64,000 nt of DNA from Candidatus Xenobia bacterium (GCA_045863235.1 BTUM01000019.1:1-64000); one strand, 5' to 3'; shown: positions 1-64,000, counted from the stretch's first letter. Numbers and translations: made by a program. Notes: generated from the sequence alone by a model not told the origin.

Positions 1-205
1 CCGCTGGTCGAGCCACCGCTGGTCGAGCCGCCCGTGGTCGAGCCACCGCTGGTCGAGCCGCCGCTGGTCGAGCCACCCGTGGTCGAGCCGCCGCTGGTCG
101 AGCCACCGCTGTTCGAGCCCCCGCTGGTCGAGCCACCGTTGTTCGAGCCCCCGCTATTCGAGCCCCCGCTGTTCCCGCCGCCATTCGAGCCACCGCTGTT
201 CCCGC
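1..205. repeat. 15-bp coding tandem repeat (ccgctggtcgagcca/g) encoding (GGSTS/GGSNS)n on the minus strand
   Basis: About 13 degenerate units are directly visible and continue off the window edge. Confidence 0.95.
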
Positions 206-1556
206 CACCCTTGCCCTTGCTCTTGCCCGACCTCTCCTTGATGGCGACCAGGGCCCACTTGCCATTGCCGTTGAGTTTTAGTCCAGCCAGCGACTGGTCG
301 TAGTGAATCTTGGAGTTCGCGCCACGCATGGTGATGTCTTGCGCCATGATGGCCCCGAAGATCTCTCCCGTATCCAGCACGCCGTGGGTCTGGGCTCCCG
401 AGGCCACCAGGCTGGCCGATGAAGCCTGATCGACCTTAAACGTCGTGTCGCTTCCAACGAAGTAGACCTGAAGATTGGCAGGTTTGCCGTTCACACCTGC
501 AGTGTCTACATTGAGGCGGCTCTGAGCGGTCACGTCCAGGTCTCCCTTGACATAGAGCACCACCGGAGCGGTCGTGGACGGGTCGATTTGCAGGTCCACG
601 TTGGCCAGGTCGATATCGCGGTCAAAGTAGTAATCGCCTGCGGTGAGGATCAGCGTTGCTCGGGCTCCGCCCGAGCTGCCTGCGCTCAGATCCCGATAGG
701 CGCCTGGAGGAAGCGTGTAACTCGTCCCTGCTGCAACGGTGACCGAGTTGCGAGCGGTTCTCGGGTCCAGAGTCGGCTCCCACAGAGGAATGCGCCGCGT
801 CCCGGCCTGGTTGCGCGGTGTCCCTGTCAGGGTAACGCTTCCCGCCAGTTGAACGATGGCGGCCGGGTCGGTCGCATCCGGAGCCACCAACAGATCGCCG
901 TCAATAGCCGTGTTTCCAGCCACCCGAATGGCGCCCAGCACTCCCATGTTGGTCGCCAGGCTGGCTGCCTTCGTGTAGGTGGTGGAATCGGCAGGATTGA
1001 AGGGGCTGGTCCCCGGATAGGCGCTCAAAGCGGAATTCCAGGCGTCGATCCACGAGTCGCTCTGGATGTCGATAGCGCCGTCCGCCAGGCCAGCAAAATC
1101 GAAGACGGGCTTGGCCCGGATGGCCAGAGCGGAATAGCCGGAAATGCTGACGCGAGTGCTGCTTCCTTCGATGTAGCCCACCGAGTAGATGTAGACTGCT
1201 CCCGGAGGAATGTCAGAATCATCCGGAGCCTTGATCATTTGGGGGGTCCCATTGGCCAGAAGCTGCACGGTGTAACGCAGCTTGGGGTCGGCCGCGAGGG
1301 AGTCGTCGATGGTGGGCGGTGGGCTCTGAGGGGGATTGGTGAACTGGACGATCCCACTATCGACTGCCAGCTCACGCAAGCCCCGCTGCAGACCGGCGCT
1401 GGCCGCGTAGCGGCATTGCTCTCGGATGTTTGTGTCCAGGGCGTGACCCTTGTTGAGGAAGACCGCCTGGGTGGCCACCACCGCCATCCCGAACAGCAGA
1501 GCGCTGATGAAGATGATCACCGCCAGGGACATACCCTTGTGAACAGAGCGCTTCAT
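1..1556 (-). CDS. PilX/PulK-like minor pilin or pilus-tip protein with C-terminal GGSTS repeat tail (3' end runs off window)
   Basis: Absent from the ORF track because it has no stop in the window. ATG at 1556 follows GGAGGA. Translation begins MKRSVHKG|MSLAVIIFISALLFGMAV (class III signal-like, no Glu5), includes 'YAASAGL', and stays open to base 1. It follows two pilin-like genes. Confidence 0.7.
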   Translation of the reverse strand, partial: MKRSVHKGMSLAVIIFISALLFGMAVVATQAVFLNKGHALDTNIREQCRYAASAGLQRGLRELAVDSGIVQFTNPPQSPPPTIDDSLAADPKLRYTVQLLANGTPQMIKAPDDSDIPPGAVYIYSVGYIEGSSTRVSISGYSALAIRAKPVFDFAGLADGAIDIQSDSWIDAWNSALSAYPGTSPFNPADSTTYTKAASLATNMGVLGAIRVAGNTAIDGDLLVAPDATDPAAIVQLAGSVTLTGTPRNQAGTRRIPLWEPTLDPRTARNSVTVAAGTSYTLPPGAYRDLSAGSSGGARATLILTAGDYYFDRDIDLANVDLQIDPSTTAPVVLYVKGDLDVTAQSRLNVDTAGVNGKPANLQVYFVGSDTTFKVDQASSASLVASGAQTHGVLDTGEIFGAIMAQDITMRGANSKIHYDQSLAGLKLNGNGKWALVAIKERSGKSKGKGGGNSGGSNGGGNSGGSNSGGSNNGGSTSGGSNSGGSTSGGSTTGGSTSGGSTSGGSTTGGSTSGGSTS

Positions 1557-1565
1557 CTGGTCCTC

Positions 1566-2210
1566 CTAGTTGCGAGGTCTCACCTTGACGGTCAGGTTGG
1601 TCTCAAAGCTGCGATCGAACTCGGTGCGCGCAACGGTCAACTCGATTTGAATCGGATTGGTGCCTGAAAACCGGATTGAGGAGACATTGTGAGCCACGCT
1701 CCGGACCGGGACGGCCAGGGCGCGGTAGTAGTTCAGGGTCTGGGTGGGCAGGGGAAGAGGGGGCACCAGGGGGGCCGGCACCACGTTGAGGTCGGGATGG
1801 TCGAGGTACTGCTCCTTGCGAACCAACGAGGGAACCCCGTTGATGTCCTGCTGGAAGTAGCAGACGAACTTGGGCCAGCGGATCATCCCACTGTTGTCGA
1901 TGAAGATGTTGTTCGAGCGGTCCCTGGGGGAGGCAAACAAGAGACCGGGGGGGTTATCAAAGACCAGGACCGTCCTGGGATTGGTCTCCCCGATCTCGCG
2001 GGTGAGCCACATCAATGCGTGCAGGCTGTCTTGCTGGAGCTCGAGACCGGTGGCAGTGGCCCGGTGATAGCGCATGCCGGCGACCAACATGACGTAGATG
2101 CTGCCCAGCACCAGGGCCATCAGACCGGCGCTCACCATGGTCTCGAGCAGGCTGAAACCCGCCGGCATCTCAATAGAGCGTGAAGAGAAGCGTCTCGAGG
2201 TGAGTCTCAT
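1566..2210 (-). CDS. Prepilin-type N-terminal cleavage/methylation protein (PilW/PulJ-like)
   Basis: AG|FSLLETMVSAGLMALVLG class III signal with Glu5. The true start may be the internal Met (MPAGFSLLE). Confidence 0.8.
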   Translation of the reverse strand: MRLTSRRFSSRSIEMPAGFSLLETMVSAGLMALVLGSIYVMLVAGMRYHRATATGLELQQDSLHALMWLTREIGETNPRTVLVFDNPPGLLFASPRDRSNNIFIDNSGMIRWPKFVCYFQQDINGVPSLVRKEQYLDHPDLNVVPAPLVPPLPLPTQTLNYYRALAVPVRSVAHNVSSIRFSGTNPIQIELTVARTEFDRSFETNLTVKVRPRN

Positions 2211-2571
2211 GCTCGATTCCGCCCTCCTTCCAGAACACGTGAACGACGACGTCCTTCATATCCGAAGTATCCACCACACCTACAGACCACTCATAGACAA
2301 CCGTCCGGGTAGCTCCGTTGACCTTGTGAGTCAACGTAATGGGAGGCTGGGAGCCCCTCGGGAGGGCAACGATGGCGCTGGTGGCGTTTGAGAGCTGCTC
2401 CTCCATGAGCTGCTTGCAGACGTAGGTTGCCACCAGTCGCGATTGAGACATCGCCAGCAAACGATAATGAGAAAACCAGAGGGAAACCAGCGAAACCGTG
2501 ATGGTCGCGAACAACAGTGACGCAATCACGGTCTCTAGGAGGCTCAGTCCCCGTCCTGCAACAGATCGCAA
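2170..2571 (-). CDS. Prepilin-type protein (PilV/PulI-like)
   Basis: RG|LSLLETVIASLLF class III signal; C-terminal 'VVVHVFW' strand typical of minor pilins. Confidence 0.8.
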   Translation of the reverse strand: MRSVAGRGLSLLETVIASLLFATITVSLVSLWFSHYRLLAMSQSRLVATYVCKQLMEEQLSNATSAIVALPRGSQPPITLTHKVNGATRTVVYEWSVGVVDTSDMKDVVVHVFWKEGGIEHETHLETLLFTLY

Positions 2572-2657
2572 GCATATCCTCTAGCACCAATAGGGTTGGC
2601 CATGGAGCGCAATGCGCCCCCACCCGAAGGATACCAGAGAATCCACCCGGTGTCAGT

Positions 2658-3149
2658 CTACCAGGGAAGCCAGGGACGGAAGAATGCGAGGGCGGCAGGA
2701 TCTGCCTGGTTGACGGTCCACAGGTGCAGGCCCAACCCGAATTGACCCAACCCGTAGCCCGCCAGCACCATCTGCCCGACAGCCACATAGCCGCTGGCGA
2801 ACTGCCCCAGGCCAAAGGCCAGGCCGCCGGCGATCTGGCCCACCGCGACCAGGCCAAAGGTGAACTGGCCCAACCCGAAGACGAGTCCTACTCCGAACTG
2901 GGCCAGAGTCAAGAGCCCGACAGCGAACTGACCAATGGCGATGATCCCGCGGGCTACCCGCAGGCGGCCATCGGCGTCCCGCCCGAAGGCAATGTGAATC
3001 AGGGGCCAGCCAGCGACCTGTTGGCGACTCTTCCACTCATAACCCCAGCCCCGGAAGCTCTGTTGGGTGGGCTTGGGAGCTCCGCAGCGCGGACAGGTCG
3101 TCGCCTGTGTGCTGACATGGGTTTCGCATTCGCGGCACGGCTTGAGCAT
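2658..3149 (-). CDS. Zinc-ribbon membrane protein
   Basis: CRECx10CPRC zinc ribbon followed by Gly-rich hydrophobic GQF/GQI repeats; GGAGG upstream. Confidence 0.7.
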   Translation of the reverse strand: MLKPCRECETHVSTQATTCPRCGAPKPTQQSFRGWGYEWKSRQQVAGWPLIHIAFGRDADGRLRVARGIIAIGQFAVGLLTLAQFGVGLVFGLGQFTFGLVAVGQIAGGLAFGLGQFASGYVAVGQMVLAGYGLGQFGLGLHLWTVNQADPAALAFFRPWLPW

Positions 3150-3365
3150 GGCTTCATACCTCCCAGTCCAGCATAGCAGGTGATCCTACCAAGGTGCCCG
3201 GGGCACAGTTCCGGCGGCCCCCACGGATGCCTTCCGAGCCAGCCTCAGAGATCAAACGTTCTGAAGACTCCGCCGCGGTCGTCCGAATTTTAACCTCCGG
3301 TTCTCACCAGCCGCCCGGCTTCATTTTACACTGTGCGCGTCAAAAACCGACCAGCAGGAGGCGGC

Positions 3366-4994
3366 GTGGCAGTTTCGACCGGCTTGAGCATCCCCACCTC
3401 GGTGACGTCTTATGTTTCCCGGCAACCCGGAGCAGAGCACAATCCGGCCCCCCCGCTGCGCCCCGCCGACCGCTTTCTGGCCACCGCTCAGCGACCCCTG
3501 TGGTCGCAAGCTGACCTGAGCGCGCTACGAGCCCTGGTAACCGAGACCAAGACCGAGTCCTCAGCGGCTTTTCCCGCTCCGGTTGCCTCCGGGGTTCCTC
3601 ACCCCTCGCCTCCTCCCCTCGACGTCAAAGAACGCAAGTGGAAAGACGACATCATCTACTTCATGCTCACCGACCGCTTCCACGACGGCGATCCGAGTAA
3701 CAATTTCGGGGTAGAGAAGGGCAACATCCACCGCTGGAACGGGGGGGACCTGAAGGGCGCGACCGAAAAACTCGACTATATCAAGAGCCTGGGAGCTACG
3801 GCGGTGTGGATCACGCCTCCCATGGCCAATCAGGATACCTTCATCAACACGGATGGCTATCACGGCTACTGGCCCATCGATCACTTCACCGTCGACAAGC
3901 ACATGGGCACCATGGAGACCTTCAAGGAGTTCGTCGAGACCGCCCACGAGAAGGGGATCAAAGTGCTGCTCGACATCCCGCTCAATCATACCGCCTGGGA
4001 GCACCCCTACTGGACCGATCCAGCCAAGTATGACTGGTATCACCACAATGGCGACGTCACCGACTGGGACGACGAGTGGCAAGCCGAGAACTGCTCCATC
4101 TTCGGACTGCCCGACCTGGCTCAGGAAAGCCCGGTGGTGGAGAAATACCTGATGGACGTGGGCAAGTTCTGGGCCGCCACGGGGGTAGATGGCTTCCGGC
4201 TCGATGCCGTCAAGAACGTGCCCAAGTCGTTCTGGGCAAAATTCAATAAAGAGATGCACGAGTTCGCCGGCGACGACTTCTACCTGGTGGGCGAGTACTA
4301 CCATGGCGACCCGTCAAAGTACCCCGTCTTCCAACACCAGGACATGGACGGCCTGGTGGACTATCCTCTCTACTACACCATCGATGACGTCTTCGCCAAA
4401 GGCGATAGCATGCGCAAGCTGGCCGGACGCATGGCCGAATGCCACCAGCACTACCCGCACCCCGAGATGATGAGCGTTTTCCTGGACAACCACGACACCA
4501 AGCGCTTCCTCACCAAGGCCGGGGGGGATCGGGACAAGCTCAAGCTGGCCCTGGCCTTTGCCATGACGATCAACCGCATCCCCACGATCTACTACGGGAC
4601 CGAAGTCTCCATGGAAAGCGACAACGAGGGCTGGAGCGAGACCAGCCGACGCCCCATGGAGTGGAACAAGGACCCCAACATGCTGGCTCACTTCCAAAAG
4701 CTGGCCGCCATCCGCAACGACTCCATCGCCCTGCGCGAGGGCTCCTTCCTGGAGATGTGGCAGGATGACCAGGTCTTCGCCTACGGCCGTGTCCACGAGC
4801 AAGGCGAGGCGGTGGTGGTGCTGAACAACTCCACTGACCGGCAAACGCGTGACATCCCCGTCCGGGCCGAGAGCAAGCTCAAGGATGGAGCCGTGCTGAA
4901 AGACCTCATGTCGGGCAAGACCGTGACCGTGCAGAACGGGCGTATCCAGTGTGAAGTCGACCGCAAGAGCGCCGGCATCTACCTGCCCGTGTGA
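3366..4994 (+). CDS. GH13 alpha-amylase family glycosidase with low-complexity N-terminal leader
   Basis: YFMLTDRF, GGDLKG, YHGYW, GFRLDAVK, GEYY and FLDNHD motifs; GTG at 3366 after AGGAGG. Confidence 0.9.
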   Translation: MAVSTGLSIPTSVTSYVSRQPGAEHNPAPPLRPADRFLATAQRPLWSQADLSALRALVTETKTESSAAFPAPVASGVPHPSPPPLDVKERKWKDDIIYFMLTDRFHDGDPSNNFGVEKGNIHRWNGGDLKGATEKLDYIKSLGATAVWITPPMANQDTFINTDGYHGYWPIDHFTVDKHMGTMETFKEFVETAHEKGIKVLLDIPLNHTAWEHPYWTDPAKYDWYHHNGDVTDWDDEWQAENCSIFGLPDLAQESPVVEKYLMDVGKFWAATGVDGFRLDAVKNVPKSFWAKFNKEMHEFAGDDFYLVGEYYHGDPSKYPVFQHQDMDGLVDYPLYYTIDDVFAKGDSMRKLAGRMAECHQHYPHPEMMSVFLDNHDTKRFLTKAGGDRDKLKLALAFAMTINRIPTIYYGTEVSMESDNEGWSETSRRPMEWNKDPNMLAHFQKLAAIRNDSIALREGSFLEMWQDDQVFAYGRVHEQGEAVVVLNNSTDRQTRDIPVRAESKLKDGAVLKDLMSGKTVTVQNGRIQCEVDRKSAGIYLPV

Positions 4995-6751
4995 GCAGGC
5001 TTCTTCTCTTGAGCCTGGCTCTGACGCTGGGCGCAATGGCTGAAGAGCCCTCCTGGTCGGAGCGTGCGGTCTGGTATCAGATCTTTCCAGAGCGGTTCTG
5101 CAACGGAGACCCGGGCAACGATCCGCGGCTTGTCGACCAGCAAGGGGCATGGCCGCACGACCACGAGTCGACCTGGCAGCTGCACCCCTGGACCTCCGAT
5201 TGGTATCATCTACAACCTTATGAGCGGGCCAACGGGAAAGACATCTGGTTCAACCTGCAGCGACGCCGTTACGGCGGAGACCTGCAAGGCATCCTGGACC
5301 GGCTCGACTACCTCCAGGACCTGGGAGTGGACGCGCTCTACCTCAACCCGATCTTCATCGCTCCCTCCCAGCACAAGTATGACGCCGCCCTCTACCACCA
5401 CGTAGATCCCACCTTTGGCCCCGACCCCGAGGGTGATCGCCGGCTCATGGCCGCCGAGGACCCGGCCGATCCCCGCACCTGGAAGTGGACGGCGGCAGAT
5501 CGCCTGGCTCTGAAGCTGATCAAGGAGTGCCACCGACGAGGGATGCGGATCATCCTTGACGGGGTTTTCAACCACATCGGCCAGACCTCGCCCTTTTTCC
5601 TGGACGTGGTGGAAAACCAGCAGAAATCACCCTACGCGGACTGGTTTACGGTCACCAGCTGGGCCCCCGACTTCAAGTATGAAGGCTGGTTCGGTGTCAA
5701 GGAATTGCCTGAGTGGCGCGAGGACGAGCAAGGCATCGTCCGCGGCCCGCGCGACTATATCTTCGCCGTGACCCGGCGCTGGATGGCTCCGGAAGGACGC
5801 GTCGAGGACGGCGTGGATGGCTGGCGCCTGGATGTGGCCTTCTGCGTCAAGCACGCGTTCTGGAAGGATTGGTCTCGACTGGTGCGCTCGATCAACCCGC
5901 AAGCCTATATGACAGCTGAAGTCATCGACACGGTGGAGGCCAACCGGCCTTATCTGGAGGGCGACGAGTTCAGCGCCGTGATGAACTATAACTTCGCCTT
6001 CGCCAGCAGCGAGTTCTTCATCCGCGAGAAGGACCGTATCTCGGCCTCCCAGCTGGACAAGCTCCTGCGCGAGTTGCGCGAGGCCTATCCGGGTCGCACC
6101 GCCTACCGCATGCAGAACCTGGTGGGTAGCCACGACACGGCTCGGGTGGCCTCCCACATCGTCAATCGTGAGCGGCTCGACTACCGCGACTGGGCCCGTT
6201 ACTGCGACGCTTCTCGGGCTACCAACCCCGCCTGGGACACTCGCGCTCCCCGAGGCGACGAGAAAAATACCCAGAAGCTGCTGGCCACCTTCCAGATGAC
6301 CTGTGTGGGCGCGCCGATGATCTACTACGGCGACGAAGCGGGCATGTGGGGGGCCAACGACCCCGACGACCGCAAGCCCATGGTGTGGGAGGAGCTCGAC
6401 TACGAGCCCGAGCGAGTCAACGCGGACGGCAGCGAGCGCACTCCGCCGGACCCGGTGGCTTTTGACCGAGACCTGTTCGAGCACTACCAACGCTTGATCG
6501 CCCTTCGCAAGAAGCACGAGGCGCTCCAGACAGGCGACTTCACGACCGTTGTGGCCGACGACGACCTCTACGGCTTTGTCCGCTCGCTGGGTCAAGAACG
6601 CGTGCTGGTGCTCTTCAACGTGGGACGTAGAGAGCGCGCTTTCGAGCTGAACGGGGATCATACCGACCTTCTCGGGAATCATACCGTGTCGGGAAGGATC
6701 ACGCTGGCTCCCCGATCGGCCGTCCTGCTGGCCCCTATCCAGACCAATTGA
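4991..6751 (+). CDS. Secreted GH13 neopullulanase/cyclomaltodextrinase-like glycosidase
   Basis: Signal peptide; WYQIFPERF, GGDLQG, DGVFNH, GWRLDVA, GSHD and YYGDE motifs; GTGA overlap with the upstream gene. Confidence 0.9.
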   Translation: MSRLLLLSLALTLGAMAEEPSWSERAVWYQIFPERFCNGDPGNDPRLVDQQGAWPHDHESTWQLHPWTSDWYHLQPYERANGKDIWFNLQRRRYGGDLQGILDRLDYLQDLGVDALYLNPIFIAPSQHKYDAALYHHVDPTFGPDPEGDRRLMAAEDPADPRTWKWTAADRLALKLIKECHRRGMRIILDGVFNHIGQTSPFFLDVVENQQKSPYADWFTVTSWAPDFKYEGWFGVKELPEWREDEQGIVRGPRDYIFAVTRRWMAPEGRVEDGVDGWRLDVAFCVKHAFWKDWSRLVRSINPQAYMTAEVIDTVEANRPYLEGDEFSAVMNYNFAFASSEFFIREKDRISASQLDKLLRELREAYPGRTAYRMQNLVGSHDTARVASHIVNRERLDYRDWARYCDASRATNPAWDTRAPRGDEKNTQKLLATFQMTCVGAPMIYYGDEAGMWGANDPDDRKPMVWEELDYEPERVNADGSERTPPDPVAFDRDLFEHYQRLIALRKKHEALQTGDFTTVVADDDLYGFVRSLGQERVLVLFNVGRRERAFELNGDHTDLLGNHTVSGRITLAPRSAVLLAPIQTN

Positions 6752-6872
6752 TCTGCCAAGAATGGCGGACACGGCCCCGTTGGGCCCGTCGTCGAGGATC
6801 CCCGCGCCTCCGAGCTCGCAGGTGCCCCCCGGAATGCTATTCTTGAGCTACCAAGTCGAACGGAGGGAAACA

Positions 6873-7127
6873 ATGAGAGAAACGCGTTACAGCCGGTCCA
6901 CCAGGAAGTCCAGCCCGGCCAACGTCCTGATCTTCCTGGTCTTGCTCGCCGTGGCGGTGTGGTTCTTGTTCCCCATCCTGGCCGAAGCGCTGCTGGGAGT
7001 CTTCCTGGCCGGCGGCCTGGTGCTGGCTCTGGGGCTGATGGCCCTGAAGTACGGACTGATCGTGGCCGCCTTCGGATTCGGCCTCTGGATGCTCTCGGCC
7101 CTCTGCTTCGGCGGACGCCGCCAATAA
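6873..7127 (+). CDS. Small membrane protein
   Basis: GGAGG RBS, basic N-terminus then long hydrophobic segments; followed by a terminator hairpin. Confidence 0.7.
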   Translation: MRETRYSRSTRKSSPANVLIFLVLLAVAVWFLFPILAEALLGVFLAGGLVLALGLMALKYGLIVAAFGFGLWMLSALCFGGRRQ

Positions 7128-7144
7128 GCGACTCAAACCGCCTT

Positions 7145-7180
7145 GAGAAGCCTGCGCGATGTGCGCAGGCTTCTCTGGTT
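7145..7180 (+). terminator. Intrinsic terminator-like hairpin
   Basis: Perfect 13-bp stem gagaagcctgcgc / gcgcaggcttctc with 5-nt loop. Confidence 0.7.
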
Positions 7181-7318
7181 GTTGCAGGTTGAATCCTGTT
7201 AAACGAAACGCTGATCTTGGACGCCTTTGCAGGAACCCCGCGGCCCGAAAACTAATCCCCCGCCGTCTTCCCCTATCGGGAAGCTGCTTTTTCCGAAGTA
7301 GAAGGAGGGTTTCACACC

Positions 7319-8335
7319 ATGCCTACCCGCGTTGGCATTAACGGTTTTGGCCGCATCGGCCGTCAGTCATTGAAAGCGATGATGGAGCGCTATCCCGACA
7401 TCGAGATCGTGGCCATCAACGACCTGGTAAGCCCTGAGGCGAATGCCCACCTGTTCAAGTACGACTCCAATTACGGGGTCTTTCAGGGTGAGGTGAAGGC
7501 CGAGGGCGGCGATCTGGTGATCAACGGAAAGCGCATCAAGGTTCTGGCCGAGAAAGATCCGGCCAACCTGCCCTGGAAGGACCTCGATGTTCAGATCGTG
7601 CTCGAGAGCACGGGCCTGTTCACTGACAAGGAGAAGGCCTCCAAGCATCTGGCCGCCGGGGCCAAGAAAGTGGTCATCAGCGCCCCCGCCAAAGGCGAGG
7701 ACATCACCATCGTGCTGGGCGTCAACCACGAGCATTACGATGCCGACAAGCACCACATCATCTCCAACGCCTCCTGCACCACCAACTGCCTGGCGCCGGC
7801 CGCCAAGGTCGTCAACGACAAGTGGGGCATCGAGAACGGTCTGATGACCACCATTCACAGCTATACCAACGACCAGCGCATCCTCGACCTTCCCCACAGC
7901 GACCTGCGTCGCGCTCGGGCAGCCGCGCTGAACATCATTCCCACCACTACCGGCGCGGCTAAAGCCGTGGCTCTGGCCATCCCCGAGTTGAAGGGCAAGT
8001 TCGACGGTTTCTCGCTGCGCGTCCCGACCCCGACGGTCAGTATCGTTGACTTCGTCTGCGTGCTCAAGAAGCCGGCCACTGCCGACGAGCTCAAGCAGGC
8101 CTTCCGCGAGGCAGCCAACGGTCCGCTCAAAGGCATCCTGGAAGCCTGCGACGAGCCGCTCGTCAGCATGGACTTCAAGGGGAACCCGGCTAGCTCGATC
8201 GTCGATCTGGCCTGCACCATGGTCAACGGCAACCTGGCCAAGATCGTCACCTGGTATGACAATGAGTGGGGCTACTCGAGCCGCGTGGCCGACCTCATCA
8301 ACTATATGACCACCAAGAAGCTCGTACTGGCCTGA
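7319..8335 (+). CDS. gap: Glyceraldehyde-3-phosphate dehydrogenase type I
   Basis: [26 protein letters not shown]. Confidence 0.98.
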
Positions 8336-8496
8336 TCCGCTAGAAATCCGGCCGCACCCCTCCTGTGGTGTCGGAGGGAATCTCCGCCACCACAAGATGT
8401 TGTAGGCGGCCGGACTTCTAGCACAATATGTTGGGCGTCGCGCAGCCAGAAAACCGTGTCAAGGGGATTTCCGGCTGCGCTCCTCGCCCGGGCCCT

Positions 8497-8572
8497 CTAA
8501 GGCGCCGAGCTCAACAGATTGTCTCCAGTCCCGCGCGTTCTGACTCTGAAGAGGTCAACGCGCGGGACTGTA
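8497..8572 (+). repeat. REP-like palindromic element, copy A
   Basis: Hairpin cagtcccgcgcgtt...aacgcgcgggactg. 46/60 identical to the reverse complement of 36518-36577; exact 21-mer shared with 35326-35346. Confidence 0.8.
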
Positions 8573-8610
8573 GCCAGGGCCCGGGCCTCTGCAAGCAAAG
8601 GAGATTCATC

Positions 8611-9804
8611 ATGCAGCAAGCAACCGTTCGTGATCTGGAGACCCGGGGGAAACGGGTCCTGGTTCGAGTCGATTACAACGTTCCCCTCGAGGAGACCAGA
8701 GTCACCGACGACACCCGCATCGTGGCCTCGTTACCGACTCTACGCCACCTGCTCGAGCAGAAGGCAGCAGTGGTGCTGATGAGCCACCTGGGCCGACCCA
8801 AGGGCAAGGTCAACCCAAAGTACTCGCTGAAGCCCGCCGCCGAGCGCCTGGCCGAATTACTGGGACGGCCGGTCAAGATGGCCCCTGATTGCGTGGGCCC
8901 CGAGGCTCTGGCAATGAAGTTGGCGTTGGAGCCCGGGGAGGTTCTGCTGCTGGAGAATCTGCGCTTCCATCCCGAGGAGGAGGCCAACGACCGTGATTTC
9001 GCTCGTCAGCTCAGCGAGGGATGTGAGCAGTACGTCAACGACGCCTTCGGAGCCGCCCACCGGGCCCACGCTTCCACGGCCGCGGTGGCCGAGTTCCTGC
9101 CGGCAGTGGCGGGACTCTTGATGGAGCGTGAGTTGACCGAGCTCAGCAACCTGCTCACCCAACCAGAGCGACCCTTCGTGGCGATTCTGGGGGGGGCAAA
9201 GGTAGCCGACAAGATCGCCGTGCTTGAGTCGCTGGTCGAGAAGGCTGATACCATTTTAATCGGAGGGGGGATGTCGTTCACCTTCCTCAAGGCCCGCGGC
9301 AAGGAAATCGGTCGCTCCCTGCTCGACGACGTGCAACAGGCCGAGAAGGTAGAGCAGGCTGCCCGGGCCCGGGGCACGGAGATTCTGCTTCCGGTGGACG
9401 TGGTGGTTGCCCCTGAGATCAAGGAGGGCGTCCCCACCCGCACCGTCTCGGTGGACGAGATTCCGGCCGACCTGATGGGGCTGGACATCGGCCCGGAGAC
9501 GGCCCGAATCTTCGCCGACAAGATCAAGTCTGCCCGAACCATTTTCTGGAACGGGCCGCAAGGGGTGTTTGAAACTCCGCCCTTCGACATCGGCACTCGG
9601 GCCATCGCCACGGCCGTGGCCGAAAGCGCCGGTCGCAGCTGCGTGGGCGGAGGCGATTCAGTAGCCGCCATCACCCAGATGAACCTGGCCGAGAAGGTCA
9701 CCCACGTCTCCACTGGAGGGGGAGCTTCACTCGAGTTCCTCGAGGGTCGCGACCTTCCAGGCGTGACCGCTCTGAAAACCCGCGCCGCTCTGGGAGGTCG
9801 CTAG
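8611..9804 (+). CDS. pgk: Phosphoglycerate kinase
   Basis: RVDYNVP, SHLGRP, LLENLRF, GGAKVADK, HVSTGGGASLEFLEG; ATG 8611 after AAGGAG. Confidence 0.98.
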   Translation: MQQATVRDLETRGKRVLVRVDYNVPLEETRVTDDTRIVASLPTLRHLLEQKAAVVLMSHLGRPKGKVNPKYSLKPAAERLAELLGRPVKMAPDCVGPEALAMKLALEPGEVLLLENLRFHPEEEANDRDFARQLSEGCEQYVNDAFGAAHRAHASTAAVAEFLPAVAGLLMERELTELSNLLTQPERPFVAILGGAKVADKIAVLESLVEKADTILIGGGMSFTFLKARGKEIGRSLLDDVQQAEKVEQAARARGTEILLPVDVVVAPEIKEGVPTRTVSVDEIPADLMGLDIGPETARIFADKIKSARTIFWNGPQGVFETPPFDIGTRAIATAVAESAGRSCVGGGDSVAAITQMNLAEKVTHVSTGGGASLEFLEGRDLPGVTALKTRAALGGR

Positions 9805-9806
9805 CC

Positions 9807-10583
9807 ATGCGCGTTCCCCTGCTGGCCGCCAACTGGAAAATGCACAAAACTGCCCGCGAGGCCAGGGTGCTGGTCGAGGACCTGCTCAAACAGGTGGGAG
9901 CTGTGAGCGGTCGCGAGATGGCGCTCTGCCCGCCCTTTCCCTACCTGAGCGAGGTGGGCAGGTTACTGGAAGGCAAGTCCTGGGCTGCTCTGGGCGCCCA
10001 GAACGTCTACTGGAAAGATTCAGGCGCCTTCACGGGGGAAGTTTCCCCTCTCATGCTCAAGGATTGCGGCTGCCGTTACGCCATCATCGGGCACTCCGAG
10101 CGACGCGCCCTCTTCCACGAAGTGGACGCCGACTGCCAGAAGAAGGTGCAGGCGGCCCTGGCCCACGGGCTGGTACCGATCCTGTGCGTTGGGGAGACGC
10201 TCGAGCAGCGCGAAGCCGGCCAGACCGCCCAGGTGGTGCTGGGCCAGCTTCGCGGTGCCCTGCAGGGAGCTTCCCTTGACTCGGGCAGCAAACTGGTGGT
10301 AGCCTACGAGCCAGTGTGGGCGATCGGGACCGGGAAGACCGACACTCCCGAGGAAGCCAACAAGACGATGGCCCTGCTGCGCGGCGACCTGGCCGAGCAG
10401 CTCGGAGAGCGCGTCGCCTCTCAGGTGAGGCTGCTCTACGGTGGAAGCGTGAAGCCGAACAATATCGACGGATTCATGGCCCAGAGCGACATCGACGGCG
10501 CCCTGGTGGGCGGTGCCAGCCTCGAAGCGGAGAGTTTCGCGCGCATCGTCAACTTCCAGGTCACCGAAGGGGTTTCCCAGTAG
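9807..10583 (+). CDS. tpiA: Triosephosphate isomerase
   Basis: ANWKM, IIGHSERR, AYEPVWAIGTG, YGGSVKP, LVGGASL. Confidence 0.98.
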   Translation: MRVPLLAANWKMHKTAREARVLVEDLLKQVGAVSGREMALCPPFPYLSEVGRLLEGKSWAALGAQNVYWKDSGAFTGEVSPLMLKDCGCRYAIIGHSERRALFHEVDADCQKKVQAALAHGLVPILCVGETLEQREAGQTAQVVLGQLRGALQGASLDSGSKLVVAYEPVWAIGTGKTDTPEEANKTMALLRGDLAEQLGERVASQVRLLYGGSVKPNNIDGFMAQSDIDGALVGGASLEAESFARIVNFQVTEGVSQ

Positions 10584-10601
10584 ACGAAAGGGACCGAACA
10601 A

Positions 10602-10982
10602 ATGGGCATGCTCGATCTGTGGTGCAAAGCGAATCTCTGGCTGGGTCAAGTGACCACCAGTCCGACCCCGGTGCCGGGGGGCTCGCCTGTCTTGCCTGAG
10701 ATGCCCCCCATGGAGGTCACGACCGTCCTCGGTCCGCAGTTTTTCTGGTATCACTACCTGTTGCTCTTCATCCAGGTGGTGGTGGCAGCCGGACTGGTGG
10801 CCTGCGTTCTCAGCCAGACCACCAAGAACGAAGGTCTGGGCGGAACCATCATGGGCCCTTCTCAGAGCGTTTTCCGGGGCAAGAAGAGCGCCGAGGAGAA
10901 GCTCTCCGGCCTGACCACCTGGCTCGCGGTCAGTTTCATCGTGCTGAGCATGCTCGTGTCTTTCGTTTTCAGCCGCATCTAA
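10602..10982 (+). CDS. secG: Preprotein translocase subunit SecG with N-terminal extension
   Basis: Two TM helices around 'Q..K.EGLGG...FRG', LSGLT motif; conserved position after tpiA. Confidence 0.85.
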   Translation: MGMLDLWCKANLWLGQVTTSPTPVPGGSPVLPEMPPMEVTTVLGPQFFWYHYLLLFIQVVVAAGLVACVLSQTTKNEGLGGTIMGPSQSVFRGKKSAEEKLSGLTTWLAVSFIVLSMLVSFVFSRI

Positions 10983-11064
10983 CGTGTCGGGCATCTCATG
11001 CTGAAGGGTCTGCCAATCACTGCAAAACCTTCAGCACGTTACTTCAAAGCTGAGGGCTGATGCA

Positions 11065-12876
11065 ATGCACCGCTGGCTGCTAGTAACGCTTGTGGCCGTC
11101 TGGGTTAGCGGCTGCAGCCAGATTTCCGATCTCCCCATCAAGCTCCCTGAGCGCCGCAAGGGTCTGACTTTCACCGTCGGCCTCCTGGGCCGACCCCAGA
11201 CCGCGCTCAGCCTGGTGGCTCCGACCGCCCAGGAGGCCGAGGTCACGGCCATGCTCTATCGTCCTCTGTGGGACTACGACACGACCTGGCAGGTCGTGCC
11301 GGTGATGGCTGAGGCCCCGCCCCGCTTCACCTTTCGATCCGACGGACGAGCGGTGGAGACGCGGCTGGCTCAACCGGCTTTTCACTGGAGCAGTCAGGAG
11401 CCGGTTCAACCAAACGACTTCAGAACAGCTCAGCAGTTGTCGTCGTCGAGTCCACCCTCTGGACGCGCAAGACCTCTCTGGAGTCATTCGGTAGCGAGCC
11501 TGAACATCTCTCAAGATTCTGTGAGGTTCCAACTGCAGGGTTTCTGGCCCGTCGGGGGGTTGTCGATCATCCCCTTTCCCAACTCTGCCGCGCCCCTGTT
11601 GAAAGAAGACCCGATGGGGGAGTACGGGCACGCTCCCTGGAGCAACGGACCCTTCAAGGTAAAGAGCTGGGAGGGGGATGGACGCTTGATCACCCTGGTG
11701 CCCAACCCGGACTATCCCTGGCCCGCGGGCTCGCAGCCCCTCCCCCAGATACGTTTCCGATTTTACGACCACCCCGACCGACTGATGCGGGCCATTCTCG
11801 CTGGAGATCTGCAACTGATACCCAAAGTCCCGGCCGAAGTGCTGGCAGGGGCAAGGGACAACCCCTGGACGCAACCTCGCTGGGTAGCCAGCGACCGCCT
11901 GCAAACCCTGTTTCTTCGAATGGATTCGCCTCTTTTGTCGGAGGTCGCGGTGCGCCGAGCCCTGTTTGCCGGCCTGCGCCGGGCCCAGTGGGTCCCCAAG
12001 CTTCACCCCGGCGCCTATGTCCACCCGGCCCGCTCCTGGGTGCCTCAACGCGCCTGGTTCTTTCTGGACGTGCTCGAAGAAGTGCCCAATCCCAATCAGG
12101 TGCTCGAGGCGGCCGGCTGGAAGGGACAGCCGGTGCGAGCCAAAGGCCGTCTCAGCCTGAAGCTGGAGCTGTTGTATGCCCAGGATAGCGCCACCGCGCC
12201 GGCTGTCATCGAGCGGATTCAGGAACGCTGGTCCGAACTGGGCGTCGAGATTCAGCCCATGCCCGTCCAGGATCTGGAGCAGCGGCTTAAACGACGAGAT
12301 TTTTCCCACCTGGCGCTGGTCGAGCTTCCCCTCCAGCCCTGGTTCTCACCCGCCCAGTTGATGGGTCGCACGGGACTGCCCTCGGAAGAGAACCCGCTGG
12401 CTTACAACTACTCCGGCTGGGTGGACGACGAGAACGAGGCCATCTGCTCGGCCGTCGAGCGGGCCGCCGACCAGGTCGAGCTCAAGCCTTTGCTGGCTCG
12501 TCAGCAAAAGCACTTCGCCCAGGAACTGCCGTTCTTTCCGCTCTATTTCGTGCCCGATGTCCACCTGGTCTCCCCCAATCTCACCGGCTACCAGCCCAGG
12601 GGCTTCGGAGCGGCCTGCTTCAACAGCCAGACCTGGAGCTACACTCCACCCCCCGCGGGCGGCTCGCCTTCCTCGGAGCAGTCCTCGTCACCCGCGCTGT
12701 CCCCCTCCCCGGAGCACTCCCCGTCTCCGGCGTTGTCCCCCTCGTCGGTGGCTTCTCCCTCCCCGGAGCACTCCACGTCTCCAGCGCTGTCCCCCTCGTC
12801 GGTGGCTTCTCCCTCCCCGGAGCACTCCACGTCTCCAGCGCTGTCCCCCTCCCCGCAAGTTTCCCCCTCCCCCTGA
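11065..12876 (+). CDS. Peptide ABC transporter substrate-binding lipoprotein (family 5)
   Basis: Lipobox VSGC; NGPFKV, VRRAL, LEAAGW and NYSGW motifs; Ser/Pro-rich tail. Confidence 0.8.
   Translation: MHRWLLVTLVAVWVSGCSQISDLPIKLPERRKGLTFTVGLLGRPQTALSLVAPTAQEAEVTAMLYRPLWDYDTTWQVVPVMAEAPPRFTFRSDGRAVETRLAQPAFHWSSQEPVQPNDFRTAQQLSSSSPPSGRARPLWSHSVASLNISQDSVRFQLQGFWPVGGLSIIPFPNSAAPLLKEDPMGEYGHAPWSNGPFKVKSWEGDGRLITLVPNPDYPWPAGSQPLPQIRFRFYDHPDRLMRAILAGDLQLIPKVPAEVLAGARDNPWTQPRWVASDRLQTLFLRMDSPLLSEVAVRRALFAGLRRAQWVPKLHPGAYVHPARSWVPQRAWFFLDVLEEVPNPNQVLEAAGWKGQPVRAKGRLSLKLELLYAQDSATAPAVIERIQERWSELGVEIQPMPVQDLEQRLKRRDFSHLALVELPLQPWFSPAQLMGRTGLPSEENPLAYNYSGWVDDENEAICSAVERAADQVELKPLLARQQKHFAQELPFFPLYFVPDVHLVSPNLTGYQPRGFGAACFNSQTWSYTPPPAGGSPSSEQSSSPALSPSPEHSPSPALSPSSVASPSPEHSTSPALSPSSVASPSPEHSTSPALSPSPQVSPSP
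12706..12855. repeat. 54-bp coding tandem repeat (SPEHSTSPALSPSSVASP, ~2.7 copies)
   Basis: Near-identical units start at 12706, 12760 and 12814. Confidence 0.95.
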
Positions 12877-12938
12877 GACAGGAGCCCGCGACAAAGCCAA
12901 GAAACGTCCCCCACTTCCAGAATTGGGGCGCTCTTCTC

Positions 12939-14114
12939 GTGGCTGAACAACCGCTCTCCTTTGAAACCCTGGCCATCCATGCAGGACAAGATCCCGAACC
13001 TGTCACCGGGGCCGTGGTGGTACCGATCTACCAGACCTCCACCTACGCCCAGGAGGGTCTGGGCAAACCCCGGCACGGCTTTGAGTATAGCCGCACCGAC
13101 AATCCCACCCGGCGGGCTTATGAGACCTGCCTGGCGGCCCTGGAGGGGGCCCGCCACGGGCTGGCATTCGCCTCCGGCATGGCCGCCACCGCGACCTGCG
13201 CCCACCTGCTGAGGGCCGGCGACGAGGTGCTGTGCTCCGACGACGTCTATGGAGGCACGTTTCGCTTCTTCACCCGGGTGATGGAGAAGTTCGGGGTGAC
13301 CACTCGCTACGTGGATACCTCGGACCTGGAGGCTACCCGCCGCGCCCTCACCGACCGCACCCGCATGCTCTGGGTGGAGACTCCCACCAACCCCATGCTC
13401 AAGCTATCCGACCTGACCGCGCTGGCCGGCATCGCCCGGGACGCCGGGGCCTACCTGGCAGTGGACAACACCTTCATGACGCCTTATCTTCAGAACCCTC
13501 TGAAGCTGGGGGCGGACGTGGTGGTCCACTCTGCCACCAAGTATCTTGGGGGGCATTCCGACGTGGTGGGGGGGGCCCTGCTGACCAACAACGACTCCAT
13601 CTACGAAACCTTGAAGTTCCACCAGAACGCCATCGGGGCTGTGCCCGGACCTTTCGACTGCTGGCTGGTCATGCGCGGCCTCAAGACGCTGGCCCTGCGA
13701 ATGGATCGGCACTGCCAGAACGCCCACGCCCTGTCCGAGTTCCTGGCGGCCCATCCCCAGGTCGCCCAGGTGCACTACCCGGGACTTCCCTCTCACCCCC
13801 ACCATCTGCTGGCGCGAGCCCAGATGCGCGGCTTCGGCGGCATGATCTCTTTTGAGGTCAAGGGTGGCCTGGAATCGGCTCGCAAACTGGTGCAATCGAC
13901 CCGGCTCTTCTTCCTGGCCGAGAGCCTGGGGGGCGTAGAGTCCCTGATCGAGCATCCGGCCATCATGACCCATGCCAGCCTGCCACCCGAGCGACGGGCG
14001 GCGCTGGGCATCTCGGACGGGCTGATCCGCCTTTCGGTGGGCATCGAGAACCTGACCGACCTGCGGGCCGACCTCGAGCAGGCCCTGAACGCAGCTTTGC
14101 CTTCTCCCGTCTAA
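12939..14114 (+). CDS. Cystathionine gamma-synthase/lyase (Cys/Met PLP-dependent enzyme)
   Basis: YSRTDNPT, FASGMAA, ETPTNP, HSATKYLGGHSD, AESLGGVESL. MetB versus MetC/MccB cannot be resolved by eye. Confidence 0.93.
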   Translation: MAEQPLSFETLAIHAGQDPEPVTGAVVVPIYQTSTYAQEGLGKPRHGFEYSRTDNPTRRAYETCLAALEGARHGLAFASGMAATATCAHLLRAGDEVLCSDDVYGGTFRFFTRVMEKFGVTTRYVDTSDLEATRRALTDRTRMLWVETPTNPMLKLSDLTALAGIARDAGAYLAVDNTFMTPYLQNPLKLGADVVVHSATKYLGGHSDVVGGALLTNNDSIYETLKFHQNAIGAVPGPFDCWLVMRGLKTLALRMDRHCQNAHALSEFLAAHPQVAQVHYPGLPSHPHHLLARAQMRGFGGMISFEVKGGLESARKLVQSTRLFFLAESLGGVESLIEHPAIMTHASLPPERRAALGISDGLIRLSVGIENLTDLRADLEQALNAALPSPV

Positions 14115-14135
14115 CGTGGTAGAATTGGCGTTGTT

Positions 14136-15254
14136 ATGCGCCCCGTCTACCTTGACTATGCGGCCACTGCGCCTCTCCTGCCCGAAGTCCGCCGATGGCT
14201 GACCGATTCCGGCTTTGAAACGGCGGGAAATCCCTCCAGCCTGCATCGGTTCGGGCGGCAGGCTCGCATGGAGCTCGAGCAGGCGCGCGAACGCTGCGCG
14301 GCCGCCCTGAAGGCCCGCGTGGAGGAGATCGTCTTCACCTCGGGGGCCACCGAAAGCGACAACCTGGCGCTGGCCGGCGCCCTGGCCCCCGGCGACCACT
14401 TCCTGGTCAGCGCGGTGGAGCACCCGGCGGTGCTCGAGCGGGCCCGCTGGCTGGCCCGCGAGCACCGGCTCGAGATCCTGCCGGTGGATGGCAAAGGGCT
14501 GGTCGCTCCCGAGGACCTGGTGCGGTGCCTGCGGCCGGAAACCCGGCTGGTGTCGGTAATGTGGGTCAACAACGAGTTGGGCACAATCCAGCCCATTGCC
14601 GCTCTGGCGGCCATCTGTCGCGAGCACGGGGTGCTCTTTCACGTGGATGCGGTGCAGGCGGCCGGATTCCTGGATCTGGCTCCCGAACAGCTGGGTATCG
14701 ATCTGTTGAGCCTGTCAGGTCACAAGCTGGGGGGACTCGGTGGCAGCGGTCTTCTCTATGTGCGCCGCGGGCTGCGCCTGGCGTCCCAACTCGCGGGAGG
14801 AGGACAGGAAGACCGCCGCCGTGCGGGCACCCCCAACCTGAGTGGGGCGGCCAGCCTGGGCCTGGCCCTGGAGCGCGCCGCAGCCAACCGGGCCACCGAG
14901 GCAACTCGACTGGCCGGCCTGAAAGGCCTACTGGAACGCGGTCTGAGCCGGCTGCCCGGGGCCTTGCGCCTGAGCGGCGAAGCTCCCCACATCTCGGCCT
15001 GGCGATTTGCTGGCCTGCGCGCGGAGGGAATCCTGGTCCGCCTCGATCTCGAGGGGATCGCCGCCTCTTCGGGATCGGCCTGCTCCTCGCACAGCCTGGA
15101 GCCCTCTCACGTGCTGCAGGCCATGGGCGCCAGCCAGGAAGAGGCCCTCGGCCTGGTGCGCTTCTCGTTGGGCTGGCAGAGCTCGAAGCAGGACGTCGAC
15201 CGGTTGCTGGAAGTCTTGCCGAAGACCCTGGCCGAACTGGCGGTGACGCGATGA
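14136..15254 (+). CDS. iscS: Group I cysteine desulfurase (IscS/NifS-like)
   Basis: YLDYAAT, FTSGATE, SGHK (PLP Lys), SSGSAC; coupled to mnmA. Confidence 0.9.
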   Translation: MRPVYLDYAATAPLLPEVRRWLTDSGFETAGNPSSLHRFGRQARMELEQARERCAAALKARVEEIVFTSGATESDNLALAGALAPGDHFLVSAVEHPAVLERARWLAREHRLEILPVDGKGLVAPEDLVRCLRPETRLVSVMWVNNELGTIQPIAALAAICREHGVLFHVDAVQAAGFLDLAPEQLGIDLLSLSGHKLGGLGGSGLLYVRRGLRLASQLAGGGQEDRRRAGTPNLSGAASLGLALERAAANRATEATRLAGLKGLLERGLSRLPGALRLSGEAPHISAWRFAGLRAEGILVRLDLEGIAASSGSACSSHSLEPSHVLQAMGASQEEALGLVRFSLGWQSSKQDVDRLLEVLPKTLAELAVTR

Positions 15255-16321
15255 AGAAGCGGGTGCTGGTGGCCATGAGTGGAGGAGTGGACAGCTCGGT
15301 GGCGGCGGCCCTGATGAAGGCCCGCGGCCACGAGGTGATCGGCGTCACCATGACCTTGTCTCCTTCCGAAAGTCAGGCCGCCCCGGCCAGCCGGGGGTGC
15401 TGCTCGGTCTGGGATGTGACCGACGCCGAGAAGGTGGCCTGGAAGCTGGGCATTCCCCATTACGTATTCAACCTGCGCAACGAGTTCGAGCAGCATGTCA
15501 TCGGGGACTTCGTAGCCGAGTATGCCCGCGGGCGCACTCCCAACCCATGCCGGCGCTGCAACCAGCACATCAAGTTCGACCACCTGCTCGAGCGGGCCCA
15601 GGCACTGGGGGCCGAGGCCGTCGTGACCGGACACTACGCCCGCCTCAGACGCCACCCTCAGGGCTGGGTACGCCTGCTGCGGGGGAAGGACCAGCGAAAG
15701 GACCAGTCCTACGTGCTGGCCAGCCTGAGCCAGGAGCAACTGGCCCGGGTGCGCTTCCCCGTGGGCGAGCTGACCAAGGATGAGGTGCGCGAGGTGGCCC
15801 GCGGTCTGGAGCTGGGCGTGGCCGACAAGCCCGAGAGCATGGACCTTTGTTTCATCCCCGACCGGGACACGGCCGGCTTTCTAGCTGGTCGACTGGAGAA
15901 CGTGCAGCCGGGCGAGATTCGCGACCGCAGCGGGCGAGTGCTGGGCCAGCACCGAGGTTTGCCCTTCTACACGGTGGGCCAGCGCAAGGGACTGGGCTTG
16001 ACCAGCGCCTCACCGCGCTACGTGCTGGAGCTGGACGTGGTCAGCAACGCCGTGGTGGTAGGCGAAGACCAGGACCTGCTCGAGCGGGCGATGGAAGTGG
16101 ACGAGCTGAGCTGGGTCGTGCCGGTGCCCTACGCACGGGCCCGCGTGCAGGTTCGTTCCAGCGCCGGGGGTGCCATGGCCAGCCTGGAGCCGATGGGGCC
16201 GGGCCGTCTCCAGGTGCGCTTCGACTCCCCCCAACGATCGCTCACTCCCGGTCAGGCTGCGGTATTCTATCGCCGGCTCGAGGTTCTGGGGGGAGGCACC
16301 ATCGCCCGGGTGCTGCGCTGA
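15251..16321 (+). CDS. mnmA: tRNA-specific 2-thiouridylase
   Basis: AMSGGVDSSV, TPNPCRRCN, TGHYA, KDQSY, ESMDLCF, TVGQRKG, TPGQ; ATGA overlap. Confidence 0.97.
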   Translation: MKKRVLVAMSGGVDSSVAAALMKARGHEVIGVTMTLSPSESQAAPASRGCCSVWDVTDAEKVAWKLGIPHYVFNLRNEFEQHVIGDFVAEYARGRTPNPCRRCNQHIKFDHLLERAQALGAEAVVTGHYARLRRHPQGWVRLLRGKDQRKDQSYVLASLSQEQLARVRFPVGELTKDEVREVARGLELGVADKPESMDLCFIPDRDTAGFLAGRLENVQPGEIRDRSGRVLGQHRGLPFYTVGQRKGLGLTSASPRYVLELDVVSNAVVVGEDQDLLERAMEVDELSWVVPVPYARARVQVRSSAGGAMASLEPMGPGRLQVRFDSPQRSLTPGQAAVFYRRLEVLGGGTIARVLR

Positions 16322-16380
16322 AAATGTTGCCGGCACGGTCGGATTCTTTGCCAAAGAGTTACCGTTTGGACATGGCGATT

Positions 16381-16436
16381 TGGTAACATCCTGTTAACAA
16401 ATCAATCTTGTTACCATTTCGCTCCGGTGCTATGAT
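16381..16436 (+). promoter_or_regulatory. sigma70-type promoter with repeated TGTTAMCA operator-like boxes
   Basis: TTGTTA(16408-13)-17 nt-TATGAT(16431-36) with extended -10 TG; tggtaaca 16381-88, tgttaaca 16392-99, tgttacca 16409-16. Confidence 0.6.
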
Positions 16437-16487
16437 GACCACGCTATCGAGGAGCATCCAGCCTCGAAAGCCAGGAGGACAAGACAA

Positions 16488-16874
16488 ATGGCGATGAGCA
16501 ACAGCCCGATCAGCGGACCAAACTTCAACCAGAACCTCGGTCGTTTACCGAGCAGCGCGTCGGGCACGCCTGGCACCCCGGATGCCGGGGCCCAGTTCGA
16601 TACCACTGATGCGGTCAGTATCGGGCAACCCGCCAAGCTCGCTGGCGGCGGCGACAGCCGCGGCTCGGCCGTGGAGGCCAACCTGACCGCTCCGCAGGCC
16701 GCCGGGTCCTCCACTCCCTCGACCATCAACAACGCCCCCACGGTGTTGACGGTGGGCGGGCTGAGCCAGACTTCGACCGACCACCCTGAGCTGGGACTGA
16801 ACGGCCTGAACCAGCCCTGGATCGAGACGATGAGCGGGCAGGTCATTGCCGGCCACCGGTTGGGCGGCAACTAA
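16488..16874 (+). CDS. Hypothetical low-complexity protein (128 aa), monocistronic
   Basis: AGGAGG RBS, own promoter and terminator, GC3-rich codon use. Confidence 0.8.
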   Translation: MAMSNSPISGPNFNQNLGRLPSSASGTPGTPDAGAQFDTTDAVSIGQPAKLAGGGDSRGSAVEANLTAPQAAGSSTPSTINNAPTVLTVGGLSQTSTDHPELGLNGLNQPWIETMSGQVIAGHRLGGN

Positions 16875-16913
16875 CTCGAGAAACTCGGCCTTCCGCCCAA
16901 GTCGTCTATTGAT

Positions 16914-16946
16914 GAAGCCACCGCGAGTCGGTGGCTTCTTTCATTT
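16914..16946 (+). terminator. Intrinsic terminator
   Basis: 10-bp stem gaagccaccg/cggtggcttc followed by tttcattt. Confidence 0.8.
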
Positions 16947-16955
16947 CGTTCCGAC

Positions 16956-17147
16956 GTTGGTCCGTCCGATAGTCCTGAGTCAGCATTCGCGCCGAAGGCC
17001 CGGCAGGCAAGCAGGTACGACAACGACAGGCTCTCGAATCAGGGCGGCCTCACTACGGACTCCAGGCAGCCCGCCGCGCGCGAAGGAGCGCCCCCAAACC
17101 TGCACTGCACCTTCTTCCCCGCCGCCCCCAACGACATCGAGACCAAC
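16956..17147. ncRNA. Candidate ~190-nt rod-shaped structured RNA (family unknown)
   Basis: Nested complementary segments run from both ends to a central hairpin; the stretch lies between two terminators. Confidence 0.35.
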
Positions 17148-17152
17148 ACGAG

Positions 17153-17183
17153 AAGAGCCCCACCGGTGACGGTGGGGCTCTTT
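17153..17183. terminator. Terminator hairpin, possibly bidirectional
   Basis: Perfect 13-bp stem aagagccccaccg/cggtggggctctt with gtga loop, just 3' of the minus-strand lipoprotein gene. Confidence 0.8.
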
Positions 17184-17206
17184 CGAGGTTCGACGGGAGG
17201 CTGGGC

Positions 17207-18595
17207 TTACTCGAAGCCGCCGCCACGAACGAGGCCGTTGGGCGGCCCGCCCTCGAAGTTCACGGTATAGAAGATCCGCGTTACGTCCTGCGGAAGCCCC
17301 GTGATGACGTCGAAGGGCTGGTTCAGCCCGGTATCGATCTGATCGTTGCTGGCCACAGTCAGGTCGGCCCGGTTGACGACCACTGCCCGGACCAGGCCAT
17401 TGGGCGTGTTCACCGACTCAGTAAAGAGCAGCAGGTCCTGAGTCCCACCCTCGAGTTGGACCAGGTCCATACCGGAGGGGTTGGTGATGCCTGTCAGTCG
17501 GGTATCGCCCACGCCGATGTCCACGGCCACGTCGGTACCGGCCCGGATGATCTGGATCTGGCCGTTGGCGGTTCCCAGCGGGGGCAGTCCACCCAGGGCA
17601 AGACCCATCCCTTCCTCCACGTAAACGTCGCCCACGTCATTGACGGCCAACTCGAAGGGCTGCCGCATGATCTGCGCGGCCGGGTCATTCTGGATACGGG
17701 TTACGTTGGCGCTTGGAATTCCAGCGTTAACGGGCAGGTTGCCGGCATCGAGTCGGATGCGCACGACGGCGTTGTTGCCCGCCTCGGCGATGAACAGGAA
17801 CTCGCCGTCGGTAACCAGGTCAGCCGGGAAGGTCAGGTTGTTGGCAAAGACCTCGACCACCGGGTTGGCCGGGTCGGCCAGGTTGATCCGGCGCACCTGG
17901 CCCACGTTGTTGCCTCCGAACTCAGAGACGAACAGGAACGAGGGCCCGACCGGCAGCATAAAGCTGGGATTCTGAGGGGTCGTGGCCGCGGCGGTCAGGT
18001 TCGTGATGGTGAACTCGAGCTCGTTGGCGGTTGGGACCACGGACAGCACACGTCCGCCGTTGTTCACGTTGAACCCGTCGGTGACGAACATCAGCCCACC
18101 GATCCCGGTCGAAACGACGTCGAACGGGTTGGTAAAAGTTGCCTGAAGGGGAGAGCCCGCTGCGGCCACCACGGTCTTCGGCTGGGCCCCATCGGTGGCC
18201 GAGTTGTTGGCCTCGGTGTCGAGCGCGAAGCGGATCAACCGCCCGTTGTTCTGACCCGAGTTAAATCCCACCAGCCCGAAAACGAAGCCGGCGAAATTGG
18301 TGAGTCGGGTCGGGTTGTTCAAGCCGGTCAGGATGTCAACGGGGACGAAGGTCCCCTGGTTGCCGCCTTGCTGGCCGCCATCATTGTTGCCGCCGGGACC
18401 GGCACCGCCGCCCTGCTGGCCGCCCTGTTGGCCGCCCTGAGCCCCGCCGTTCGTAGCGGGCGGGGGAATGGGATCCGGGATCGGATTGATCACATTGTCG
18501 CCGACCTGGTTGGCACTGGTGCATCCGATCGCCAGCATGCCGGCCATCAAGCAGAGCACGACCAATGCGGCCAGGCTCTCACGTAGTCTCCTCAC
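17207..18595 (-). CDS. Lipoprotein with probable NHL-like beta-propeller and Gly/Gln linker
   Basis: GTG 18595 after GAGGAG; lipobox AIGC; repeated GLNNP/NLTFP/GITNP/GLNQP blades; QGGQ repeats. Confidence 0.75.
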   Translation of the reverse strand: MRRLRESLAALVVLCLMAGMLAIGCTSANQVGDNVINPIPDPIPPPATNGGAQGGQQGGQQGGGAGPGGNNDGGQQGGNQGTFVPVDILTGLNNPTRLTNFAGFVFGLVGFNSGQNNGRLIRFALDTEANNSATDGAQPKTVVAAAGSPLQATFTNPFDVVSTGIGGLMFVTDGFNVNNGGRVLSVVPTANELEFTITNLTAAATTPQNPSFMLPVGPSFLFVSEFGGNNVGQVRRINLADPANPVVEVFANNLTFPADLVTDGEFLFIAEAGNNAVVRIRLDAGNLPVNAGIPSANVTRIQNDPAAQIMRQPFELAVNDVGDVYVEEGMGLALGGLPPLGTANGQIQIIRAGTDVAVDIGVGDTRLTGITNPSGMDLVQLEGGTQDLLLFTESVNTPNGLVRAVVVNRADLTVASNDQIDTGLNQPFDVITGLPQDVTRIFYTVNFEGGPPNGLVRGGGFE

Positions 18596-18611
18596 GCTCT
18601 TGCTCCTCTCC

Positions 18612-18653
18612 AAAAAACAGGCCCTGACCTGGCAAAACAGACAGGTCGGGCTG
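18612..18653 (-). terminator. Terminator hairpin after the EF-G paralogue, abutting the next RBS
   Basis: Minus strand gcccgacctg...caggtcagggc followed by ctg and U6. Confidence 0.6.
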
Positions 18654-18727
18654 GGAAGGTTTGCTCCCCCTTTAGACTTTCCTTCGTTCGCCGCTGAGAA
18701 GAAAATTCTTCCTTCTCGTCAGCCCGA

Positions 18728-20779
18728 TTATTCGGCCGCCGCGGCAGCCGCCTTGGCCTGAGCGATGACGCCCTCGGCCACCGTGGGCGGGGCCTCCTCG
18801 TAGTGGCTGAACTTCATGTTGAATTCGCCGCGACCCTGAGTCATGGAGCGCAGGTCGATCGAGTAGCGCAGCATCTCCGATGCCGGAACGTTGGCCTTGA
18901 CCATCTGCAACCCGCGACCGATGGGCTCCATGCCGAGAATACGCCCCCGCTTGGAGTTCAAATCGCCCATGATGTCGCCCATGAAGCTCTCAGGAATGAT
19001 GACCTCCACCTCCGTGATGGGCTCGAGCAACACGGGGTTCGCTTTGAGAGCCCCTTCCTTGAACGCCTTGGCGCCCGCGATCTGGAAGGCCATGTCGGAG
19101 GAGTCGACGTCGTGGTAGCTCCCGTCATACAGGGTGACGCTCATATCCACCACCGGATAACCAGCCAGGAAGCCGTCCTTCATGGCATTCTGGACGCCCT
19201 TGTCGACCGATGGGCGGAAGTTCCCCGGAATCACGCCGCCGACGATCTTGTCGATGAATTCGTAACCCTCGCCGCGAGCTTTGGGAGCGAGCTCGAGCCA
19301 GACATCAGCGAACTGGCCACGTCCGCCGGTCTGCTTCTTGTGGCGGCCCTGAATCTTGACCGTGCCACGGATGGTCTCCTTGTAGGAGACCTTGGGATGC
19401 TCGAGCTCGACGTCTACGCCCGCCCGCTTGAGGCGGTTGACGCAGATGTCGATCTGCACATCACCCACGCCCTTGAGCAGCGTCTGACGAATCGAGTCGT
19501 CGCGCTCGACCTGCAGGGTGGGGTCCTCGGCCAGGATGTCGGCCAGCTTGCTGGAGAGCTTGTCCTCGTCTGCCTTGGACTTGGGATGGATGGCCTGCAC
19601 GAAGTACGGCTTGGCGAACTTGATGGACGGAATGACAACCTTCTTGTCCTTGGTACAGAGAGTGTCGCCGGTCCGGGTTCCTTCCAACTTGGCTACCAGG
19701 CAGATGTCCCCGGCCGCAGCCTCTTCCAGGGGCTCCTGCTTCTTGCCGCGCAGAGTGAAGATGTTGGCCACCTTCTCGGAGCGCTCTTTGGTGGAGTTGT
19801 AGTATTCCCCGTTGGGCTTCAAGGTTCCCGAGAAAACTTTCATGTAGCTCAGCTTGCCCAGATACTGATCGGAGGTGGTCTTGAAGACCAGACCCGAGAA
19901 GGGCCCGGCGGGGTCGATCTTGGGGTCGGATTTACCTTCCAGCGGGTTGGGAACGTAGCGCAGGATGGCGTTCAGCAAAGGAGCCACGCCTCGAATATGG
20001 ATAGCCGAGCCGCACAGCACGGGGACGATCTGGCCCGACTGGATGCGGCGCAACAGGCCGTCGCGCATCTCCTCGTCGCTCAGCTCCATGGTCTCGAGGT
20101 ACTTTTCCATCAGCTCTTCCGTGGCCTCGGCCGCTTCCTCGGCCAGCTTTTCACGGTAGGTCTGGATGCGCTCATTCATATCGCCCGGGATGGGAATCTC
20201 CTGAGGCTTGCCCTTGTCGTCGAACTTGTAGGCCTTCTGAGTGACCAGGTTGACCACCCCGGAGAAAGTGTCGGCGGTACCGATGGGCAGCTCGATGGGG
20301 ACCAGACGGCTGCCCGAAAGTTTCTCGCTGCAGTCATCCAGGCAGCGGTAGAAGTCGGCGTTCTCCTTGTCCATCTTGTTGAAGAACATGATGCGCGGCA
20401 TTCCAAGCAGCTCGGCCTGGCCCCACACTTTCTCCAGGCCAACCTCGACCCCGGCCACGGCAGAGGCCAGCAGCACCAGGCCTTCGACCACTCGCAGCGA
20501 GGCGGTGATCTCATACTGGAAGTCAAAAAAGCCCGGCAGGTCGAGCACGTTGATCTTATGGCCCTCCCACTCGACCGGCGCCAGGGCGGCGTAGATGGTC
20601 ATCCGCCGGCTGACTTCCTCGGGATCGAAGTCGAGCAGGCTGTTGCCATCATCCACTTTGTGAAAGCGATCAGCCCCACCCGTGAGGTAAAGGATGGAGT
20701 CGGCCAGCGTGGTCTTTCCCGAGGCCTGGTGACCATAGAGTCCTACGTTGCGAATCTGTTCTGTGGAATACTTCTTCAC
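18728..20779 (-). CDS. fusA: Elongation factor G-like protein (EF-G2-type paralogue)
   Basis: GHQASGKTT, DLPG, NKMD, KKQTGGRGQF, YHDVDSS, LRSMTQGRG. RRMTI replaces canonical RGITI and it lies outside the rpsL-rpsG-fusA operon. Confidence 0.92.
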   Translation of the reverse strand: MKKYSTEQIRNVGLYGHQASGKTTLADSILYLTGGADRFHKVDDGNSLLDFDPEEVSRRMTIYAALAPVEWEGHKINVLDLPGFFDFQYEITASLRVVEGLVLLASAVAGVEVGLEKVWGQAELLGMPRIMFFNKMDKENADFYRCLDDCSEKLSGSRLVPIELPIGTADTFSGVVNLVTQKAYKFDDKGKPQEIPIPGDMNERIQTYREKLAEEAAEATEELMEKYLETMELSDEEMRDGLLRRIQSGQIVPVLCGSAIHIRGVAPLLNAILRYVPNPLEGKSDPKIDPAGPFSGLVFKTTSDQYLGKLSYMKVFSGTLKPNGEYYNSTKERSEKVANIFTLRGKKQEPLEEAAAGDICLVAKLEGTRTGDTLCTKDKKVVIPSIKFAKPYFVQAIHPKSKADEDKLSSKLADILAEDPTLQVERDDSIRQTLLKGVGDVQIDICVNRLKRAGVDVELEHPKVSYKETIRGTVKIQGRHKKQTGGRGQFADVWLELAPKARGEGYEFIDKIVGGVIPGNFRPSVDKGVQNAMKDGFLAGYPVVDMSVTLYDGSYHDVDSSDMAFQIAGAKAFKEGALKANPVLLEPITEVEVIIPESFMGDIMGDLNSKRGRILGMEPIGRGLQMVKANVPASEMLRYSIDLRSMTQGRGEFNMKFSHYEEAPPTVAEGVIAQAKAAAAAAE

Positions 20780-20949
20780 TCTGAGTCCCTCCCTCAGCTA
20801 GGCAAGTGCGTGTGAGAACGTTGGAGCGCGAAAAATCCGCGTCACCTGGCCCGCAAGCCAGTTCTGGCGCCGCTGAGCCACCGACAATTCCAGCGCACGG
20901 CGAAGAATTCCTTCACATCAGCCGTGCGGGGAGAAACTTTGTGCGACCT

Positions 20950-21333
20950 TCAATCGAGCAGGGCCACGACCTCGATCTCGAGGCGAGCTCCCCGCGGCAG
21001 GCCGGCCACAGCCACCGTGGAGCGAGCCGGGGGCGGAACCGGCAGGTACTCTCCGTAGACCCGGTTGACCTCCGCGAAATCGTCCATCGTGACAAGGAAG
21101 ATCACGGTCTTGACCACGCCCTCCAGAGAGCTTCCAGCCGCACCCAACACGGCCTTCAGATTCTCCATCACACGACGGGTCTGAGCCTCGAGGTCGCCCT
21201 CCACGAGCTGGCCGGTGGCCGGGTCGAGGGGGATCTGACCCGAACAGAACAGCAGGTTGCCGGCTCGCACGGCCTGCGAGTAAGGGCCAATGGCGGCCGG
21301 AGCGTGGGGGGTGGAAACGGCGCTGCGGTTCAT
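20950..21333 (-). CDS. ridA: RidA family enamine/imine deaminase
   Basis: APAAIGPYSQA, SGQIP, PARSTVAVAGLP, EIE. Confidence 0.95.
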   Translation of the reverse strand: MNRSAVSTPHAPAAIGPYSQAVRAGNLLFCSGQIPLDPATGQLVEGDLEAQTRRVMENLKAVLGAAGSSLEGVVKTVIFLVTMDDFAEVNRVYGEYLPVPPPARSTVAVAGLPRGARLEIEVVALLD

Positions 21334-22145
21334 GATGAGATCATTCCTCCGATCGGTTTTCGTTGGAGGCTCGCCAGGCGGCGGGCCTCCAACAGGGTGG
21401 GCAGGTCATCCACATTGAACGCGCTTTCGGCAAAGGGGGTCTCGATGCCGGCGCAGGCCACTCCACCCAGCACTCGTTTGCCCGCTTGCTCGGCCCGCCG
21501 AATGGTCAACCGGCCGAACAAAAACGCGAGCACCGGGCCCAGGCCCAGGATACGGGCCAGAGCCAGGGGATTCTTGCGCTGGCGCGTCACGGCCACCAGG
21601 GCCGTTTGGACACGCTCGAGCACGCAAGGGCGGATCAGAAAGAGCCCCGTGCCGCAGAAGGTTCCCTCGGCCAGTCGGGCCCAGGTGTGGTGGAGCCCCG
21701 GATAGGCGCGCTCGGAATGCTCACGGCGCAAGAAACCATACCAAACGTCCACCTCGGGGCGACGGCGACAGCGATCCACAAAATCCGTCACCGCTTCCGG
21801 CGTGAGAAAGGCCAGGTCGCCAGTCACCGAAAGCACGGGCTGCTCGGGATCGCGGGCCTGGCGCAAGCCGTTGGCGAAGGATTCGAGGATGCTGGCCCCG
21901 GCCTGCACCACCGCGTCGGCCGCCCCGAACCAGGCCGGGTCAAGCTCCCCGGCCGGGACGGGACTGACCAGCACCACCCGGTCGACCCGCACCGAGGCCT
22001 TGAGCGCCTGCAGGGGGCGCGCGGCCATGGGAGCCTCGCCGATTCTCACCAGGCCCTTGCCCGCCGGTTCGACCTCGCCCGGGGGCAGGTGGCCGAATCG
22101 ACCGCCTGCCAACACCTGAGCGTCCACTCGAGCAGGAAAGCTCAT
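21330..22145 (-). CDS. MobA-like NTP transferase family protein
   Basis: VLAGG, KGLV, TGDL and NVDD motifs. Confidence 0.75.
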   Translation of the reverse strand: MSFPARVDAQVLAGGRFGHLPPGEVEPAGKGLVRIGEAPMAARPLQALKASVRVDRVVLVSPVPAGELDPAWFGAADAVVQAGASILESFANGLRQARDPEQPVLSVTGDLAFLTPEAVTDFVDRCRRRPEVDVWYGFLRREHSERAYPGLHHTWARLAEGTFCGTGLFLIRPCVLERVQTALVAVTRQRKNPLALARILGLGPVLAFLFGRLTIRRAEQAGKRVLGGVACAGIETPFAESAFNVDDLPTLLEARRLASLQRKPIGGMISS

Positions 22146-23002
22146 CGCGGGCCCCGGAATCGAGTGCAGGTCACGCGCCCCAGACCGGCCAGTCGGGCGG
22201 CCACGGCCGCTCCCCCGGAGGTGAGCAGGCCAAAGAGGCAGGAACCGCTGCCCGAGAGCAGCACTCCCTGGCAGCCGGCTTCAAGCATCGACTGGCGCAG
22301 CTCGGCCAGCCGAGGTTCGAGACGGGTTGCTGGAGGCTCGAGATCGTTGGCCAGGCCGGCCACCAGAGCGGCCAGGTCTCGCTGCTCCAACGCCCTGACC
22401 ACCCGCTCGGCGGCTCCCGGGGCGACCCGGACGGGCTGCTCGTCCCAGGCGCGATAAACTGGTCCGGTGGCCAGAGCGAAGGGCGGCTGCAGGACCACCA
22501 CTTCGCAGGCAGGAGGAGCGGGCACCGCCTGCAGCAGGTCCCCCCGGCCCTGACCGCGGGCAGCTCCGCCCCGAATGCCAAAGGCCACGTCCGCCCCCAG
22601 CTCGGCCCCGATGCGCTCGAGCTCAGCGGGGGAATGGCCCAGGGAGAGCAGTTCGTTGGCTCCCACCAGGACGGCAGCAGCATCGGCGCTTCCACCTCCC
22701 AGGCCGGCGCCTGCCGGGATGCGCTTGATCAGGCGCACACTCAGCTCGACCCCCAGTCGATTCAGGGCTCGAACGGCCAGATTCTCCTCGGGGGGGCCCA
22801 GCGAGAGGCCGCCCTCCACCTCGTTGACAACCTCGAGACCCGAGCCAGAGGACAGTTCAACCTCGTCGTACCAATCCAGCCAGGCGAACACGGTATCCAA
22901 CCTGTGATAGCCACCCGGTAACAAACCGAGCACCTCCAGGGCCAGGTTCACCTTGGCCGGCGCCTCGACGGTCAACACGGCCAGGCTACTCGCCCTCTTC
23001 AT
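22142..23002 (-). CDS. ispE: 4-(cytidine 5'-diphospho)-2-C-methyl-D-erythritol kinase
   Basis: APAKVNLAL, GYHRL, KRIPAGAGLGGGSADAA, LGADV, NDLE, SGSGS. Start uncertain (23002 or 22978). Confidence 0.95.
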   Translation of the reverse strand: MKRASSLAVLTVEAPAKVNLALEVLGLLPGGYHRLDTVFAWLDWYDEVELSSGSGLEVVNEVEGGLSLGPPEENLAVRALNRLGVELSVRLIKRIPAGAGLGGGSADAAAVLVGANELLSLGHSPAELERIGAELGADVAFGIRGGAARGQGRGDLLQAVPAPPACEVVVLQPPFALATGPVYRAWDEQPVRVAPGAAERVVRALEQRDLAALVAGLANDLEPPATRLEPRLAELRQSMLEAGCQGVLLSGSGSCLFGLLTSGGAAVAARLAGLGRVTCTRFRGPR

Positions 23003-24965
23003 CCTCGGACTTCGGAGAGGGGGTGATCTCATAGACCAGCGGTGTGTTGGCGACCTGAGAGACTTCGCGGGCCACCGCCAGCACCTGGGCGTAGTCTTGC
23101 ACGGGGATCCATGGCTTTTTCACCACCAGCCGACTGTAAAACCAGGCTTCCCGACCCTCCTGGCGCGAGGTGAGCAGGAACGAGACATAGTCATTGTCCA
23201 CCTGCACCGAGCCCGGCATGGACAGGATCTTGCTTCCCTCGGGCAACATCAGGTGCACCTGGCTGTCATCGCGGAAGGGATGGTCGAACTGCAGCGGATG
23301 CTCGCGGTCAGCCGGACTGTTCGCCAGAGAGGCGATGCGCTGATCGAGTTGGATGGGGATGCTCACCTGGCGTTTGTTGCCCTCGACCGCTACGTAATCC
23401 GGCACGATCAGCGTCATTCCCAGCGGAAAGCCCGGCCCGGCCGGCTCCTTGTCCGGGAAGTAACGCTCGTGAACCTGGGCCAGAGGGGAATAGCTCTGGG
23501 CGATGGCTGCGAAGAGCGAGCGCAGAATGGTATCCCGCCGACCCCGGTCGGAGCTCGCCAGGGCGCGCACGGCTTCCCGCAGGAAGGTGGCCGACTCCCC
23601 ATACTGCTGCTTGGAGATGGCCAGCTCGGCGCTGCCCTGCTCGTCCACTCTGGCCTCGATCTTCGTCTCGTCGCGATTCACGTCGAAGGCATCAACGCTG
23701 GCATCGGCCAGACGAGGGCCCTCGGGACCCAGAAAGAGGGCCGCCCGCCCCTGGAAGCCGCCCGGAGGCCCCGAAATCAGCTGACCCGGGTGGGCCGGGT
23801 CGAACCAGAAGGGCTTGCCGCCAACATCGGGCAGATAGAGCAGCACGCGACCCACAGAAGTCGGCTGAGGGAGCAATCGGGCCACCTCTTCGGTTGGCTC
23901 GGTAAAGGCCAGCACAGGCTGGGTTCGGAACCCGGCGAACTCGAGCATGGCCGAGACCAGGATCGAGGTGTCCATGTAAGACAGGACCGGCTCGTCGATC
24001 AAATCACTGACCTTGTTGGGCAGGAACTGCTCGTAAGACAGGTCGACCTGCTTCTTGGAGGCCACGACCCAGTCGAGAATGGCCTGAACCCGAGCCGTGG
24101 GCGTGGCGGCAGTGGGGAGCAAACCCGAGGTGATCATCCCCAGTCGGGGTCCACCCGCCGAGTTCTCCCGCCAACTGGAATAAAACCAATCGCCCAGCTC
24201 GTTCCAGGATTTGAAGCTGGACAAGTCCACCCGCCTGAGCAAGGATTCCGCCTCGGGCATGGCCGGCTCGGTGCGCAGAGCGGCCTGATCGCTCACCTGC
24301 CAGCGCAACACCTGGCTTTGATCGGCCACGGAGCGGGCCGGCCGCGAGGGCACCAGGCCCGGGGCGGCCCAGTGCACGTCGGTCCCCAGCGGGCTCTTCA
24401 CGGTGAAAATCGAGACCAGCAGCGGCTCGGGGTTCTGAACATAGGAGGTGGCCCACCAGGCGTTGCGATAGTGGGGCTTGCGGGTTGTCGTCAGCTTGTA
24501 TTCCAACACCGACCCGGGCGCCAGCTTGGGGAACTCGAACTCGAAACGGCGATAATCGCCGTAAACTTTGGATTTAGGCAGCAGAGGTGCGTCCACCACC
24601 GAATCGGGCTCGAGATCGTGCACCACCTGGTCGGGCCCGATGACCCGGGCCTCGTGCAAGGTGACCTCGCCATATCCCTGGCGGTAGACTCGGACCAGCG
24701 TCTGATGCGGCTCAATCCCCTCGCTGGTAAGAATCTTCACGATGTCATATTCGCTGTAGGCCGTGGAAGCGTCGCTCTTGAGCTCGAATCCGATATCATC
24801 GTAGAGAATGATGGCCGCCGCGTCGGGGAACTGCTGAGGGCCCGGAGAATTGACGAAGCGGCTGTCCTTGCGAAGCAGCGTACGCCCGGGCTGGCCCTGA
24901 ACCGAGCCGCAAAGACCAACCGAAAAGAGCAGTGCCCCCACTAACCAGACTCGTCCTCTAAGCAT
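22986..24965 (-). CDS. Secreted DUF3857/transglutaminase-like domain protein
   Basis: Signal peptide; 'FPKLAPGSVLEY', 'SSFKSWNELGDW', 'WFDP' and 'LPEG' motifs. The Cys expected in GDC-like catalytic motifs is not evident (LSYMD). Confidence 0.75.
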   Translation of the reverse strand: MLRGRVWLVGALLFSVGLCGSVQGQPGRTLLRKDSRFVNSPGPQQFPDAAAIILYDDIGFELKSDASTAYSEYDIVKILTSEGIEPHQTLVRVYRQGYGEVTLHEARVIGPDQVVHDLEPDSVVDAPLLPKSKVYGDYRRFEFEFPKLAPGSVLEYKLTTTRKPHYRNAWWATSYVQNPEPLLVSIFTVKSPLGTDVHWAAPGLVPSRPARSVADQSQVLRWQVSDQAALRTEPAMPEAESLLRRVDLSSFKSWNELGDWFYSSWRENSAGGPRLGMITSGLLPTAATPTARVQAILDWVVASKKQVDLSYEQFLPNKVSDLIDEPVLSYMDTSILVSAMLEFAGFRTQPVLAFTEPTEEVARLLPQPTSVGRVLLYLPDVGGKPFWFDPAHPGQLISGPPGGFQGRAALFLGPEGPRLADASVDAFDVNRDETKIEARVDEQGSAELAISKQQYGESATFLREAVRALASSDRGRRDTILRSLFAAIAQSYSPLAQVHERYFPDKEPAGPGFPLGMTLIVPDYVAVEGNKRQVSIPIQLDQRIASLANSPADREHPLQFDHPFRDDSQVHLMLPEGSKILSMPGSVQVDNDYVSFLLTSRQEGREAWFYSRLVVKKPWIPVQDYAQVLAVAREVSQVANTPLVYEITPSPKSEDEEGE

Positions 24966-25009
24966 TCTTGAAAACCGTTCCTCTGCGCCGGTCGGCGGCC
25001 CTGTGTTGC

Positions 25010-25969
25010 TCAGCCGGGGCCCGCGTAATGACAGGCGACCTGATGTCCGCTGGCCTTCTCCACCAGGGCCGGAATCTCTTCTTTACAGACCGCGCTGGCC
25101 AGCGGGCACCGCCCGACGTAGGGGCACCCGCGACCGGAGCTGCTCCCGGTCAGCAGTTGCATCGGCTCCCCCGAACGCCGGCCGGGGTCGGGGAGCGGCG
25201 CAGCCGCCATCAAGGCCCGGGTGTAGGGATGGAGAGGGGCCGTGCAGACCGCCTCGGCAGGGCCCTGCTCGACCAGCCGCCCGCGATAGAGGACGGCTAC
25301 GCGCTGGCTCACCATGCGCACGACGGCCAGATCGTGGGCGATGAACAGCATGGAGAGACGACGCTCCTCCTTGAGGTCAAGCAGCAGGTTGAGCACCTGG
25401 GCCTGCACCGAAACGTCCAGGGCCGAGACTGGCTCGTCGGCCACGATCAACTCGGGCTCCACGGCCAGGGCCCGGGCGATCCCGATGCGCTGGCGCTGTC
25501 CTCCCGAGAACTGATGGGGGTAGCGCTGAGCGTGCTCAGGCCGCAGGCCGACTCGCTCGAGCAGCGCCCGAACCCGGTCGGGAATCTCGGCCCGCGGAGC
25601 CAGTCCGTGCAGCAAGAAGGGCTCGGCCAGAATGGTCTGAATCGAATGGCGGGGATTCAAGCTGCTGAAGGGGTCCTGGAAGATGAACTGGGCCTTGCGA
25701 CGGAAGGAGAGCAGGTCGCGCCGGGCCAACAGGTCTTCGCCCTGAAAGTAGAGCTCGCCCGAGGTCGGCTCCAACAGTCGCAGAGCCATCCGGGCCGTGG
25801 TGCTCTTGCCCGATCCCGACTCGCCCACCAGGGCCAGCGTCTCGCCCGGCTCGACCACGAAGCTCACTTGATCGACAGCCCGAACCGGTGAGCCCCCCCC
25901 TCCGAACATCCCGCCCCCGGAGGCAAATGTTCGGGTAAGCCCACGTGCTTCCATCAAGGGACCGCTCAT
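25010..25969 (-). CDS. Oligopeptide/dipeptide ABC ATPase (OppF/DppF-like)
   Basis: [29 protein letters not shown]-terminal Cys cluster. Confidence 0.93.
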   Translation of the reverse strand: MSGPLMEARGLTRTFASGGGMFGGGGSPVRAVDQVSFVVEPGETLALVGESGSGKSTTARMALRLLEPTSGELYFQGEDLLARRDLLSFRRKAQFIFQDPFSSLNPRHSIQTILAEPFLLHGLAPRAEIPDRVRALLERVGLRPEHAQRYPHQFSGGQRQRIGIARALAVEPELIVADEPVSALDVSVQAQVLNLLLDLKEERRLSMLFIAHDLAVVRMVSQRVAVLYRGRLVEQGPAEAVCTAPLHPYTRALMAAAPLPDPGRRSGEPMQLLTGSSSGRGCPYVGRCPLASAVCKEEIPALVEKASGHQVACHYAGPG

Positions 25970-26943
25970 GCCACCTGGTCCGCGAAGAAGCAAGCGCTGA
26001 AATGGCCTGCCTCCAACTCGGCCAGGGCCGGCCGTTGGCTATGGCAGCGGTCTTGAGCCATGGAACAGCGGGGAGCGAAGGGACAGCCGGCGGGCAGAGC
26101 GCGCAGGTCGGGAGGCTGGCCCGGAATGGTTGGCAGACGGCCGGGAGCGCGGTCGAGACGAGGGACAGACGCGATCAGGCCAGCCGTGTAGGGGTGCCGG
26201 GGCTGGCTGAAGAGACGGCCCGTGGCAGCACGCTCGACAACCTGGCCGGCATACATGACGGCCGTCTCGTCCGACTCCTGGGCCACCACTCCCATGTCGT
26301 GAGTGATCAGCAGCACGGCCGAGTCCGACTGACGTCGGATTTCGCGCAACAGGGCCAGAATCTGAGCCTGAATGGTGACGTCCAGGGCCGTCGTCGGCTC
26401 GTCCGCGATCAACACCGCCGGGTCGCAGGCCAGCGCCATGGCGATCACGACCCGTTGCCGCATTCCACCCGAGAACTGGTGAGGATAGTCGTCCACCCGG
26501 AGGGCCGGCTCGGGAATCTGGACCCTGGCCAGCAGCTCGATGGCAGCCTGGCGCAGAGCGGTGCCGCGCAGACCCCGATGCACCGCGAGTGGCTCGGCCA
26601 CCTGACGCCCCACCGTCAGCACCGGGTTGAGGGCCGTCAGGGGGTCCTGGAAGATCATCCCCAACCGGTTGCCACGCAGCCGGCGCAACTCCGACGGGGG
26701 GAGCTCGCGAAGATTGCGGCCCTCGAACTCGATGACGCCATCCTCCACCTTCCCGGGGGGAGCGATCAGCCCGAGGATAGACATCGCGCAAACACTCTTG
26801 CCCGATCCCGACTCGCCCACCACCGCTAGCGTTCGACCGGGATAGAGCTCAAAACTGACTCCGTCGACCGCGGTCAGCATCCCCTGCTCGGTAGCAAACC
26901 GCGTGGTCAGGCCCCGCAGGGCCAGCACTGGAGTCTGGCTCAC
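25966..26943 (-). CDS. Oligopeptide/dipeptide ABC ATPase (OppD/DppD-like)
   Basis: [42 protein letters not shown] overlap start. Confidence 0.93.
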
Positions 26944-27278
26944 TTCCCTCCTGTGACGCTCTTGATGATCTTGTTGACCGGCTTCTTGACCGAGTCGGGC
27001 ACGTGGGGCCAGGCGAAGTAGCCGCCCACCAGCAAGAGGATCAAGATCACCGTCTTGATCAGGGCCGCTCGCTGGCGCTCGGCTGCCAGGGCCGCCTCGT
27101 CGGCCCGCAGCTTGGCCATCTTCTCGGCCGAGGTAATGCTGTTCTGATGGCACTGATCGCTGCAGAACTTCCCCTCGGGCGTGGTGTAGGTGCACTCCTC
27201 GCAGATCGGCTTGAGGCACGATTTGCACTTGGTATCGGTCGGCCGCTCCTGGTGCTTGAGACAATGTGATTGTGCCAT
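26940..27278 (-). CDS. B-box-like zinc-finger membrane protein
   Basis: CxxH..CxxC..ICxxC..CxxxC, coiled coil, single TM. Confidence 0.75.
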   Translation of the reverse strand: MAQSHCLKHQERPTDTKCKSCLKPICEECTYTTPEGKFCSDQCHQNSITSAEKMAKLRADEAALAAERQRAALIKTVILILLLVGGYFAWPHVPDSVKKPVNKIIKSVTGGK

Positions 27279-27281
27279 GCT

Positions 27282-29213
27282 TTACTCCACCATCGTGATC
27301 GAAGTCGCGCCGGGGCCCAACGGGATCCGGCGGTCCACCGTCTCGCGGGTGGCGCTGACGACGACCACCTCGCCCTGCTCGGTAACGGCCCAGATCTCGT
27401 CTCCCTGCAGGGTGGCGGCCGTCAGCTTGCCCCCTACGGTGACCGCTTTTGACAGGCTCAGCTCGACCGGGGAGAGGGGACCGAGAGTGCCGCTCTCGTT
27501 GACCACCCAGATCTTCTGGCCGTCAGGAGGAACGAGAATGGCGAACGGGCGCGTTCCACCCGTGTCGCGGCCCGTCCTGAGCGCCTCGGCGCAATTTGGC
27601 AGGCGGTAGCTCTGAACGTGACCATCCACGGGCAGAGCCACCAGCAGATTGGACTTGTTGGCCGAGAGCGCCAGCGCTCCGGCACCGGCCAGGGGAACCT
27701 TGAGCAATTCCTTGACCACCGGATAAGGCTCCACGCAGACCAGCTCGTTCCCCGTGAGGCTGGAGAGGTAGAGCTTCCGGCCGCTGAGGTCCGTGCCGCC
27801 CTCGAGAGAAGGAGAGGCACCCGGATCGGGCACGGGAGCATCCAGAGCCATCCCCTGGGCGTCCCTGCCCAGGGCCACCAGGCCAACCATGGCGTCCTTG
27901 CGCTTGAGCGGGCCGTCCTTTTGCTCGGGCAGAGCTTTAGGATCGAGCGAGACGATGGACACCTGGCCCATCTCGGAGTTCAACAGATAGAGCAGTTGGC
28001 CCGAGGGGTCCATGAGCAAGCGCCGGCAACCCGGGTCGATCTTCAATTCGCCCACGATGCGGTTGCTGCGCGTGTTGATCAGCTTGAGGAAGCCATTCTC
28101 TGTGGAGGCAAAGAGCTTCTTCCCGTCCGGGCTGGAGACCACGGCAAGAAACTTGTCCTGCTCGAGAGGGATACGGGTCAAGACGGTCTTGTCGGCCCGA
28201 TTGACCACATAAATGGCGTTACCGCAAGCCACGTAGGCGGCAGCTCCTTGCCTGGCAAGGATGGGGGGGTTGAGCAACTGGTTGGAATACCATAGCAAGG
28301 CGAGCAGGCCCACCACTTCCAGGGCCACCAGGTAGACCGGCTGCTTGAGAAAGGCCCACAATAGATTCTGCCAGGCGCGCGTATAGCTGTAGCTCCAGCG
28401 GGCGAAACGGGCCAGACCAAAGTTGATTCTGCGGACCTCCACCTTCTCTTGCACGGGAGGGTGGAGCACGTCGTTAAGGTTCTTTTTGAGCTCTTCGAAG
28501 GAGAAATAGAGCCCCTTGTCCTCGGCCGACAGACAACGGTTGATGACCTTGGCGAGCTCGGGGCTGACCGGGTCGGACTGCGAGCAACCAAAGGGACCGG
28601 GCTCCTTGCGGGCCAGAAAGAAAAACACTGTCTCCCCGAACTTGCGGATGTCACTTGCGATGACCGAGGCCTGAGCGGAGAACTCGGGCGCGTCCTCGTC
28701 GCCCAGGAAGCGGTCGAGACCGTAGTTGATCAGCTTGAGCTTGCCTTCCGAGTCGACCATGATGTTGGACGGATCGAGGGCGTCGAAGATGAACGGTTTG
28801 GGGCGATTGTGCAGGTAGTGCAGCGCGTCGCACAGAGCGATGCCCCACTCGAGCACCTGGGGCTCGGGCTGGCCCTTCACGCTCATCTCGAGCAGGGTCT
28901 TCATGGTGATGCCATCGACCCGCTCGAGCACCACATACTGACGGCGCCCTTCGGAGAAATGGTCGAACATCTTGGTCAGGCCTGGATGATCGAACTCGCG
29001 CAACACCTCCATGGCCTCTTGCAGCTGCCGGGTGCGCTCGGTCACCTGCTCCTCGCTCAAGGAGGGGTGCGGGATCATCTCTTTGAGAGCGAATTTCTGA
29101 TCGTCGGAGGTGCGCTTGGCCACATAGACGCCCCCCTTCTCGCCGAAGGTAAGGGTCTTGACGACCACGTAGCGGCCTTCCGCGAGCTCCTGGCCAGGGA
29201 GTAGCTCTTTCAT
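27282..29213 (-). CDS. Membrane Hanks-type kinase-fold protein (probable pseudokinase) with YVTN-like beta-propeller
   Basis: ALKEM, HPGL, YVVLE and ALHYLH subdomains; catalytic loop reads FDALDPSN and DFG reads NYG; TM helix; SPDG/DPSG/PPDG blades. Confidence 0.8.
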   Translation of the reverse strand: MKELLPGQELAEGRYVVVKTLTFGEKGGVYVAKRTSDDQKFALKEMIPHPSLSEEQVTERTRQLQEAMEVLREFDHPGLTKMFDHFSEGRRQYVVLERVDGITMKTLLEMSVKGQPEPQVLEWGIALCDALHYLHNRPKPFIFDALDPSNIMVDSEGKLKLINYGLDRFLGDEDAPEFSAQASVIASDIRKFGETVFFFLARKEPGPFGCSQSDPVSPELAKVINRCLSAEDKGLYFSFEELKKNLNDVLHPPVQEKVEVRRINFGLARFARWSYSYTRAWQNLLWAFLKQPVYLVALEVVGLLALLWYSNQLLNPPILARQGAAAYVACGNAIYVVNRADKTVLTRIPLEQDKFLAVVSSPDGKKLFASTENGFLKLINTRSNRIVGELKIDPGCRRLLMDPSGQLLYLLNSEMGQVSIVSLDPKALPEQKDGPLKRKDAMVGLVALGRDAQGMALDAPVPDPGASPSLEGGTDLSGRKLYLSSLTGNELVCVEPYPVVKELLKVPLAGAGALALSANKSNLLVALPVDGHVQSYRLPNCAEALRTGRDTGGTRPFAILVPPDGQKIWVVNESGTLGPLSPVELSLSKAVTVGGKLTAATLQGDEIWAVTEQGEVVVVSATRETVDRRIPLGPGATSITMVE

Positions 29214-29346
29214 ACCAGGGGAATGTTCTCAATCTCTCATGCCGGATCCTGCCCGTCAAAATGGCTTAAAAACTCGCATAACGGCCCCAGCTCTTGAATC
29301 GGGCTCAAAGCGGGAAACTCCGCCGAGGGTCCGAACTCCGCCCGCC

Positions 29347-30279
29347 ATGGCGAGCTTTCTGCTCAAGGAGCTGGCCCGGCGGGTGGAGGGGTCCGTGCTG
29401 GGCGATGGCGAGTTGACCATCACCTCGGTGAGCGGCCTGGAGGGCGTGCAGCCGGGCGGGCTGACTTTCATCGAGGAAGCCGGCCGGCTCGCGGAGGCCG
29501 AAACCAGCGGAGCGGTCGCCGTCATCGCCCCTCCGGATGTAGAGTCGAGCCACCTCGCCGTGCTGCGCACACCCCGACCGCGCGTCGCATTCGCGCGCCT
29601 GTTGGCGCTCTTTCACCCCCGCCCGCCGGTGCACCCGCTCATCCATCCAACCGCCTTCATCCACCCGCAGGCGCGGGTGGCCGCCACCGCCCACATCGGT
29701 CCCTTCTGCTCAGTAGGAGCCGGGTCGGAGGTGGGCGAGGGTGTCGAACTGGTGGCCCGTGTCACCCTGGAAGAGGAAGTCATCCTGGAGAGGGGGGTCT
29801 GGCTGCAAGCCGGGGTGGTCGTCAAGCGGGGCGCGCGGCTTGGCCCGGAATGCTCTCTGTTACCCCACTCGGTGGTGGGTCCGAGGAGCGTTCTGGGCCC
29901 CCGAGTCGAGACGGGCGCTCGGGTCGTCATTGGAGCCGAGGTCAGCATCGGAGAAGGCAGCAAGCTGGATAACCTGGTCCTGGTAGGAGCTGGCTCGAAG
30001 TTGGGCCGCCACGTGCTGATGGTGGGACACAGTATGGTGCTGACCGGCTGCGAACTGGGCGACTACAGTGTCGTGGCCGCCCAGTCGGTGGTTCTGCCGG
30101 GCGTGAAGCTGGGGGCCCAGGTGCAACTCGCGGCTCGCTCCTTTGCCGATCAAGACCTTCCCAAAGCGGGCACCTACTCGGGCGACCCGGCCCAACCTCA
30201 TCGTCAGGAGATGGTCTTCAAGGCCCTTCAGGGGAAGGCTGCCGAGCTCTGGCAGGGCTTAAAAAGGGTCCGCAGGTAA
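29347..30279 (+). CDS. LpxD-like hexapeptide-repeat protein (catalytic His apparently absent)
   Basis: LpxD N-terminal domain (LKELA..G..LTFI..PRVAFA), IHPTA, hexapeptide repeats; LDNLVLVGAG in place of IDNLVQIAHN. Confidence 0.75.
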   Translation: MASFLLKELARRVEGSVLGDGELTITSVSGLEGVQPGGLTFIEEAGRLAEAETSGAVAVIAPPDVESSHLAVLRTPRPRVAFARLLALFHPRPPVHPLIHPTAFIHPQARVAATAHIGPFCSVGAGSEVGEGVELVARVTLEEEVILERGVWLQAGVVVKRGARLGPECSLLPHSVVGPRSVLGPRVETGARVVIGAEVSIGEGSKLDNLVLVGAGSKLGRHVLMVGHSMVLTGCELGDYSVVAAQSVVLPGVKLGAQVQLAARSFADQDLPKAGTYSGDPAQPHRQEMVFKALQGKAAELWQGLKRVRR

Positions 30280-31003
30280 GGGCCAGCAGGATCCAACCCA
30301 GAATCCCCGAGAGCGGATCGCCTGACAGGCCCCAGAACCAGGAGCTGTCCAACCGTCCCGGCGGGTCGACGATCTGGATGAAAACCCAGGTGGTGTGGAC
30401 CCCGATGGCCATCCAGAGTGAGCCGGTTCGTTCGACCAGAAGAGCCAGGAAGATTCCGGCCAGCACCAGAGACACTCCGAAGGCCAGTTTCCACTCGGTT
30501 GTTCCAGGGCGAAACAGATGGAGAACCGCAAAGAAGAGGTTCACGCCCAGATAGGCGGCCGGTCGCCCCCACTCCTCGCGGGCCACCTGGAACAGGTAGC
30601 CGCGGAACACGACCTCCTCGGCGATGGCCATGAGCGGTGCCGCGATCAGCGCCGCCAGAAGGGGGGGATCGGGGGGCGGGGTCCAGCGACCGAAGAGGGT
30701 TAAGATCAACCGCGAACCAACGATCATCCCCGTGCCCAGCAAGATTCCGGTGGTGAACAGGCGCACCCAGCCCGGGCGCATTGCCAGGCTGGCCGAGCCC
30801 GGCCGCGGACCCCAGCGCCGCCAGCTGTAGGAGGTGCTGAAGAGCAGCCAACAGTAAAGGGCGATCAGATAGCCGTCTTTCCAGGCGCGTGGCCCGTGGC
30901 GACTGAGCAAAATGGTGGGCTCGCCCAGAATCAGTCCCGGGATGAGCCAGGCCGCCACCCAGCCAACGGCCAGCAGACCCAGGAAAGCGCCGATCCGTTT
31001 CAA
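30218..31003 (-). CDS. CPBP (CAAX/Abi) family intramembrane metalloprotease
   Basis: EEVVFRG, FAVLH and H-x3 motifs in TM helices. Confidence 0.85.
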   Translation of the reverse strand: MKRIGAFLGLLAVGWVAAWLIPGLILGEPTILLSRHGPRAWKDGYLIALYCWLLFSTSYSWRRWGPRPGSASLAMRPGWVRLFTTGILLGTGMIVGSRLILTLFGRWTPPPDPPLLAALIAAPLMAIAEEVVFRGYLFQVAREEWGRPAAYLGVNLFFAVLHLFRPGTTEWKLAFGVSLVLAGIFLALLVERTGSLWMAIGVHTTWVFIQIVDPPGRLDSSWFWGLSGDPLSGILGWILLALTCGPFLSPARARQPSPEGP

Positions 31004-32157
31004 GGAGGTGGTTGGCCGTGGGCCAGCGATTCTATCCAGGCCGCCATCCGGGCCGCGCCCCCCGGCGGACCCATGCGCTCACGTCCCACCGCGCCGCGCC
31101 GGTGACGCTCCTCAGGGTCGCGCAGCAGCCTGGACAGAGCGGCGACGATGACTTCGGGACGGTCCTCCACCACCTCCACAGCCTCCCCCAAGAGGCCCTT
31201 CTGGCGGAAACGATACCAGCTCATCCTCTTCTCGCCGCCGGGCCCGTAGGCAAGTACCGGCAACCCCTTGCCGGCGGCCTGCTCGTTTGCCGTTCCGGCC
31301 TGGCCCAGCACGAGCTGGCAGTGAGCCAGCACATCTCCCAGGACTCGCCGCACCAATAGCACGGAGGGCAGACCCTCCCGGCACAGCTCGCCCACCATGC
31401 CACGCTCGGTCGGAGAAGCATTCAGCTGCCACCCGGGGGGAACCAGCCGCTCCAATTGAAGACTATCAGCCACGACCACCACGGCCCGCGCCCGGTCGCC
31501 CCCCTGCCAGAGGAGCCCGTAGACGTCGAGCATCCGGGCCAGTTCGGCGTACGCCTCCACCCGGCTGCCCGGGAAGAGAGCTATCCAGGGCAAGTTGCCG
31601 TTGAGGGGCAGATCGATGCCGGTGGGCTCAAGAGCGTCCATCATCGGGTTTCCCACCCAGGCCGCTCGAATGCCCGCTCGACGCAGGTCGGCCGCGGTCG
31701 GCTCGTCGCGGGTCAGCACCCGATCGGCCAGTTGCCGCATAGCCAGTCGCTCGAACCAGGAGTAACGATGGTGGACGACCGACTTGGCGGTGCCGATGAA
31801 GAGGAGTGGTCGCAACCCTGCAAAGGCGTTGAGCAGGGCAAAGACATCTCCCACCACCACGAAGAGCTGGTACTGGCGCCGCACCTGGCGCAAGAAGCGA
31901 AACTGGCGCAAAAGCAGGGTGAGCAGACCACTGCGGAGATCGCGGGTGATGTGACTGAGCGGAGAATCGTTGACCAGCCCCCCGCTGGGCATCGGAGCCT
32001 GGCGCGGTCCAACCAGCGGTAGCACGCCCTGATAAGCGGCTCCCTGACCCACCGTGGGCATGGCCTCAGCCTCGACCCGATTCAGACGCGATCCGATCAA
32101 GCTGGCGATCGCATCCTCGCCGGCGCCGTTGGAGATGAACAGCACCCGGGGGCGCAT
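31000..32157 (-). CDS. Lipid-A-disaccharide synthase-related GT-B protein
   Basis: ISNGAGED, PSGG, VVGD, GTAKS, VGNPMMD, FPGSR..EA, AGTANEQAAGKG, RMGPPG. Confidence 0.8.
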   Translation of the reverse strand: MRPRVLFISNGAGEDAIASLIGSRLNRVEAEAMPTVGQGAAYQGVLPLVGPRQAPMPSGGLVNDSPLSHITRDLRSGLLTLLLRQFRFLRQVRRQYQLFVVVGDVFALLNAFAGLRPLLFIGTAKSVVHHRYSWFERLAMRQLADRVLTRDEPTAADLRRAGIRAAWVGNPMMDALEPTGIDLPLNGNLPWIALFPGSRVEAYAELARMLDVYGLLWQGGDRARAVVVVADSLQLERLVPPGWQLNASPTERGMVGELCREGLPSVLLVRRVLGDVLAHCQLVLGQAGTANEQAAGKGLPVLAYGPGGEKRMSWYRFRQKGLLGEAVEVVEDRPEVIVAALSRLLRDPEERHRRGAVGRERMGPPGGAARMAAWIESLAHGQPPP

Positions 32158-32877
32158 TCAGGCCACCAGGGCTGGGGAGTGTAACCGATACTCCAGTTGC
32201 CCTGACCCCAGACGCAACTCGGCCAAATAACGGCTGTGGCTCCCGGCCTGCACGATGGGTACTCCCCCCACCCGATGAGGCTCTTCCAGCACGGTGTGGC
32301 TGTGGGCGCCTAAAATCAGGTCGACTCGGGGCAGTCGGGGCGCGATCCGGCAGTCCACCTCAAATCCCAGATGGGAAAGGAGCAAGACCAGGTCGCAACG
32401 CGGGCGCATCTCCTCCACCAACTGGGGCAGACAATCCTCGGGCTGAAAGAATCGTAGCCCGAAAAGGCGTTCCCACAGCGAGCCATGGGGATACTGCACC
32501 ACCGTGGCCCCGATCAGCCCCACTTTCAAATCCTCGACCTGAAACTCCAGCACCGATTGCCACAGATCGTGATGGGCGTTTCGCAGGTCGATCAGGTTGG
32601 CGGCCAGCAAAGGAAAACGACGCTGGTCTCGACGCCAGCCCATCACCCGGCGCAGGTAATGGAGTTCGCGATTGCCCATGGCCATGGCGGCGAAGCCCAG
32701 CTCGCGCATCTGATCGAGGACCGGCTCATGACGCCGGTACACAGTGTTGGAGCCGCAGAGGGCATCGCCCCCATCCAGCAGCAGGGTGCGGGCGTCGCGC
32801 GGCTGGCGAGCCAGCAGGTCCAGACTGGCCGTCCGGCCATGCATGTCGTTGGTGTAGAGCAGCCTCAGGTCGGCCAC
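32158..32877 (-). CDS. Calcineurin-like metallophosphoesterase (5'-nucleotidase N-terminal-type domain only)
   Basis: TNDMHG, DGGD, MGNRE, LSHLG, GAHSH, IVQAG; no C-terminal nucleotidase domain and no signal peptide. Confidence 0.85.
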   Translation of the reverse strand: MADLRLLYTNDMHGRTASLDLLARQPRDARTLLLDGGDALCGSNTVYRRHEPVLDQMRELGFAAMAMGNRELHYLRRVMGWRRDQRRFPLLAANLIDLRNAHHDLWQSVLEFQVEDLKVGLIGATVVQYPHGSLWERLFGLRFFQPEDCLPQLVEEMRPRCDLVLLLSHLGFEVDCRIAPRLPRVDLILGAHSHTVLEEPHRVGGVPIVQAGSHSRYLAELRLGSGQLEYRLHSPALVA

Positions 32878-32878
32878 A

Positions 32879-33382
32879 TCAACCCCGGGAGAGCTTTCCG
32901 AGCACCAGGGGGAGTGAGGATCCGAGCAACCAGCCAACGGCCGCGCCCAGAAACGACCCCGTAACTTGATACAGAGCCCAGCAACCGAGCGCCCCGCCGG
33001 CCCAATTCATGACGAAAGCCAGAGGGGAGAGAAAGATGGAGAAGCCCAGCGCCCCCCCCAGAAGTCCTCCCCCCAACCCCGACAGGGCGCCCGCTCCCAG
33101 GTTCAGCAGGCGACTCCCCAATACTGCCCCCTCCCAGGAGGCCAGGGCAAGCCCGGTCAGGGCGGGGGGAGCAGGCGGATTGAGATTGGCGCCGGTCAAG
33201 AAGGCAGCGAGAAACCCGCACAGACCGAATCCCACGATGGAAAGCAAGCGCTGGCCGGGGGTGATGCCGGGAGATCCGGCGGGCTGGTCCTGAACGCCTC
33301 CAATAGGGGCGTCCTCCTGCTCCTGGCCATCCTGTGCCAGTTGGGCTTCGAGCTCCTTGCGCTTGCGTTTCTTCTTGCTCAC
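32879..33382 (-). CDS. Hypothetical Gly-rich membrane protein
   Basis: GTGA-coupled start; charged N-terminus followed by several Gly-rich TM segments. Confidence 0.65.
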   Translation of the reverse strand: MSKKKRKRKELEAQLAQDGQEQEDAPIGGVQDQPAGSPGITPGQRLLSIVGFGLCGFLAAFLTGANLNPPAPPALTGLALASWEGAVLGSRLLNLGAGALSGLGGGLLGGALGFSIFLSPLAFVMNWAGGALGCWALYQVTGSFLGAAVGWLLGSSLPLVLGKLSRG

Positions 33383-33963
33383 AGCACTGTCCCTGTCAAG
33401 CGCAGCTTCCAGAGCAGGATGCTCCAGGCCACGGTCAACCAGGCGAAGGTCGACCACTCAAAACGTAGAGCCGTCTTGAGGCAGAAGGTGCCTTCCCCGC
33501 CGGACCAGCCGGTCAGGCGAGGCAGCAGGGCCGGCACGCTCCGGCAATACTGCTCATAGGTCTCGCCAAACTGCTTGCGCAAGAAGCCCTCTTCCAGCGG
33601 GATGATGGTCGTGTAGATGCCCGTGTGAATGCCAACCGCCGCCAGGAAGACCCAGGGACCCACCGAGCCCATGCCGGCTGTGGCCGCCAGGGCCACCCCG
33701 GCCCCGTTGAGCAGGTTGCCCAGATAGAGGGGATTGCGTAGATAGGAGTACGGCCCGGCGGTGATCAACCGGGGCGCGTCGAGGTACTGCCGGCGAGTGG
33801 GAAGCCCGGTGTAGCCCAGGGCCCACAGCCGGAGAAGCTCGCCCATGAAAGCCAGGCAGGCGCCCAGCATCAGGCCGGTCGGGCTGGGGCGGCTGTAGTA
33901 GAGCACCAGCACGCCGGTGACTCCGGCCAGGGCTCCTCTCCAACGAAACACAAATTCACGCAT
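33379..33963 (-). CDS. Isoprenylcysteine carboxyl methyltransferase/PEMT family membrane methyltransferase (LmtA-like candidate)
   Basis: GELLRLWA, LITAGPYSYLRNPLYLG, EE.FL...FGE.Y..Y...VP motifs. Confidence 0.85.
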   Translation of the reverse strand: MREFVFRWRGALAGVTGVLVLYYSRPSPTGLMLGACLAFMGELLRLWALGYTGLPTRRQYLDAPRLITAGPYSYLRNPLYLGNLLNGAGVALAATAGMGSVGPWVFLAAVGIHTGIYTTIIPLEEGFLRKQFGETYEQYCRSVPALLPRLTGWSGGEGTFCLKTALRFEWSTFAWLTVAWSILLWKLRLTGTVL

Positions 33964-35185
33964 ACTGCTTTGCCAGGGGCAGACCGAGGGTCTCGAGAAT
34001 TTGGTCCGCCAGCCTTTCCCCCGCACCCGGAGCTCCCATCAGAACGCGCAACTCGCGGGAGAGCTGCGCGCGACGCTCGGAATCTCGAGCCAACTCCTCC
34101 AGAACGCTTATCAACGGCTCCAGAGAATCCTGCAAGAGCACCTCGGGAACCAGCTTGCGCCCGGCCCTGAGGTTCGGTTGCGCCACACCGTGGGGAAACC
34201 TCAAATACTCCCTCAGCCGGAGCTGTTCCTTCCAGGCTCCGAGAGGCATCAGGTCGAGCAGCCCCCCCAGGCCTCCGCGCGGGAGCGGAGCGCGAGTCGA
34301 TAGAACCAGCACCATCGGGCATCCTGCGCAGGCGAGCTCAGCCGTATTCGTGCCCGGGATGGTCAGGGCCAGATCGAGCGCTCCCATCGACTGGTGGGGC
34401 CTGCCCTGGGTCAGTGCGATCTCCAGGCCGGCGCGAGTTCTCAGGCTCTTCAGACCGAACTGGCCCGAGCTGCGCTCCAGTCCCAGGTCGATGGGGTGGT
34501 CCAGTGCCTGTTGGGCGGCCGCCAGGCTGACGAAGGGCGAAAGAACCAGCAAGAACTGGAACTCCGGGTGGCTGCTGGTGAGCTTCTCAGCAACGCGCAA
34601 AAAGAGCGGCAGAGCGGCCCGCAGATGGACTGCGCGCGAGCCCGGGAAAAGTCCCAGCACGGGCCGGTCCATTGCCAGGCCCAGCGCCTGGCGCGCACCC
34701 TCCCGACTCTCGGGCAGGGACACACCGTCCACCATCAGGTTGCCCACGCAAACGATGCGCTGAGGGGCTACCCCGCGCGCGACCAGGGGGGCGACCAGCT
34801 CCGGACTGGGCACGGCCACACGCTGGAAAGCGCGGGCCTGACGGCTTGGGCGCACCGAGTAGGCCAGACCGGGCACGCCCCAGAGGTGGGCCAGACGGCC
34901 GGCCTGCCACAACTCTCCGCCCAGGAAGACGACAATGGCCTGCCTGGAAGGCCGGAAACCAGACATCCCCAGCAACAGGCGCAGAGTCTCTCGGGGAGCC
35001 AGGACGCTGGTCAAGCCAGGCAACTGGCCAGCATACTCCATTTCGCGACCGCTGGCATAAGGACAGGGAACCAGGGCCACGTGCAGACGAAGATCGCTCT
35101 GGCGAGCCAGCAGGGCCTGGCTGGTGACGCGCACCCACGAGGAGAGCTCGCCCGGCGAATTCGAGGTCATGATGATGTCGGGCAT
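33956..35185 (-). CDS. LpxB-like GT-B glycosyltransferase
   Basis: SNSPGE, FLGGE, VGNLMVD, FPGSR, TIPGTNTAELA, AQPN....VPE. Confidence 0.8.
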   Translation of the reverse strand: MPDIIMTSNSPGELSSWVRVTSQALLARQSDLRLHVALVPCPYASGREMEYAGQLPGLTSVLAPRETLRLLLGMSGFRPSRQAIVVFLGGELWQAGRLAHLWGVPGLAYSVRPSRQARAFQRVAVPSPELVAPLVARGVAPQRIVCVGNLMVDGVSLPESREGARQALGLAMDRPVLGLFPGSRAVHLRAALPLFLRVAEKLTSSHPEFQFLLVLSPFVSLAAAQQALDHPIDLGLERSSGQFGLKSLRTRAGLEIALTQGRPHQSMGALDLALTIPGTNTAELACAGCPMVLVLSTRAPLPRGGLGGLLDLMPLGAWKEQLRLREYLRFPHGVAQPNLRAGRKLVPEVLLQDSLEPLISVLEELARDSERRAQLSRELRVLMGAPGAGERLADQILETLGLPLAKQYA

Positions 35186-35296
35186 CGCGAGCAATGTAGT
35201 GCATTTGCGGCCGCTTGTCGACCAGGCCCCAGCAGCTCCTCGCGGAATTCTGCATCACTCCGCCAGCAGTCCGGCTATCTTCGGAGGTGCTAGGGC

Positions 35297-35346
35297 ATTG
35301 GCGCGGCGCCCCTACAGTGCTGAGCAGGTCAACGCGCGGGACTGTA
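35297..35346 (+). repeat. REP-like element, partial copy C (contains the lpxB stop codon)
   Basis: aggtcaacgcgcgggactgta is identical to 8552-8572; attggcgcggcg is the reverse complement of 36582-36593. Confidence 0.7.
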
Positions 35347-36492
35347 TCGACTCTGCAGGAGCCCTTCGACGTGGTCAGCCACCCGGCCGATCACTCCTGG
35401 CTCACCCACCGAGGCCCGGGCCCGATCCAGGCACTCCAGCATGCGCTCGCGCTCCGGTCCCTCCTCAAAGAGCCGGATGGCCTCACGGACCAGGTTCTCG
35501 GGGGTGGCCGTGGTCTGCAAGAACTCCGGCATCACGTCCTCGTCGAGCACCAGGTTGACCAGGCCGAAACGGTCCACCCGCATCAGCTTGAGGCGGCGCA
35601 GCAACCGATAGAGGGCCCAGTCGAAAGAGCTGCCTTTATAGAAAACCACGTGGGGAATGCGCAGGAGAGCCGCCTCCAGGCTGGCCGTTCCGCTGGTAAT
35701 CAGGGCCACGCGCGAAGCGGCCAGAGCCTCCCTCGCCTGGCCCTGCAAGACGTGAAGATAGGGCGGCGTGGTGCCCAATTGCCGGGCCAGAAACGGCGCC
35801 AGCCGGGGGGTGGCGCAGGGGATCAGGAACTTCACGTCCGGATAGCGCTGACGCAACAGAGCGGCCGCCTCGAGCAATACCGGAGTCAGATAGCGCAGTT
35901 CCTGGATGCGGCTCCCGGGTAGCAACGCGACATAGCGGCCGGGCTTCAGTCCCAGGGCCTGCTGGGCCTGTTCCAGCGGTCGGGGGGGACCGATGATATC
36001 CACCAGCGGATGGCCGAAAAAGCCAACCTCCAGACCGTTCTTGCGGTACTGCTCGGCATTGAAGCGAAAGGCCGTCACCACGCTGGTAACCCGCTGGTGG
36101 ATCTGGTGAAGTCTCTTTGAGCTGCGGGTCCACTGAGAAGGCGGGAAGTAATACATCGTCCTGATCCCGTGCCGCTGTGCAAACCCCGCCAACCGGTAGT
36201 GGGCGGCCGGACTGTCGATCACGATCAGCAGGTCAGGGCGCACCTCGAGCAGCAGTTTGCGCATCTTCCGGTAGGCAAGCAGCAAGGTGGGGATCAGCCC
36301 GATGGCGGCGCTCGGACCGATCACGCCCCAACCGGTGCTGTCGATGAAAACCTCGACTCCGGCCGCCCTCATGGAGTGTCCTCCCGCACCGAGAATGCGC
36401 ATCTGGGGGTGACGACGCTTCAATTCGGCGGCCAGAGCGGCGGCCTGCAGATCGCCCGAAGGCTCGGCCGTGCTGATGACCAGCGTGCTCAC
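35329..36492 (-). CDS. lpxB: Lipid-A-disaccharide synthase
   Basis: AEPSGDL, IDSP, YYFPPSQW, FGHPL, LLPGSRIQE, SGTASLEAAL, LVNL..PEFLQ; directly after lpxA. Confidence 0.9.
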   Translation of the reverse strand: MSTLVISTAEPSGDLQAAALAAELKRRHPQMRILGAGGHSMRAAGVEVFIDSTGWGVIGPSAAIGLIPTLLLAYRKMRKLLLEVRPDLLIVIDSPAAHYRLAGFAQRHGIRTMYYFPPSQWTRSSKRLHQIHQRVTSVVTAFRFNAEQYRKNGLEVGFFGHPLVDIIGPPRPLEQAQQALGLKPGRYVALLPGSRIQELRYLTPVLLEAAALLRQRYPDVKFLIPCATPRLAPFLARQLGTTPPYLHVLQGQAREALAASRVALITSGTASLEAALLRIPHVVFYKGSSFDWALYRLLRRLKLMRVDRFGLVNLVLDEDVMPEFLQTTATPENLVREAIRLFEEGPERERMLECLDRARASVGEPGVIGRVADHVEGLLQSRYSPAR

Positions 36493-36517
36493 GGGCTTGA
36501 GGAGAAGGTGAGAGTGA

Positions 36518-36623
36518 CCATCCCGCGCCTTGACCCGGGCTGAATTTGCACGCGCGCGACTGGGGACAATCTGTTGAACGACGCCGCGCCAATTCCTGAA
36601 GGGGTCAACGCACGGCGCCTTTA
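36518..36623 (-). repeat. REP/BIME-like element, copy B (two GGTCAA hairpins in opposite orientation plus linker)
   Basis: Matches copy A over 60 nt; second hairpin cgccgcgcc...ggggtcaacgcacggcg. Confidence 0.8.
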
Positions 36624-37445
36624 GACCCCGGCGGCTTCGGCCGCCAGAGTGCGGCCGTTGATGCCCTGACCCTCGCGGCGAATGCAGACGCCCTGTCGGG
36701 AGGGGTTCTCGAGGAATCGGATCAGGTGCCCGGTTTCGTTATTGGAAGGAATGGTACGGCGCATGGCATCGACGGCCTGGGACAAATTGAGGCCCGAACG
36801 CAGCATCAACTGGTAGCACCGTTTGAGGTCGTGGCGCACCTCGCGGGGGATCCCTCGTCGCTGCATACCGCGGATGTTCATCCCGTAAATGCGGGCCGGT
36901 TGCCCGTCTACCAGAGAGAAGGGGGGCACGTCCTGGATGACCTTGGCCAGGCCGCCCACCATGGCCAGTCGGCCGATGCGAACGAACTGGTGGAAGCCAC
37001 TCATTCCCCCGAGCACGGCCTGATCTTCCACGTCCACGTGGCCGGCCAGTCCAACCGAGTTGGCGATGACGATCTGGTTGCCCAGCGTGCAGTTATGAGC
37101 CACGTGCGTATAGGCCATAATCAGGTTGTCGTCGCCGATGGAGGTGACGCCCTCGGGCTCATAGGCGCGATGAATGGTGACATACTCACGGATGATGTTG
37201 CGGTCGCCCAGGCGAGTATACGCACGGTCGCCACTGTAGCGAAGGTCTTGAGGAGCCACCCCGATGACCGCACCGGGCCAGATCTCGTTCTCCTGGCCGA
37301 TCTCGGTCCACTCCCCGATCACGACCGAGGAGTGGATGCGGGTGCCACGACCGACCTTCACGTTGGCGGATACAATGGAGAACGGACCCACCTCGACGTC
37401 TTCGCCAAGTTGGGCCCCCGGATCGACAATTGCCGAGGGATGCAC
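36621..37445 (-). CDS. lpxA: Acyl-ACP--UDP-N-acetylglucosamine acyltransferase
   Basis: HPSAIVDPGA, PQDLRY, IREYVTIHR, HVAHNC (catalytic His), HQFVRIG, QDVPPF. Confidence 0.96.
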   Translation of the reverse strand: MHPSAIVDPGAQLGEDVEVGPFSIVSANVKVGRGTRIHSSVVIGEWTEIGQENEIWPGAVIGVAPQDLRYSGDRAYTRLGDRNIIREYVTIHRAYEPEGVTSIGDDNLIMAYTHVAHNCTLGNQIVIANSVGLAGHVDVEDQAVLGGMSGFHQFVRIGRLAMVGGLAKVIQDVPPFSLVDGQPARIYGMNIRGMQRRGIPREVRHDLKRCYQLMLRSGLNLSQAVDAMRRTIPSNNETGHLIRFLENPSRQGVCIRREGQGINGRTLAAEAAGV

Positions 37446-37473
37446 TCTAGTCAGAGCAGCGCCACTCCTCTCG

Positions 37474-38445
37474 CTAACCCGCTAACGCGATCAAATCTTT
37501 CGGCAGCGGAGCCTTGGACTTGACGATTTTCATTCGGGCCAGAACCTGCATTGCAAGCTCAAGTGCTCGTTTGCCATCCTCGCCGGTCACCAGCGGGGTT
37601 TTGTGGGTGGCCACGCAGTCGGCAAAGTGACTCAATTCGAGGCGAAGCGGCTCTTTCTTCTCAAGCTGGACAAACTCGGGAGCCATCGGATAACCGTTGG
37701 AGGGTGGGCGCAGAATGGACAAATTCTGGTTGATGAAGTCGAGGCAGAGTGTCCGGCCCGAGTCTTCGGTGACCTTCAGTTGACGCAACCGCTCTCCGCT
37801 TACCCGGCTGGCCATCAGGCTGGCGGCGGTTCCGTTCTTGAAGAGCAGATGCACCTGGGCGATGTCCTCGAAGTCGGAGTAGACGGACACGCCCACCGCA
37901 TTGATCTCCACCACGGGCGAATTGACCAGGTTGATGAGGATATCCAGGTCGTGGATCATGAGGTCCCAGACAACCCCCACGTCGAGGTTCCGGTTGGTCG
38001 GGTAGGAGAGTCGGTGCGACTCGAGGTGAATGGGCCGACCCAGGACTTCGCGCAGTTTGCCCACCGCAGGATTGAAGCGCTCCAGGTGGCCCACCTGAAG
38101 CACCAGGTTGCGCTTCTTGGCGTAGTCCACCAGGCGCTTGGCCTGAATCAGATCCACGGTGATGGGTTTCTCCACCAGAACGTGAATGTCGCGAGCCAGA
38201 AACTCCATGGCCAGCTCGTAATGAAAGATGGTGGGGGCAACGATGTTCACGGCTTCGACCCGCTCGAACAGGTCGCGGTAGCTGTTGAAGAACTGGGTAT
38301 GAAACCGGTCCGAGCAGATGCGACCGCGGGCCTCGTTGACATCGACGACGCCGACCAGCTCGGTCTGGGGAAGCTCGGAATAGACCCGGGCATGGTGCAC
38401 GCCCATGTTCCCGATGCCCACCACTCCCACTTTGACCGGTTCCAA
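37474..38445 (-). CDS. Gfo/Idh/MocA oxidoreductase (GnnA/WlbA-like UDP-sugar 3-dehydrogenase candidate)
   Basis: GVVGIGNMG, VEKP, VGHLERFNP, DLMIHDLD; TTG start after AAGGAGG; lies between fabZ and lpxA. Confidence 0.85.
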   Translation of the reverse strand: MEPVKVGVVGIGNMGVHHARVYSELPQTELVGVVDVNEARGRICSDRFHTQFFNSYRDLFERVEAVNIVAPTIFHYELAMEFLARDIHVLVEKPITVDLIQAKRLVDYAKKRNLVLQVGHLERFNPAVGKLREVLGRPIHLESHRLSYPTNRNLDVGVVWDLMIHDLDILINLVNSPVVEINAVGVSVYSDFEDIAQVHLLFKNGTAASLMASRVSGERLRQLKVTEDSGRTLCLDFINQNLSILRPPSNGYPMAPEFVQLEKKEPLRLELSHFADCVATHKTPLVTGEDGKRALELAMQVLARMKIVKSKAPLPKDLIALAG

Positions 38446-38584
38446 GACTTTGCGCCTCCTTCGTCCTGAGGCCCCGCTCCTCAACGGCGAATCCCTTGCC
38501 ACTCGCGGGAGTGCCCCGCAAGATCTGCTGGTCGAGTATTTCCCAAAACTTCGCCGGATGCCAGGGAGATCCTGTTAAAATCCT

Positions 38585-39064
38585 TCACGATTTTGTGACC
38601 GTTCCGCCATCCAGGGCGCCTGGAGAAAGCCCTGCTCCGACACTCACGGGCACGGTCTGGGAATTTGAATGCGCTTCCAGAGTAAAATCGCCCTGCATGG
38701 CCGTCTTCTCTTCAACCAGCGCCTGACACCGCAGCCGATAGCGCTCTCCTTCCCGTTCAAGCAACTCGACCTGCAGGTCGAGTCGGTCGCCCGGAACGAC
38801 CTGGCGCCGGAATTTCAGGCGCTCGATGCGCACCACTCGAAAGCCACGGCCCAGGAAGATCCAGGCCAATTGCAGCAGGCTCTCGATTTGCAGCACCCCG
38901 GGCATAACCGGAAAGTGCGGAAAATGGCCCCGAAAGTACGGCTCATTGATGGTGACGTTCTTGTAGCCGGTAGCGCGTTTCTCGTCAAGCTCCAGAACCC
39001 GATCCAAGAGCAGGCATGGGTAACGGTGGGGCAACCTCTTCCTGATTTCGCTCATCTCCAACAT
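38585..39064 (-). CDS. fabZ: 3-hydroxyacyl-ACP dehydratase
   Basis: LPHRYP.LLLDRV, KNVTINEPYFRGHFP, MPGVLQIE, FRRQVVPGD. Confidence 0.93.
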   Translation of the reverse strand: MLEMSEIRKRLPHRYPCLLLDRVLELDEKRATGYKNVTINEPYFRGHFPHFPVMPGVLQIESLLQLAWIFLGRGFRVVRIERLKFRRQVVPGDRLDLQVELLEREGERYRLRCQALVEEKTAMQGDFTLEAHSNSQTVPVSVGAGLSPGALDGGTVTKS

Positions 39065-39890
39065 CGGTCGGGTCCTCCTTCAGTACTTTGCCCACCAACT
39101 CGACATGCAAGCGGTGGCCGGCCTTGACCGCCACCACCCGGGCCATCAGATCGCATCCAAGCAGTGCCAGATCCCCCACCAGGTCAAGACACTTGTGACG
39201 CACGGGCTCGTCGGGAAAACGAAGCTCTGAGGTGTAGCCGTCGGAACGGATCACCAGAGCGTTGGACAGATCTCCCCCCCTGGCCAGACCCCTCTCGAGC
39301 AGGGCCTCGACCTCCTCCATGAAGCCATAGGTGCGAGCCGCAGCCAATCCTGAGAGGAAGCTCTCCGGGGTAGGCGTGTGATGAACCTGCTGGTAGGTGA
39401 TCATCGGATGCTGATAATGCAGCGAATACTCCAGCCGCGCCTCGGCCGCAGGCAGAGCCAGCACCAGGGCGTTCTCGTCGCCCACCCAGAGAGGTCGCGT
39501 CAGCACGTGCCGGCAGGCGGGCCGCTCCTGGCCAACGACGCCGACGGCCAGAAAGGCCTCCGCGAACGGCAGAGCAGAGCCGTCCAGAATGGGCACCTCA
39601 GGGCCCTCGATCAAGATGCGGAGGTTGTCGAGTCGAAGACCCGCGCAGGCGGCCAGCAAATGCTCGACGGTGCTGACCGAAACCCCCCCGGCCGAGAGCA
39701 CGGTGCAGCGCTCGACTGAGCTCACCCGGGCGTGCAAGGCGGGGATCTCCTGACCGTGACGAACGAACACCCGACCGGAGTCGACGGGAGCCGGCAGTAC
39801 TTCAACCCGGGCCAACTGGCCCAGGTGAATGCCCACCCCCTCGAAGCGCACCGGGGCAGCCAGTGTTTGCTGGGGCCTGCTCACTTCCAT
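38985..39890 (-). CDS. lpxC: UDP-3-O-acyl-N-acetylglucosamine deacetylase
   Basis: GVGIHLG, TVEHLLAA, EVPILDGSA, ARTYGF, EPVRHKCLDLVGDL, GHRLH. Confidence 0.96.
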   Translation of the reverse strand: MEVSRPQQTLAAPVRFEGVGIHLGQLARVEVLPAPVDSGRVFVRHGQEIPALHARVSSVERCTVLSAGGVSVSTVEHLLAACAGLRLDNLRILIEGPEVPILDGSALPFAEAFLAVGVVGQERPACRHVLTRPLWVGDENALVLALPAAEARLEYSLHYQHPMITYQQVHHTPTPESFLSGLAAARTYGFMEEVEALLERGLARGGDLSNALVIRSDGYTSELRFPDEPVRHKCLDLVGDLALLGCDLMARVVAVKAGHRLHVELVGKVLKEDPTDVGDERNQEEVAPPLPMPALGSGSGA

Positions 39891-41689
39891 TCGGTCCCTC
39901 CCGGAACTTGCAGAGGACCGGAGGTAGTCGGCTCGCCCTGCCCCGTCACGTCGTGCCATTGCAGTTCGGCCGGGTAACTCGAGGAGGCCTCGGGGAAGGT
40001 CAGCAGACGCACGACCTTCTTTTCGCCCGGCCCCAGGTCGAAGTGGCGAACCAGGCTTGGCGGAGCGCCTTGCGGCTTGCGAAAGGGGGTTTCATAAACC
40101 TTGCCGTCGATGAGAAACGAGCCGGCGGCGGGTCCGTTCAGAGGCAGAAAATAGAGACCCACCCGGACCGGGAAGGGGCGCGGATTGATCAGTGTCGTCT
40201 CCAGCCGATAAAACACCCCGAAATTGCCGGTGTTGGGCAACCCGGTTTCGAAGTCGATCAGCCAGGGATCTTCTCCGAAGCGCACCCCGACCGGGGCTCC
40301 CCCGGTGCGAAACTCGAGCTCTTCTTCGAAATATGGCTGGGCAAAGACGCCGTGGGGGTGAATCTTGAAAGGGTTGAAGGGGGCGCCCAGGTGGGGCAAC
40401 TTCTTACCGTCGTTGAAGCTGGGGGCCAGCTCGGTGCGCACTTCGACCTCCAGCGACTCGCCTTCCAGAATGCGGAGGTTGGCAAAGCCGGTCACCAGAG
40501 CCTGGGTGCCAACCTCATGGGCAGCCAGCTCCAGCTTCGTCCGCGGCGGCATGGTGAGCACGTAACCAGCGCCGTCCCCCTCTTGCTCGAGAAATCGCGT
40601 GGCCGAGGTGTGCCCTACCAGAACCTCGTTCCGACTCGGACCAGCGTACAGCGTGTTGACCAGCACCTTGACTGCCTGGTCGTTGGGGTTCTCCAGATTG
40701 ACCCACAGGTTGCGCTTGCCTTTGGAGATGTTTTTATGGCTGTACATCAGCCGGCTGGGCTCTTTCTGGCTGAACTTGTATTGCAGCAGGACCCCATCCA
40801 CGTCAACGAGTTCGGGGCGATTGGAGACCAACAGCAAGTTGGCCTCGACCGGCTCGACGTCCAGGCTGCTGACCACAACGGGCAGGCTCCTGGCGACAGG
40901 ATAATAATCCTCGCTGCCTTCGATCTTGATAGGCACGGTCAGTCGCATCATCTGGCCGCGCGGGACGGAAGGGAGCTCGCTCAAATCCCCCCCCACGCTC
41001 ATCACACAGCCCGGACGCACCCGGGCCTGCACATAGGCTTCCCGCAAGACCCCTTCGGCCACCACCGCGCCCGGGGCTGGATTGCCCACCACCTGGACGT
41101 TGACCACCTCGGGCAAGGTTCCGGCCCAGTCCTTGACGTGGACGAAGAGATAGGCCTGACCCTGGCCTCGACGCACCTTCAAGCGGGTCTTGCCCACCCG
41201 CGATCCGGTCAGGGTCAAGAGCCCGGTCTCATCGACCGCAGCCTGGACCACCCCGTTGGCGTCCTCCACCTCGATGGGCCCTTCGGCCAGGCCGGTCACC
41301 TCGATCGTGCGCGCCTCGCCAACGGGCATAACCACTCGCCCGGGAGAAAGTCGCACCAACCCATCGGCGACCAGCTCGTGCAGGTTGTTGGCCCAGCGCA
41401 GAGCCAGCTTGAGGGGGTCGCTCTGGTTGGCCGCGGCCATGCTCCTGGTGACCTCGACGATCAGCACCCCGCCCCAGAGAATGGTGGCGCCATTCTTACT
41501 CTTGACGACCTTGATGCCTTCGGGGTCGGCCCCTCGCTCGAGTTGCGCTTCGATGCGCCGGGACACGGCTTCGGCCTGCTCGGCGCTTTCCAGTCGCATC
41601 ACGACTCGATCGCCCAGAGTGACTTCCTGGGCCAGACCAGGCAAAGCCAGGGCCAGGAAAAAGACCATAACCAGGACCCGAACGCTCAC
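39881..41689 (-). CDS. Secreted hypothetical protein (602 aa) between lpxD and lpxC
   Basis: Signal peptide (ALPGLA|Q); coupled to both neighbours; beta-rich; 'SNRPE' and 'GNFGVFY' segments. Confidence 0.75.
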   Translation of the reverse strand: MSVRVLVMVFFLALALPGLAQEVTLGDRVVMRLESAEQAEAVSRRIEAQLERGADPEGIKVVKSKNGATILWGGVLIVEVTRSMAAANQSDPLKLALRWANNLHELVADGLVRLSPGRVVMPVGEARTIEVTGLAEGPIEVEDANGVVQAAVDETGLLTLTGSRVGKTRLKVRRGQGQAYLFVHVKDWAGTLPEVVNVQVVGNPAPGAVVAEGVLREAYVQARVRPGCVMSVGGDLSELPSVPRGQMMRLTVPIKIEGSEDYYPVARSLPVVVSSLDVEPVEANLLLVSNRPELVDVDGVLLQYKFSQKEPSRLMYSHKNISKGKRNLWVNLENPNDQAVKVLVNTLYAGPSRNEVLVGHTSATRFLEQEGDGAGYVLTMPPRTKLELAAHEVGTQALVTGFANLRILEGESLEVEVRTELAPSFNDGKKLPHLGAPFNPFKIHPHGVFAQPYFEEELEFRTGGAPVGVRFGEDPWLIDFETGLPNTGNFGVFYRLETTLINPRPFPVRVGLYFLPLNGPAAGSFLIDGKVYETPFRKPQGAPPSLVRHFDLGPGEKKVVRLLTFPEASSSYPAELQWHDVTGQGEPTTSGPLQVPGGTEWK

Positions 41690-42609
41690 TGGCGATCTCC
41701 CAGCAGGCGCTCGAGCTCCTTGAGCGCCTGCGGCAGCCGGTGAAGAGCGGCATACACCTCGACCGCTTCCTTCCTGTCACGCCCCGGGTACCCGGCCAGA
41801 ACCGCGCCCGGAGGCACCTTCTTACGCATCGAGCCGCAACGCGGCAAAAGCTCGACCCCGTCACCAAGCTCTACATGGCCGAGAGTTCCGCTCTGCCAGC
41901 CCAGACGGCAATCCTGCCCGATGTGGGCCGAACCGGGCAGGCCAACCTGCTCGCCGATGACGGTCCGGTCGCCAACCTGGACGTTGTGACCGATCTGAGT
42001 CAGGCTGCCAATCCTCACCTCGCGGCCGATCCGGGTGGTCGTGGTGGTGGCCCGGTCGATGCACACACCGGACTCGATGACCGAGTCGTCGCCGACCTCC
42101 ACCAGACCCACCTGAGGAATCTTGAGGTGCTGGCCCTGGTCCACCACGTAGCCGTAACCGTCGCTGCCCAGAATGGCACCCGAGGCCACTCGAACCCTGC
42201 GACCCAGGCGCACTCCTTGCATCAGCACGGCCCCCGGCTCGAGCAAGCACTCCTCGCCGACCTCAACGCCGGCGGCGACGAAACAGCACGGCCCGACCAG
42301 CACGCGGTCACCCAGGCGAGCACCGGGCTCGACCACGGCCCCGGCTCCGACGGTAACCCCCTCGCCCAACCAGGCCTCGGCCGACACGGCTGCTCCCGGC
42401 ACCAGGGTGAGACAGTCTCTGAGACGCTGGTAAAGCTGCTCGTCGCCCTGGAGCTCGACCCCCACGGTAGCGTCCCCACCTGTGCTGCCAGGAGGACCCA
42501 GCCCCCCCGGGCGGGCTCCCAGGCAGCTGATGCGCAGTTCGGGCTGGTCGGTAGTAGCGCCGAATTCTCGGGCCAGATCGACCAGACGCCAGGGTGGACC
42601 GTTTAGCAA
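41686..42609 (-). CDS. lpxD: UDP-3-O-acylglucosamine N-acyltransferase with reduced N-terminal domain
   Basis: GSDGYGY, KIPQVG, IDRAT, QIGHNV (catalytic His), GYP; start uncertain. Confidence 0.85.
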   Translation of the reverse strand: MLNGPPWRLVDLAREFGATTDQPELRISCLGARPGGLGPPGSTGGDATVGVELQGDEQLYQRLRDCLTLVPGAAVSAEAWLGEGVTVGAGAVVEPGARLGDRVLVGPCCFVAAGVEVGEECLLEPGAVLMQGVRLGRRVRVASGAILGSDGYGYVVDQGQHLKIPQVGLVEVGDDSVIESGVCIDRATTTTTRIGREVRIGSLTQIGHNVQVGDRTVIGEQVGLPGSAHIGQDCRLGWQSGTLGHVELGDGVELLPRCGSMRKKVPPGAVLAGYPGRDRKEAVEVYAALHRLPQALKELERLLGDRQ

Positions 42610-42636
42610 AGGCGATATCCTCGCACGGATGGTCAG

Positions 42637-43080
42637 CTACTTCTGGTTCAGCTTGATGAGGATGTCGGTGGTCACATTCTCACCGCTCGTGTACTGCACG
42701 GCGGGCAGATGCATGGTATCGATCACGACCACGTCCAGCCCCCGCTCGCGGGCCACCTGCTCGGAAGCCTGGGTGATGCGCCGGTAGGCGTCTTCGTAAA
42801 ACTTGCTCGAGCGAGCCTGCCACGACTTGGAGGCCCGCTGGATGCGGTCGTTGAGGTCCTTCAGCTTCCGCTTGTCAAACTCTTCCCTGGATTGGGGAAT
42901 GCTGGAGAGAAAGCTCCCCGTCTCCGCTGCCCAACTCAAGTTCATGTCACGAAACTCGGGCATCTCGCTGACCACACGCTCGGTATTGACGACGCCGACC
43001 TTCAGCTTGCGCGGCTCGCCCTGACCGCAACCGACGACCAGCAACACCAGGCTCAAGAGGACGGCTCTGGTCATGCTCAT
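42637..43080 (-). CDS. OmpH/Skp-like lipoprotein
   Basis: Lipobox VVGC; KVGVVN; ASEQVARERGLDVVV; NVTTDI. Confidence 0.8.
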   Translation of the reverse strand: MSMTRAVLLSLVLLVVGCGQGEPRKLKVGVVNTERVVSEMPEFRDMNLSWAAETGSFLSSIPQSREEFDKRKLKDLNDRIQRASKSWQARSSKFYEDAYRRITQASEQVARERGLDVVVIDTMHLPAVQYTSGENVTTDILIKLNQK

Positions 43081-43565
43081 TTCTTCTTCTCGGGCGCCTT
43101 CGGCGGAGTTTGCTGGAGTTTGAGCTCCAGGTCCTGGGTGATGCTCACCGCGCCATACTCCACGGTGGGATAGCCAGGCGTGTCCACCAACACGAGGTCG
43201 ATGCCCTTATCCTTGCTGACCGCCTCGGCCGCCTCGCTGATGTGCGCGAAACGGGTCTTGAGGAACTCCTGAGTCTTGGTGAACCACTTCTTGTCCAGCT
43301 CGGCATTCATCTGGCGGAACTTGCTCAGATCGGTCTGGCTAAGATTGCTCGGGCCTCCGGCCTCGCGAATGCGGGCGTTGATCTTCTTCTGCAACTCGAC
43401 CCGGGCCTTGGCATAGTCGCTGGCCATCTTCTGATAATCCGGGTCGCTCTGCACCAGCGAAACGGTGTTCACAGTTCCGGTCGTCAATTTGCCCGTGGGG
43501 CTGCAACCGACCAGAGCCAACAGCCCCAGCGCCACCCCCAACAATGCCGTGCGTTTCATAAACAT
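43077..43565 (-). CDS. OmpH/Skp-like lipoprotein
   Basis: Lipobox LVGC; AAEAVSKDKGIDLVL; YGAVSITQD. Confidence 0.8.
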   Translation of the reverse strand: MFMKRTALLGVALGLLALVGCSPTGKLTTGTVNTVSLVQSDPDYQKMASDYAKARVELQKKINARIREAGGPSNLSQTDLSKFRQMNAELDKKWFTKTQEFLKTRFAHISEAAEAVSKDKGIDLVLVDTPGYPTVEYGAVSITQDLELKLQQTPPKAPEKKK

Positions 43566-43569
43566 CCTC

Positions 43570-44994
43570 CTAGGGCGATTCGGGCCTGGCCTTGGTCTTG
43601 ATAGCGACCATCGCGTAGTCAGTCAGATCGACACAGCCACGATTCTCAACGTAGGTGCCGATCACAATGTCGATCTTCTGCTTCTTGGCCACTTCGCCGA
43701 TGTCGCCCTTGAGGTCCGCCACCATCTTGTCGAAAAGCTCGTTACGCTGTGTCTGGAGCTTGTCACGCTGCTCCTCGAGCACCTTGATCTTCTCCCTGGT
43801 GGCTGCCGAGAGTCCCTCTCGGGCATTGGCCTGCACGGCCTTCTTCAGCTCTTCTTGCTGCTTCTCAATGCGGGCCTTCAGCTCTTCCGACTTTGTCTTG
43901 AGCCGGGCCACGGCCACACCCTGCTCGGCTTCCATCTTCTGGCGAGCGGCAGCCGCTTCGGCCTCCATCTTGGAGCGCAGCTCATCTTGCTTCTTGGCGA
44001 TCATCGCCTTGATCTCCGGTGTCAAGGTGGGCTGCTTGGGGCGAGGGGCCGGGGGAGGGGCCCCCGCGCTGGCAGGCAGAGCCCCGATCTGGCCCTCGAC
44101 CTCGCGATTGACTTTGTCGATGGCGGCTTTGGTTTCGGCCGCCTGGCGGGCCTCGGAATCGGCCCGGAAGGTCTTGAAGCTGCCCTCGAGCTCGGCACGC
44201 TTGGCGTCCTTGAGCCGCTCTTCCTCGTCCGAGATGGCCTCGAGCTGGGCCTGCAGGTCGGCCTGCTCGGCCTCGTCCTTGGCCACCTGAACTTTCAGCT
44301 GAAGGTTCAGCTTCTCTTGCTGATGGGTCTTCATGATCTCGTCTTCGTACGCGGCGATCTCCGAGTCGATGCGGGCTCGCTCGGCCTCGCGCTGCTCGCG
44401 GTGCACTTTCTCGACCTCGAGCTTGATGGCTTGAACCTTGCGCTCGCGCAGGAGCAAGAGGTTCTTGCGCTGCTCGCCGAGAGGCGCCGGCATGTTGACT
44501 GGCTCGGCCGGCGCGGCCGCTTCAGGAGCGTTCTTCTTGATGTAGGCTTCGAGCTCTTTCTGCATCTCGGCCGAGCCCTTGGCTGCCTCAGCATCGAGCC
44601 GGGCCTTCATCTGATCGGAGAGCCCTGCCATCTCGGCCGCGATGGCCGCCTGCTCGGCCTCCATCTCGGACTGCGCTCTCATGAGCTCTTTCTTGTACTT
44701 CTCCTGGGCGGCTCTCAGAATGTCATCGCGGTCCTGCATAGGCGCGAACTCGATCTCTTGCTTGAGCCCGGCCAGTTGCTCGTCGAGTTGGGTCAAGCGC
44801 TCGTAGTCAGGATGAGCCTTGAGCAGGTTGGAATAGTCCACCACGCCCAGCGTGCCGCCCAGGGCCTCACGGACCGCAGCCTGCTGATCTTGAGCCCCCA
44901 CCGGAGTCGCCAGAAAGGCGCCCGAGGCCAGGACCGAAACCAGCGCCAATCCACTCCCCCAGCGCAACCATGCGGATCGCAAAGTGTTGTGCAT
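43570..44994 (-). CDS. Giant OmpH/Skp-like protein with ~380-aa coiled-coil insert
   Basis: Signal peptide; GVVDYSNLLKAHP at the N-end and VAKKQKIDIV..DLTD at the C-end; heptad-rich middle with two Pro hinges. Confidence 0.75.
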   Translation of the reverse strand: MHNTLRSAWLRWGSGLALVSVLASGAFLATPVGAQDQQAAVREALGGTLGVVDYSNLLKAHPDYERLTQLDEQLAGLKQEIEFAPMQDRDDILRAAQEKYKKELMRAQSEMEAEQAAIAAEMAGLSDQMKARLDAEAAKGSAEMQKELEAYIKKNAPEAAAPAEPVNMPAPLGEQRKNLLLLRERKVQAIKLEVEKVHREQREAERARIDSEIAAYEDEIMKTHQQEKLNLQLKVQVAKDEAEQADLQAQLEAISDEEERLKDAKRAELEGSFKTFRADSEARQAAETKAAIDKVNREVEGQIGALPASAGAPPPAPRPKQPTLTPEIKAMIAKKQDELRSKMEAEAAAARQKMEAEQGVAVARLKTKSEELKARIEKQQEELKKAVQANAREGLSAATREKIKVLEEQRDKLQTQRNELFDKMVADLKGDIGEVAKKQKIDIVIGTYVENRGCVDLTDYAMVAIKTKARPESP

Positions 44995-45007
44995 GACCTT
45001 GCCCTCC

Positions 45008-45940
45008 TTACGGACTGCCGGGAGCTTTGGTGTTGGCGGCCGGAGTGCCCTTGCTGCCAGTCTTCTTCAGGAAGGTATCCACCACTTCGTTGGTGAGGTT
45101 TCGCCCTCCATACATGACGTGCACTTTGTCGAGCACCAACGAAACGTTGTTGGCCTCCGCCGCCTCGGACACCGACTGATTGACGGCTTGCACGAGGGGG
45201 GCAACCTCGGATTCCTGGCGAGCTTCCATGCGCATCATCAGCTCCTTCTGGAGATTCTCCACCTCTTGCTGACTGCGACCCTGGGCTTTCTTACGGAACT
45301 CCTCGCCCAGCTCATTCTTGAGGGCGGCGAGCTTGAGGTCCACCTCCTGGAAGGCCTTCAGGTTGCGCACGACATCCTGGTCGAAGTAGGCGATTGGCGA
45401 GTCCTTGGTATCATCCTCGGCCGGCAGCTTGAGCTCGGCCTTGGAGGTGAATTGAGACTTGACTTCCTCGGTGATGTCCTCGACCCCATAGACCACGATG
45501 CGCTTATCCAGCACGACCTTGTAATTCTTGTTGCGAGCCACGATGGCGATGGCCGCCTCGGCCCGGGTCTGCAACGGCTGGAGGGTCTTGTTTCGCTCCT
45601 GCTGCAGCTCCAACTCGAACTCGGAGGCCTTTTCACGCACCTTGCGGGCACCCTCCTCGTTACGCGGTTGGGTGGCGGCAAACTCCTCCAGCTTTTTGGT
45701 GTATTCGGAGTTTTTCTTGTCCAGGTGCTCGCGCGCCTTGGTGAAGTCCTCGAGCTGGTAGATGGCGTCCGAGTCGAGCGAGGCTACCTTCTTGACGGGC
45801 GAGCCGACACCGCCGCTCCTGAGCACGAACCAACCGGCGGCGATGGCCACCAGCAGCAGGACGAAGCCTGCGATCAAAGGGATCTTATTGGAGCCTCCGC
45901 CGGACGAGGGGGATGTCATCGTGGTTTCTCCGTCTTGCAT
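45008..45940 (-). CDS. Tandem OmpH/Skp-domain protein with N-terminal TM anchor
   Basis: Two repeats ending VLDK..VVYGVEDIT and VLDK..VMYGGRNLT. Confidence 0.8.
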   Translation of the reverse strand: MQDGETTMTSPSSGGGSNKIPLIAGFVLLLVAIAAGWFVLRSGGVGSPVKKVASLDSDAIYQLEDFTKAREHLDKKNSEYTKKLEEFAATQPRNEEGARKVREKASEFELELQQERNKTLQPLQTRAEAAIAIVARNKNYKVVLDKRIVVYGVEDITEEVKSQFTSKAELKLPAEDDTKDSPIAYFDQDVVRNLKAFQEVDLKLAALKNELGEEFRKKAQGRSQQEVENLQKELMMRMEARQESEVAPLVQAVNQSVSEAAEANNVSLVLDKVHVMYGGRNLTNEVVDTFLKKTGSKGTPAANTKAPGSP

Positions 45941-46030
45941 GCGAAATGGACCTCCTCAAGAGCCGGGGGCTTTCGCGCCGCCGCCCGCCAGAACGATGTC
46001 TCACACGCGGGTGAGCTTTGGGTTATCGGT

Positions 46031-46058
46031 AGTCTATCCGTTTCCGCTCGGCTGTCAA
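46031..46058 (-). promoter_or_regulatory. sigma70-type promoter for the skp-lpx run
   Basis: Minus strand TTGACA(46058-53)-16 nt-TAGACT(46036-31). Confidence 0.6.
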
Positions 46059-46142
46059 CAGTCCGACCAGGAACAATCAGGCAACCGTTACAGCAACGGA
46101 CGCAGAAGGACTTGAAAAAGTTCCCAACTCAGCTGGGGTTTT

Positions 46143-48695
46143 TCAGAACGACTGGCCGATGCCCAGACTGGCCCGACCGCCGTCTTCTCCGAAGGCGTAG
46201 TCGATGCGGATGACGCCCAGCCCGAGGCTGGGGAACACGATGCGAAGACCGGCTCCGACGTCAGCTTTGAGGGCGCCCGAGGTGACCCCCGGAGTCCAGG
46301 CATTGCCGGCGTCAGCAAACACAGCCCCACGCAAGAACTTGATGCGGCCGATTCCGAAGCGATACTCGGCGTTCAGCACCACGAAGCGGGTTCCGAAGAA
46401 GGCGTTCTCACGATAGCCACGCAACGTGTCCGTGCCACCCGCGAAGAAGAACTCCGAAACCGGGGCGTTCCCGTTCAGCATTCCGGCCCAGGCCCGCATG
46501 GCCAGGGTCGAGTTGCTACCGAACGGAATGTAGGAGCGGCCCTCGGCGACCAGCTTCGTGTAGCTGAAATCCCCACCCAGACCGGCAAAGGCGACCGAGC
46601 CGTTGGCAAAGTTGCCCACGGTCGGATTGAAAACATCGTCGCGCGTGTCGTAGAGGGCCGAGACGGCCAGGCTGTTCAGATCGCCATTTCCAATGCCCAC
46701 GGGCACGAACAGCGATTCTGGATCCTGGGTAATCTCGATGGTCTCGCGGCGGAAGGTCAAGAAGCCGCGGAAGTCGTCGGTAAAGGGATGTCCGTAGGTG
46801 ATCGTGCCGCCATAGCGGCGATCATCATACAGGGCGAACTGATCGGGATTCCCGCCGATGACCGGCTGGCGTAGCCCGGAAACTTCGTTGAGGAACAAGG
46901 AGATGCCGATGGAGTCCTGGTTGTCGTTGATGGCCGGATCGAAGTAGCTCAGGCCCAGAGCGCTGATGTTGGCACCGCGCTGCCACTGGACGCTGACCGA
47001 CTTGCCCTGGCCGAAGAGGTTGCGGTCGGAGAAAGAGATGGCACCGGTGATGCCCGGTCGCACCGCGCCCGAGCCGCCACCGGCATAACCCACGCCGATG
47101 GTGGCCAGGCCCGTCTTCTGCTCTTCCACCGCCAGAACGAGCACCACCTTGCCCGGCTCGGTGCCAGGCTCGGGCTCGATATTGACTTTCTTGAAGTAAC
47201 CGAGGTTGTTGAGACGCTCGAGGTCCTTTTGAATCTTGCGCCGCTGCAAGACCTCACCGGGCTTGGTGCGCAGATTCCTGGTGATGGTGTCGGTTTCGGT
47301 CTTGGTGTTGCCCTCGACCCGAATCTCTTCCACCACAGCCTCGAGCACCTTGAGGGTCACCGCGCCCTGATCGGGATCAAGCCGCGGACGGATGGTATCC
47401 AGAATGTAGTCGTTCTTTTCGTACAACTCGGCAACGCGAGCACTGTCTTCTTTGATGGTCTTCTGGTTGAAGAGCTCGCCGACTCGGGTCTGAACCAACG
47501 AGCGAACCTCTTGCTCCGGAAAAACGGTCACACCCTCGATGCTCACGGATTGAACCAGCATGCCATCCTTGATAGTGAGGGCGAGGGTTCCCTCGCCCCA
47601 CTTCAAGTCGACCACGTGAGTCGGGGTAAGCAGGTAGCCGAGGTCCTCGTTATAGTACTTATTGATGTTCTGAATGTCGGCGTGCAGAGTGCGAGTATTC
47701 AGAATCTTGCCAGCCCTGGTCTCCATCAACTCGACGATCTTTTCGGTGGGAACCACCTGGTTACCACTGATCACCACCTGGTTGACCATCGGATTCTCGA
47801 GCACCCGGAAGATCAGTCGCACTCCTCCGGGAGCGCCACGCGTATCCAGGCGCACGTCGGTGAAGTAACCCAGATCGAAGATAGCCTGCATGTCACGACG
47901 CAGCCGCGGCTCGAGCACCGGATCACCGATGCGGGTCGAGACCACCTGCAACACCTCTTCCGTGGGAACCTGAGCGTTGCCCTCGATCTCGATATTGACC
48001 ACGCGGGGCGCGGCGGACTCGGGTGGCTGCTCCTCTCCCCCGGGGGTCGGGGTCTCCTCCGAGCCCGGAGCCACGGCGGCCGAATCCACTGGCAGAATGT
48101 CGCGACCGAGCGGAGCCTGAGCGTAACGGGCCGACGAGACGATCATCTCGCGATTGGCCCCCAGGGTAAAAATGACCGAAACCGTGTCGCCCGCCTTCAA
48201 TCCTTCGGCCAACTGGCTGTCGGGCGAAACCAGGAAGATCATGTCCCTCTCGCTGCCATCGGCAGCCTTGCCGCGCACACTGAGTTTTTCGTCTTCGAGC
48301 AACAGGACCTGACCGCTGAAACGATAGGTGCCCTCGGGCAGACTGTCGGCAGCGGGGCTCTCCGCGGGAGGCGTTCCTTCGCCGGCCGGCGCAGCACCCT
48401 CACCTTCAGTCGGCTGAGGCGGAGCCGCGCCATCGCCCTCTGGCGGCTGAGGGGGCGCCCCGCCGGGCTGGGGAGGAACGGCGCCCTCACCCTCCGCAGG
48501 CTGGGGAACCGGGGCCTCAGGCGAGGCCCCCTCCTCCCCGTCGGCCGCGGGCTGAGCCGGAACCGCCTCTTCTTCGGCGGCTACCACCCCGGACTCGGAC
48601 GCTCCGCCACCCGGCAACTCCTGAGCCAACACCCCCACGGGCAAGCTCATAAAGAGCATGGCAACCACCAGGGCGAGGCTAATTTTCTTCTTCAT
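46143..48695 (-). CDS. bamA: Omp85/BamA outer-membrane assembly factor with long N-terminal extension
   Basis: Signal peptide, three POTRA-like repeats (LGYF), GGTDTLRGY, FADAGNAW, IRIDYA, terminal GQSF. Confidence 0.92.
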   Translation of the reverse strand: MKKKISLALVVAMLFMSLPVGVLAQELPGGGASESGVVAAEEEAVPAQPAADGEEGASPEAPVPQPAEGEGAVPPQPGGAPPQPPEGDGAAPPQPTEGEGAAPAGEGTPPAESPAADSLPEGTYRFSGQVLLLEDEKLSVRGKAADGSERDMIFLVSPDSQLAEGLKAGDTVSVIFTLGANREMIVSSARYAQAPLGRDILPVDSAAVAPGSEETPTPGGEEQPPESAAPRVVNIEIEGNAQVPTEEVLQVVSTRIGDPVLEPRLRRDMQAIFDLGYFTDVRLDTRGAPGGVRLIFRVLENPMVNQVVISGNQVVPTEKIVELMETRAGKILNTRTLHADIQNINKYYNEDLGYLLTPTHVVDLKWGEGTLALTIKDGMLVQSVSIEGVTVFPEQEVRSLVQTRVGELFNQKTIKEDSARVAELYEKNDYILDTIRPRLDPDQGAVTLKVLEAVVEEIRVEGNTKTETDTITRNLRTKPGEVLQRRKIQKDLERLNNLGYFKKVNIEPEPGTEPGKVVLVLAVEEQKTGLATIGVGYAGGGSGAVRPGITGAISFSDRNLFGQGKSVSVQWQRGANISALGLSYFDPAINDNQDSIGISLFLNEVSGLRQPVIGGNPDQFALYDDRRYGGTITYGHPFTDDFRGFLTFRRETIEITQDPESLFVPVGIGNGDLNSLAVSALYDTRDDVFNPTVGNFANGSVAFAGLGGDFSYTKLVAEGRSYIPFGSNSTLAMRAWAGMLNGNAPVSEFFFAGGTDTLRGYRENAFFGTRFVVLNAEYRFGIGRIKFLRGAVFADAGNAWTPGVTSGALKADVGAGLRIVFPSLGLGVIRIDYAFGEDGGRASLGIGQSF

Positions 48696-48813
48696 TGGTC
48701 AACTCCAGAGATCGGCGGAAAAGCCCGTCACTTCGCAAAAGTCGGCGGCCCTTTCGACGACCGAGAAAGGTGTCCTGCCCTTCAACAGGCTTGAAACCTT
48801 TCACAGTTGGCTC

Positions 48814-48842
48814 ATTGTATGCATGGCTCGGTCCGGGCGCAA
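48814..48842 (-). promoter_or_regulatory. sigma70-type promoter for bamA
   Basis: Minus strand TTGCGC-17 nt-TACAAT; palindrome TGAAA-CC-TTTCA at 48792-48803 just downstream. Confidence 0.55.
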
Positions 48843-48974
48843 CCCCAATTTTCTGTTCGCCCTCTCGGCTGACATTGAATTTCTTTCCACATCAAAAGAG
48901 AACTCCCTCCTGATGGGAAAACTCGGACACGAACCGGCGGAGGGGGTGGCCGGATCTTGTGCGAAAGGGCTCCA

Positions 48975-50063
48975 ATGAGGCGGTTTGGAGCCCTTCTTCT
49001 GGTGCTGACCTGGGTCGCGCAGGCCCAAGAGCCGCCCGGCTCGGTGCGTTGGAGCTACAAGCTGCCCTTCCCGGTGCGCAGCCTGGCCGTGAGCGAGCAG
49101 GGCGTGGCCCTGGTCGGCTCGGACTTTGGCAATTACCTGCACGCAGTGGACGTATTACCTGGAACCTTTCTCTGGAAGAGAGACCTGGCCGGCTCCATCT
49201 GGAGCCCGGCAGTCGTCACTCAGGAAGCGGCCTATCTGGTCCCCAACGCGGCGGCCCTGATTGCGCTTCGTATCGAAACCGGGGACGTACTGTTCTGGTT
49301 GGGACCCCGCTTCCCATCAGGGGACCGTCCGCCCTGGCAGAACAAAGCCCCTCCCGCCGTGGGCCCTAACCGGATCTGGCTGGTCTCCCTCAACGGCACG
49401 CTCTGCAAGCTTGACGCCACCGGGAAACCGCTGGGACAGACAGAGCTGCAAGGCCTGAACCAGACGGACCAGTTTTGGAGTCGCCCGGCCCTGGCAGGCG
49501 ACTCGCTGTTCATCGGCTCCATCCGTGGTCGCCTTCACCGGGTGGCCAGCGAGACCTTGCGACGCAAGGAGACGATTGAGCTGGGAGAGGATATCCGAGC
49601 CGATGTAATCGCTCGCGACGACCGGCTCTATGTTTCTACCGTCAACGGCTCACTGTATGCCTTTCGAGCCGACCCGGAGCGCACCGTGCAACTCTGGAAA
49701 CTTTCTCTACGCAGCCGAGCTCCTGGCGGCAGCACCGGGCGTTCACCCGTCATTCCACTGGTAATGGAGGACCGCTTGCTGGTTGCCAGCCGCACCGCCG
49801 CCTATTGCCTGGACCGGCGAACCGGCGGCATCCTCTGGAGAAGGGAGGTCGAATCCGGAATCGCCGCCCCCCTGACCCTGGTCAAAGACCGGGTGCAACT
49901 GGTCACCGGTCAGGGAGAACTGGTCTCATTGGCACTCGCCACCGGACAGATGCTGGGAGGAGTCCCCCTGCGTGGCATCCCCACGGCCGGCCCTCTGGCC
50001 TGGGGAGAAGTCGTGCTGGTAGGTTTCTCGGATGGGATGCTCCAGGCGGTAAGCCCGCCCTGA
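48975..50063 (+). CDS. PQQ-like beta-propeller protein (BamB-like)
   Basis: Signal peptide without lipobox; repeated 'LHAVD..G..LW', 'LDRRTGGILW' blades; divergent from bamA. Confidence 0.8.
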   Translation: MRRFGALLLVLTWVAQAQEPPGSVRWSYKLPFPVRSLAVSEQGVALVGSDFGNYLHAVDVLPGTFLWKRDLAGSIWSPAVVTQEAAYLVPNAAALIALRIETGDVLFWLGPRFPSGDRPPWQNKAPPAVGPNRIWLVSLNGTLCKLDATGKPLGQTELQGLNQTDQFWSRPALAGDSLFIGSIRGRLHRVASETLRRKETIELGEDIRADVIARDDRLYVSTVNGSLYAFRADPERTVQLWKLSLRSRAPGGSTGRSPVIPLVMEDRLLVASRTAAYCLDRRTGGILWRREVESGIAAPLTLVKDRVQLVTGQGELVSLALATGQMLGGVPLRGIPTAGPLAWGEVVLVGFSDGMLQAVSPP

Positions 50064-50071
50064 AAGCGCTT

Positions 50072-51445
50072 TTACATCACTGCTAGCAGGCGATAGAGCT
50101 CGGTGGCCGCCCGGATCCCCCCGAAGAAGTGACGCAACTCGAACTTCTCGTCGGGCGAGTGAATGCCGTCATCGGGGTTGCCCAGGCCCAACAGCAGGGT
50201 ATCCACCCCCAGCACACGACGAAAGTCGGAGACAATGGGAATCGCGCCTCCGTGCCGACTGAAGAGCGGTTCCACCCCAAAACCGGCTCGGACCGCCTGA
50301 CGAGCGGCCTCGAAGAGCGACTCATGCCGACCTTCGCGGCGCAAGAGGTAGGGATGCCCGGTGTCGCCCGGCACGAACTCGAGCTCGGCCCAGGCCGGAC
50401 ACTGCCCGACGAACCACTTGCGCAGGCACTCCATGAGATGGGCCGGCTCCTGGTCGGCCACCAGCCGGGCACTGAACTTGGCACTGGCAGTCGCGGGCAC
50501 GATGGTCTTGCTGCCCTCGCCCTGGTAGCCCCCGGTGATGCCATTGCACTCCAGGGTGGGACGAAACCAGCGCCGCTCATTGGTGGTAAAGCCGTGCTCC
50601 CCATGCATGTGGGCCCCCAGCCAGCTCTGGTAGGCGTCCTCATCAAAGGGAAGATTGAAGAGCGACTCGCGCTCCCATTCCTCGGCCTCCAGAACGCCAT
50701 CGTAGAAACCCGGGACGGTCACGCGATTGCGGTCGTCGTGCAGAGCGGCGACCATGGCTGCCAGCGTATGAATGGCGTTGGGCAGAGTCCCTCCGTAGAC
50801 GCCCGAATGCACATCTCGGTGGGCCACCCGCAGGTGCACCTCGAACACCACAATCCCGCGCAGACTGTAGTGAATCGTAGGAATCCCCTTGATGGATGTG
50901 CTGGTGTCGGACACCACCGCCAACTCGGGAGAGAGCTCTCCCTTCAGTCGCTCGAGCAACTCAACCAGATGCGGGCTGCCAATCTCCTCCTCCCCTTCGA
51001 TCAGGAAGGTCAGGTTGACCGGCAATCCGCCCGTCGTCTTCAACAGCGTCTCGACAGCACAAACGTGCGCAAAGAACTGGCCCTTGTTGTCACAGGCTCC
51101 CCTGGCGTAGATCCGATCGCTCTCGACCCGGGGTTGAAAAGGAGGGGAGGTCCACAGCTCGAGCTCATCGGCAGGCTGCACGTCGTAGTGCCCATACACG
51201 AGCACTCGCGGCCTGCCCTCCACGACCGGGCCGTGAGCCACCACGGCCGGATGCCCGGGGGTCTCCTCCAGGCGAGCATTCAGGCCCAGGCCTCGCAAGC
51301 GCTGCTCCACCCAGCGAGCACAGCGCAGCAAATCGGCTTTGCGCTCGGACTGAGTGGAAACGGAAGGGATGGCCAGGAGCTCCTTGAGGCCTTCCAAGAA
51401 CGACTCTCGATGCTGGTCGAGGTAAGCAGAAATGGCGTCGGACAT
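50072..51445 (-). CDS. M20 family dipeptidase
   Basis: YGHYDVQP, ARGACDNKG, EGEEEIGS, HSG.YGG, HSPDE. Confidence 0.93.
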   Translation of the reverse strand: MSDAISAYLDQHRESFLEGLKELLAIPSVSTQSERKADLLRCARWVEQRLRGLGLNARLEETPGHPAVVAHGPVVEGRPRVLVYGHYDVQPADELELWTSPPFQPRVESDRIYARGACDNKGQFFAHVCAVETLLKTTGGLPVNLTFLIEGEEEIGSPHLVELLERLKGELSPELAVVSDTSTSIKGIPTIHYSLRGIVVFEVHLRVAHRDVHSGVYGGTLPNAIHTLAAMVAALHDDRNRVTVPGFYDGVLEAEEWERESLFNLPFDEDAYQSWLGAHMHGEHGFTTNERRWFRPTLECNGITGGYQGEGSKTIVPATASAKFSARLVADQEPAHLMECLRKWFVGQCPAWAELEFVPGDTGHPYLLRREGRHESLFEAARQAVRAGFGVEPLFSRHGGAIPIVSDFRRVLGVDTLLLGLGNPDDGIHSPDEKFELRHFFGGIRAATELYRLLAVM

Positions 51446-51658
51446 AACGTGTTGGGACGTTACGCGCTGAAGGTCTTCCGTTCCTTCGGGGAGCGCCTCT
51501 CGGCGCCACTTTCAGCACTCCACCTGGTTTCGGGCCGTTCTTCCGGAGACCGTTCCGGTCCATCGGATCAGTTTGTTAAAATTTCTCGCAAAATTGGCAG
51601 GATCCGGGGATGGTTTCGCAGTAATGTGGCGACGCTGAAAATATCGGGAGGGTGAACC

Positions 51659-52162
51659 GTGGTCCAAGTTACACAGACTGACCGCTACCCCGGTCGCAAG
51701 ATCTGGTTCGGAGCCCTGGATGATACCGTGGATGGCTTGAAACTCCACGGACGGGTGAAAATGAAGCCGACGCTTCTGCGCACCGCTCCCGACTATTGGA
51801 CTCGCGTGGAAGCCGAAGAGATCCTCTATCTCGACGGACGCGGCGACGTGATTCACTGGGCTACCGTTCGAGGGCTCCTGCCCGATCTGGACAGCCGCAG
51901 TTTCGAGGATGCCCTCGACCGGGCCACCCGCATCGGAGTCTTCGTTCGCATCTCGAGCCAGTGCGCGGTGGCCCCAAGCCGCATTCAGGGCCTGCTGCGG
52001 GTTCCCGAAGGCCAGTACCAGGTGGAGATGGAGTCTCCCTTTGGAGAAACGGTCATGCTGCCGCTCGACCGGGCCCGCATTCCGGAATTGGAAGAGTGCC
52101 TGGAGGTGCTCTCCGCCGGCAGTTGCCTGCTCTTTGCCGATCCCGAGGACTTCGAGGACTAA
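51659..52162 (+). CDS. Stand-alone, divergent LytTR-like domain protein
   Basis: EILYLDGRGD..HWAT, FVRISSQCAV....I, LPLDR...L match the LytTR pattern (ILYIE, FxRxHRSxIVN, LPVSR); GGAGG RBS. Confidence 0.65.
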   Translation: MVQVTQTDRYPGRKIWFGALDDTVDGLKLHGRVKMKPTLLRTAPDYWTRVEAEEILYLDGRGDVIHWATVRGLLPDLDSRSFEDALDRATRIGVFVRISSQCAVAPSRIQGLLRVPEGQYQVEMESPFGETVMLPLDRARIPELEECLEVLSAGSCLLFADPEDFED

Positions 52163-52210
52163 TCCCCCCTCCCCCGAAGGAACGTGCCCATCTCTCTGGA
52201 GGACGTTCCC

Positions 52211-52978
52211 ATGATGCTCTTGGAAAATAAGCGGGGTCTCGTTTTTGGCGTGGCCAACAACATGTCGATCGCCTGGGCCATCGCGCAAGAAGCCCACCGT
52301 CAGGGTGCTGAACTCGGTTTTACCTACCTCAACGAAGCGCTCGAGAAACGCATGCGCCCCCTGGCCGAGAGCCTGGAAGCGAGCCTGATCCTTCCCTGCG
52401 ATGCCAACAAGGACGAAGACCTCGACGCGGTGTTTGCGGAGGCGGGCCGCAAATGGGGCAAGCTCGACTTCGTCTTGCACGCCATCGCTTTCGCCCAGCG
52501 CGAGGACCTCGACGGGCGTTTCGTGGATACCTCGCGTGAGGGGTTCCGCATAGCCCTGGACACTTCCGCCTATTCACTGGTCGCCATGGCCCGCCGAGCC
52601 GCTCCCCTGATGACCGAGGGAGGCAGCCTGCTTACTCTGACTTATTACGGGTCCCAGAAGGTGGTGGCCAACTACAATGTGATGGGGGTAGCCAAGGCCG
52701 CCCTGGAAGCCAGCGTTCGCTATCTGGCGGCCGATCTCGGGCCTCAGGGCATCCGTGTCAACGCTGTCTCGGCCGGAGCCATCAAGACTCTTTCCGCCAA
52801 GGGAATCCGCAACTTCAACGAGATGCTGAAGGTTTCAGCCGAGCGCAGCCCCCTGGGCCGTAATGTCGCTGTGGACGAAGTGGGCAAGGCTGGCACCTTC
52901 CTGCTCTCCGACTATGCCAGCGGCATCACGGGCGATATCCTGTATGTCGATGCCGGGTGGCACGTCCTGGGGATGTAG
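52211..52978 (+). CDS. fabI: Enoyl-ACP reductase (NADH)
   Basis: GVANNMSIAWAIA, SAYSL, YNVMGVAKAALE, RVNAVSAG.IKTL. Confidence 0.96.
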   Translation: MMLLENKRGLVFGVANNMSIAWAIAQEAHRQGAELGFTYLNEALEKRMRPLAESLEASLILPCDANKDEDLDAVFAEAGRKWGKLDFVLHAIAFAQREDLDGRFVDTSREGFRIALDTSAYSLVAMARRAAPLMTEGGSLLTLTYYGSQKVVANYNVMGVAKAALEASVRYLAADLGPQGIRVNAVSAGAIKTLSAKGIRNFNEMLKVSAERSPLGRNVAVDEVGKAGTFLLSDYASGITGDILYVDAGWHVLGM

Positions 52979-52983
52979 ACTCC

Positions 52984-53649
52984 ATGGAGCCGACTCCGCC
53001 GCCGCCCGAGAACGAGCCACCTCGCAGACAGGACCCGCGTACCACGGCAGTTCCGATGCGCGAGTTCAAGCGCACCAAGCGCTCCACTACCCTGGCTGAC
53101 CTGTGGATCCCCCTGGTAGCCCTCGGACTGGCGGCCACCATTTTCTACCTGCAATTCCAGCGCAAACTGATCGCTGACGTGCTGGCGGTGAACGATACCA
53201 GGTCCAAATTGACCCTGCAACTCAACCTCGAACGTCTGCCGCTCGAGCCCGGCGAGTCCGGAAAAATGCGGGTCTTCCACGTCGGGGGCGAGTCGCTGGA
53301 GGTGCTCAGCGGGGGAGGCACCACGGAGTCCATCTATCTGCCCAACACCAGTCCCGCCTGGGTGATCTACAATGTGGGAGGTGTAGCCAACCTCTTGCTG
53401 GTGGACTACACCTGGGCCTATCGAGCCGATGGTGAGCGCAACACGGCTGGCCCCCAGTTCAAGGTGGTGGCCAACCTGAAGGCAAACAAGCTGTTTACCT
53501 GCGGGGCAGCCGAGGTGCTCGGCCCCGACGAGAAGCTGCCCCAACGCTATCAGGGCAAGCGCCCGCTGCTCAAGGTCGAGCGCGTCCCCACCTCGGCCCT
53601 GGAGTTTCCCGAAACCTATCTGCGCGAGCAGTTGGAGAAGATCCGATGA
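52984..53649 (+). CDS. Hypothetical single-TM protein
   Basis: Coupled between fabI and pta; one TM then a soluble domain. Confidence 0.7.
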   Translation: MEPTPPPPENEPPRRQDPRTTAVPMREFKRTKRSTTLADLWIPLVALGLAATIFYLQFQRKLIADVLAVNDTRSKLTLQLNLERLPLEPGESGKMRVFHVGGESLEVLSGGGTTESIYLPNTSPAWVIYNVGGVANLLLVDYTWAYRADGERNTAGPQFKVVANLKANKLFTCGAAEVLGPDEKLPQRYQGKRPLLKVERVPTSALEFPETYLREQLEKIR

Positions 53650-54587
53650 GCTTTCTGGACCAATGTCGCGATCGGGTGCGCGGACAGGGGCTGCGCATCG
53701 TCTATCCGGAGGGAACCGAAGAGAGGGCCCGCCGAGCAGCCTCCCAACTCGCCGCCGAGGGCCTGGCCCGGCCCATCCTGCTGGGCTCTCCCGAGCCATT
53801 GGCGGGGGTGGAGCTGCGCACACCCGATGGAGAGTTCGCGTCGACCTACTATGAGTTGCGCCGCCATAAAGGAATCACTCTTGAACAGGCGACCGAGCGA
53901 GCGCGCTTGCCCCATTACTACGCGGCCCTCATGGTTCTGAGCGGCCAGGCCGACGGAATGGTGTCCGGGCTCAACTCGGCCACCAAGCCGTTCCTGCCGG
54001 CTTTCGAAGTGATCAAGCTGGCCCCCGGCTACCGACGCGCCTCCTCGGTCTTCCTCATGGTCTGGCCTGAGAAGACCTGGTTCTATGCCGATTGCTCCGT
54101 CAACATCGCCCCCGACCCGGCCACTCTGGCCGACATCGCCCGGGCGACGGCCGCCACCGCCCGAGCCTTCGGGGTAGAGCCCCGAGTGGCTTTTCTCTCC
54201 TTCTCGACGCGCGACAGCGCCGAGCACCCTCTGGTCGACCACGTCAAGGAGGCGGTGCGCCTCTGCCGGGAGGCTGAGCCGAGCCTGGCCGCGGACGGCG
54301 AGATGCAGTTCGACGCCGCCATCCTGCCCGAGGTAGCCGCTCGCAAGTGCCCCGGCAGCCCGGTAGCTGGCCGGGCTAACGTGTTCATCTTTCCCGACCT
54401 GGACGCCGGCAACCTCGGCTACAAGATCACCGAGCGCCTGGGCGGAGCCGCGGCGGTCGGCCCCATCTTGCAGGGTCTGCGCCGGCCGGTCAACGACGTC
54501 TCGCGCGGCTGCTCGGTGCAGGATCTGGTGGACGTCGGAGTCATCACCGCGATCCAGGCTCTGGCTCTGAAGGAGTCGATGGTATGA
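53646..54587 (+). CDS. pta: Phosphate acetyltransferase (short type)
   Basis: VYPEG, ADGMVSG, ADC, LSFST, DGEMQFDAA, FPDLDAGNLGYK, GPILQG...PVNDVSRG. Confidence 0.93.
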   Translation: MSFLDQCRDRVRGQGLRIVYPEGTEERARRAASQLAAEGLARPILLGSPEPLAGVELRTPDGEFASTYYELRRHKGITLEQATERARLPHYYAALMVLSGQADGMVSGLNSATKPFLPAFEVIKLAPGYRRASSVFLMVWPEKTWFYADCSVNIAPDPATLADIARATAATARAFGVEPRVAFLSFSTRDSAEHPLVDHVKEAVRLCREAEPSLAADGEMQFDAAILPEVAARKCPGSPVAGRANVFIFPDLDAGNLGYKITERLGGAAAVGPILQGLRRPVNDVSRGCSVQDLVDVGVITAIQALALKESMV

Positions 54588-55033
54588 AACACCTGCTGCT
54601 CTGTCTCCTGTTGATGAGCGCGGCCTGGGCCGGACCCACCTACGAGTTGGTGGGCGCCACGGCCACGCCCACAGCCACGGCCGAGGTCTGGCGAGCTGAA
54701 GTCGAGGGCAAGTTGGTGGTCGTCCTCAAGATCAAAGAGGCTGGCAAGGAGGGTGAGGTCAACTTTGCCATCGAGCCCGCCCAACTGCCTGCTTTTGAGA
54801 AACATTGCGAGACTTTGCTCCAAGAGCGCACCTCTCTCAAGTCAGGTGCCGTCCAGGTCGTGTCCACGATGAAGTCAGGAGCCAACTGGATCGACTTTGC
54901 CCGCGTTCGGGTGGGCAACTCGAGTCCGTGGCGTGTCCTCGTGGTTCACGAAGGCAAACAGGAACGAAGTTTCGTGCTGGACAAAACGAGCTGGTCCAGC
55001 CTCAAGAAGCTGACCAGGAAAGCCAGTCCGTAA
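54584..55033 (+). CDS. Secreted hypothetical protein
   Basis: Signal peptide (SAAWA|G); ATGA overlap with pta. Confidence 0.7.
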   Translation: MKHLLLCLLLMSAAWAGPTYELVGATATPTATAEVWRAEVEGKLVVVLKIKEAGKEGEVNFAIEPAQLPAFEKHCETLLQERTSLKSGAVQVVSTMKSGANWIDFARVRVGNSSPWRVLVVHEGKQERSFVLDKTSWSSLKKLTRKASP

Positions 55034-55547
55034 CCGGGAGCCGCTGCGGAAACGAGCGGTGCAACAGGGCGATCACCCCGATTGGAGTCATGCGGTGATA
55101 GACCCGGTTGACGGGCAGAATCCGCACGTTGGGTCCGCGCTTGCAGTGGTCCATGCAGCCCACCGGCTCGATGACGATCTGATCACCCTGAGGATGGCGT
55201 GAGAGAGCGTCCTGAAGGGCTGCTTTCAGCTCGCGAGCTCCACCCTGACAACAGTTCTTGTGCATGCAGATCTGGATCTTGCCGATCCGCCCGGTCTCAG
55301 GGACGTTCAAAGCTCCTTCGACCAGTGGGATGATCAGACGGGCAACCAGTTGCCCTGCTGTCTCGTCGACAAAGATGCGGACTCGCCGCCCTTTGGTCAA
55401 CCCGGGCTCAAAACTCTGGTGCAGGCCCGGGGGGAGTTGAATGCGTTCCACGACGGTCATGGTCTTGAGCCAGAAACTGGCTGGCTCTTCCTCGTTCAAA
55501 GCGGGACAGAAGCCGAGGATGCTTCCTTCTAGGATCGTTTGTGACAT
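55002..55547 (-). CDS. Thioredoxin-like [2Fe-2S] ferredoxin domain protein (cyanobacterial IdiC-like architecture)
   Basis: C-x4-C...GC-x3-C..GPN motif preceded by a ~90-aa beta-rich N-domain. Confidence 0.75.
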   Translation of the reverse strand: MSQTILEGSILGFCPALNEEEPASFWLKTMTVVERIQLPPGLHQSFEPGLTKGRRVRIFVDETAGQLVARLIIPLVEGALNVPETGRIGKIQICMHKNCCQGGARELKAALQDALSRHPQGDQIVIEPVGCMDHCKRGPNVRILPVNRVYHRMTPIGVIALLHRSFPQRLPVTDWLSWSAS

Positions 55548-55555
55548 CAGTTGGG

Positions 55556-55591
55556 TTAGGTTAGAAAATCCTTCTCCTTAGGTTCACCTAA
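55556..55591. promoter_or_regulatory. DtxR/MntR-family operator candidate
   Basis: TTAGGTTCACCTAA palindrome (55578-91) plus TTAGGTTAG half-site (55556-64) in an AT-rich divergent spacer. Confidence 0.6.
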
Positions 55592-55638
55592 ATTCCTACC
55601 ACAGAGGTCGTGTTCTGTCCAGAGGCGAAGGCCGACCG

Positions 55639-56364
55639 GTGATCGATATCGAGCGCGCAAGCAAGTCCTATCAAGGACGCGAGGCGCTGCATCCTATCTC
55701 CCTCACGGTCCCGGCCGAGCGGAGCCTGGCCTTGATCGGGCCCAGTGGCTGCGGCAAGAGCACCCTGATGCGACTGGTGGTAGGGCTGATCCGCCCCGAC
55801 AGTGGGCAGATCAGCGTGGACGGCATCCCCATGACTCCGAGCACAGCCCGGGAGTTACGTCTGCGGATGGGCTACGTGATTCAGGACGGGGGGCTCTTTC
55901 CCCATCTCACCGTGGCTCACAACGTCACCCTGATGGCCCGCCAGTTACGCTGGGAGAAGGCGCGGATTCAGGAGCGACTGAGCCATCTGGCAGAACTTGT
56001 GCAGCTGCCCCCCGACCTGCTCGGACGCTACCCCGCCCAGTTGAGCGGCGGCCAACGCCAGCGGGTGGGCATCATGCGAGCCCTGATGCTCGATCCGAAG
56101 GTGATTTTGCTGGACGAGCCGATGGGGGCTCTCGACCCCATCGTGCGCAGCCATCTGCAAGAGGACCTCAAGCGCATCTTCCGGGACCTCAAGAAGACCG
56201 TTTTGATGGTGACACACGACATGGGCGAGGCCGCTTACCTGGGCGACGAGATCGCCCTGATGCGCGACGGTGCGATCGTCCAAAAAGGCCCCCTGGACGA
56301 CCTGCGCCAGCGTCCCGCTGACGCCTTCGTCAGCGACTTCCTCAAGGCCCAGAGGGTGCAGTGA
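55639..56364 (+). CDS. Osmoprotectant (OpuC/OsmV-type) ABC ATPase
   Basis: GPSGCGKST, GYVIQDGGLFPH, LSGGQRQR, LDEPMGALDP, VTHD. Confidence 0.9.
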   Translation: MIDIERASKSYQGREALHPISLTVPAERSLALIGPSGCGKSTLMRLVVGLIRPDSGQISVDGIPMTPSTARELRLRMGYVIQDGGLFPHLTVAHNVTLMARQLRWEKARIQERLSHLAELVQLPPDLLGRYPAQLSGGQRQRVGIMRALMLDPKVILLDEPMGALDPIVRSHLQEDLKRIFRDLKKTVLMVTHDMGEAAYLGDEIALMRDGAIVQKGPLDDLRQRPADAFVSDFLKAQRVQ

Positions 56365-57851
56365 GACACTGGCTCTTGTTGTTGATCGCCCTGCTCAGCT
56401 TGCCCGTCTGGGCCGACCCGCCCGTCAAGATCAGGATCGGCTCGAAGGCATTCCCAGAGTCCTGGATCCTGGGCGACGCGCTGACCATCCTGGCCCGCGA
56501 AGCCGGTGCCGACGTGGTGCACCAGGACAATATGGGAGCCACCCAGATCGTTTACGAAGCTCTGCGCCAGGGCAAGATCGACGTCTATCCAGAGTATACC
56601 GGCACGATCTCGGAGGTCTTCCTCAAGGATCTGCCCCACCCGACCACCGGGGTCATGCTCGACGCTTTGGCCCGGGACCGCATCGGGATGAGCTATCCGC
56701 TGGGTTTCAACGATTCTTACGGAATCGCCGTGCGACGCGAAGTCCATGACAAGCTGGGAGTGGTGACCCTCAGCGATCTGGCCCGTCACCCCGAGCTGAT
56801 CCTCGGCCTTACGCCCGAATTCGTAGGTCGCAAGGATGGCTGGGCCCCCCTTCAGGCAGCCTACGACCTCAGACCTCAGCAACTCAAGCAGATGCAGCAC
56901 GAGCTGGGCTACCAGGCACTCTCAGCTGGCAAGCTGGACGCGGTGGACGTCTACACCACCGACGCCCAGATCGCTCGCCTCAACCTGGTGGTATTGCAGG
57001 ACGACAAGCAGTTTTTTCCACGTTACGATGCGGTGCTACTCTACCGCGCCGACCTGCCTCGCAGGGCCCCGGACGCCTGGGGGGCCATGCTGCGCCTGAT
57101 GGGGCAGATCAACGAAGAGCAGATGATCGCCGCCAACGCCCGAGTGGTGCTGGAGAACCAGACGTCGCAAGAGTCTGCCCGCATCCTGCTCAAGGAGTGC
57201 CTGGGGCAGGAGAGCGCGCCCCTGATCGCCGTGCGGGGCTGGGACTGGAGCTCCATCGGGACCAATACCCTGCAGCACCTCTACCTGGTCGCCGCCAGCC
57301 TGCTGGTGGCCATCGCCATCGGGATCCCCCTGGGAGTGCTGGCCTCTCGCTCACCGCTGCTGGCTTCCATGACCCTGACGGGTACCGGGCTGCTGCAAAC
57401 CATCCCGTCGCTGGCCCTGCTCGCGTTCCTGGTACCGATCATGGGCGTGGGCCTGTGGGCCGCCCTGACAGCTCTGTTTCTTTACAGCTTGCTCCCCATC
57501 GTCCGCAACACCTATACCGGCCTGACGACCATCCCGGGAAATCTGGCCGAAGCCGCCGAGGCCATCGGGCTGACACCCCTGTCCCAGTTGCTGGTCGTCC
57601 GACTGCCCATGGCCTCTCCCTCCATCCTGGCAGGCATCAAAACCAGCGCCGTGATCAACGTGGGCACGGCGACCCTGGCCGCCCTGGTGGGAGCCGGGGG
57701 CCTGGGTCAACCGATCCTGCAGGGCATCGCCCTGATCGATACGCCGATGATCCTGCAAGGGGCCATTCCGGCCGCTCTGCTCGCCCTGGCGGTTCAGGGC
57801 GGCTTCGACCTGCTGGAACGATTCGTCGTGCCGCGGGGTTTACGGCTTTGA
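56361..57851 (+). CDS. Fused glycine betaine-type substrate-binding protein and permease
   Basis: Signal peptide, IGSK.F.E, YPEYTGT, YTTD; C-terminal QTIPSLAL and EAA motifs. Confidence 0.9.
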   Translation: MRHWLLLLIALLSLPVWADPPVKIRIGSKAFPESWILGDALTILAREAGADVVHQDNMGATQIVYEALRQGKIDVYPEYTGTISEVFLKDLPHPTTGVMLDALARDRIGMSYPLGFNDSYGIAVRREVHDKLGVVTLSDLARHPELILGLTPEFVGRKDGWAPLQAAYDLRPQQLKQMQHELGYQALSAGKLDAVDVYTTDAQIARLNLVVLQDDKQFFPRYDAVLLYRADLPRRAPDAWGAMLRLMGQINEEQMIAANARVVLENQTSQESARILLKECLGQESAPLIAVRGWDWSSIGTNTLQHLYLVAASLLVAIAIGIPLGVLASRSPLLASMTLTGTGLLQTIPSLALLAFLVPIMGVGLWAALTALFLYSLLPIVRNTYTGLTTIPGNLAEAAEAIGLTPLSQLLVVRLPMASPSILAGIKTSAVINVGTATLAALVGAGGLGQPILQGIALIDTPMILQGAIPAALLALAVQGGFDLLERFVVPRGLRL

Positions 57852-57856
57852 TTCCC

Positions 57857-57907
57857 TAGCAGAGTGATGCAAGAGTTCCTCGAAAGGGCTTTTGCATCAG
57901 CCTGCTA
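57857..57907. terminator. Long hairpin between convergent genes
   Basis: tagcag..tgatgcaa / ttgcatca..ctgcta arms. Confidence 0.6.
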
Positions 57908-58624
57908 CGCGTAAGCGGTCGACTTGGCCGCGTTGTAAGTAGCCCAGTGGCTACCCTGGCCGTTGGCGATGGCCCAGGCGCACACCAGAGCCTGCTGGCG
58001 CCAGTCCATCCAGTTGAGCTCACCCAGGCCTTCCCAGGCCTTCGGGTTGGCGGCCTTCGCCTTGGGAGCCATGCTCTTGAAAGTCGGCTCGATGAACTGG
58101 AACATCCCCTTGGAGGGGGTTCCCTTCTTGGCGTTGGAGTCCCAGTTGTTGACCGCGTCAGCCTTGAAGTTAGACTCGCGGCGCGCGATCTCTTTGAGGA
58201 CTTTGGGATCGGCCCCGTAAGCCGCGGCGGCACTCTGAATGAAACTGTCGATCTCGCCCTGGTCCTTGGGCTGGGCTGAGGCGTTGGCGCTGCTGGCCCC
58301 CGAGCTGCCAGTGCTGGCCCCCGAGCTACCGCTGCTGCTGCTGCTGCTGCCGGTGCTGCCCCCCGACGACCCCACCGGAGAGTTGCCACCAGCGCTGGCC
58401 AAACCCTTAGCCAGCTGGGCCATCTGCTGATTGGACTGGCCCACCATTAATTGAGCCAGCAATTGGAGCATGCTCGATTGCATAGCCATCATCTCATAGT
58501 TGAAGCCGAGCAGGCTGCTGCCTCCCAGGGCTCGCGCGCTGGCCAGGCCAAGGTTGCCTAATGCGCCGGTCCCGGGAAGGCCAAGGTTCTGAGTCAGGGG
58601 ACTAAGTGCGGAAATTGCGTCCAT
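57905..58624 (-). CDS. SLT/lysozyme-like transglycosylase domain protein with low-complexity N-terminus
   Basis: RESNF...AVNNWDSNAKKGTPSKGMFQF..PTF; AGGAGG RBS; no signal peptide. Confidence 0.8.
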   Translation of the reverse strand: MDAISALSPLTQNLGLPGTGALGNLGLASARALGGSSLLGFNYEMMAMQSSMLQLLAQLMVGQSNQQMAQLAKGLASAGGNSPVGSSGGSTGSSSSSSGSSGASTGSSGASSANASAQPKDQGEIDSFIQSAAAAYGADPKVLKEIARRESNFKADAVNNWDSNAKKGTPSKGMFQFIEPTFKSMAPKAKAANPKAWEGLGELNWMDWRQQALVCAWAIANGQGSHWATYNAAKSTAYA

Positions 58625-58719
58625 CGTTCATCCTCCTGCTCTCAGATTAGCCAGTGGGCGACAGAAGGAGCAGTCAGCAAAAATGAACTTCGTGTAACAG
58701 CTGTGTCCTGGGAGTGAAC

Positions 58720-60786
58720 TTATTGCTTGGGTCCCAGCTCAACCAGCAGCGCTTGCGCCCCATACAGCCTGTCCAGTGCCTCCAGCACGGCCTTGGAATG
58801 GACGGCGATGTGGCGCGCCTGCTGGTCGGTATAAACGAAGTTGCGCACCAACCCGTAGCGGTTCCGGTCAAAGTTGATCCCCACCAGCTGGCCGGCCCGG
58901 TTGATGACCGGACTGCCCGAATTGCCCCCGATGGTGTCAGCCGTGGAAACGAAGTCGAAGGGGGTTTGCAGGTTCAAGCGAGCCTTGCCCTCCAGCCAGC
59001 GGACTGGCAGTTGGAAGGGAGCCGCGTTATGATGTTCGGCAGCCAGTTGGAAGGCCTCGCCGAAGGTCGTGAACCAGGGAACCTCCTTGCCTCCAACCTG
59101 ATAGCCCCCCACGCGACCGTAAGCCAACCGCAAGGAAAAGGTGGCGTCGGGGGCCATGGTGGGACCATCGAGGGTGAACATCCCCCGGGCGATCTGGGCG
59201 TAGGCACGCCGCTCAGGCTCTTCGACCTCGCTCTCCATGCGCTTGCGCAGGGCGCGGGAACGCCCATCCACGGCCAGTGCCAGCTGGATCATGGCATCCT
59301 TCTCCCGGGCCAGGGAATCCGCGTCCAGACCGGCCAATCGCTTGCGCTCGGCCACTTCGAAAAGACGCGTCCCGGCAACCAGCTCGGCCGCCCGAAGCTC
59401 GGGCGAGAGAGGACCCAGAGCCTGGCGTAGAGTGGGCTCCTCGCCGCCCAGCACCTCGGCCGCGAAAGTCAGCGAGTCGGCCAACCGGACCCTCTCCAGG
59501 TCGGGCTCGATCGGTGCCGGTGAAAACAGGGTCAATTCGAGTGACTCCAGCGCCGTGTCCCGGTATTCGCGCAACCGCTGGTCGCTGGGTAGCGGACGCT
59601 CGGCAGCCAGACGCACCAGATGACGTGCGATGGCAAACAGCTCCGAGTCGAAGGCGTTGGCCTGCTCGAAGAGGGAATGCTCGCGCTCGAAGGAGGTCAA
59701 AGCCTTCTGGCTGCGCGCAATCTCCTGAAAGGCCAGATTGGCCTCCGGCAGCTGGCGCTGGAAGCGCTCTTGCAGGCTCTTCTGAGCCGCCCGTTTGGCG
59801 GCCATGATGTTGTCGTTCAGGAGGCCCTGGAACTGGCCGGCGTAGGCTTTGCGAGCATTGGCGACGCTGTAGAGCTCTCCCTGAGCCTGGCGAGCCTGCT
59901 CGGGACCAAGCTGGGCATACTGAAGCAGGTTGGCCTCGGCATGACGGACCCGGGCCAGCCGGTAAGGCAGCGTCAGGTCGCGCAGGTGCTCGAGTCGCTC
60001 GACGGTATCCAGGCGGTTGGTGCGGCCGGGATTACCGACCACGAAGACCAGCTCGCCGGCCTGGGGCCCGGCCGGGTTGAAGGGTAGAAAATCGGGCGTA
60101 ACAGCCGGCTTGCCGTTCTCGTAGACGCGAAAGAAGCACACGTCGAAGTTGTAGCGCGGATACTCGAAATTGTGGGCATCTCCCCCGAAGAAAGCGATGG
60201 CTTGCTCCGGAGCCATCACCAGCCGCACATCGGTGTACTTCTTGAAGCGGTAAAGGTGATAAGCGCCGCCCTGATAGAGGGTGATGATGTCGCTGCGCAG
60301 GCCGGTCCGGTCGGCCGACTCCTTCTCAATTGCGGCCATGGCTGCGCTGCGCGCCCCGGCCGCCTGGTCGGGGGGTATGCCTGGCTTGACGGCGGCCTCC
60401 ACGCGCTCGGTCACGTCCTCGATCTCCAGCAAAACGTTGAGCTCGAGGTCGGCGCAGGGCAACTCTTCGGCCCGCGTCCGGGCCAGATAACCCTGCTGCA
60501 CCAGGTCTCGCTGGGGGGTGCTGAGCTTCTGGAGAGCATCGGCCCCGATGTGATGATTTGTGACCACCAGGCCCTCGGGACTCACGAACGAGCCCGAGCC
60601 TCCGTTGTTGAAGCGAACCGCCGCCCGCATCACCCGCTGCAGCCAGGCATCGGTCAGCTCGAAACCATAGTCGCGCTTGATCCGCTCTTTAGGAGGAGCG
60701 TTCAGCAGCCACATGCCCTCGTCGGCCTGGCCAGGGGCCGTTAGTGCCAGAGTCAGGCTCAGCAGAGCGCCCAGCAAGACCTTCAT
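58720..60786 (-). CDS. S46 family peptidase (DPP7/DPP11-like)
   Basis: ADEGMW, SFVSPEGLVVTNHH, FFGGD..NFEYPR, GGNSGSPV, GINFD. Confidence 0.93.
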   Translation of the reverse strand: MKVLLGALLSLTLALTAPGQADEGMWLLNAPPKERIKRDYGFELTDAWLQRVMRAAVRFNNGGSGSFVSPEGLVVTNHHIGADALQKLSTPQRDLVQQGYLARTRAEELPCADLELNVLLEIEDVTERVEAAVKPGIPPDQAAGARSAAMAAIEKESADRTGLRSDIITLYQGGAYHLYRFKKYTDVRLVMAPEQAIAFFGGDAHNFEYPRYNFDVCFFRVYENGKPAVTPDFLPFNPAGPQAGELVFVVGNPGRTNRLDTVERLEHLRDLTLPYRLARVRHAEANLLQYAQLGPEQARQAQGELYSVANARKAYAGQFQGLLNDNIMAAKRAAQKSLQERFQRQLPEANLAFQEIARSQKALTSFEREHSLFEQANAFDSELFAIARHLVRLAAERPLPSDQRLREYRDTALESLELTLFSPAPIEPDLERVRLADSLTFAAEVLGGEEPTLRQALGPLSPELRAAELVAGTRLFEVAERKRLAGLDADSLAREKDAMIQLALAVDGRSRALRKRMESEVEEPERRAYAQIARGMFTLDGPTMAPDATFSLRLAYGRVGGYQVGGKEVPWFTTFGEAFQLAAEHHNAAPFQLPVRWLEGKARLNLQTPFDFVSTADTIGGNSGSPVINRAGQLVGINFDRNRYGLVRNFVYTDQQARHIAVHSKAVLEALDRLYGAQALLVELGPKQ

Positions 60787-61691
60787 CGCAAGCTATCCTT
60801 TCGGGTGAGTCGGGCGACTCCGGGAGCGGGCCGCTCGGTCAGCACTTCACGGCGGAACCGAAACAGCTCGGCCGGGCGACCGCGCGTTCGAGTGCTGGCA
60901 CCGGTCCCCTCGACCAACCCGGCATTCTCCACCAGACGCCGAAAGTTCTGCTTGTGCAGCCGCACTCCCGCCAGAGCCTCCACGGCGCTCTGAAGCTGGA
61001 AGAGGGTGAAGACCTCCGGCAAGAGCTCGAAGATCACCGGACGATATTTGATCTTGCCCCGGATCCGCCCCAACGCGGTTGCCAGCATGCGGCGATGATC
61101 GACGGCCATAGCCTGACCAAGCCGCTGCATCGGCTCGGCTGCCTCGGCCACCAACCGGGCCTCGTACAGGAGCTCGTATCGCTCCAGGACGCGCTCCTCG
61201 TCCCAGGCCGCCCCGCTCAAACCGAAAGCGATCAGGGCTCGCTCGCGACGAGCGGGCTGGCCATGCGACCACTCCCGCATCGAAAGCTCGATCTCCTGGA
61301 GGATCTGCGGCCGACCCTGGCGCCAGTCTTCCCAGGGCAGGAAGCCGTAGACCGCGGCCCAGTGAGCCGAGAAGGCCGGGGCCACGGCCATCTCTCGCAC
61401 CAGCGCCAGATACGCTACCGCCAGCGAGCGCTCACCCGTTTCCCGCTCGCGCGGATCGCGAAAGCGGTCGGCGAAGGTATAAAGTTGCTCGACGTAGCCC
61501 ACCTCTAAACCCGCCCGGGCAAGTACCCAGCGACGCAGAGCGCGTTCCAGGGTTGTGTCGCCGGTCGGGTCAAGAGAGCCGAAAGGAAGCGCTTCGACCG
61601 ATTCCAGGTCGCGCACGGTCAGCACACGCGGCTGCTCGCCAGTCACCGCCAGGATCACGGCCGTCAGACCTACGTCGATACGATCGGTCAC
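60783..61691 (-). CDS. NadQ/NrtR-like NUDIX-winged helix regulator
   Basis: YVEQLYTFADR, YGFLPWEDWR, VLERYELLYEA, DHRRMLATALGR.RGKIKYRP, LHKQNFRRLV, GRPAELFRF. Confidence 0.85.
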   Translation of the reverse strand: MTDRIDVGLTAVILAVTGEQPRVLTVRDLESVEALPFGSLDPTGDTTLERALRRWVLARAGLEVGYVEQLYTFADRFRDPRERETGERSLAVAYLALVREMAVAPAFSAHWAAVYGFLPWEDWRQGRPQILQEIELSMREWSHGQPARRERALIAFGLSGAAWDEERVLERYELLYEARLVAEAAEPMQRLGQAMAVDHRRMLATALGRIRGKIKYRPVIFELLPEVFTLFQLQSAVEALAGVRLHKQNFRRLVENAGLVEGTGASTRTRGRPAELFRFRREVLTERPAPGVARLTRKDSLR

Positions 61692-61697
61692 GATGGA

Positions 61698-62375
61698 TCA
61701 GGGAGCTGACTCGATCGGCACCGTCTCAATGTCTACCCGGTTGGTCTTCTCATCATACTGCACTTTGACGGTATATTCGTGGTTACCGGGCTTGAGGGGT
61801 ACCGTGACCTCGACCTTGTTCAGCCGGCTGCCGGTCGTCAGGCGCTGAATCTTGCCGTTGTTGTTGATCACCATCGTGTTAAGAAAGTCAGGGCCGACGC
61901 CGGTGTAGAGATACGGTTCCCCCCAGGCGGCTCCATGAGTTCCCTCGTAACGATCGGGCCGGATGCGGAGCTGCAACAACTGCATTTTGGCGACGGACAC
62001 TCGAACCAGTTCGGGAGTCTCACCAGAGCGGATGGTGTCGCTGGTATACAGGCAGCTACCGTCCGCCCAGACTTCGAAGACCGCCGCCCTGCCCTCGGGC
62101 GTGCCGGTGACGTAACCAACTCTGGCCTCGAAGGCGTCAAACTTGCCATCGAGCTTGTAGGTCATAACGGAATCGTGAGCCCCTCCGAGACCCTGGATGG
62201 AACCAGCCACGCTCTCGTCGCCCTTTCCCATCTTCACGCGGTTATAATCCCAGACCGCATTCTCGAAGGCCTCGCGGGGCATGTGCACGACCGGTGTCTT
62301 AGAAAGCTCGGCCCGAGCTGAACCGGCGCCCAGCGCCAGGACCAGGGCCAGGCCGAGCAAGAAGTGCTTGAGCAT
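61698..62375 (-). CDS. Secreted NPCBM/NEW2-like domain protein
   Basis: Signal peptide; Y.LDGKFDAFEARVG, VFEVWADG, L.LR, AAWGEP.L; GGAGG RBS before ATG 62375. Confidence 0.75.
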   Translation of the reverse strand: MLKHFLLGLALVLALGAGSARAELSKTPVVHMPREAFENAVWDYNRVKMGKGDESVAGSIQGLGGAHDSVMTYKLDGKFDAFEARVGYVTGTPEGRAAVFEVWADGSCLYTSDTIRSGETPELVRVSVAKMQLLQLRIRPDRYEGTHGAAWGEPYLYTGVGPDFLNTMVINNNGKIQRLTTGSRLNKVEVTVPLKPGNHEYTVKVQYDEKTNRVDIETVPIESAP

Positions 62376-62618
62376 AAAGAACCCTCCCAGTTGAAGAACC
62401 GCCGGTCTCGAAGTTAGCGACGACAGGAGCGGTCTAAAAATTCTCAACCGGTCGAACCTGTCACGCGGCCACTCGGCCGGCGCCCCGAGGTCAAAACTGT
62501 TGAGCGTTAAGTGATGAAGGCTCTGCCCATCCTTCGGGCGCCTCCAAACAAATCCAGCGGTGCAGGCTTCTGCAAGACCTCATCACTTCACTTCAGTTCT
62601 TGGACTTGAGAGCGATTC

Positions 62619-63953
62619 CTATCGCTTCTTGGAGCGAGTCTGCCACTGCATGACCTCGCGCCCCTGCCGCCTCAGCTGCTCGTAACCCTCGGTGTCGCTA
62701 CGGCGCCACACCCGGGAAAGATCATCGAGCAACCGCGCCAGGAAGGTGCGGTCGACCTGGGGAGTGTCGCTGCCCCCCGATTGGCGCCACAGGGTCGTAC
62801 GGGGTCCCTCTCCAGTCTGCTCGGAGTAAACGCCGTTGCGCCCTCGCTCGATGGAAGCCTCCACCCGCTCGTCGCGCTCGGGGGCGAGGCGCAGAAAGGC
62901 CGGCAGCGAGCGGTCCGGCTGCCTGGCGAGAAGATACAGCCCCATGCGAGCCCGAGTGGCCAGACCGTCCTCCCCCAGCGCCAGCGCCAGACCCAGACCC
63001 GAGAGGTAGTGCTGGCGGGCGGCCGTACTCAACTCGGGTCCCAGCGAGCGGGATGTCTCGGCCTGGTGCAGATGGTAGCGAGCCAGGCCCAGACCGTAAT
63101 CGTGCTCTCGCTTTAGCCGCAGGGCCCGCTCGAGAAAGGCCGAGGCTTCGTCGAACAGAGCGCTGCGTGTCTCGATGCTGGGCCCGTCGAACTCGTCCAA
63201 CTCGCTTTCTTGGGCCCTCCGCAGGGCCATCCAGCCCAATCGGTAGAGAATATCCGATTCTTGCTTACGGTTGTTCATTCGCCGGTAGCCCTCGGAGGCA
63301 TAGCGATACCATTCGCGAGCCTGCTCGTTGGCGTGCCGGGTCTCGTAGGAATTGGCCAGCTGCAAGGTGACATGCGTCTCCAGCTCGAGGTGGCCGCGTC
63401 CCCCTTCATCGAGGGCTTTCTGGCAGGTTCGAATGGAGTCGGCCACCCGTCCCAGGTCGTAGAGCACGCTGGCCGTGTTGAACAGGGCGGCGGCTCGATT
63501 GTAAGAATGCTCCAGCCTTTCGTAGCGGGAGGCAGCATTGCGAAACAGACGCAAAGCCTCGGTCTTCTTGCCCTGCCGATCGAGCAGGATTCCCAGTTCC
63601 ATGCAGAGTTCGGCGGCGCGCAGGGGCTTGAGACGACTGCGGCGATACTGCTCGAACAGCCTGCGCATCGCCAGAATGGCTTCTTCCTGAAGCCCCTCGG
63701 CTTCCAACCAACGAATGCGCTTTCGCTCCAACCGATAGAGCAGCTCGGCCTGCTCGGAGACGACTTCCTCAGCCAGCATCAGCCAGCGCCGAGCGGCCGT
63801 ACGGTGGCCCTGGGCCATCAGCACGTCCACGTGGGCCAGCGCCTGCTCCAAGAGCTGCGTCTTCGCCTCGGGGGTGAGGTCTTGTGCGATTTCCCGGCGG
63901 CGCTCCGCCTCCATCGGGATCAGGTCCCGCCACTGAAGGTCGTCCCTCGTCAT
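62619..63953 (-). CDS. Tetratricopeptide-repeat protein
   Basis: Repeated helical units (ELGILL...GK..EA, NTASVLYDLG, QLANSY, YRLGWMA). Confidence 0.75.
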   Translation of the reverse strand: MTRDDLQWRDLIPMEAERRREIAQDLTPEAKTQLLEQALAHVDVLMAQGHRTAARRWLMLAEEVVSEQAELLYRLERKRIRWLEAEGLQEEAILAMRRLFEQYRRSRLKPLRAAELCMELGILLDRQGKKTEALRLFRNAASRYERLEHSYNRAAALFNTASVLYDLGRVADSIRTCQKALDEGGRGHLELETHVTLQLANSYETRHANEQAREWYRYASEGYRRMNNRKQESDILYRLGWMALRRAQESELDEFDGPSIETRSALFDEASAFLERALRLKREHDYGLGLARYHLHQAETSRSLGPELSTAARQHYLSGLGLALALGEDGLATRARMGLYLLARQPDRSLPAFLRLAPERDERVEASIERGRNGVYSEQTGEGPRTTLWRQSGGSDTPQVDRTFLARLLDDLSRVWRRSDTEGYEQLRRQGREVMQWQTRSKKR

Positions 63954-64000
63954 ACCTTCCCCTCGGGAGAGCTTTCACGGGGCAGGTGGCCCTGACCCGC

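Follow-up and report, generated by a model that had tools for sequence, protein, structure and literature searches.

An outer-membrane and lipid A operon of the Vulcanimicrobiota with candidate non-orthologous replacements for missing Raetz pathway enzymes

Gene content and organization of the locus

The window, a stretch of 64,000 nucleotides from Candidatus Xenobia bacterium (GCA_045863235.1 BTUM01000019.1:1-64000), belongs to a Vulcanimicrobiota (Eremiobacterota) genome that is 97.6% complete (G000). All genes that an earlier note had listed for an outer-membrane biogenesis cluster were found in the order it gave, running on the minus strand from 48695 to 30218 (profile scores are given with their cut-offs):

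48957..50063, plus: PQQ beta-propeller, BamB-like (PF13360, 88 bits), divergent from bamA
46143..48695, minus: bamA (TIGR03303, 340.6; cut-off 297)
42637..45940, minus: four Skp/OmpH genes (45008-45940, 43570-44994, 43077-43565 and 42637-43080; PF03938)
41686..42609, minus: lpxD1 (NF002060, 220; cut-off 207), catalytic His kept in the alignment
39881..41689, minus: 602-aa exported protein with an N-terminal hydrophobic segment and Atlas look-alikes; no Pfam/NCBIfam match
38985..39884, minus: lpxC (TIGR00325, 229.6; cut-off 187), one copy in the genome
38585..39064, minus: fabZ (NF000582, 134.6; cut-off 113)
37474..38502, minus: Gfo/Idh/MocA oxidoreductase, probable GnnA (UDP-GlcNAc 3-dehydrogenase; NF040723, 258 bits; cut-off 450)
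36621..37445, minus: lpxA (TIGR01852, 322.9; cut-off 231)
35329..36492, minus: lpxB, lipid A disaccharide synthase (TIGR00215, 241; cut-off 190)
33956..35185, minus: LpxB-like GT-B glycosyltransferase with an NSPGE motif, candidate core-initiating transferase replacing WaaA
33379..33963, minus: PEMT/ICMT-family membrane methyltransferase, distant LmtA relative (PF04191, 41.5)
32879..33457, minus: small membrane protein of no family (9/41 loci, 3 families)
32158..32877, minus: stand-alone metallophosphoesterase of the UshA/5'-nucleotidase type with a GNRE motif, candidate UDP-2,3-diacylglucosamine hydrolase
31000..32157, minus: TIGR03492 lipid-A-disaccharide synthase-related GT-B (259.3; cut-off 219.2)
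30218..31003, minus: CPBP/Rce1-like intramembrane protease (PF02517, 63.5; 4/41 loci), local addition
29347..30279, plus: lpxD2 (PF04613, 45.9), convergent with the operon

The translational coupling proposed earlier holds from the first skp gene to lpxC and across the phosphoesterase, TIGR03492 and CPBP genes, with gaps of -4 to 27 nt, but the junctions bamA-skp1 (202 nt), lpxA-lpxB (128 nt) and lpxB-lpxB-like (134 nt) are uncoupled. The Skp/OmpH genes score 72, 25.5, 27.4 and 41 bits against a cut-off of 32.4, so two fall below it. LpxA, LpxC, LpxD and LpxB each score above a curated cut-off, and 3-hydroxy fatty acids and an outer membrane covered by LPS have been reported for a cultured representative of the phylum (PMC9758169).

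Judged by its domains and alignments, LpxD is represented in the host's class by two copies, one catalytic, the other His-less and uridine-binding. The operonic lpxD1 has no PF04613 match (i.e. its N-terminal uridine-binding domain is missing), while lpxD2 keeps this domain and is missing one loop and the catalytic His, which is absent from 24/24 genomes of the same class and present in 2/2 outgroup genomes. The second lpxD-like gene that had been noted beside the operon is thus there, but without its catalytic residue.

A comparison of 41 loci, some of them incomplete, separates a conserved core from local additions. The 602-aa exported protein is encoded in 18 of the 41 and occurs in Armatimonadota too. 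The small membrane protein (confined to near relatives of the host), the CPBP protease and the propeller (adjoining the cluster in 3/41 loci) are local additions. The last scores 79.1 against the BamB profile TIGR03300, far under the cut-off of 285.2, a correction to the former BamB-like label, and it probably stands outside the lipid A system. The proposal that the accessory genes fill and extend the Raetz pathway is partly supported: two findings that would have spoken against it, canonical enzymes elsewhere in the genome and accessory genes lacking synteny in relatives, did not turn up. This accessory core (three genes) very probably acts in LPS synthesis.

Missing textbook enzymes

The earlier note recognised no lpxH, lpxI, lpxK or waaA in the window, an absence that HMM searches extend to the whole genome. 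Profile searches with positive controls gave no match to PF06230, PF02606, PF04413, TIGR01854 or PF02611 and, for KdsA, matches below the cut-off only, so that LpxH, LpxI, LpxK, WaaA, KdsA and Cdh are all unrecognised in this 97.6% complete genome. The late acyltransferase LpxL likewise had no match when a single Armatimonadota sequence was used as query. LpxH, LpxI, LpxK and WaaA are missing from the phylum samples too, the exception being one 9%-contaminated bin: LpxI was found in 0/60 and LpxH in 0/40 phylum genomes, WaaA and KdsA in 1/40 each (both on a single contig of that bin), and LpxK gave three weak matches among 131 genomes. In the sister phylum, identical HMMs give high scores for WaaA, LpxK and KdsA. 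The canonical Kdo2-lipid A (Raetz) pathway was rejected for the host and its phylum, as LpxK, WaaA and Kdo synthesis are lacking in both. A lipid A with no 4'-phosphate and extra glycosylation, as had been suggested, is well supported by the gene content.

The GNRE phosphoesterase

The phosphoesterase gene probably starts with GTG at 32877 and encodes a single domain of ~240 aa, with no 5_nucleotid_C domain, signal peptide, hydrophobic signal segment or GNH motif. Its AlphaFold2 model (pLDDT 95.9) resembles 5'-nucleotidases (Z 27 over 226 aligned residues, with 2z1a) far more than LpxH (Z 11.2 over 159; 5b49), and its sequence matches E. coli UshA (E 3e-27), an enzyme that hydrolyses UDP-sugars and CDP-alcohols (PMC10454023). 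The fold and metal site are those of the UshA/5'-nucleotidase N-terminal domain; unlike UshA, it has neither the C-terminal substrate-binding domain nor a signal segment, and an Arg replaces the His of the motif. The metal ligands and motif (D7, H9, D34, N65, R66, H165, H188 and H190) are invariant in 37/37 phosphoesterases, as is G64-N65-R66-E67; GNRE occurs in 67/67 short representatives, whereas the 83 long relatives have GNH[ED], apart from P0258, a fusion protein, and two that show additional motif matches. Arg at this site is described as particular to LpxH, with His usual elsewhere, and its mutation as causing a 7000-fold loss (PMC6286764). The enzyme thus shares with LpxH the dimetal ligands and the Arg after Gly-Asn, but it belongs to the UshA/5'-nucleotidase clade, has no score over the cut-off of the LpxH profile TIGR01854, and its model contains no LpxH-type three-helix lipid-binding cap. 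An identity with LpxG, which has a GNHD motif and an N-terminal helix (PMC4807358), was ruled out by GNRE in place of GNHD and by the lack of an N-terminal hydrophobic segment.

The gene is present in 112/131 phylum genomes (E<=1e-35), and in 108 of these 112 a TIGR03492 gene lies <=500 nt downstream. In one clade (families f15, f20 and f21), 13/13 loci, chosen via the phosphoesterase or TIGR03492 and not via lpxB, have the order lpxA-lpxB-mpp-TIGR03492-Wzy_C-lptC-lptB (mpp being the phosphoesterase), which places it directly after lpxB. In Armatimonadota, which possess lpxB, waaA and lpxK, it stands in the order kdsD-kdsC-mpp-GT-C (upstream cluster in 62/80 loci, downstream gene in 59/80; the genomes were selected for having the phosphoesterase and relatives are not independent). 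There it lies beside lpxB in 0/80 loci, many of them incomplete; LpxI was found in 1/40 genomes and LpxH above the cut-off in 0/40. Its place directly before a glycosyltransferase gene in both phyla is consistent with a function coupled to the glycosyltransferase. LpxI and a GNRE gene occur together in one genome (G165, a record labelled Verrucomicrobiae). The host genome encodes 17 further metallophosphoesterases, 14 of them with GNH, which leaves room for an LpxG-type enzyme. On residues and gene order, we somewhat favour the phosphoesterase as an LpxH analogue and as the foremost candidate for a fourth enzyme that hydrolyses UDP-diacylglucosamine.

Two LpxB paralogues

Both glycosyltransferases keep the UDP-binding PGSR and GT..E residues of LpxB. 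The LpxB-like protein aligns with WaaA over its full length, G-E upon G-E (hhalign 77%, E 2e-5), while TIGR03492 has no significant likeness to WaaA (0.3%). A fold search with the former was not discriminating (Z 24.4 for an epimerase, 18.2 for WaaA and 15.9 for domain-swapped LpxB). WaaA and LpxB share with the paralogues the GT-B fold, and LpxB its UDP-binding residues; in contrast to WaaA, the LpxB-like protein has no PF04413 match and the host has no CMP-Kdo supply or Kdo synthesis genes; the paralogues' donors are probably UDP-sugars. In relatives, the LpxB-like protein is fused to LpxB (G010 and G028) or to the methyltransferase, and a second LpxB-like paralogue adjoins heptose-kinase, nucleotidyltransferase and GT9 genes. 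Genes for MsbA and the Lpt proteins recur as neighbours of both paralogues.

TIGR03492 is found in 130/131 Vulcanimicrobiota and 1/40 Armatimonadota, WaaA in 38/40 Armatimonadota and 1/40 Vulcanimicrobiota; one genome (G141) has waaA plus both paralogues. The two paralogues are probable replacements of WaaA and LpxK, with TIGR03492 a candidate second lipid A glycosyltransferase for the 4' position or the first core sugar; that both glycosylate lipid A directly we hold to be an even chance. Deinococcus radiodurans, taken as a control, has TIGR03492 above the cut-off and LpxC and LpxB below theirs: a lipid A-free organism that nonetheless encodes this protein, which counts against a lipid A role.

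Backbone and methyl group

A Gfo/Idh/MocA dehydrogenase lies in the lpx cluster of 24/41 loci, and a DegT gene lies inside it in 6/40 genomes, directly upstream of gnnA in three (G045, G047 and G071). This resembles the GnnA/GnnB system of GlcN3N lipid A, likewise with a Gfo/Idh/MocA gene before lpxA, but the host has no GnnB next to gnnA: its best DegT is 42% identical to the in-cluster DegT and sits behind msbA and wecB on C8. The diamino backbone predicted earlier is therefore plausible from the in-cluster DegT genes although the host has no close orthologue, and we consider it likely here.

The methyltransferase scores far under the cut-off for LmtA, the Leptospira 1-phosphate methyltransferase (TIGR04571, 55.3; cut-off 325), but is lipid A-linked: a PEMT-family gene is tied to lpxB in two phyla, following it in 7/19 loci of the Armatimonadota search. 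Of the claimed methylated 1-phosphate, the link to lipid A stands; the 1-phosphate is one among several possible targets, and its choice is tentative. Both GnnA and the methyltransferase have a link to lipid A but are limited to part of the phylum, and the f15/f20/f21 clusters contain no gnnA, LpxB-like or methyltransferase gene.

Proposed pathway and alternatives

We read the locus as the outer-membrane and lipid A operon of the phylum, making a Kdo-free lipid A without 4'-phosphate via non-orthologous replacements (probability about 0.55). GnnA and a DegT protein encoded elsewhere would form UDP-GlcNAc3N, to be acylated by LpxA, LpxC and LpxD, the last perhaps as an oligomer in which the products of lpxD1 and lpxD2 are combined. 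The GNRE phosphoesterase, a putative cytoplasmic dimetal pyrophosphatase derived from the UshA UDP-sugar hydrolase domain, would then split UDP-2,3-diacylglucosamine into lipid X and UMP, and LpxB would produce the disaccharide 1-phosphate. The two paralogues may use UDP-sugars as donors to glycosylate the 6' and 4' hydroxyls, the textbook sites of WaaA and LpxK, the LpxB-like protein being the better WaaA analogue and TIGR03492 the better candidate for the 4' or second sugar. The methyltransferase would cap an anionic group (the 1-phosphate or a uronic carboxyl), and MsbA and Lpt, encoded elsewhere in the genome, would export the product.

The phosphoesterase might instead be a partner of the glycosyltransferase, dephosphorylating lipid A or degrading released UDP for sugar addition, with lipid X coming from an unrecognised enzyme or LpxB using a phosphate-free acceptor, perhaps as in cyanobacteria, whose lipid A is reported to lack phosphate (PMC4515613). 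Its position directly upstream of TIGR03492 in 108/112 genomes, the persistence of the pair after leaving the lpx cluster (G049, G055 and G060), two natural fusions (P0258 and P0442), the Armatimonadota GT-C neighbour and the missing LpxH cap all speak for such a partnership. We consider it unlikely, though, as TIGR03492 occurs without the phosphoesterase in some loci (such as L305, L325, L327 and L322, the last with a true LpxI before lpxB-lpxB-like-msbA-TIGR03492-GT2-lptB-lptF and no phosphoesterase gene), and the phosphoesterase without TIGR03492 in 39/40 Armatimonadota; the two partners are of unrelated enzyme classes, whereas both phyla alike require lipid X, and the His-to-Arg change matches LpxH.

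The paralogues could also be alternative disaccharide synthases, or transferases for the core or other glycolipids, leaving a plain tetra-acyl disaccharide 1-phosphate that GT2, GT4 or GT9 enzymes later glycosylate. LpxB is the closest characterised relative of the LpxB-like protein (E 8e-21; 98.7%), and the fusions of the two, the D. radiodurans TIGR03492 and the GT2 genes recurring next to both paralogues agree with this; it is nevertheless improbable, given a full-score LpxB always beside them, the alternation of TIGR03492 with WaaA between the sister phyla and the recurring msbA/lptB neighbours. Least probable is a typical Terrabacteria outer-membrane cluster that carries hitch-hiking genes, in which diverged or LpxG-type canonical enzymes elsewhere make a conventional lipid A. 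The three local genes, the 14 GNH-type metallophosphoesterases and the capacity of HMMs to miss divergent members would accord with it, but the same HMMs score highly in the sister phylum, and the accessory genes keep their synteny across 13-17 families and fuse with one another.

Related systems are known. Opiyo et al. (2010, PMC3087551) described a four-enzyme pathway of LpxA, C, D and B for Cyanobacteria and Dictyoglomi, and the host agrees with it in its lpxD-lpxC-fabZ-lpxA-lpxB cluster, in having these four enzymes and in missing LpxH/LpxI, LpxK and WaaA; it differs in that the candidates for replacement share an operon with lpxB, and GnnA and the methyltransferase are added. TIGR03492 scores above the cut-off in S. 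elongatus, and the look-alikes of the LpxB-like protein are cyanobacterial. The diderm Firmicutes cluster (Antunes et al. 2016, PMC5007114) has the bamA-skp-lpxD-lpxC-fabZ-lpxA-lpxB backbone in common with the host, but it includes lpxI, lpxK, waaA and kdsABCD, which the Vulcanimicrobiota lack. The type of pathway is already known; what is new are candidates for its missing steps.

It is a bolder and rather doubtful proposition that the GNRE enzyme is a fourth hydrolase, evolved independently within the UshA family to the active-site Arg of LpxH and serving two whole phyla, and that the paralogues are at the same time the cytoplasmic UDP-sugar transferases of Kdo-free, 4'-glycosylated lipid A, adding sugars at the sites where LpxK adds phosphate and WaaA adds Kdo, cyanobacteria included. 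If true, the enzymes behind such lipid A, the cyanobacterial one too, would be accounted for. The Vulcanimicrobiota, a little-studied phylum, would in any case assemble their lipid A in the absence of three textbook enzymes, and the conserved genes that may stand in for these are strong, readily testable candidates for the missing steps.

The gene cluster and its surroundings

The gene order claimed in the earlier note was recovered from the ORF list and family scans. The minus-strand series spans 48695 to 30218 and begins with bamA, four skp genes, lpxD, a gene for a 602-aa protein, lpxC, fabZ, a Gfo/Idh/MocA oxidoreductase, lpxA, lpxB and an LpxB-like gene; genes for a PEMT-family methyltransferase, for a small membrane protein and for a metallophosphoesterase (mpp) come next, and a TIGR03492 gene and a CPBP gene close it. 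Many junctions overlap or abut (with three exceptions), GC content is uniform over the window, and each end is flanked by a plus-strand gene, one for a PQQ propeller, the other a second lpxD. Homologues named as Eremiobacterota, Xenobia or Vulcanimicrobiota place the host in the phylum Vulcanimicrobiota (Eremiobacterota), probably in class Xenobia. The genes discussed here are:

29347..30279, +, second, convergent LpxD copy (lpxD2)
31000..32157, -, GT-B glycosyltransferase of family TIGR03492
32158..32877, -, stand-alone metallophosphoesterase with a GNRE motif (mpp)
33379..33963, -, PEMT-family methyltransferase
33956..35185, -, LpxB-like GT-B glycosyltransferase
37474..38502, -, Gfo/Idh/MocA oxidoreductase (probable GnnA)
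39881..41689, -, 602-aa exported protein
41686..42609, -, operon LpxD copy (lpxD1)
48957..50063, +, PQQ propeller protein

The 602-aa exported protein, encoded between lpxD and lpxC, matched no family; it has a 29% paralogue on contig C2 of the host genome (G000) and look-alikes in Armatimonadota. Elsewhere in the window, a Ser/Thr kinase–beta-propeller fusion (27282-29213) is divergent from lpxD2, and a gap-pgk-tpiA operon (7319-10583) is followed by a solute-binding protein (11065-12876) with a repeated, Ser/Pro-rich C-terminal tail.

Conservation across the phylum

Synteny was compared over 41 lpxB-containing loci from 19 families, whose counts are indicative only, because loci were selected around LpxB-like or mpp/TIGR03492 matches and some end at contig borders. 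The accessory genes proved syntenic, as the earlier note had expected: mpp is present in 36 of the 41 loci and TIGR03492 in 35, followed by the oxidoreductase (24), methyltransferase (24), LpxB-like gene (23), 602-aa protein (18), membrane protein (9), CPBP gene (4) and propeller (3). Genome-wide, TIGR03492 occurs in 130/131 genomes and mpp in 112/131 at E<=1e-35, a threshold missing at least G010 and G058, where mpp scores lower; in 108 of the 112 mpp-bearing genomes, at most 500 nt separate TIGR03492 from an mpp upstream of it. These three tallies include one unpublished genome (G125), on which none of them rests. Families f15, f20 and f21 have a reduced cluster (bamA-skp-lpxD-lpxC-fabZ-lpxA-lpxB-mpp-TIGR03492-Wzy_C-lptC-lptB), with the order lpxB-mpp-TIGR03492 in all 13 of their loci, and this shrinkage therefore leaves mpp and TIGR03492 as the invariant additions. 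Gene fusions link the same players to one another: LpxB to LpxB-like (G010, G028), LpxB-like to the methyltransferase (G014, G045, G048 and G054; 9/120 among the proteins listed), and mpp to TIGR03492 (proteins P0258 and P0442).

Absence of canonical enzymes

LpxI, LpxK, WaaA, LpxH and Cdh all went unmatched in the host genome (8.36 Mb, 97.6% complete) and KdsA matched below cut-off only, while control genomes gave the expected matches in these searches. The absence of lpxH, lpxI, lpxK and waaA that the earlier note had seen in the window thus holds for the whole genome in HMM searches. Across the phylum, LpxI was found in 0/60 genomes and LpxH in 0/40; the single WaaA and the single KdsA match (1/40 each) share contig C203 of G043, a bin that is 9% contaminated. 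Three weak LpxK matches among 131 genomes, one nominally over cut-off, were judged to be another protein of about 450 aa, with a 55% orthologue in the host genome and no NCBIfam family; a genuine Armatimonadota LpxK scores 293 bits. A JGI label of 'tetraacyldisaccharide 4'-kinase' on P0431 was discounted, as this protein scores as TIGR03492 only.

These absences match the pathway of four enzymes known from Cyanobacteria and Dictyoglomi, where LPS is reported without Kdo and phosphate (PMC3087551). In terms of gene content, the earlier interpretation largely stands; the pathway type itself was already known. Lipid A of marine Synechococcus is described with galacturonic acid on the 4' position and a chain of glucose on the 6' position (PMC4515613). 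For a cultured member of the phylum, an outer membrane covered by LPS is reported, with 16.5% iso-14:0-3OH and 11% iso-13:0-3OH, in a text that does not mention lipid A (PMC9758169).

The phosphoesterase

The mpp product is a lone N-terminal catalytic domain of the UshA/5'-nucleotidase family, in which both the C-terminal domain and a hydrophobic signal segment are absent. None of its metal ligands varies, and where the family has GNH, GNRE is found in 37/37 aligned orthologues and in 119/120 homologues listed. A profile search gave GNRE in 67/67 short representatives and GNH[ED] in the 83 long relatives, apart from P0258, which is the fusion, and two with additional motif matches; among the 18 metallophosphoesterases of the host genome, mpp is the sole GNR enzyme. 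The discovery of LpxG, like that of LpxI, reportedly came from the kind of search for missing pathway enzymes made here. LpxI was discovered as an unknown gene in the lpxA–lpxB operon of bacteria without lpxH, and Arg at the GNR position, usually His in the superfamily, is described as particular to LpxH, where it binds the phosphate of lipid X and accounts for a 7000-fold difference in activity (PMC6286764). UshA substrates include UDP-sugars and CDP-alcohols (PMC10454023), which share their bond type with UDP-2,3-diacylglucosamine, the substrate proposed for mpp.

The reading of mpp as an LpxH analogue is favoured by some further observations and opposed by others. The predicted structure (pLDDT 95.9) has no LpxH cap, which counts against the analogy, and offers just one short helix, aromatic and conserved, near residues 124-139. 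The family extends to Armatimonadota, where, in the best 80 of 266 loci, GNR occurs in 80/80 (partly built in by the search pattern), yet mpp adjoins lpxB in 0/80; it lies behind kdsD-kdsC in 62/80 and before a GT-C membrane protein in 59/80. It could instead serve the adjoining glycosyltransferase, a rival favoured by its fixed position directly before such a gene. In favour of the LpxH analogy, forty mpp-bearing Armatimonadota genomes hold WaaA in 38 cases, LpxI in one and LpxH over cut-off in none, and their lpx clusters contain lpxB, msbA, waaA and lpxK without a hydrolase. A metagenome locus (L322) is the converse, with LpxI before lpxB, both LpxB paralogues, msbA and lpt genes, and no mpp within the locus. 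Against the LpxH analogy, a genome labelled Verrucomicrobiae (G165) holds both LpxI and mpp. An LpxG-type hydrolase, with motif GNHD (PMC4807358), is also possible among the 14 GNH proteins of the host genome.

Side observations concern the Armatimonadota loci themselves. The operon kdsD-kdsC-GNRE phosphoesterase-GT-C membrane protein is conserved (L103-L182), and its GT-C enzyme may be an LPS modifier. The locus in G165 (L158) is of this kdsC-phosphoesterase-GT-C type, in a genome that also carries lpxI, and may reflect transfer or mis-assembly. The lpx cluster (L216-L235) reads tamB-sigma factor-bamA-skp-lpxD-lpxC-fabZ-lpxA-lpxB-[methyltransferase]-msbA-DUF374-waaA-lpxK-lpxL-GT9; DUF374 keeps a constant place between msbA and waaA, and LpxH/I are absent.

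Two LpxB paralogues

LpxB-like and TIGR03492 are homologous to each other (99.8%) and both keep the UDP-binding residues of LpxB (PGSR, GT..E). LpxB-like, matched in 61/61 relatives, is closest to LpxB and also aligns with an Armatimonadota WaaA (345 columns, hhalign 77%), placing NSPGE on WaaA's SVGE; by motif position, not superposition, its Glu is a candidate counterpart of E31, the WaaA catalytic base (PMC5785501, Table 3). TIGR03492 and WaaA alternate between the sister phyla, at 130/131 and 1/40 here versus 1/40 and 38/40 in Armatimonadota, and outside the phylum TIGR03492 recurs with LpxB-like, msbA and GT2 genes (e.g. L296, L298, L302, L305, L322). With two enzymes missing, two transferases to spare and two positions glycosylated in the lipid A of Synechococcus, the simplest reading is that LpxB-like and TIGR03492 would replace the missing enzymes. 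This replacement is weakened by the D. radiodurans control, which has TIGR03492 while LpxC and LpxB are absent, by the additional presence of waaA in G141, and by a fold search with LpxB-like that returned generic, uninformative GT-B matches only.

Many of the 61 relatives carry a second LpxB-like paralogue adjoining heptose-kinase-like, nucleotidyltransferase, GT9 and GT2 genes; such loci, with a PfkB kinase, occur in most families (L070-L077, L064, L066, L060, L067). In the host genome, heptose genes, GT9 and this paralogue were not found with the queries used. A quick tree sets the operon paralogue apart from the heptose-locus one with moderate support only. In genus g23 (L083, L098 and other genomes), the TIGR03492 match is confined to model positions 1-263, so the C-terminal half has diverged. 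In family f13 (L057 in G057, also G061, G065 and G068), TIGR03492 occurs as two genes in tandem; G057 moreover has a further full-length lpxD, placed between lpxB and LpxB-like.

A split LpxD

In 9/9 aligned same-class loci, the operon LpxD (41686-42609, -) retains the catalytic His and has no N-terminal uridine-binding domain; LpxD is full-length in other classes and Armatimonadota. In 24/24 same-class genomes, the convergent copy (29347-30279, +) retains the uridine-binding domain and is missing both the His and a loop of 19 residues, a loss seen in 0/2 outgroups. Because the LpxD acceptor site is described as combining the N-terminal domain of one subunit with the beta-helix of the next (PMC6286764), this pattern suggests that the two copies form an obligate mixed oligomer, which, if true, would be an unusual case for an acyltransferase.

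Oxidoreductase, aminotransferase and methyltransferase

The oxidoreductase best matches UDP-GlcNAc 3-dehydrogenase (258 bits, below cut-off). A DegT gene lies inside the lpx cluster in 6/40 genomes, directly before the oxidoreductase in three, resembling the GnnA/GnnB pair described for GlcN3N synthesis (PMC8036547). The host genome lacks an orthologue of this in-cluster DegT; its best DegT, 42% identical to the in-cluster protein and conserved at 60-66% in G010 and G030, is the best GnnB candidate by sequence. This gene follows an msbA orthologue and wecB (contig C8, 105415-109453); lptC-like, lptB and lptF/G genes lie on C1 (59173-61907). The methyltransferase is not an LmtA member. It follows lpxB in 7/19 loci of the Armatimonadota search and precedes lpxI-lpxB in L322, and a link to lipid A is therefore likely.

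Novelty and implications

The gap that this cluster addresses is the completion of lipid A by bacteria that have LpxA, C, D and B alone; it supplies three specific candidate genes for the three missing steps. In the mostly open-access main texts searched, no paper was found that names TIGR03492 or analyses the phylum's lipid A pathway. The candidate enzymes are undescribed in the literature searched, including passages of PMC5007114, PMC4072686, PMC13721041 and PMC8871954; phylogenomic supplementary tables could bear on novelty. If true, the proposal would add a fourth route to lipid X, give TIGR03492 a function, explain Kdo-free lipid A in Terrabacteria and bear on the appearance of the outer membrane in early diderms.
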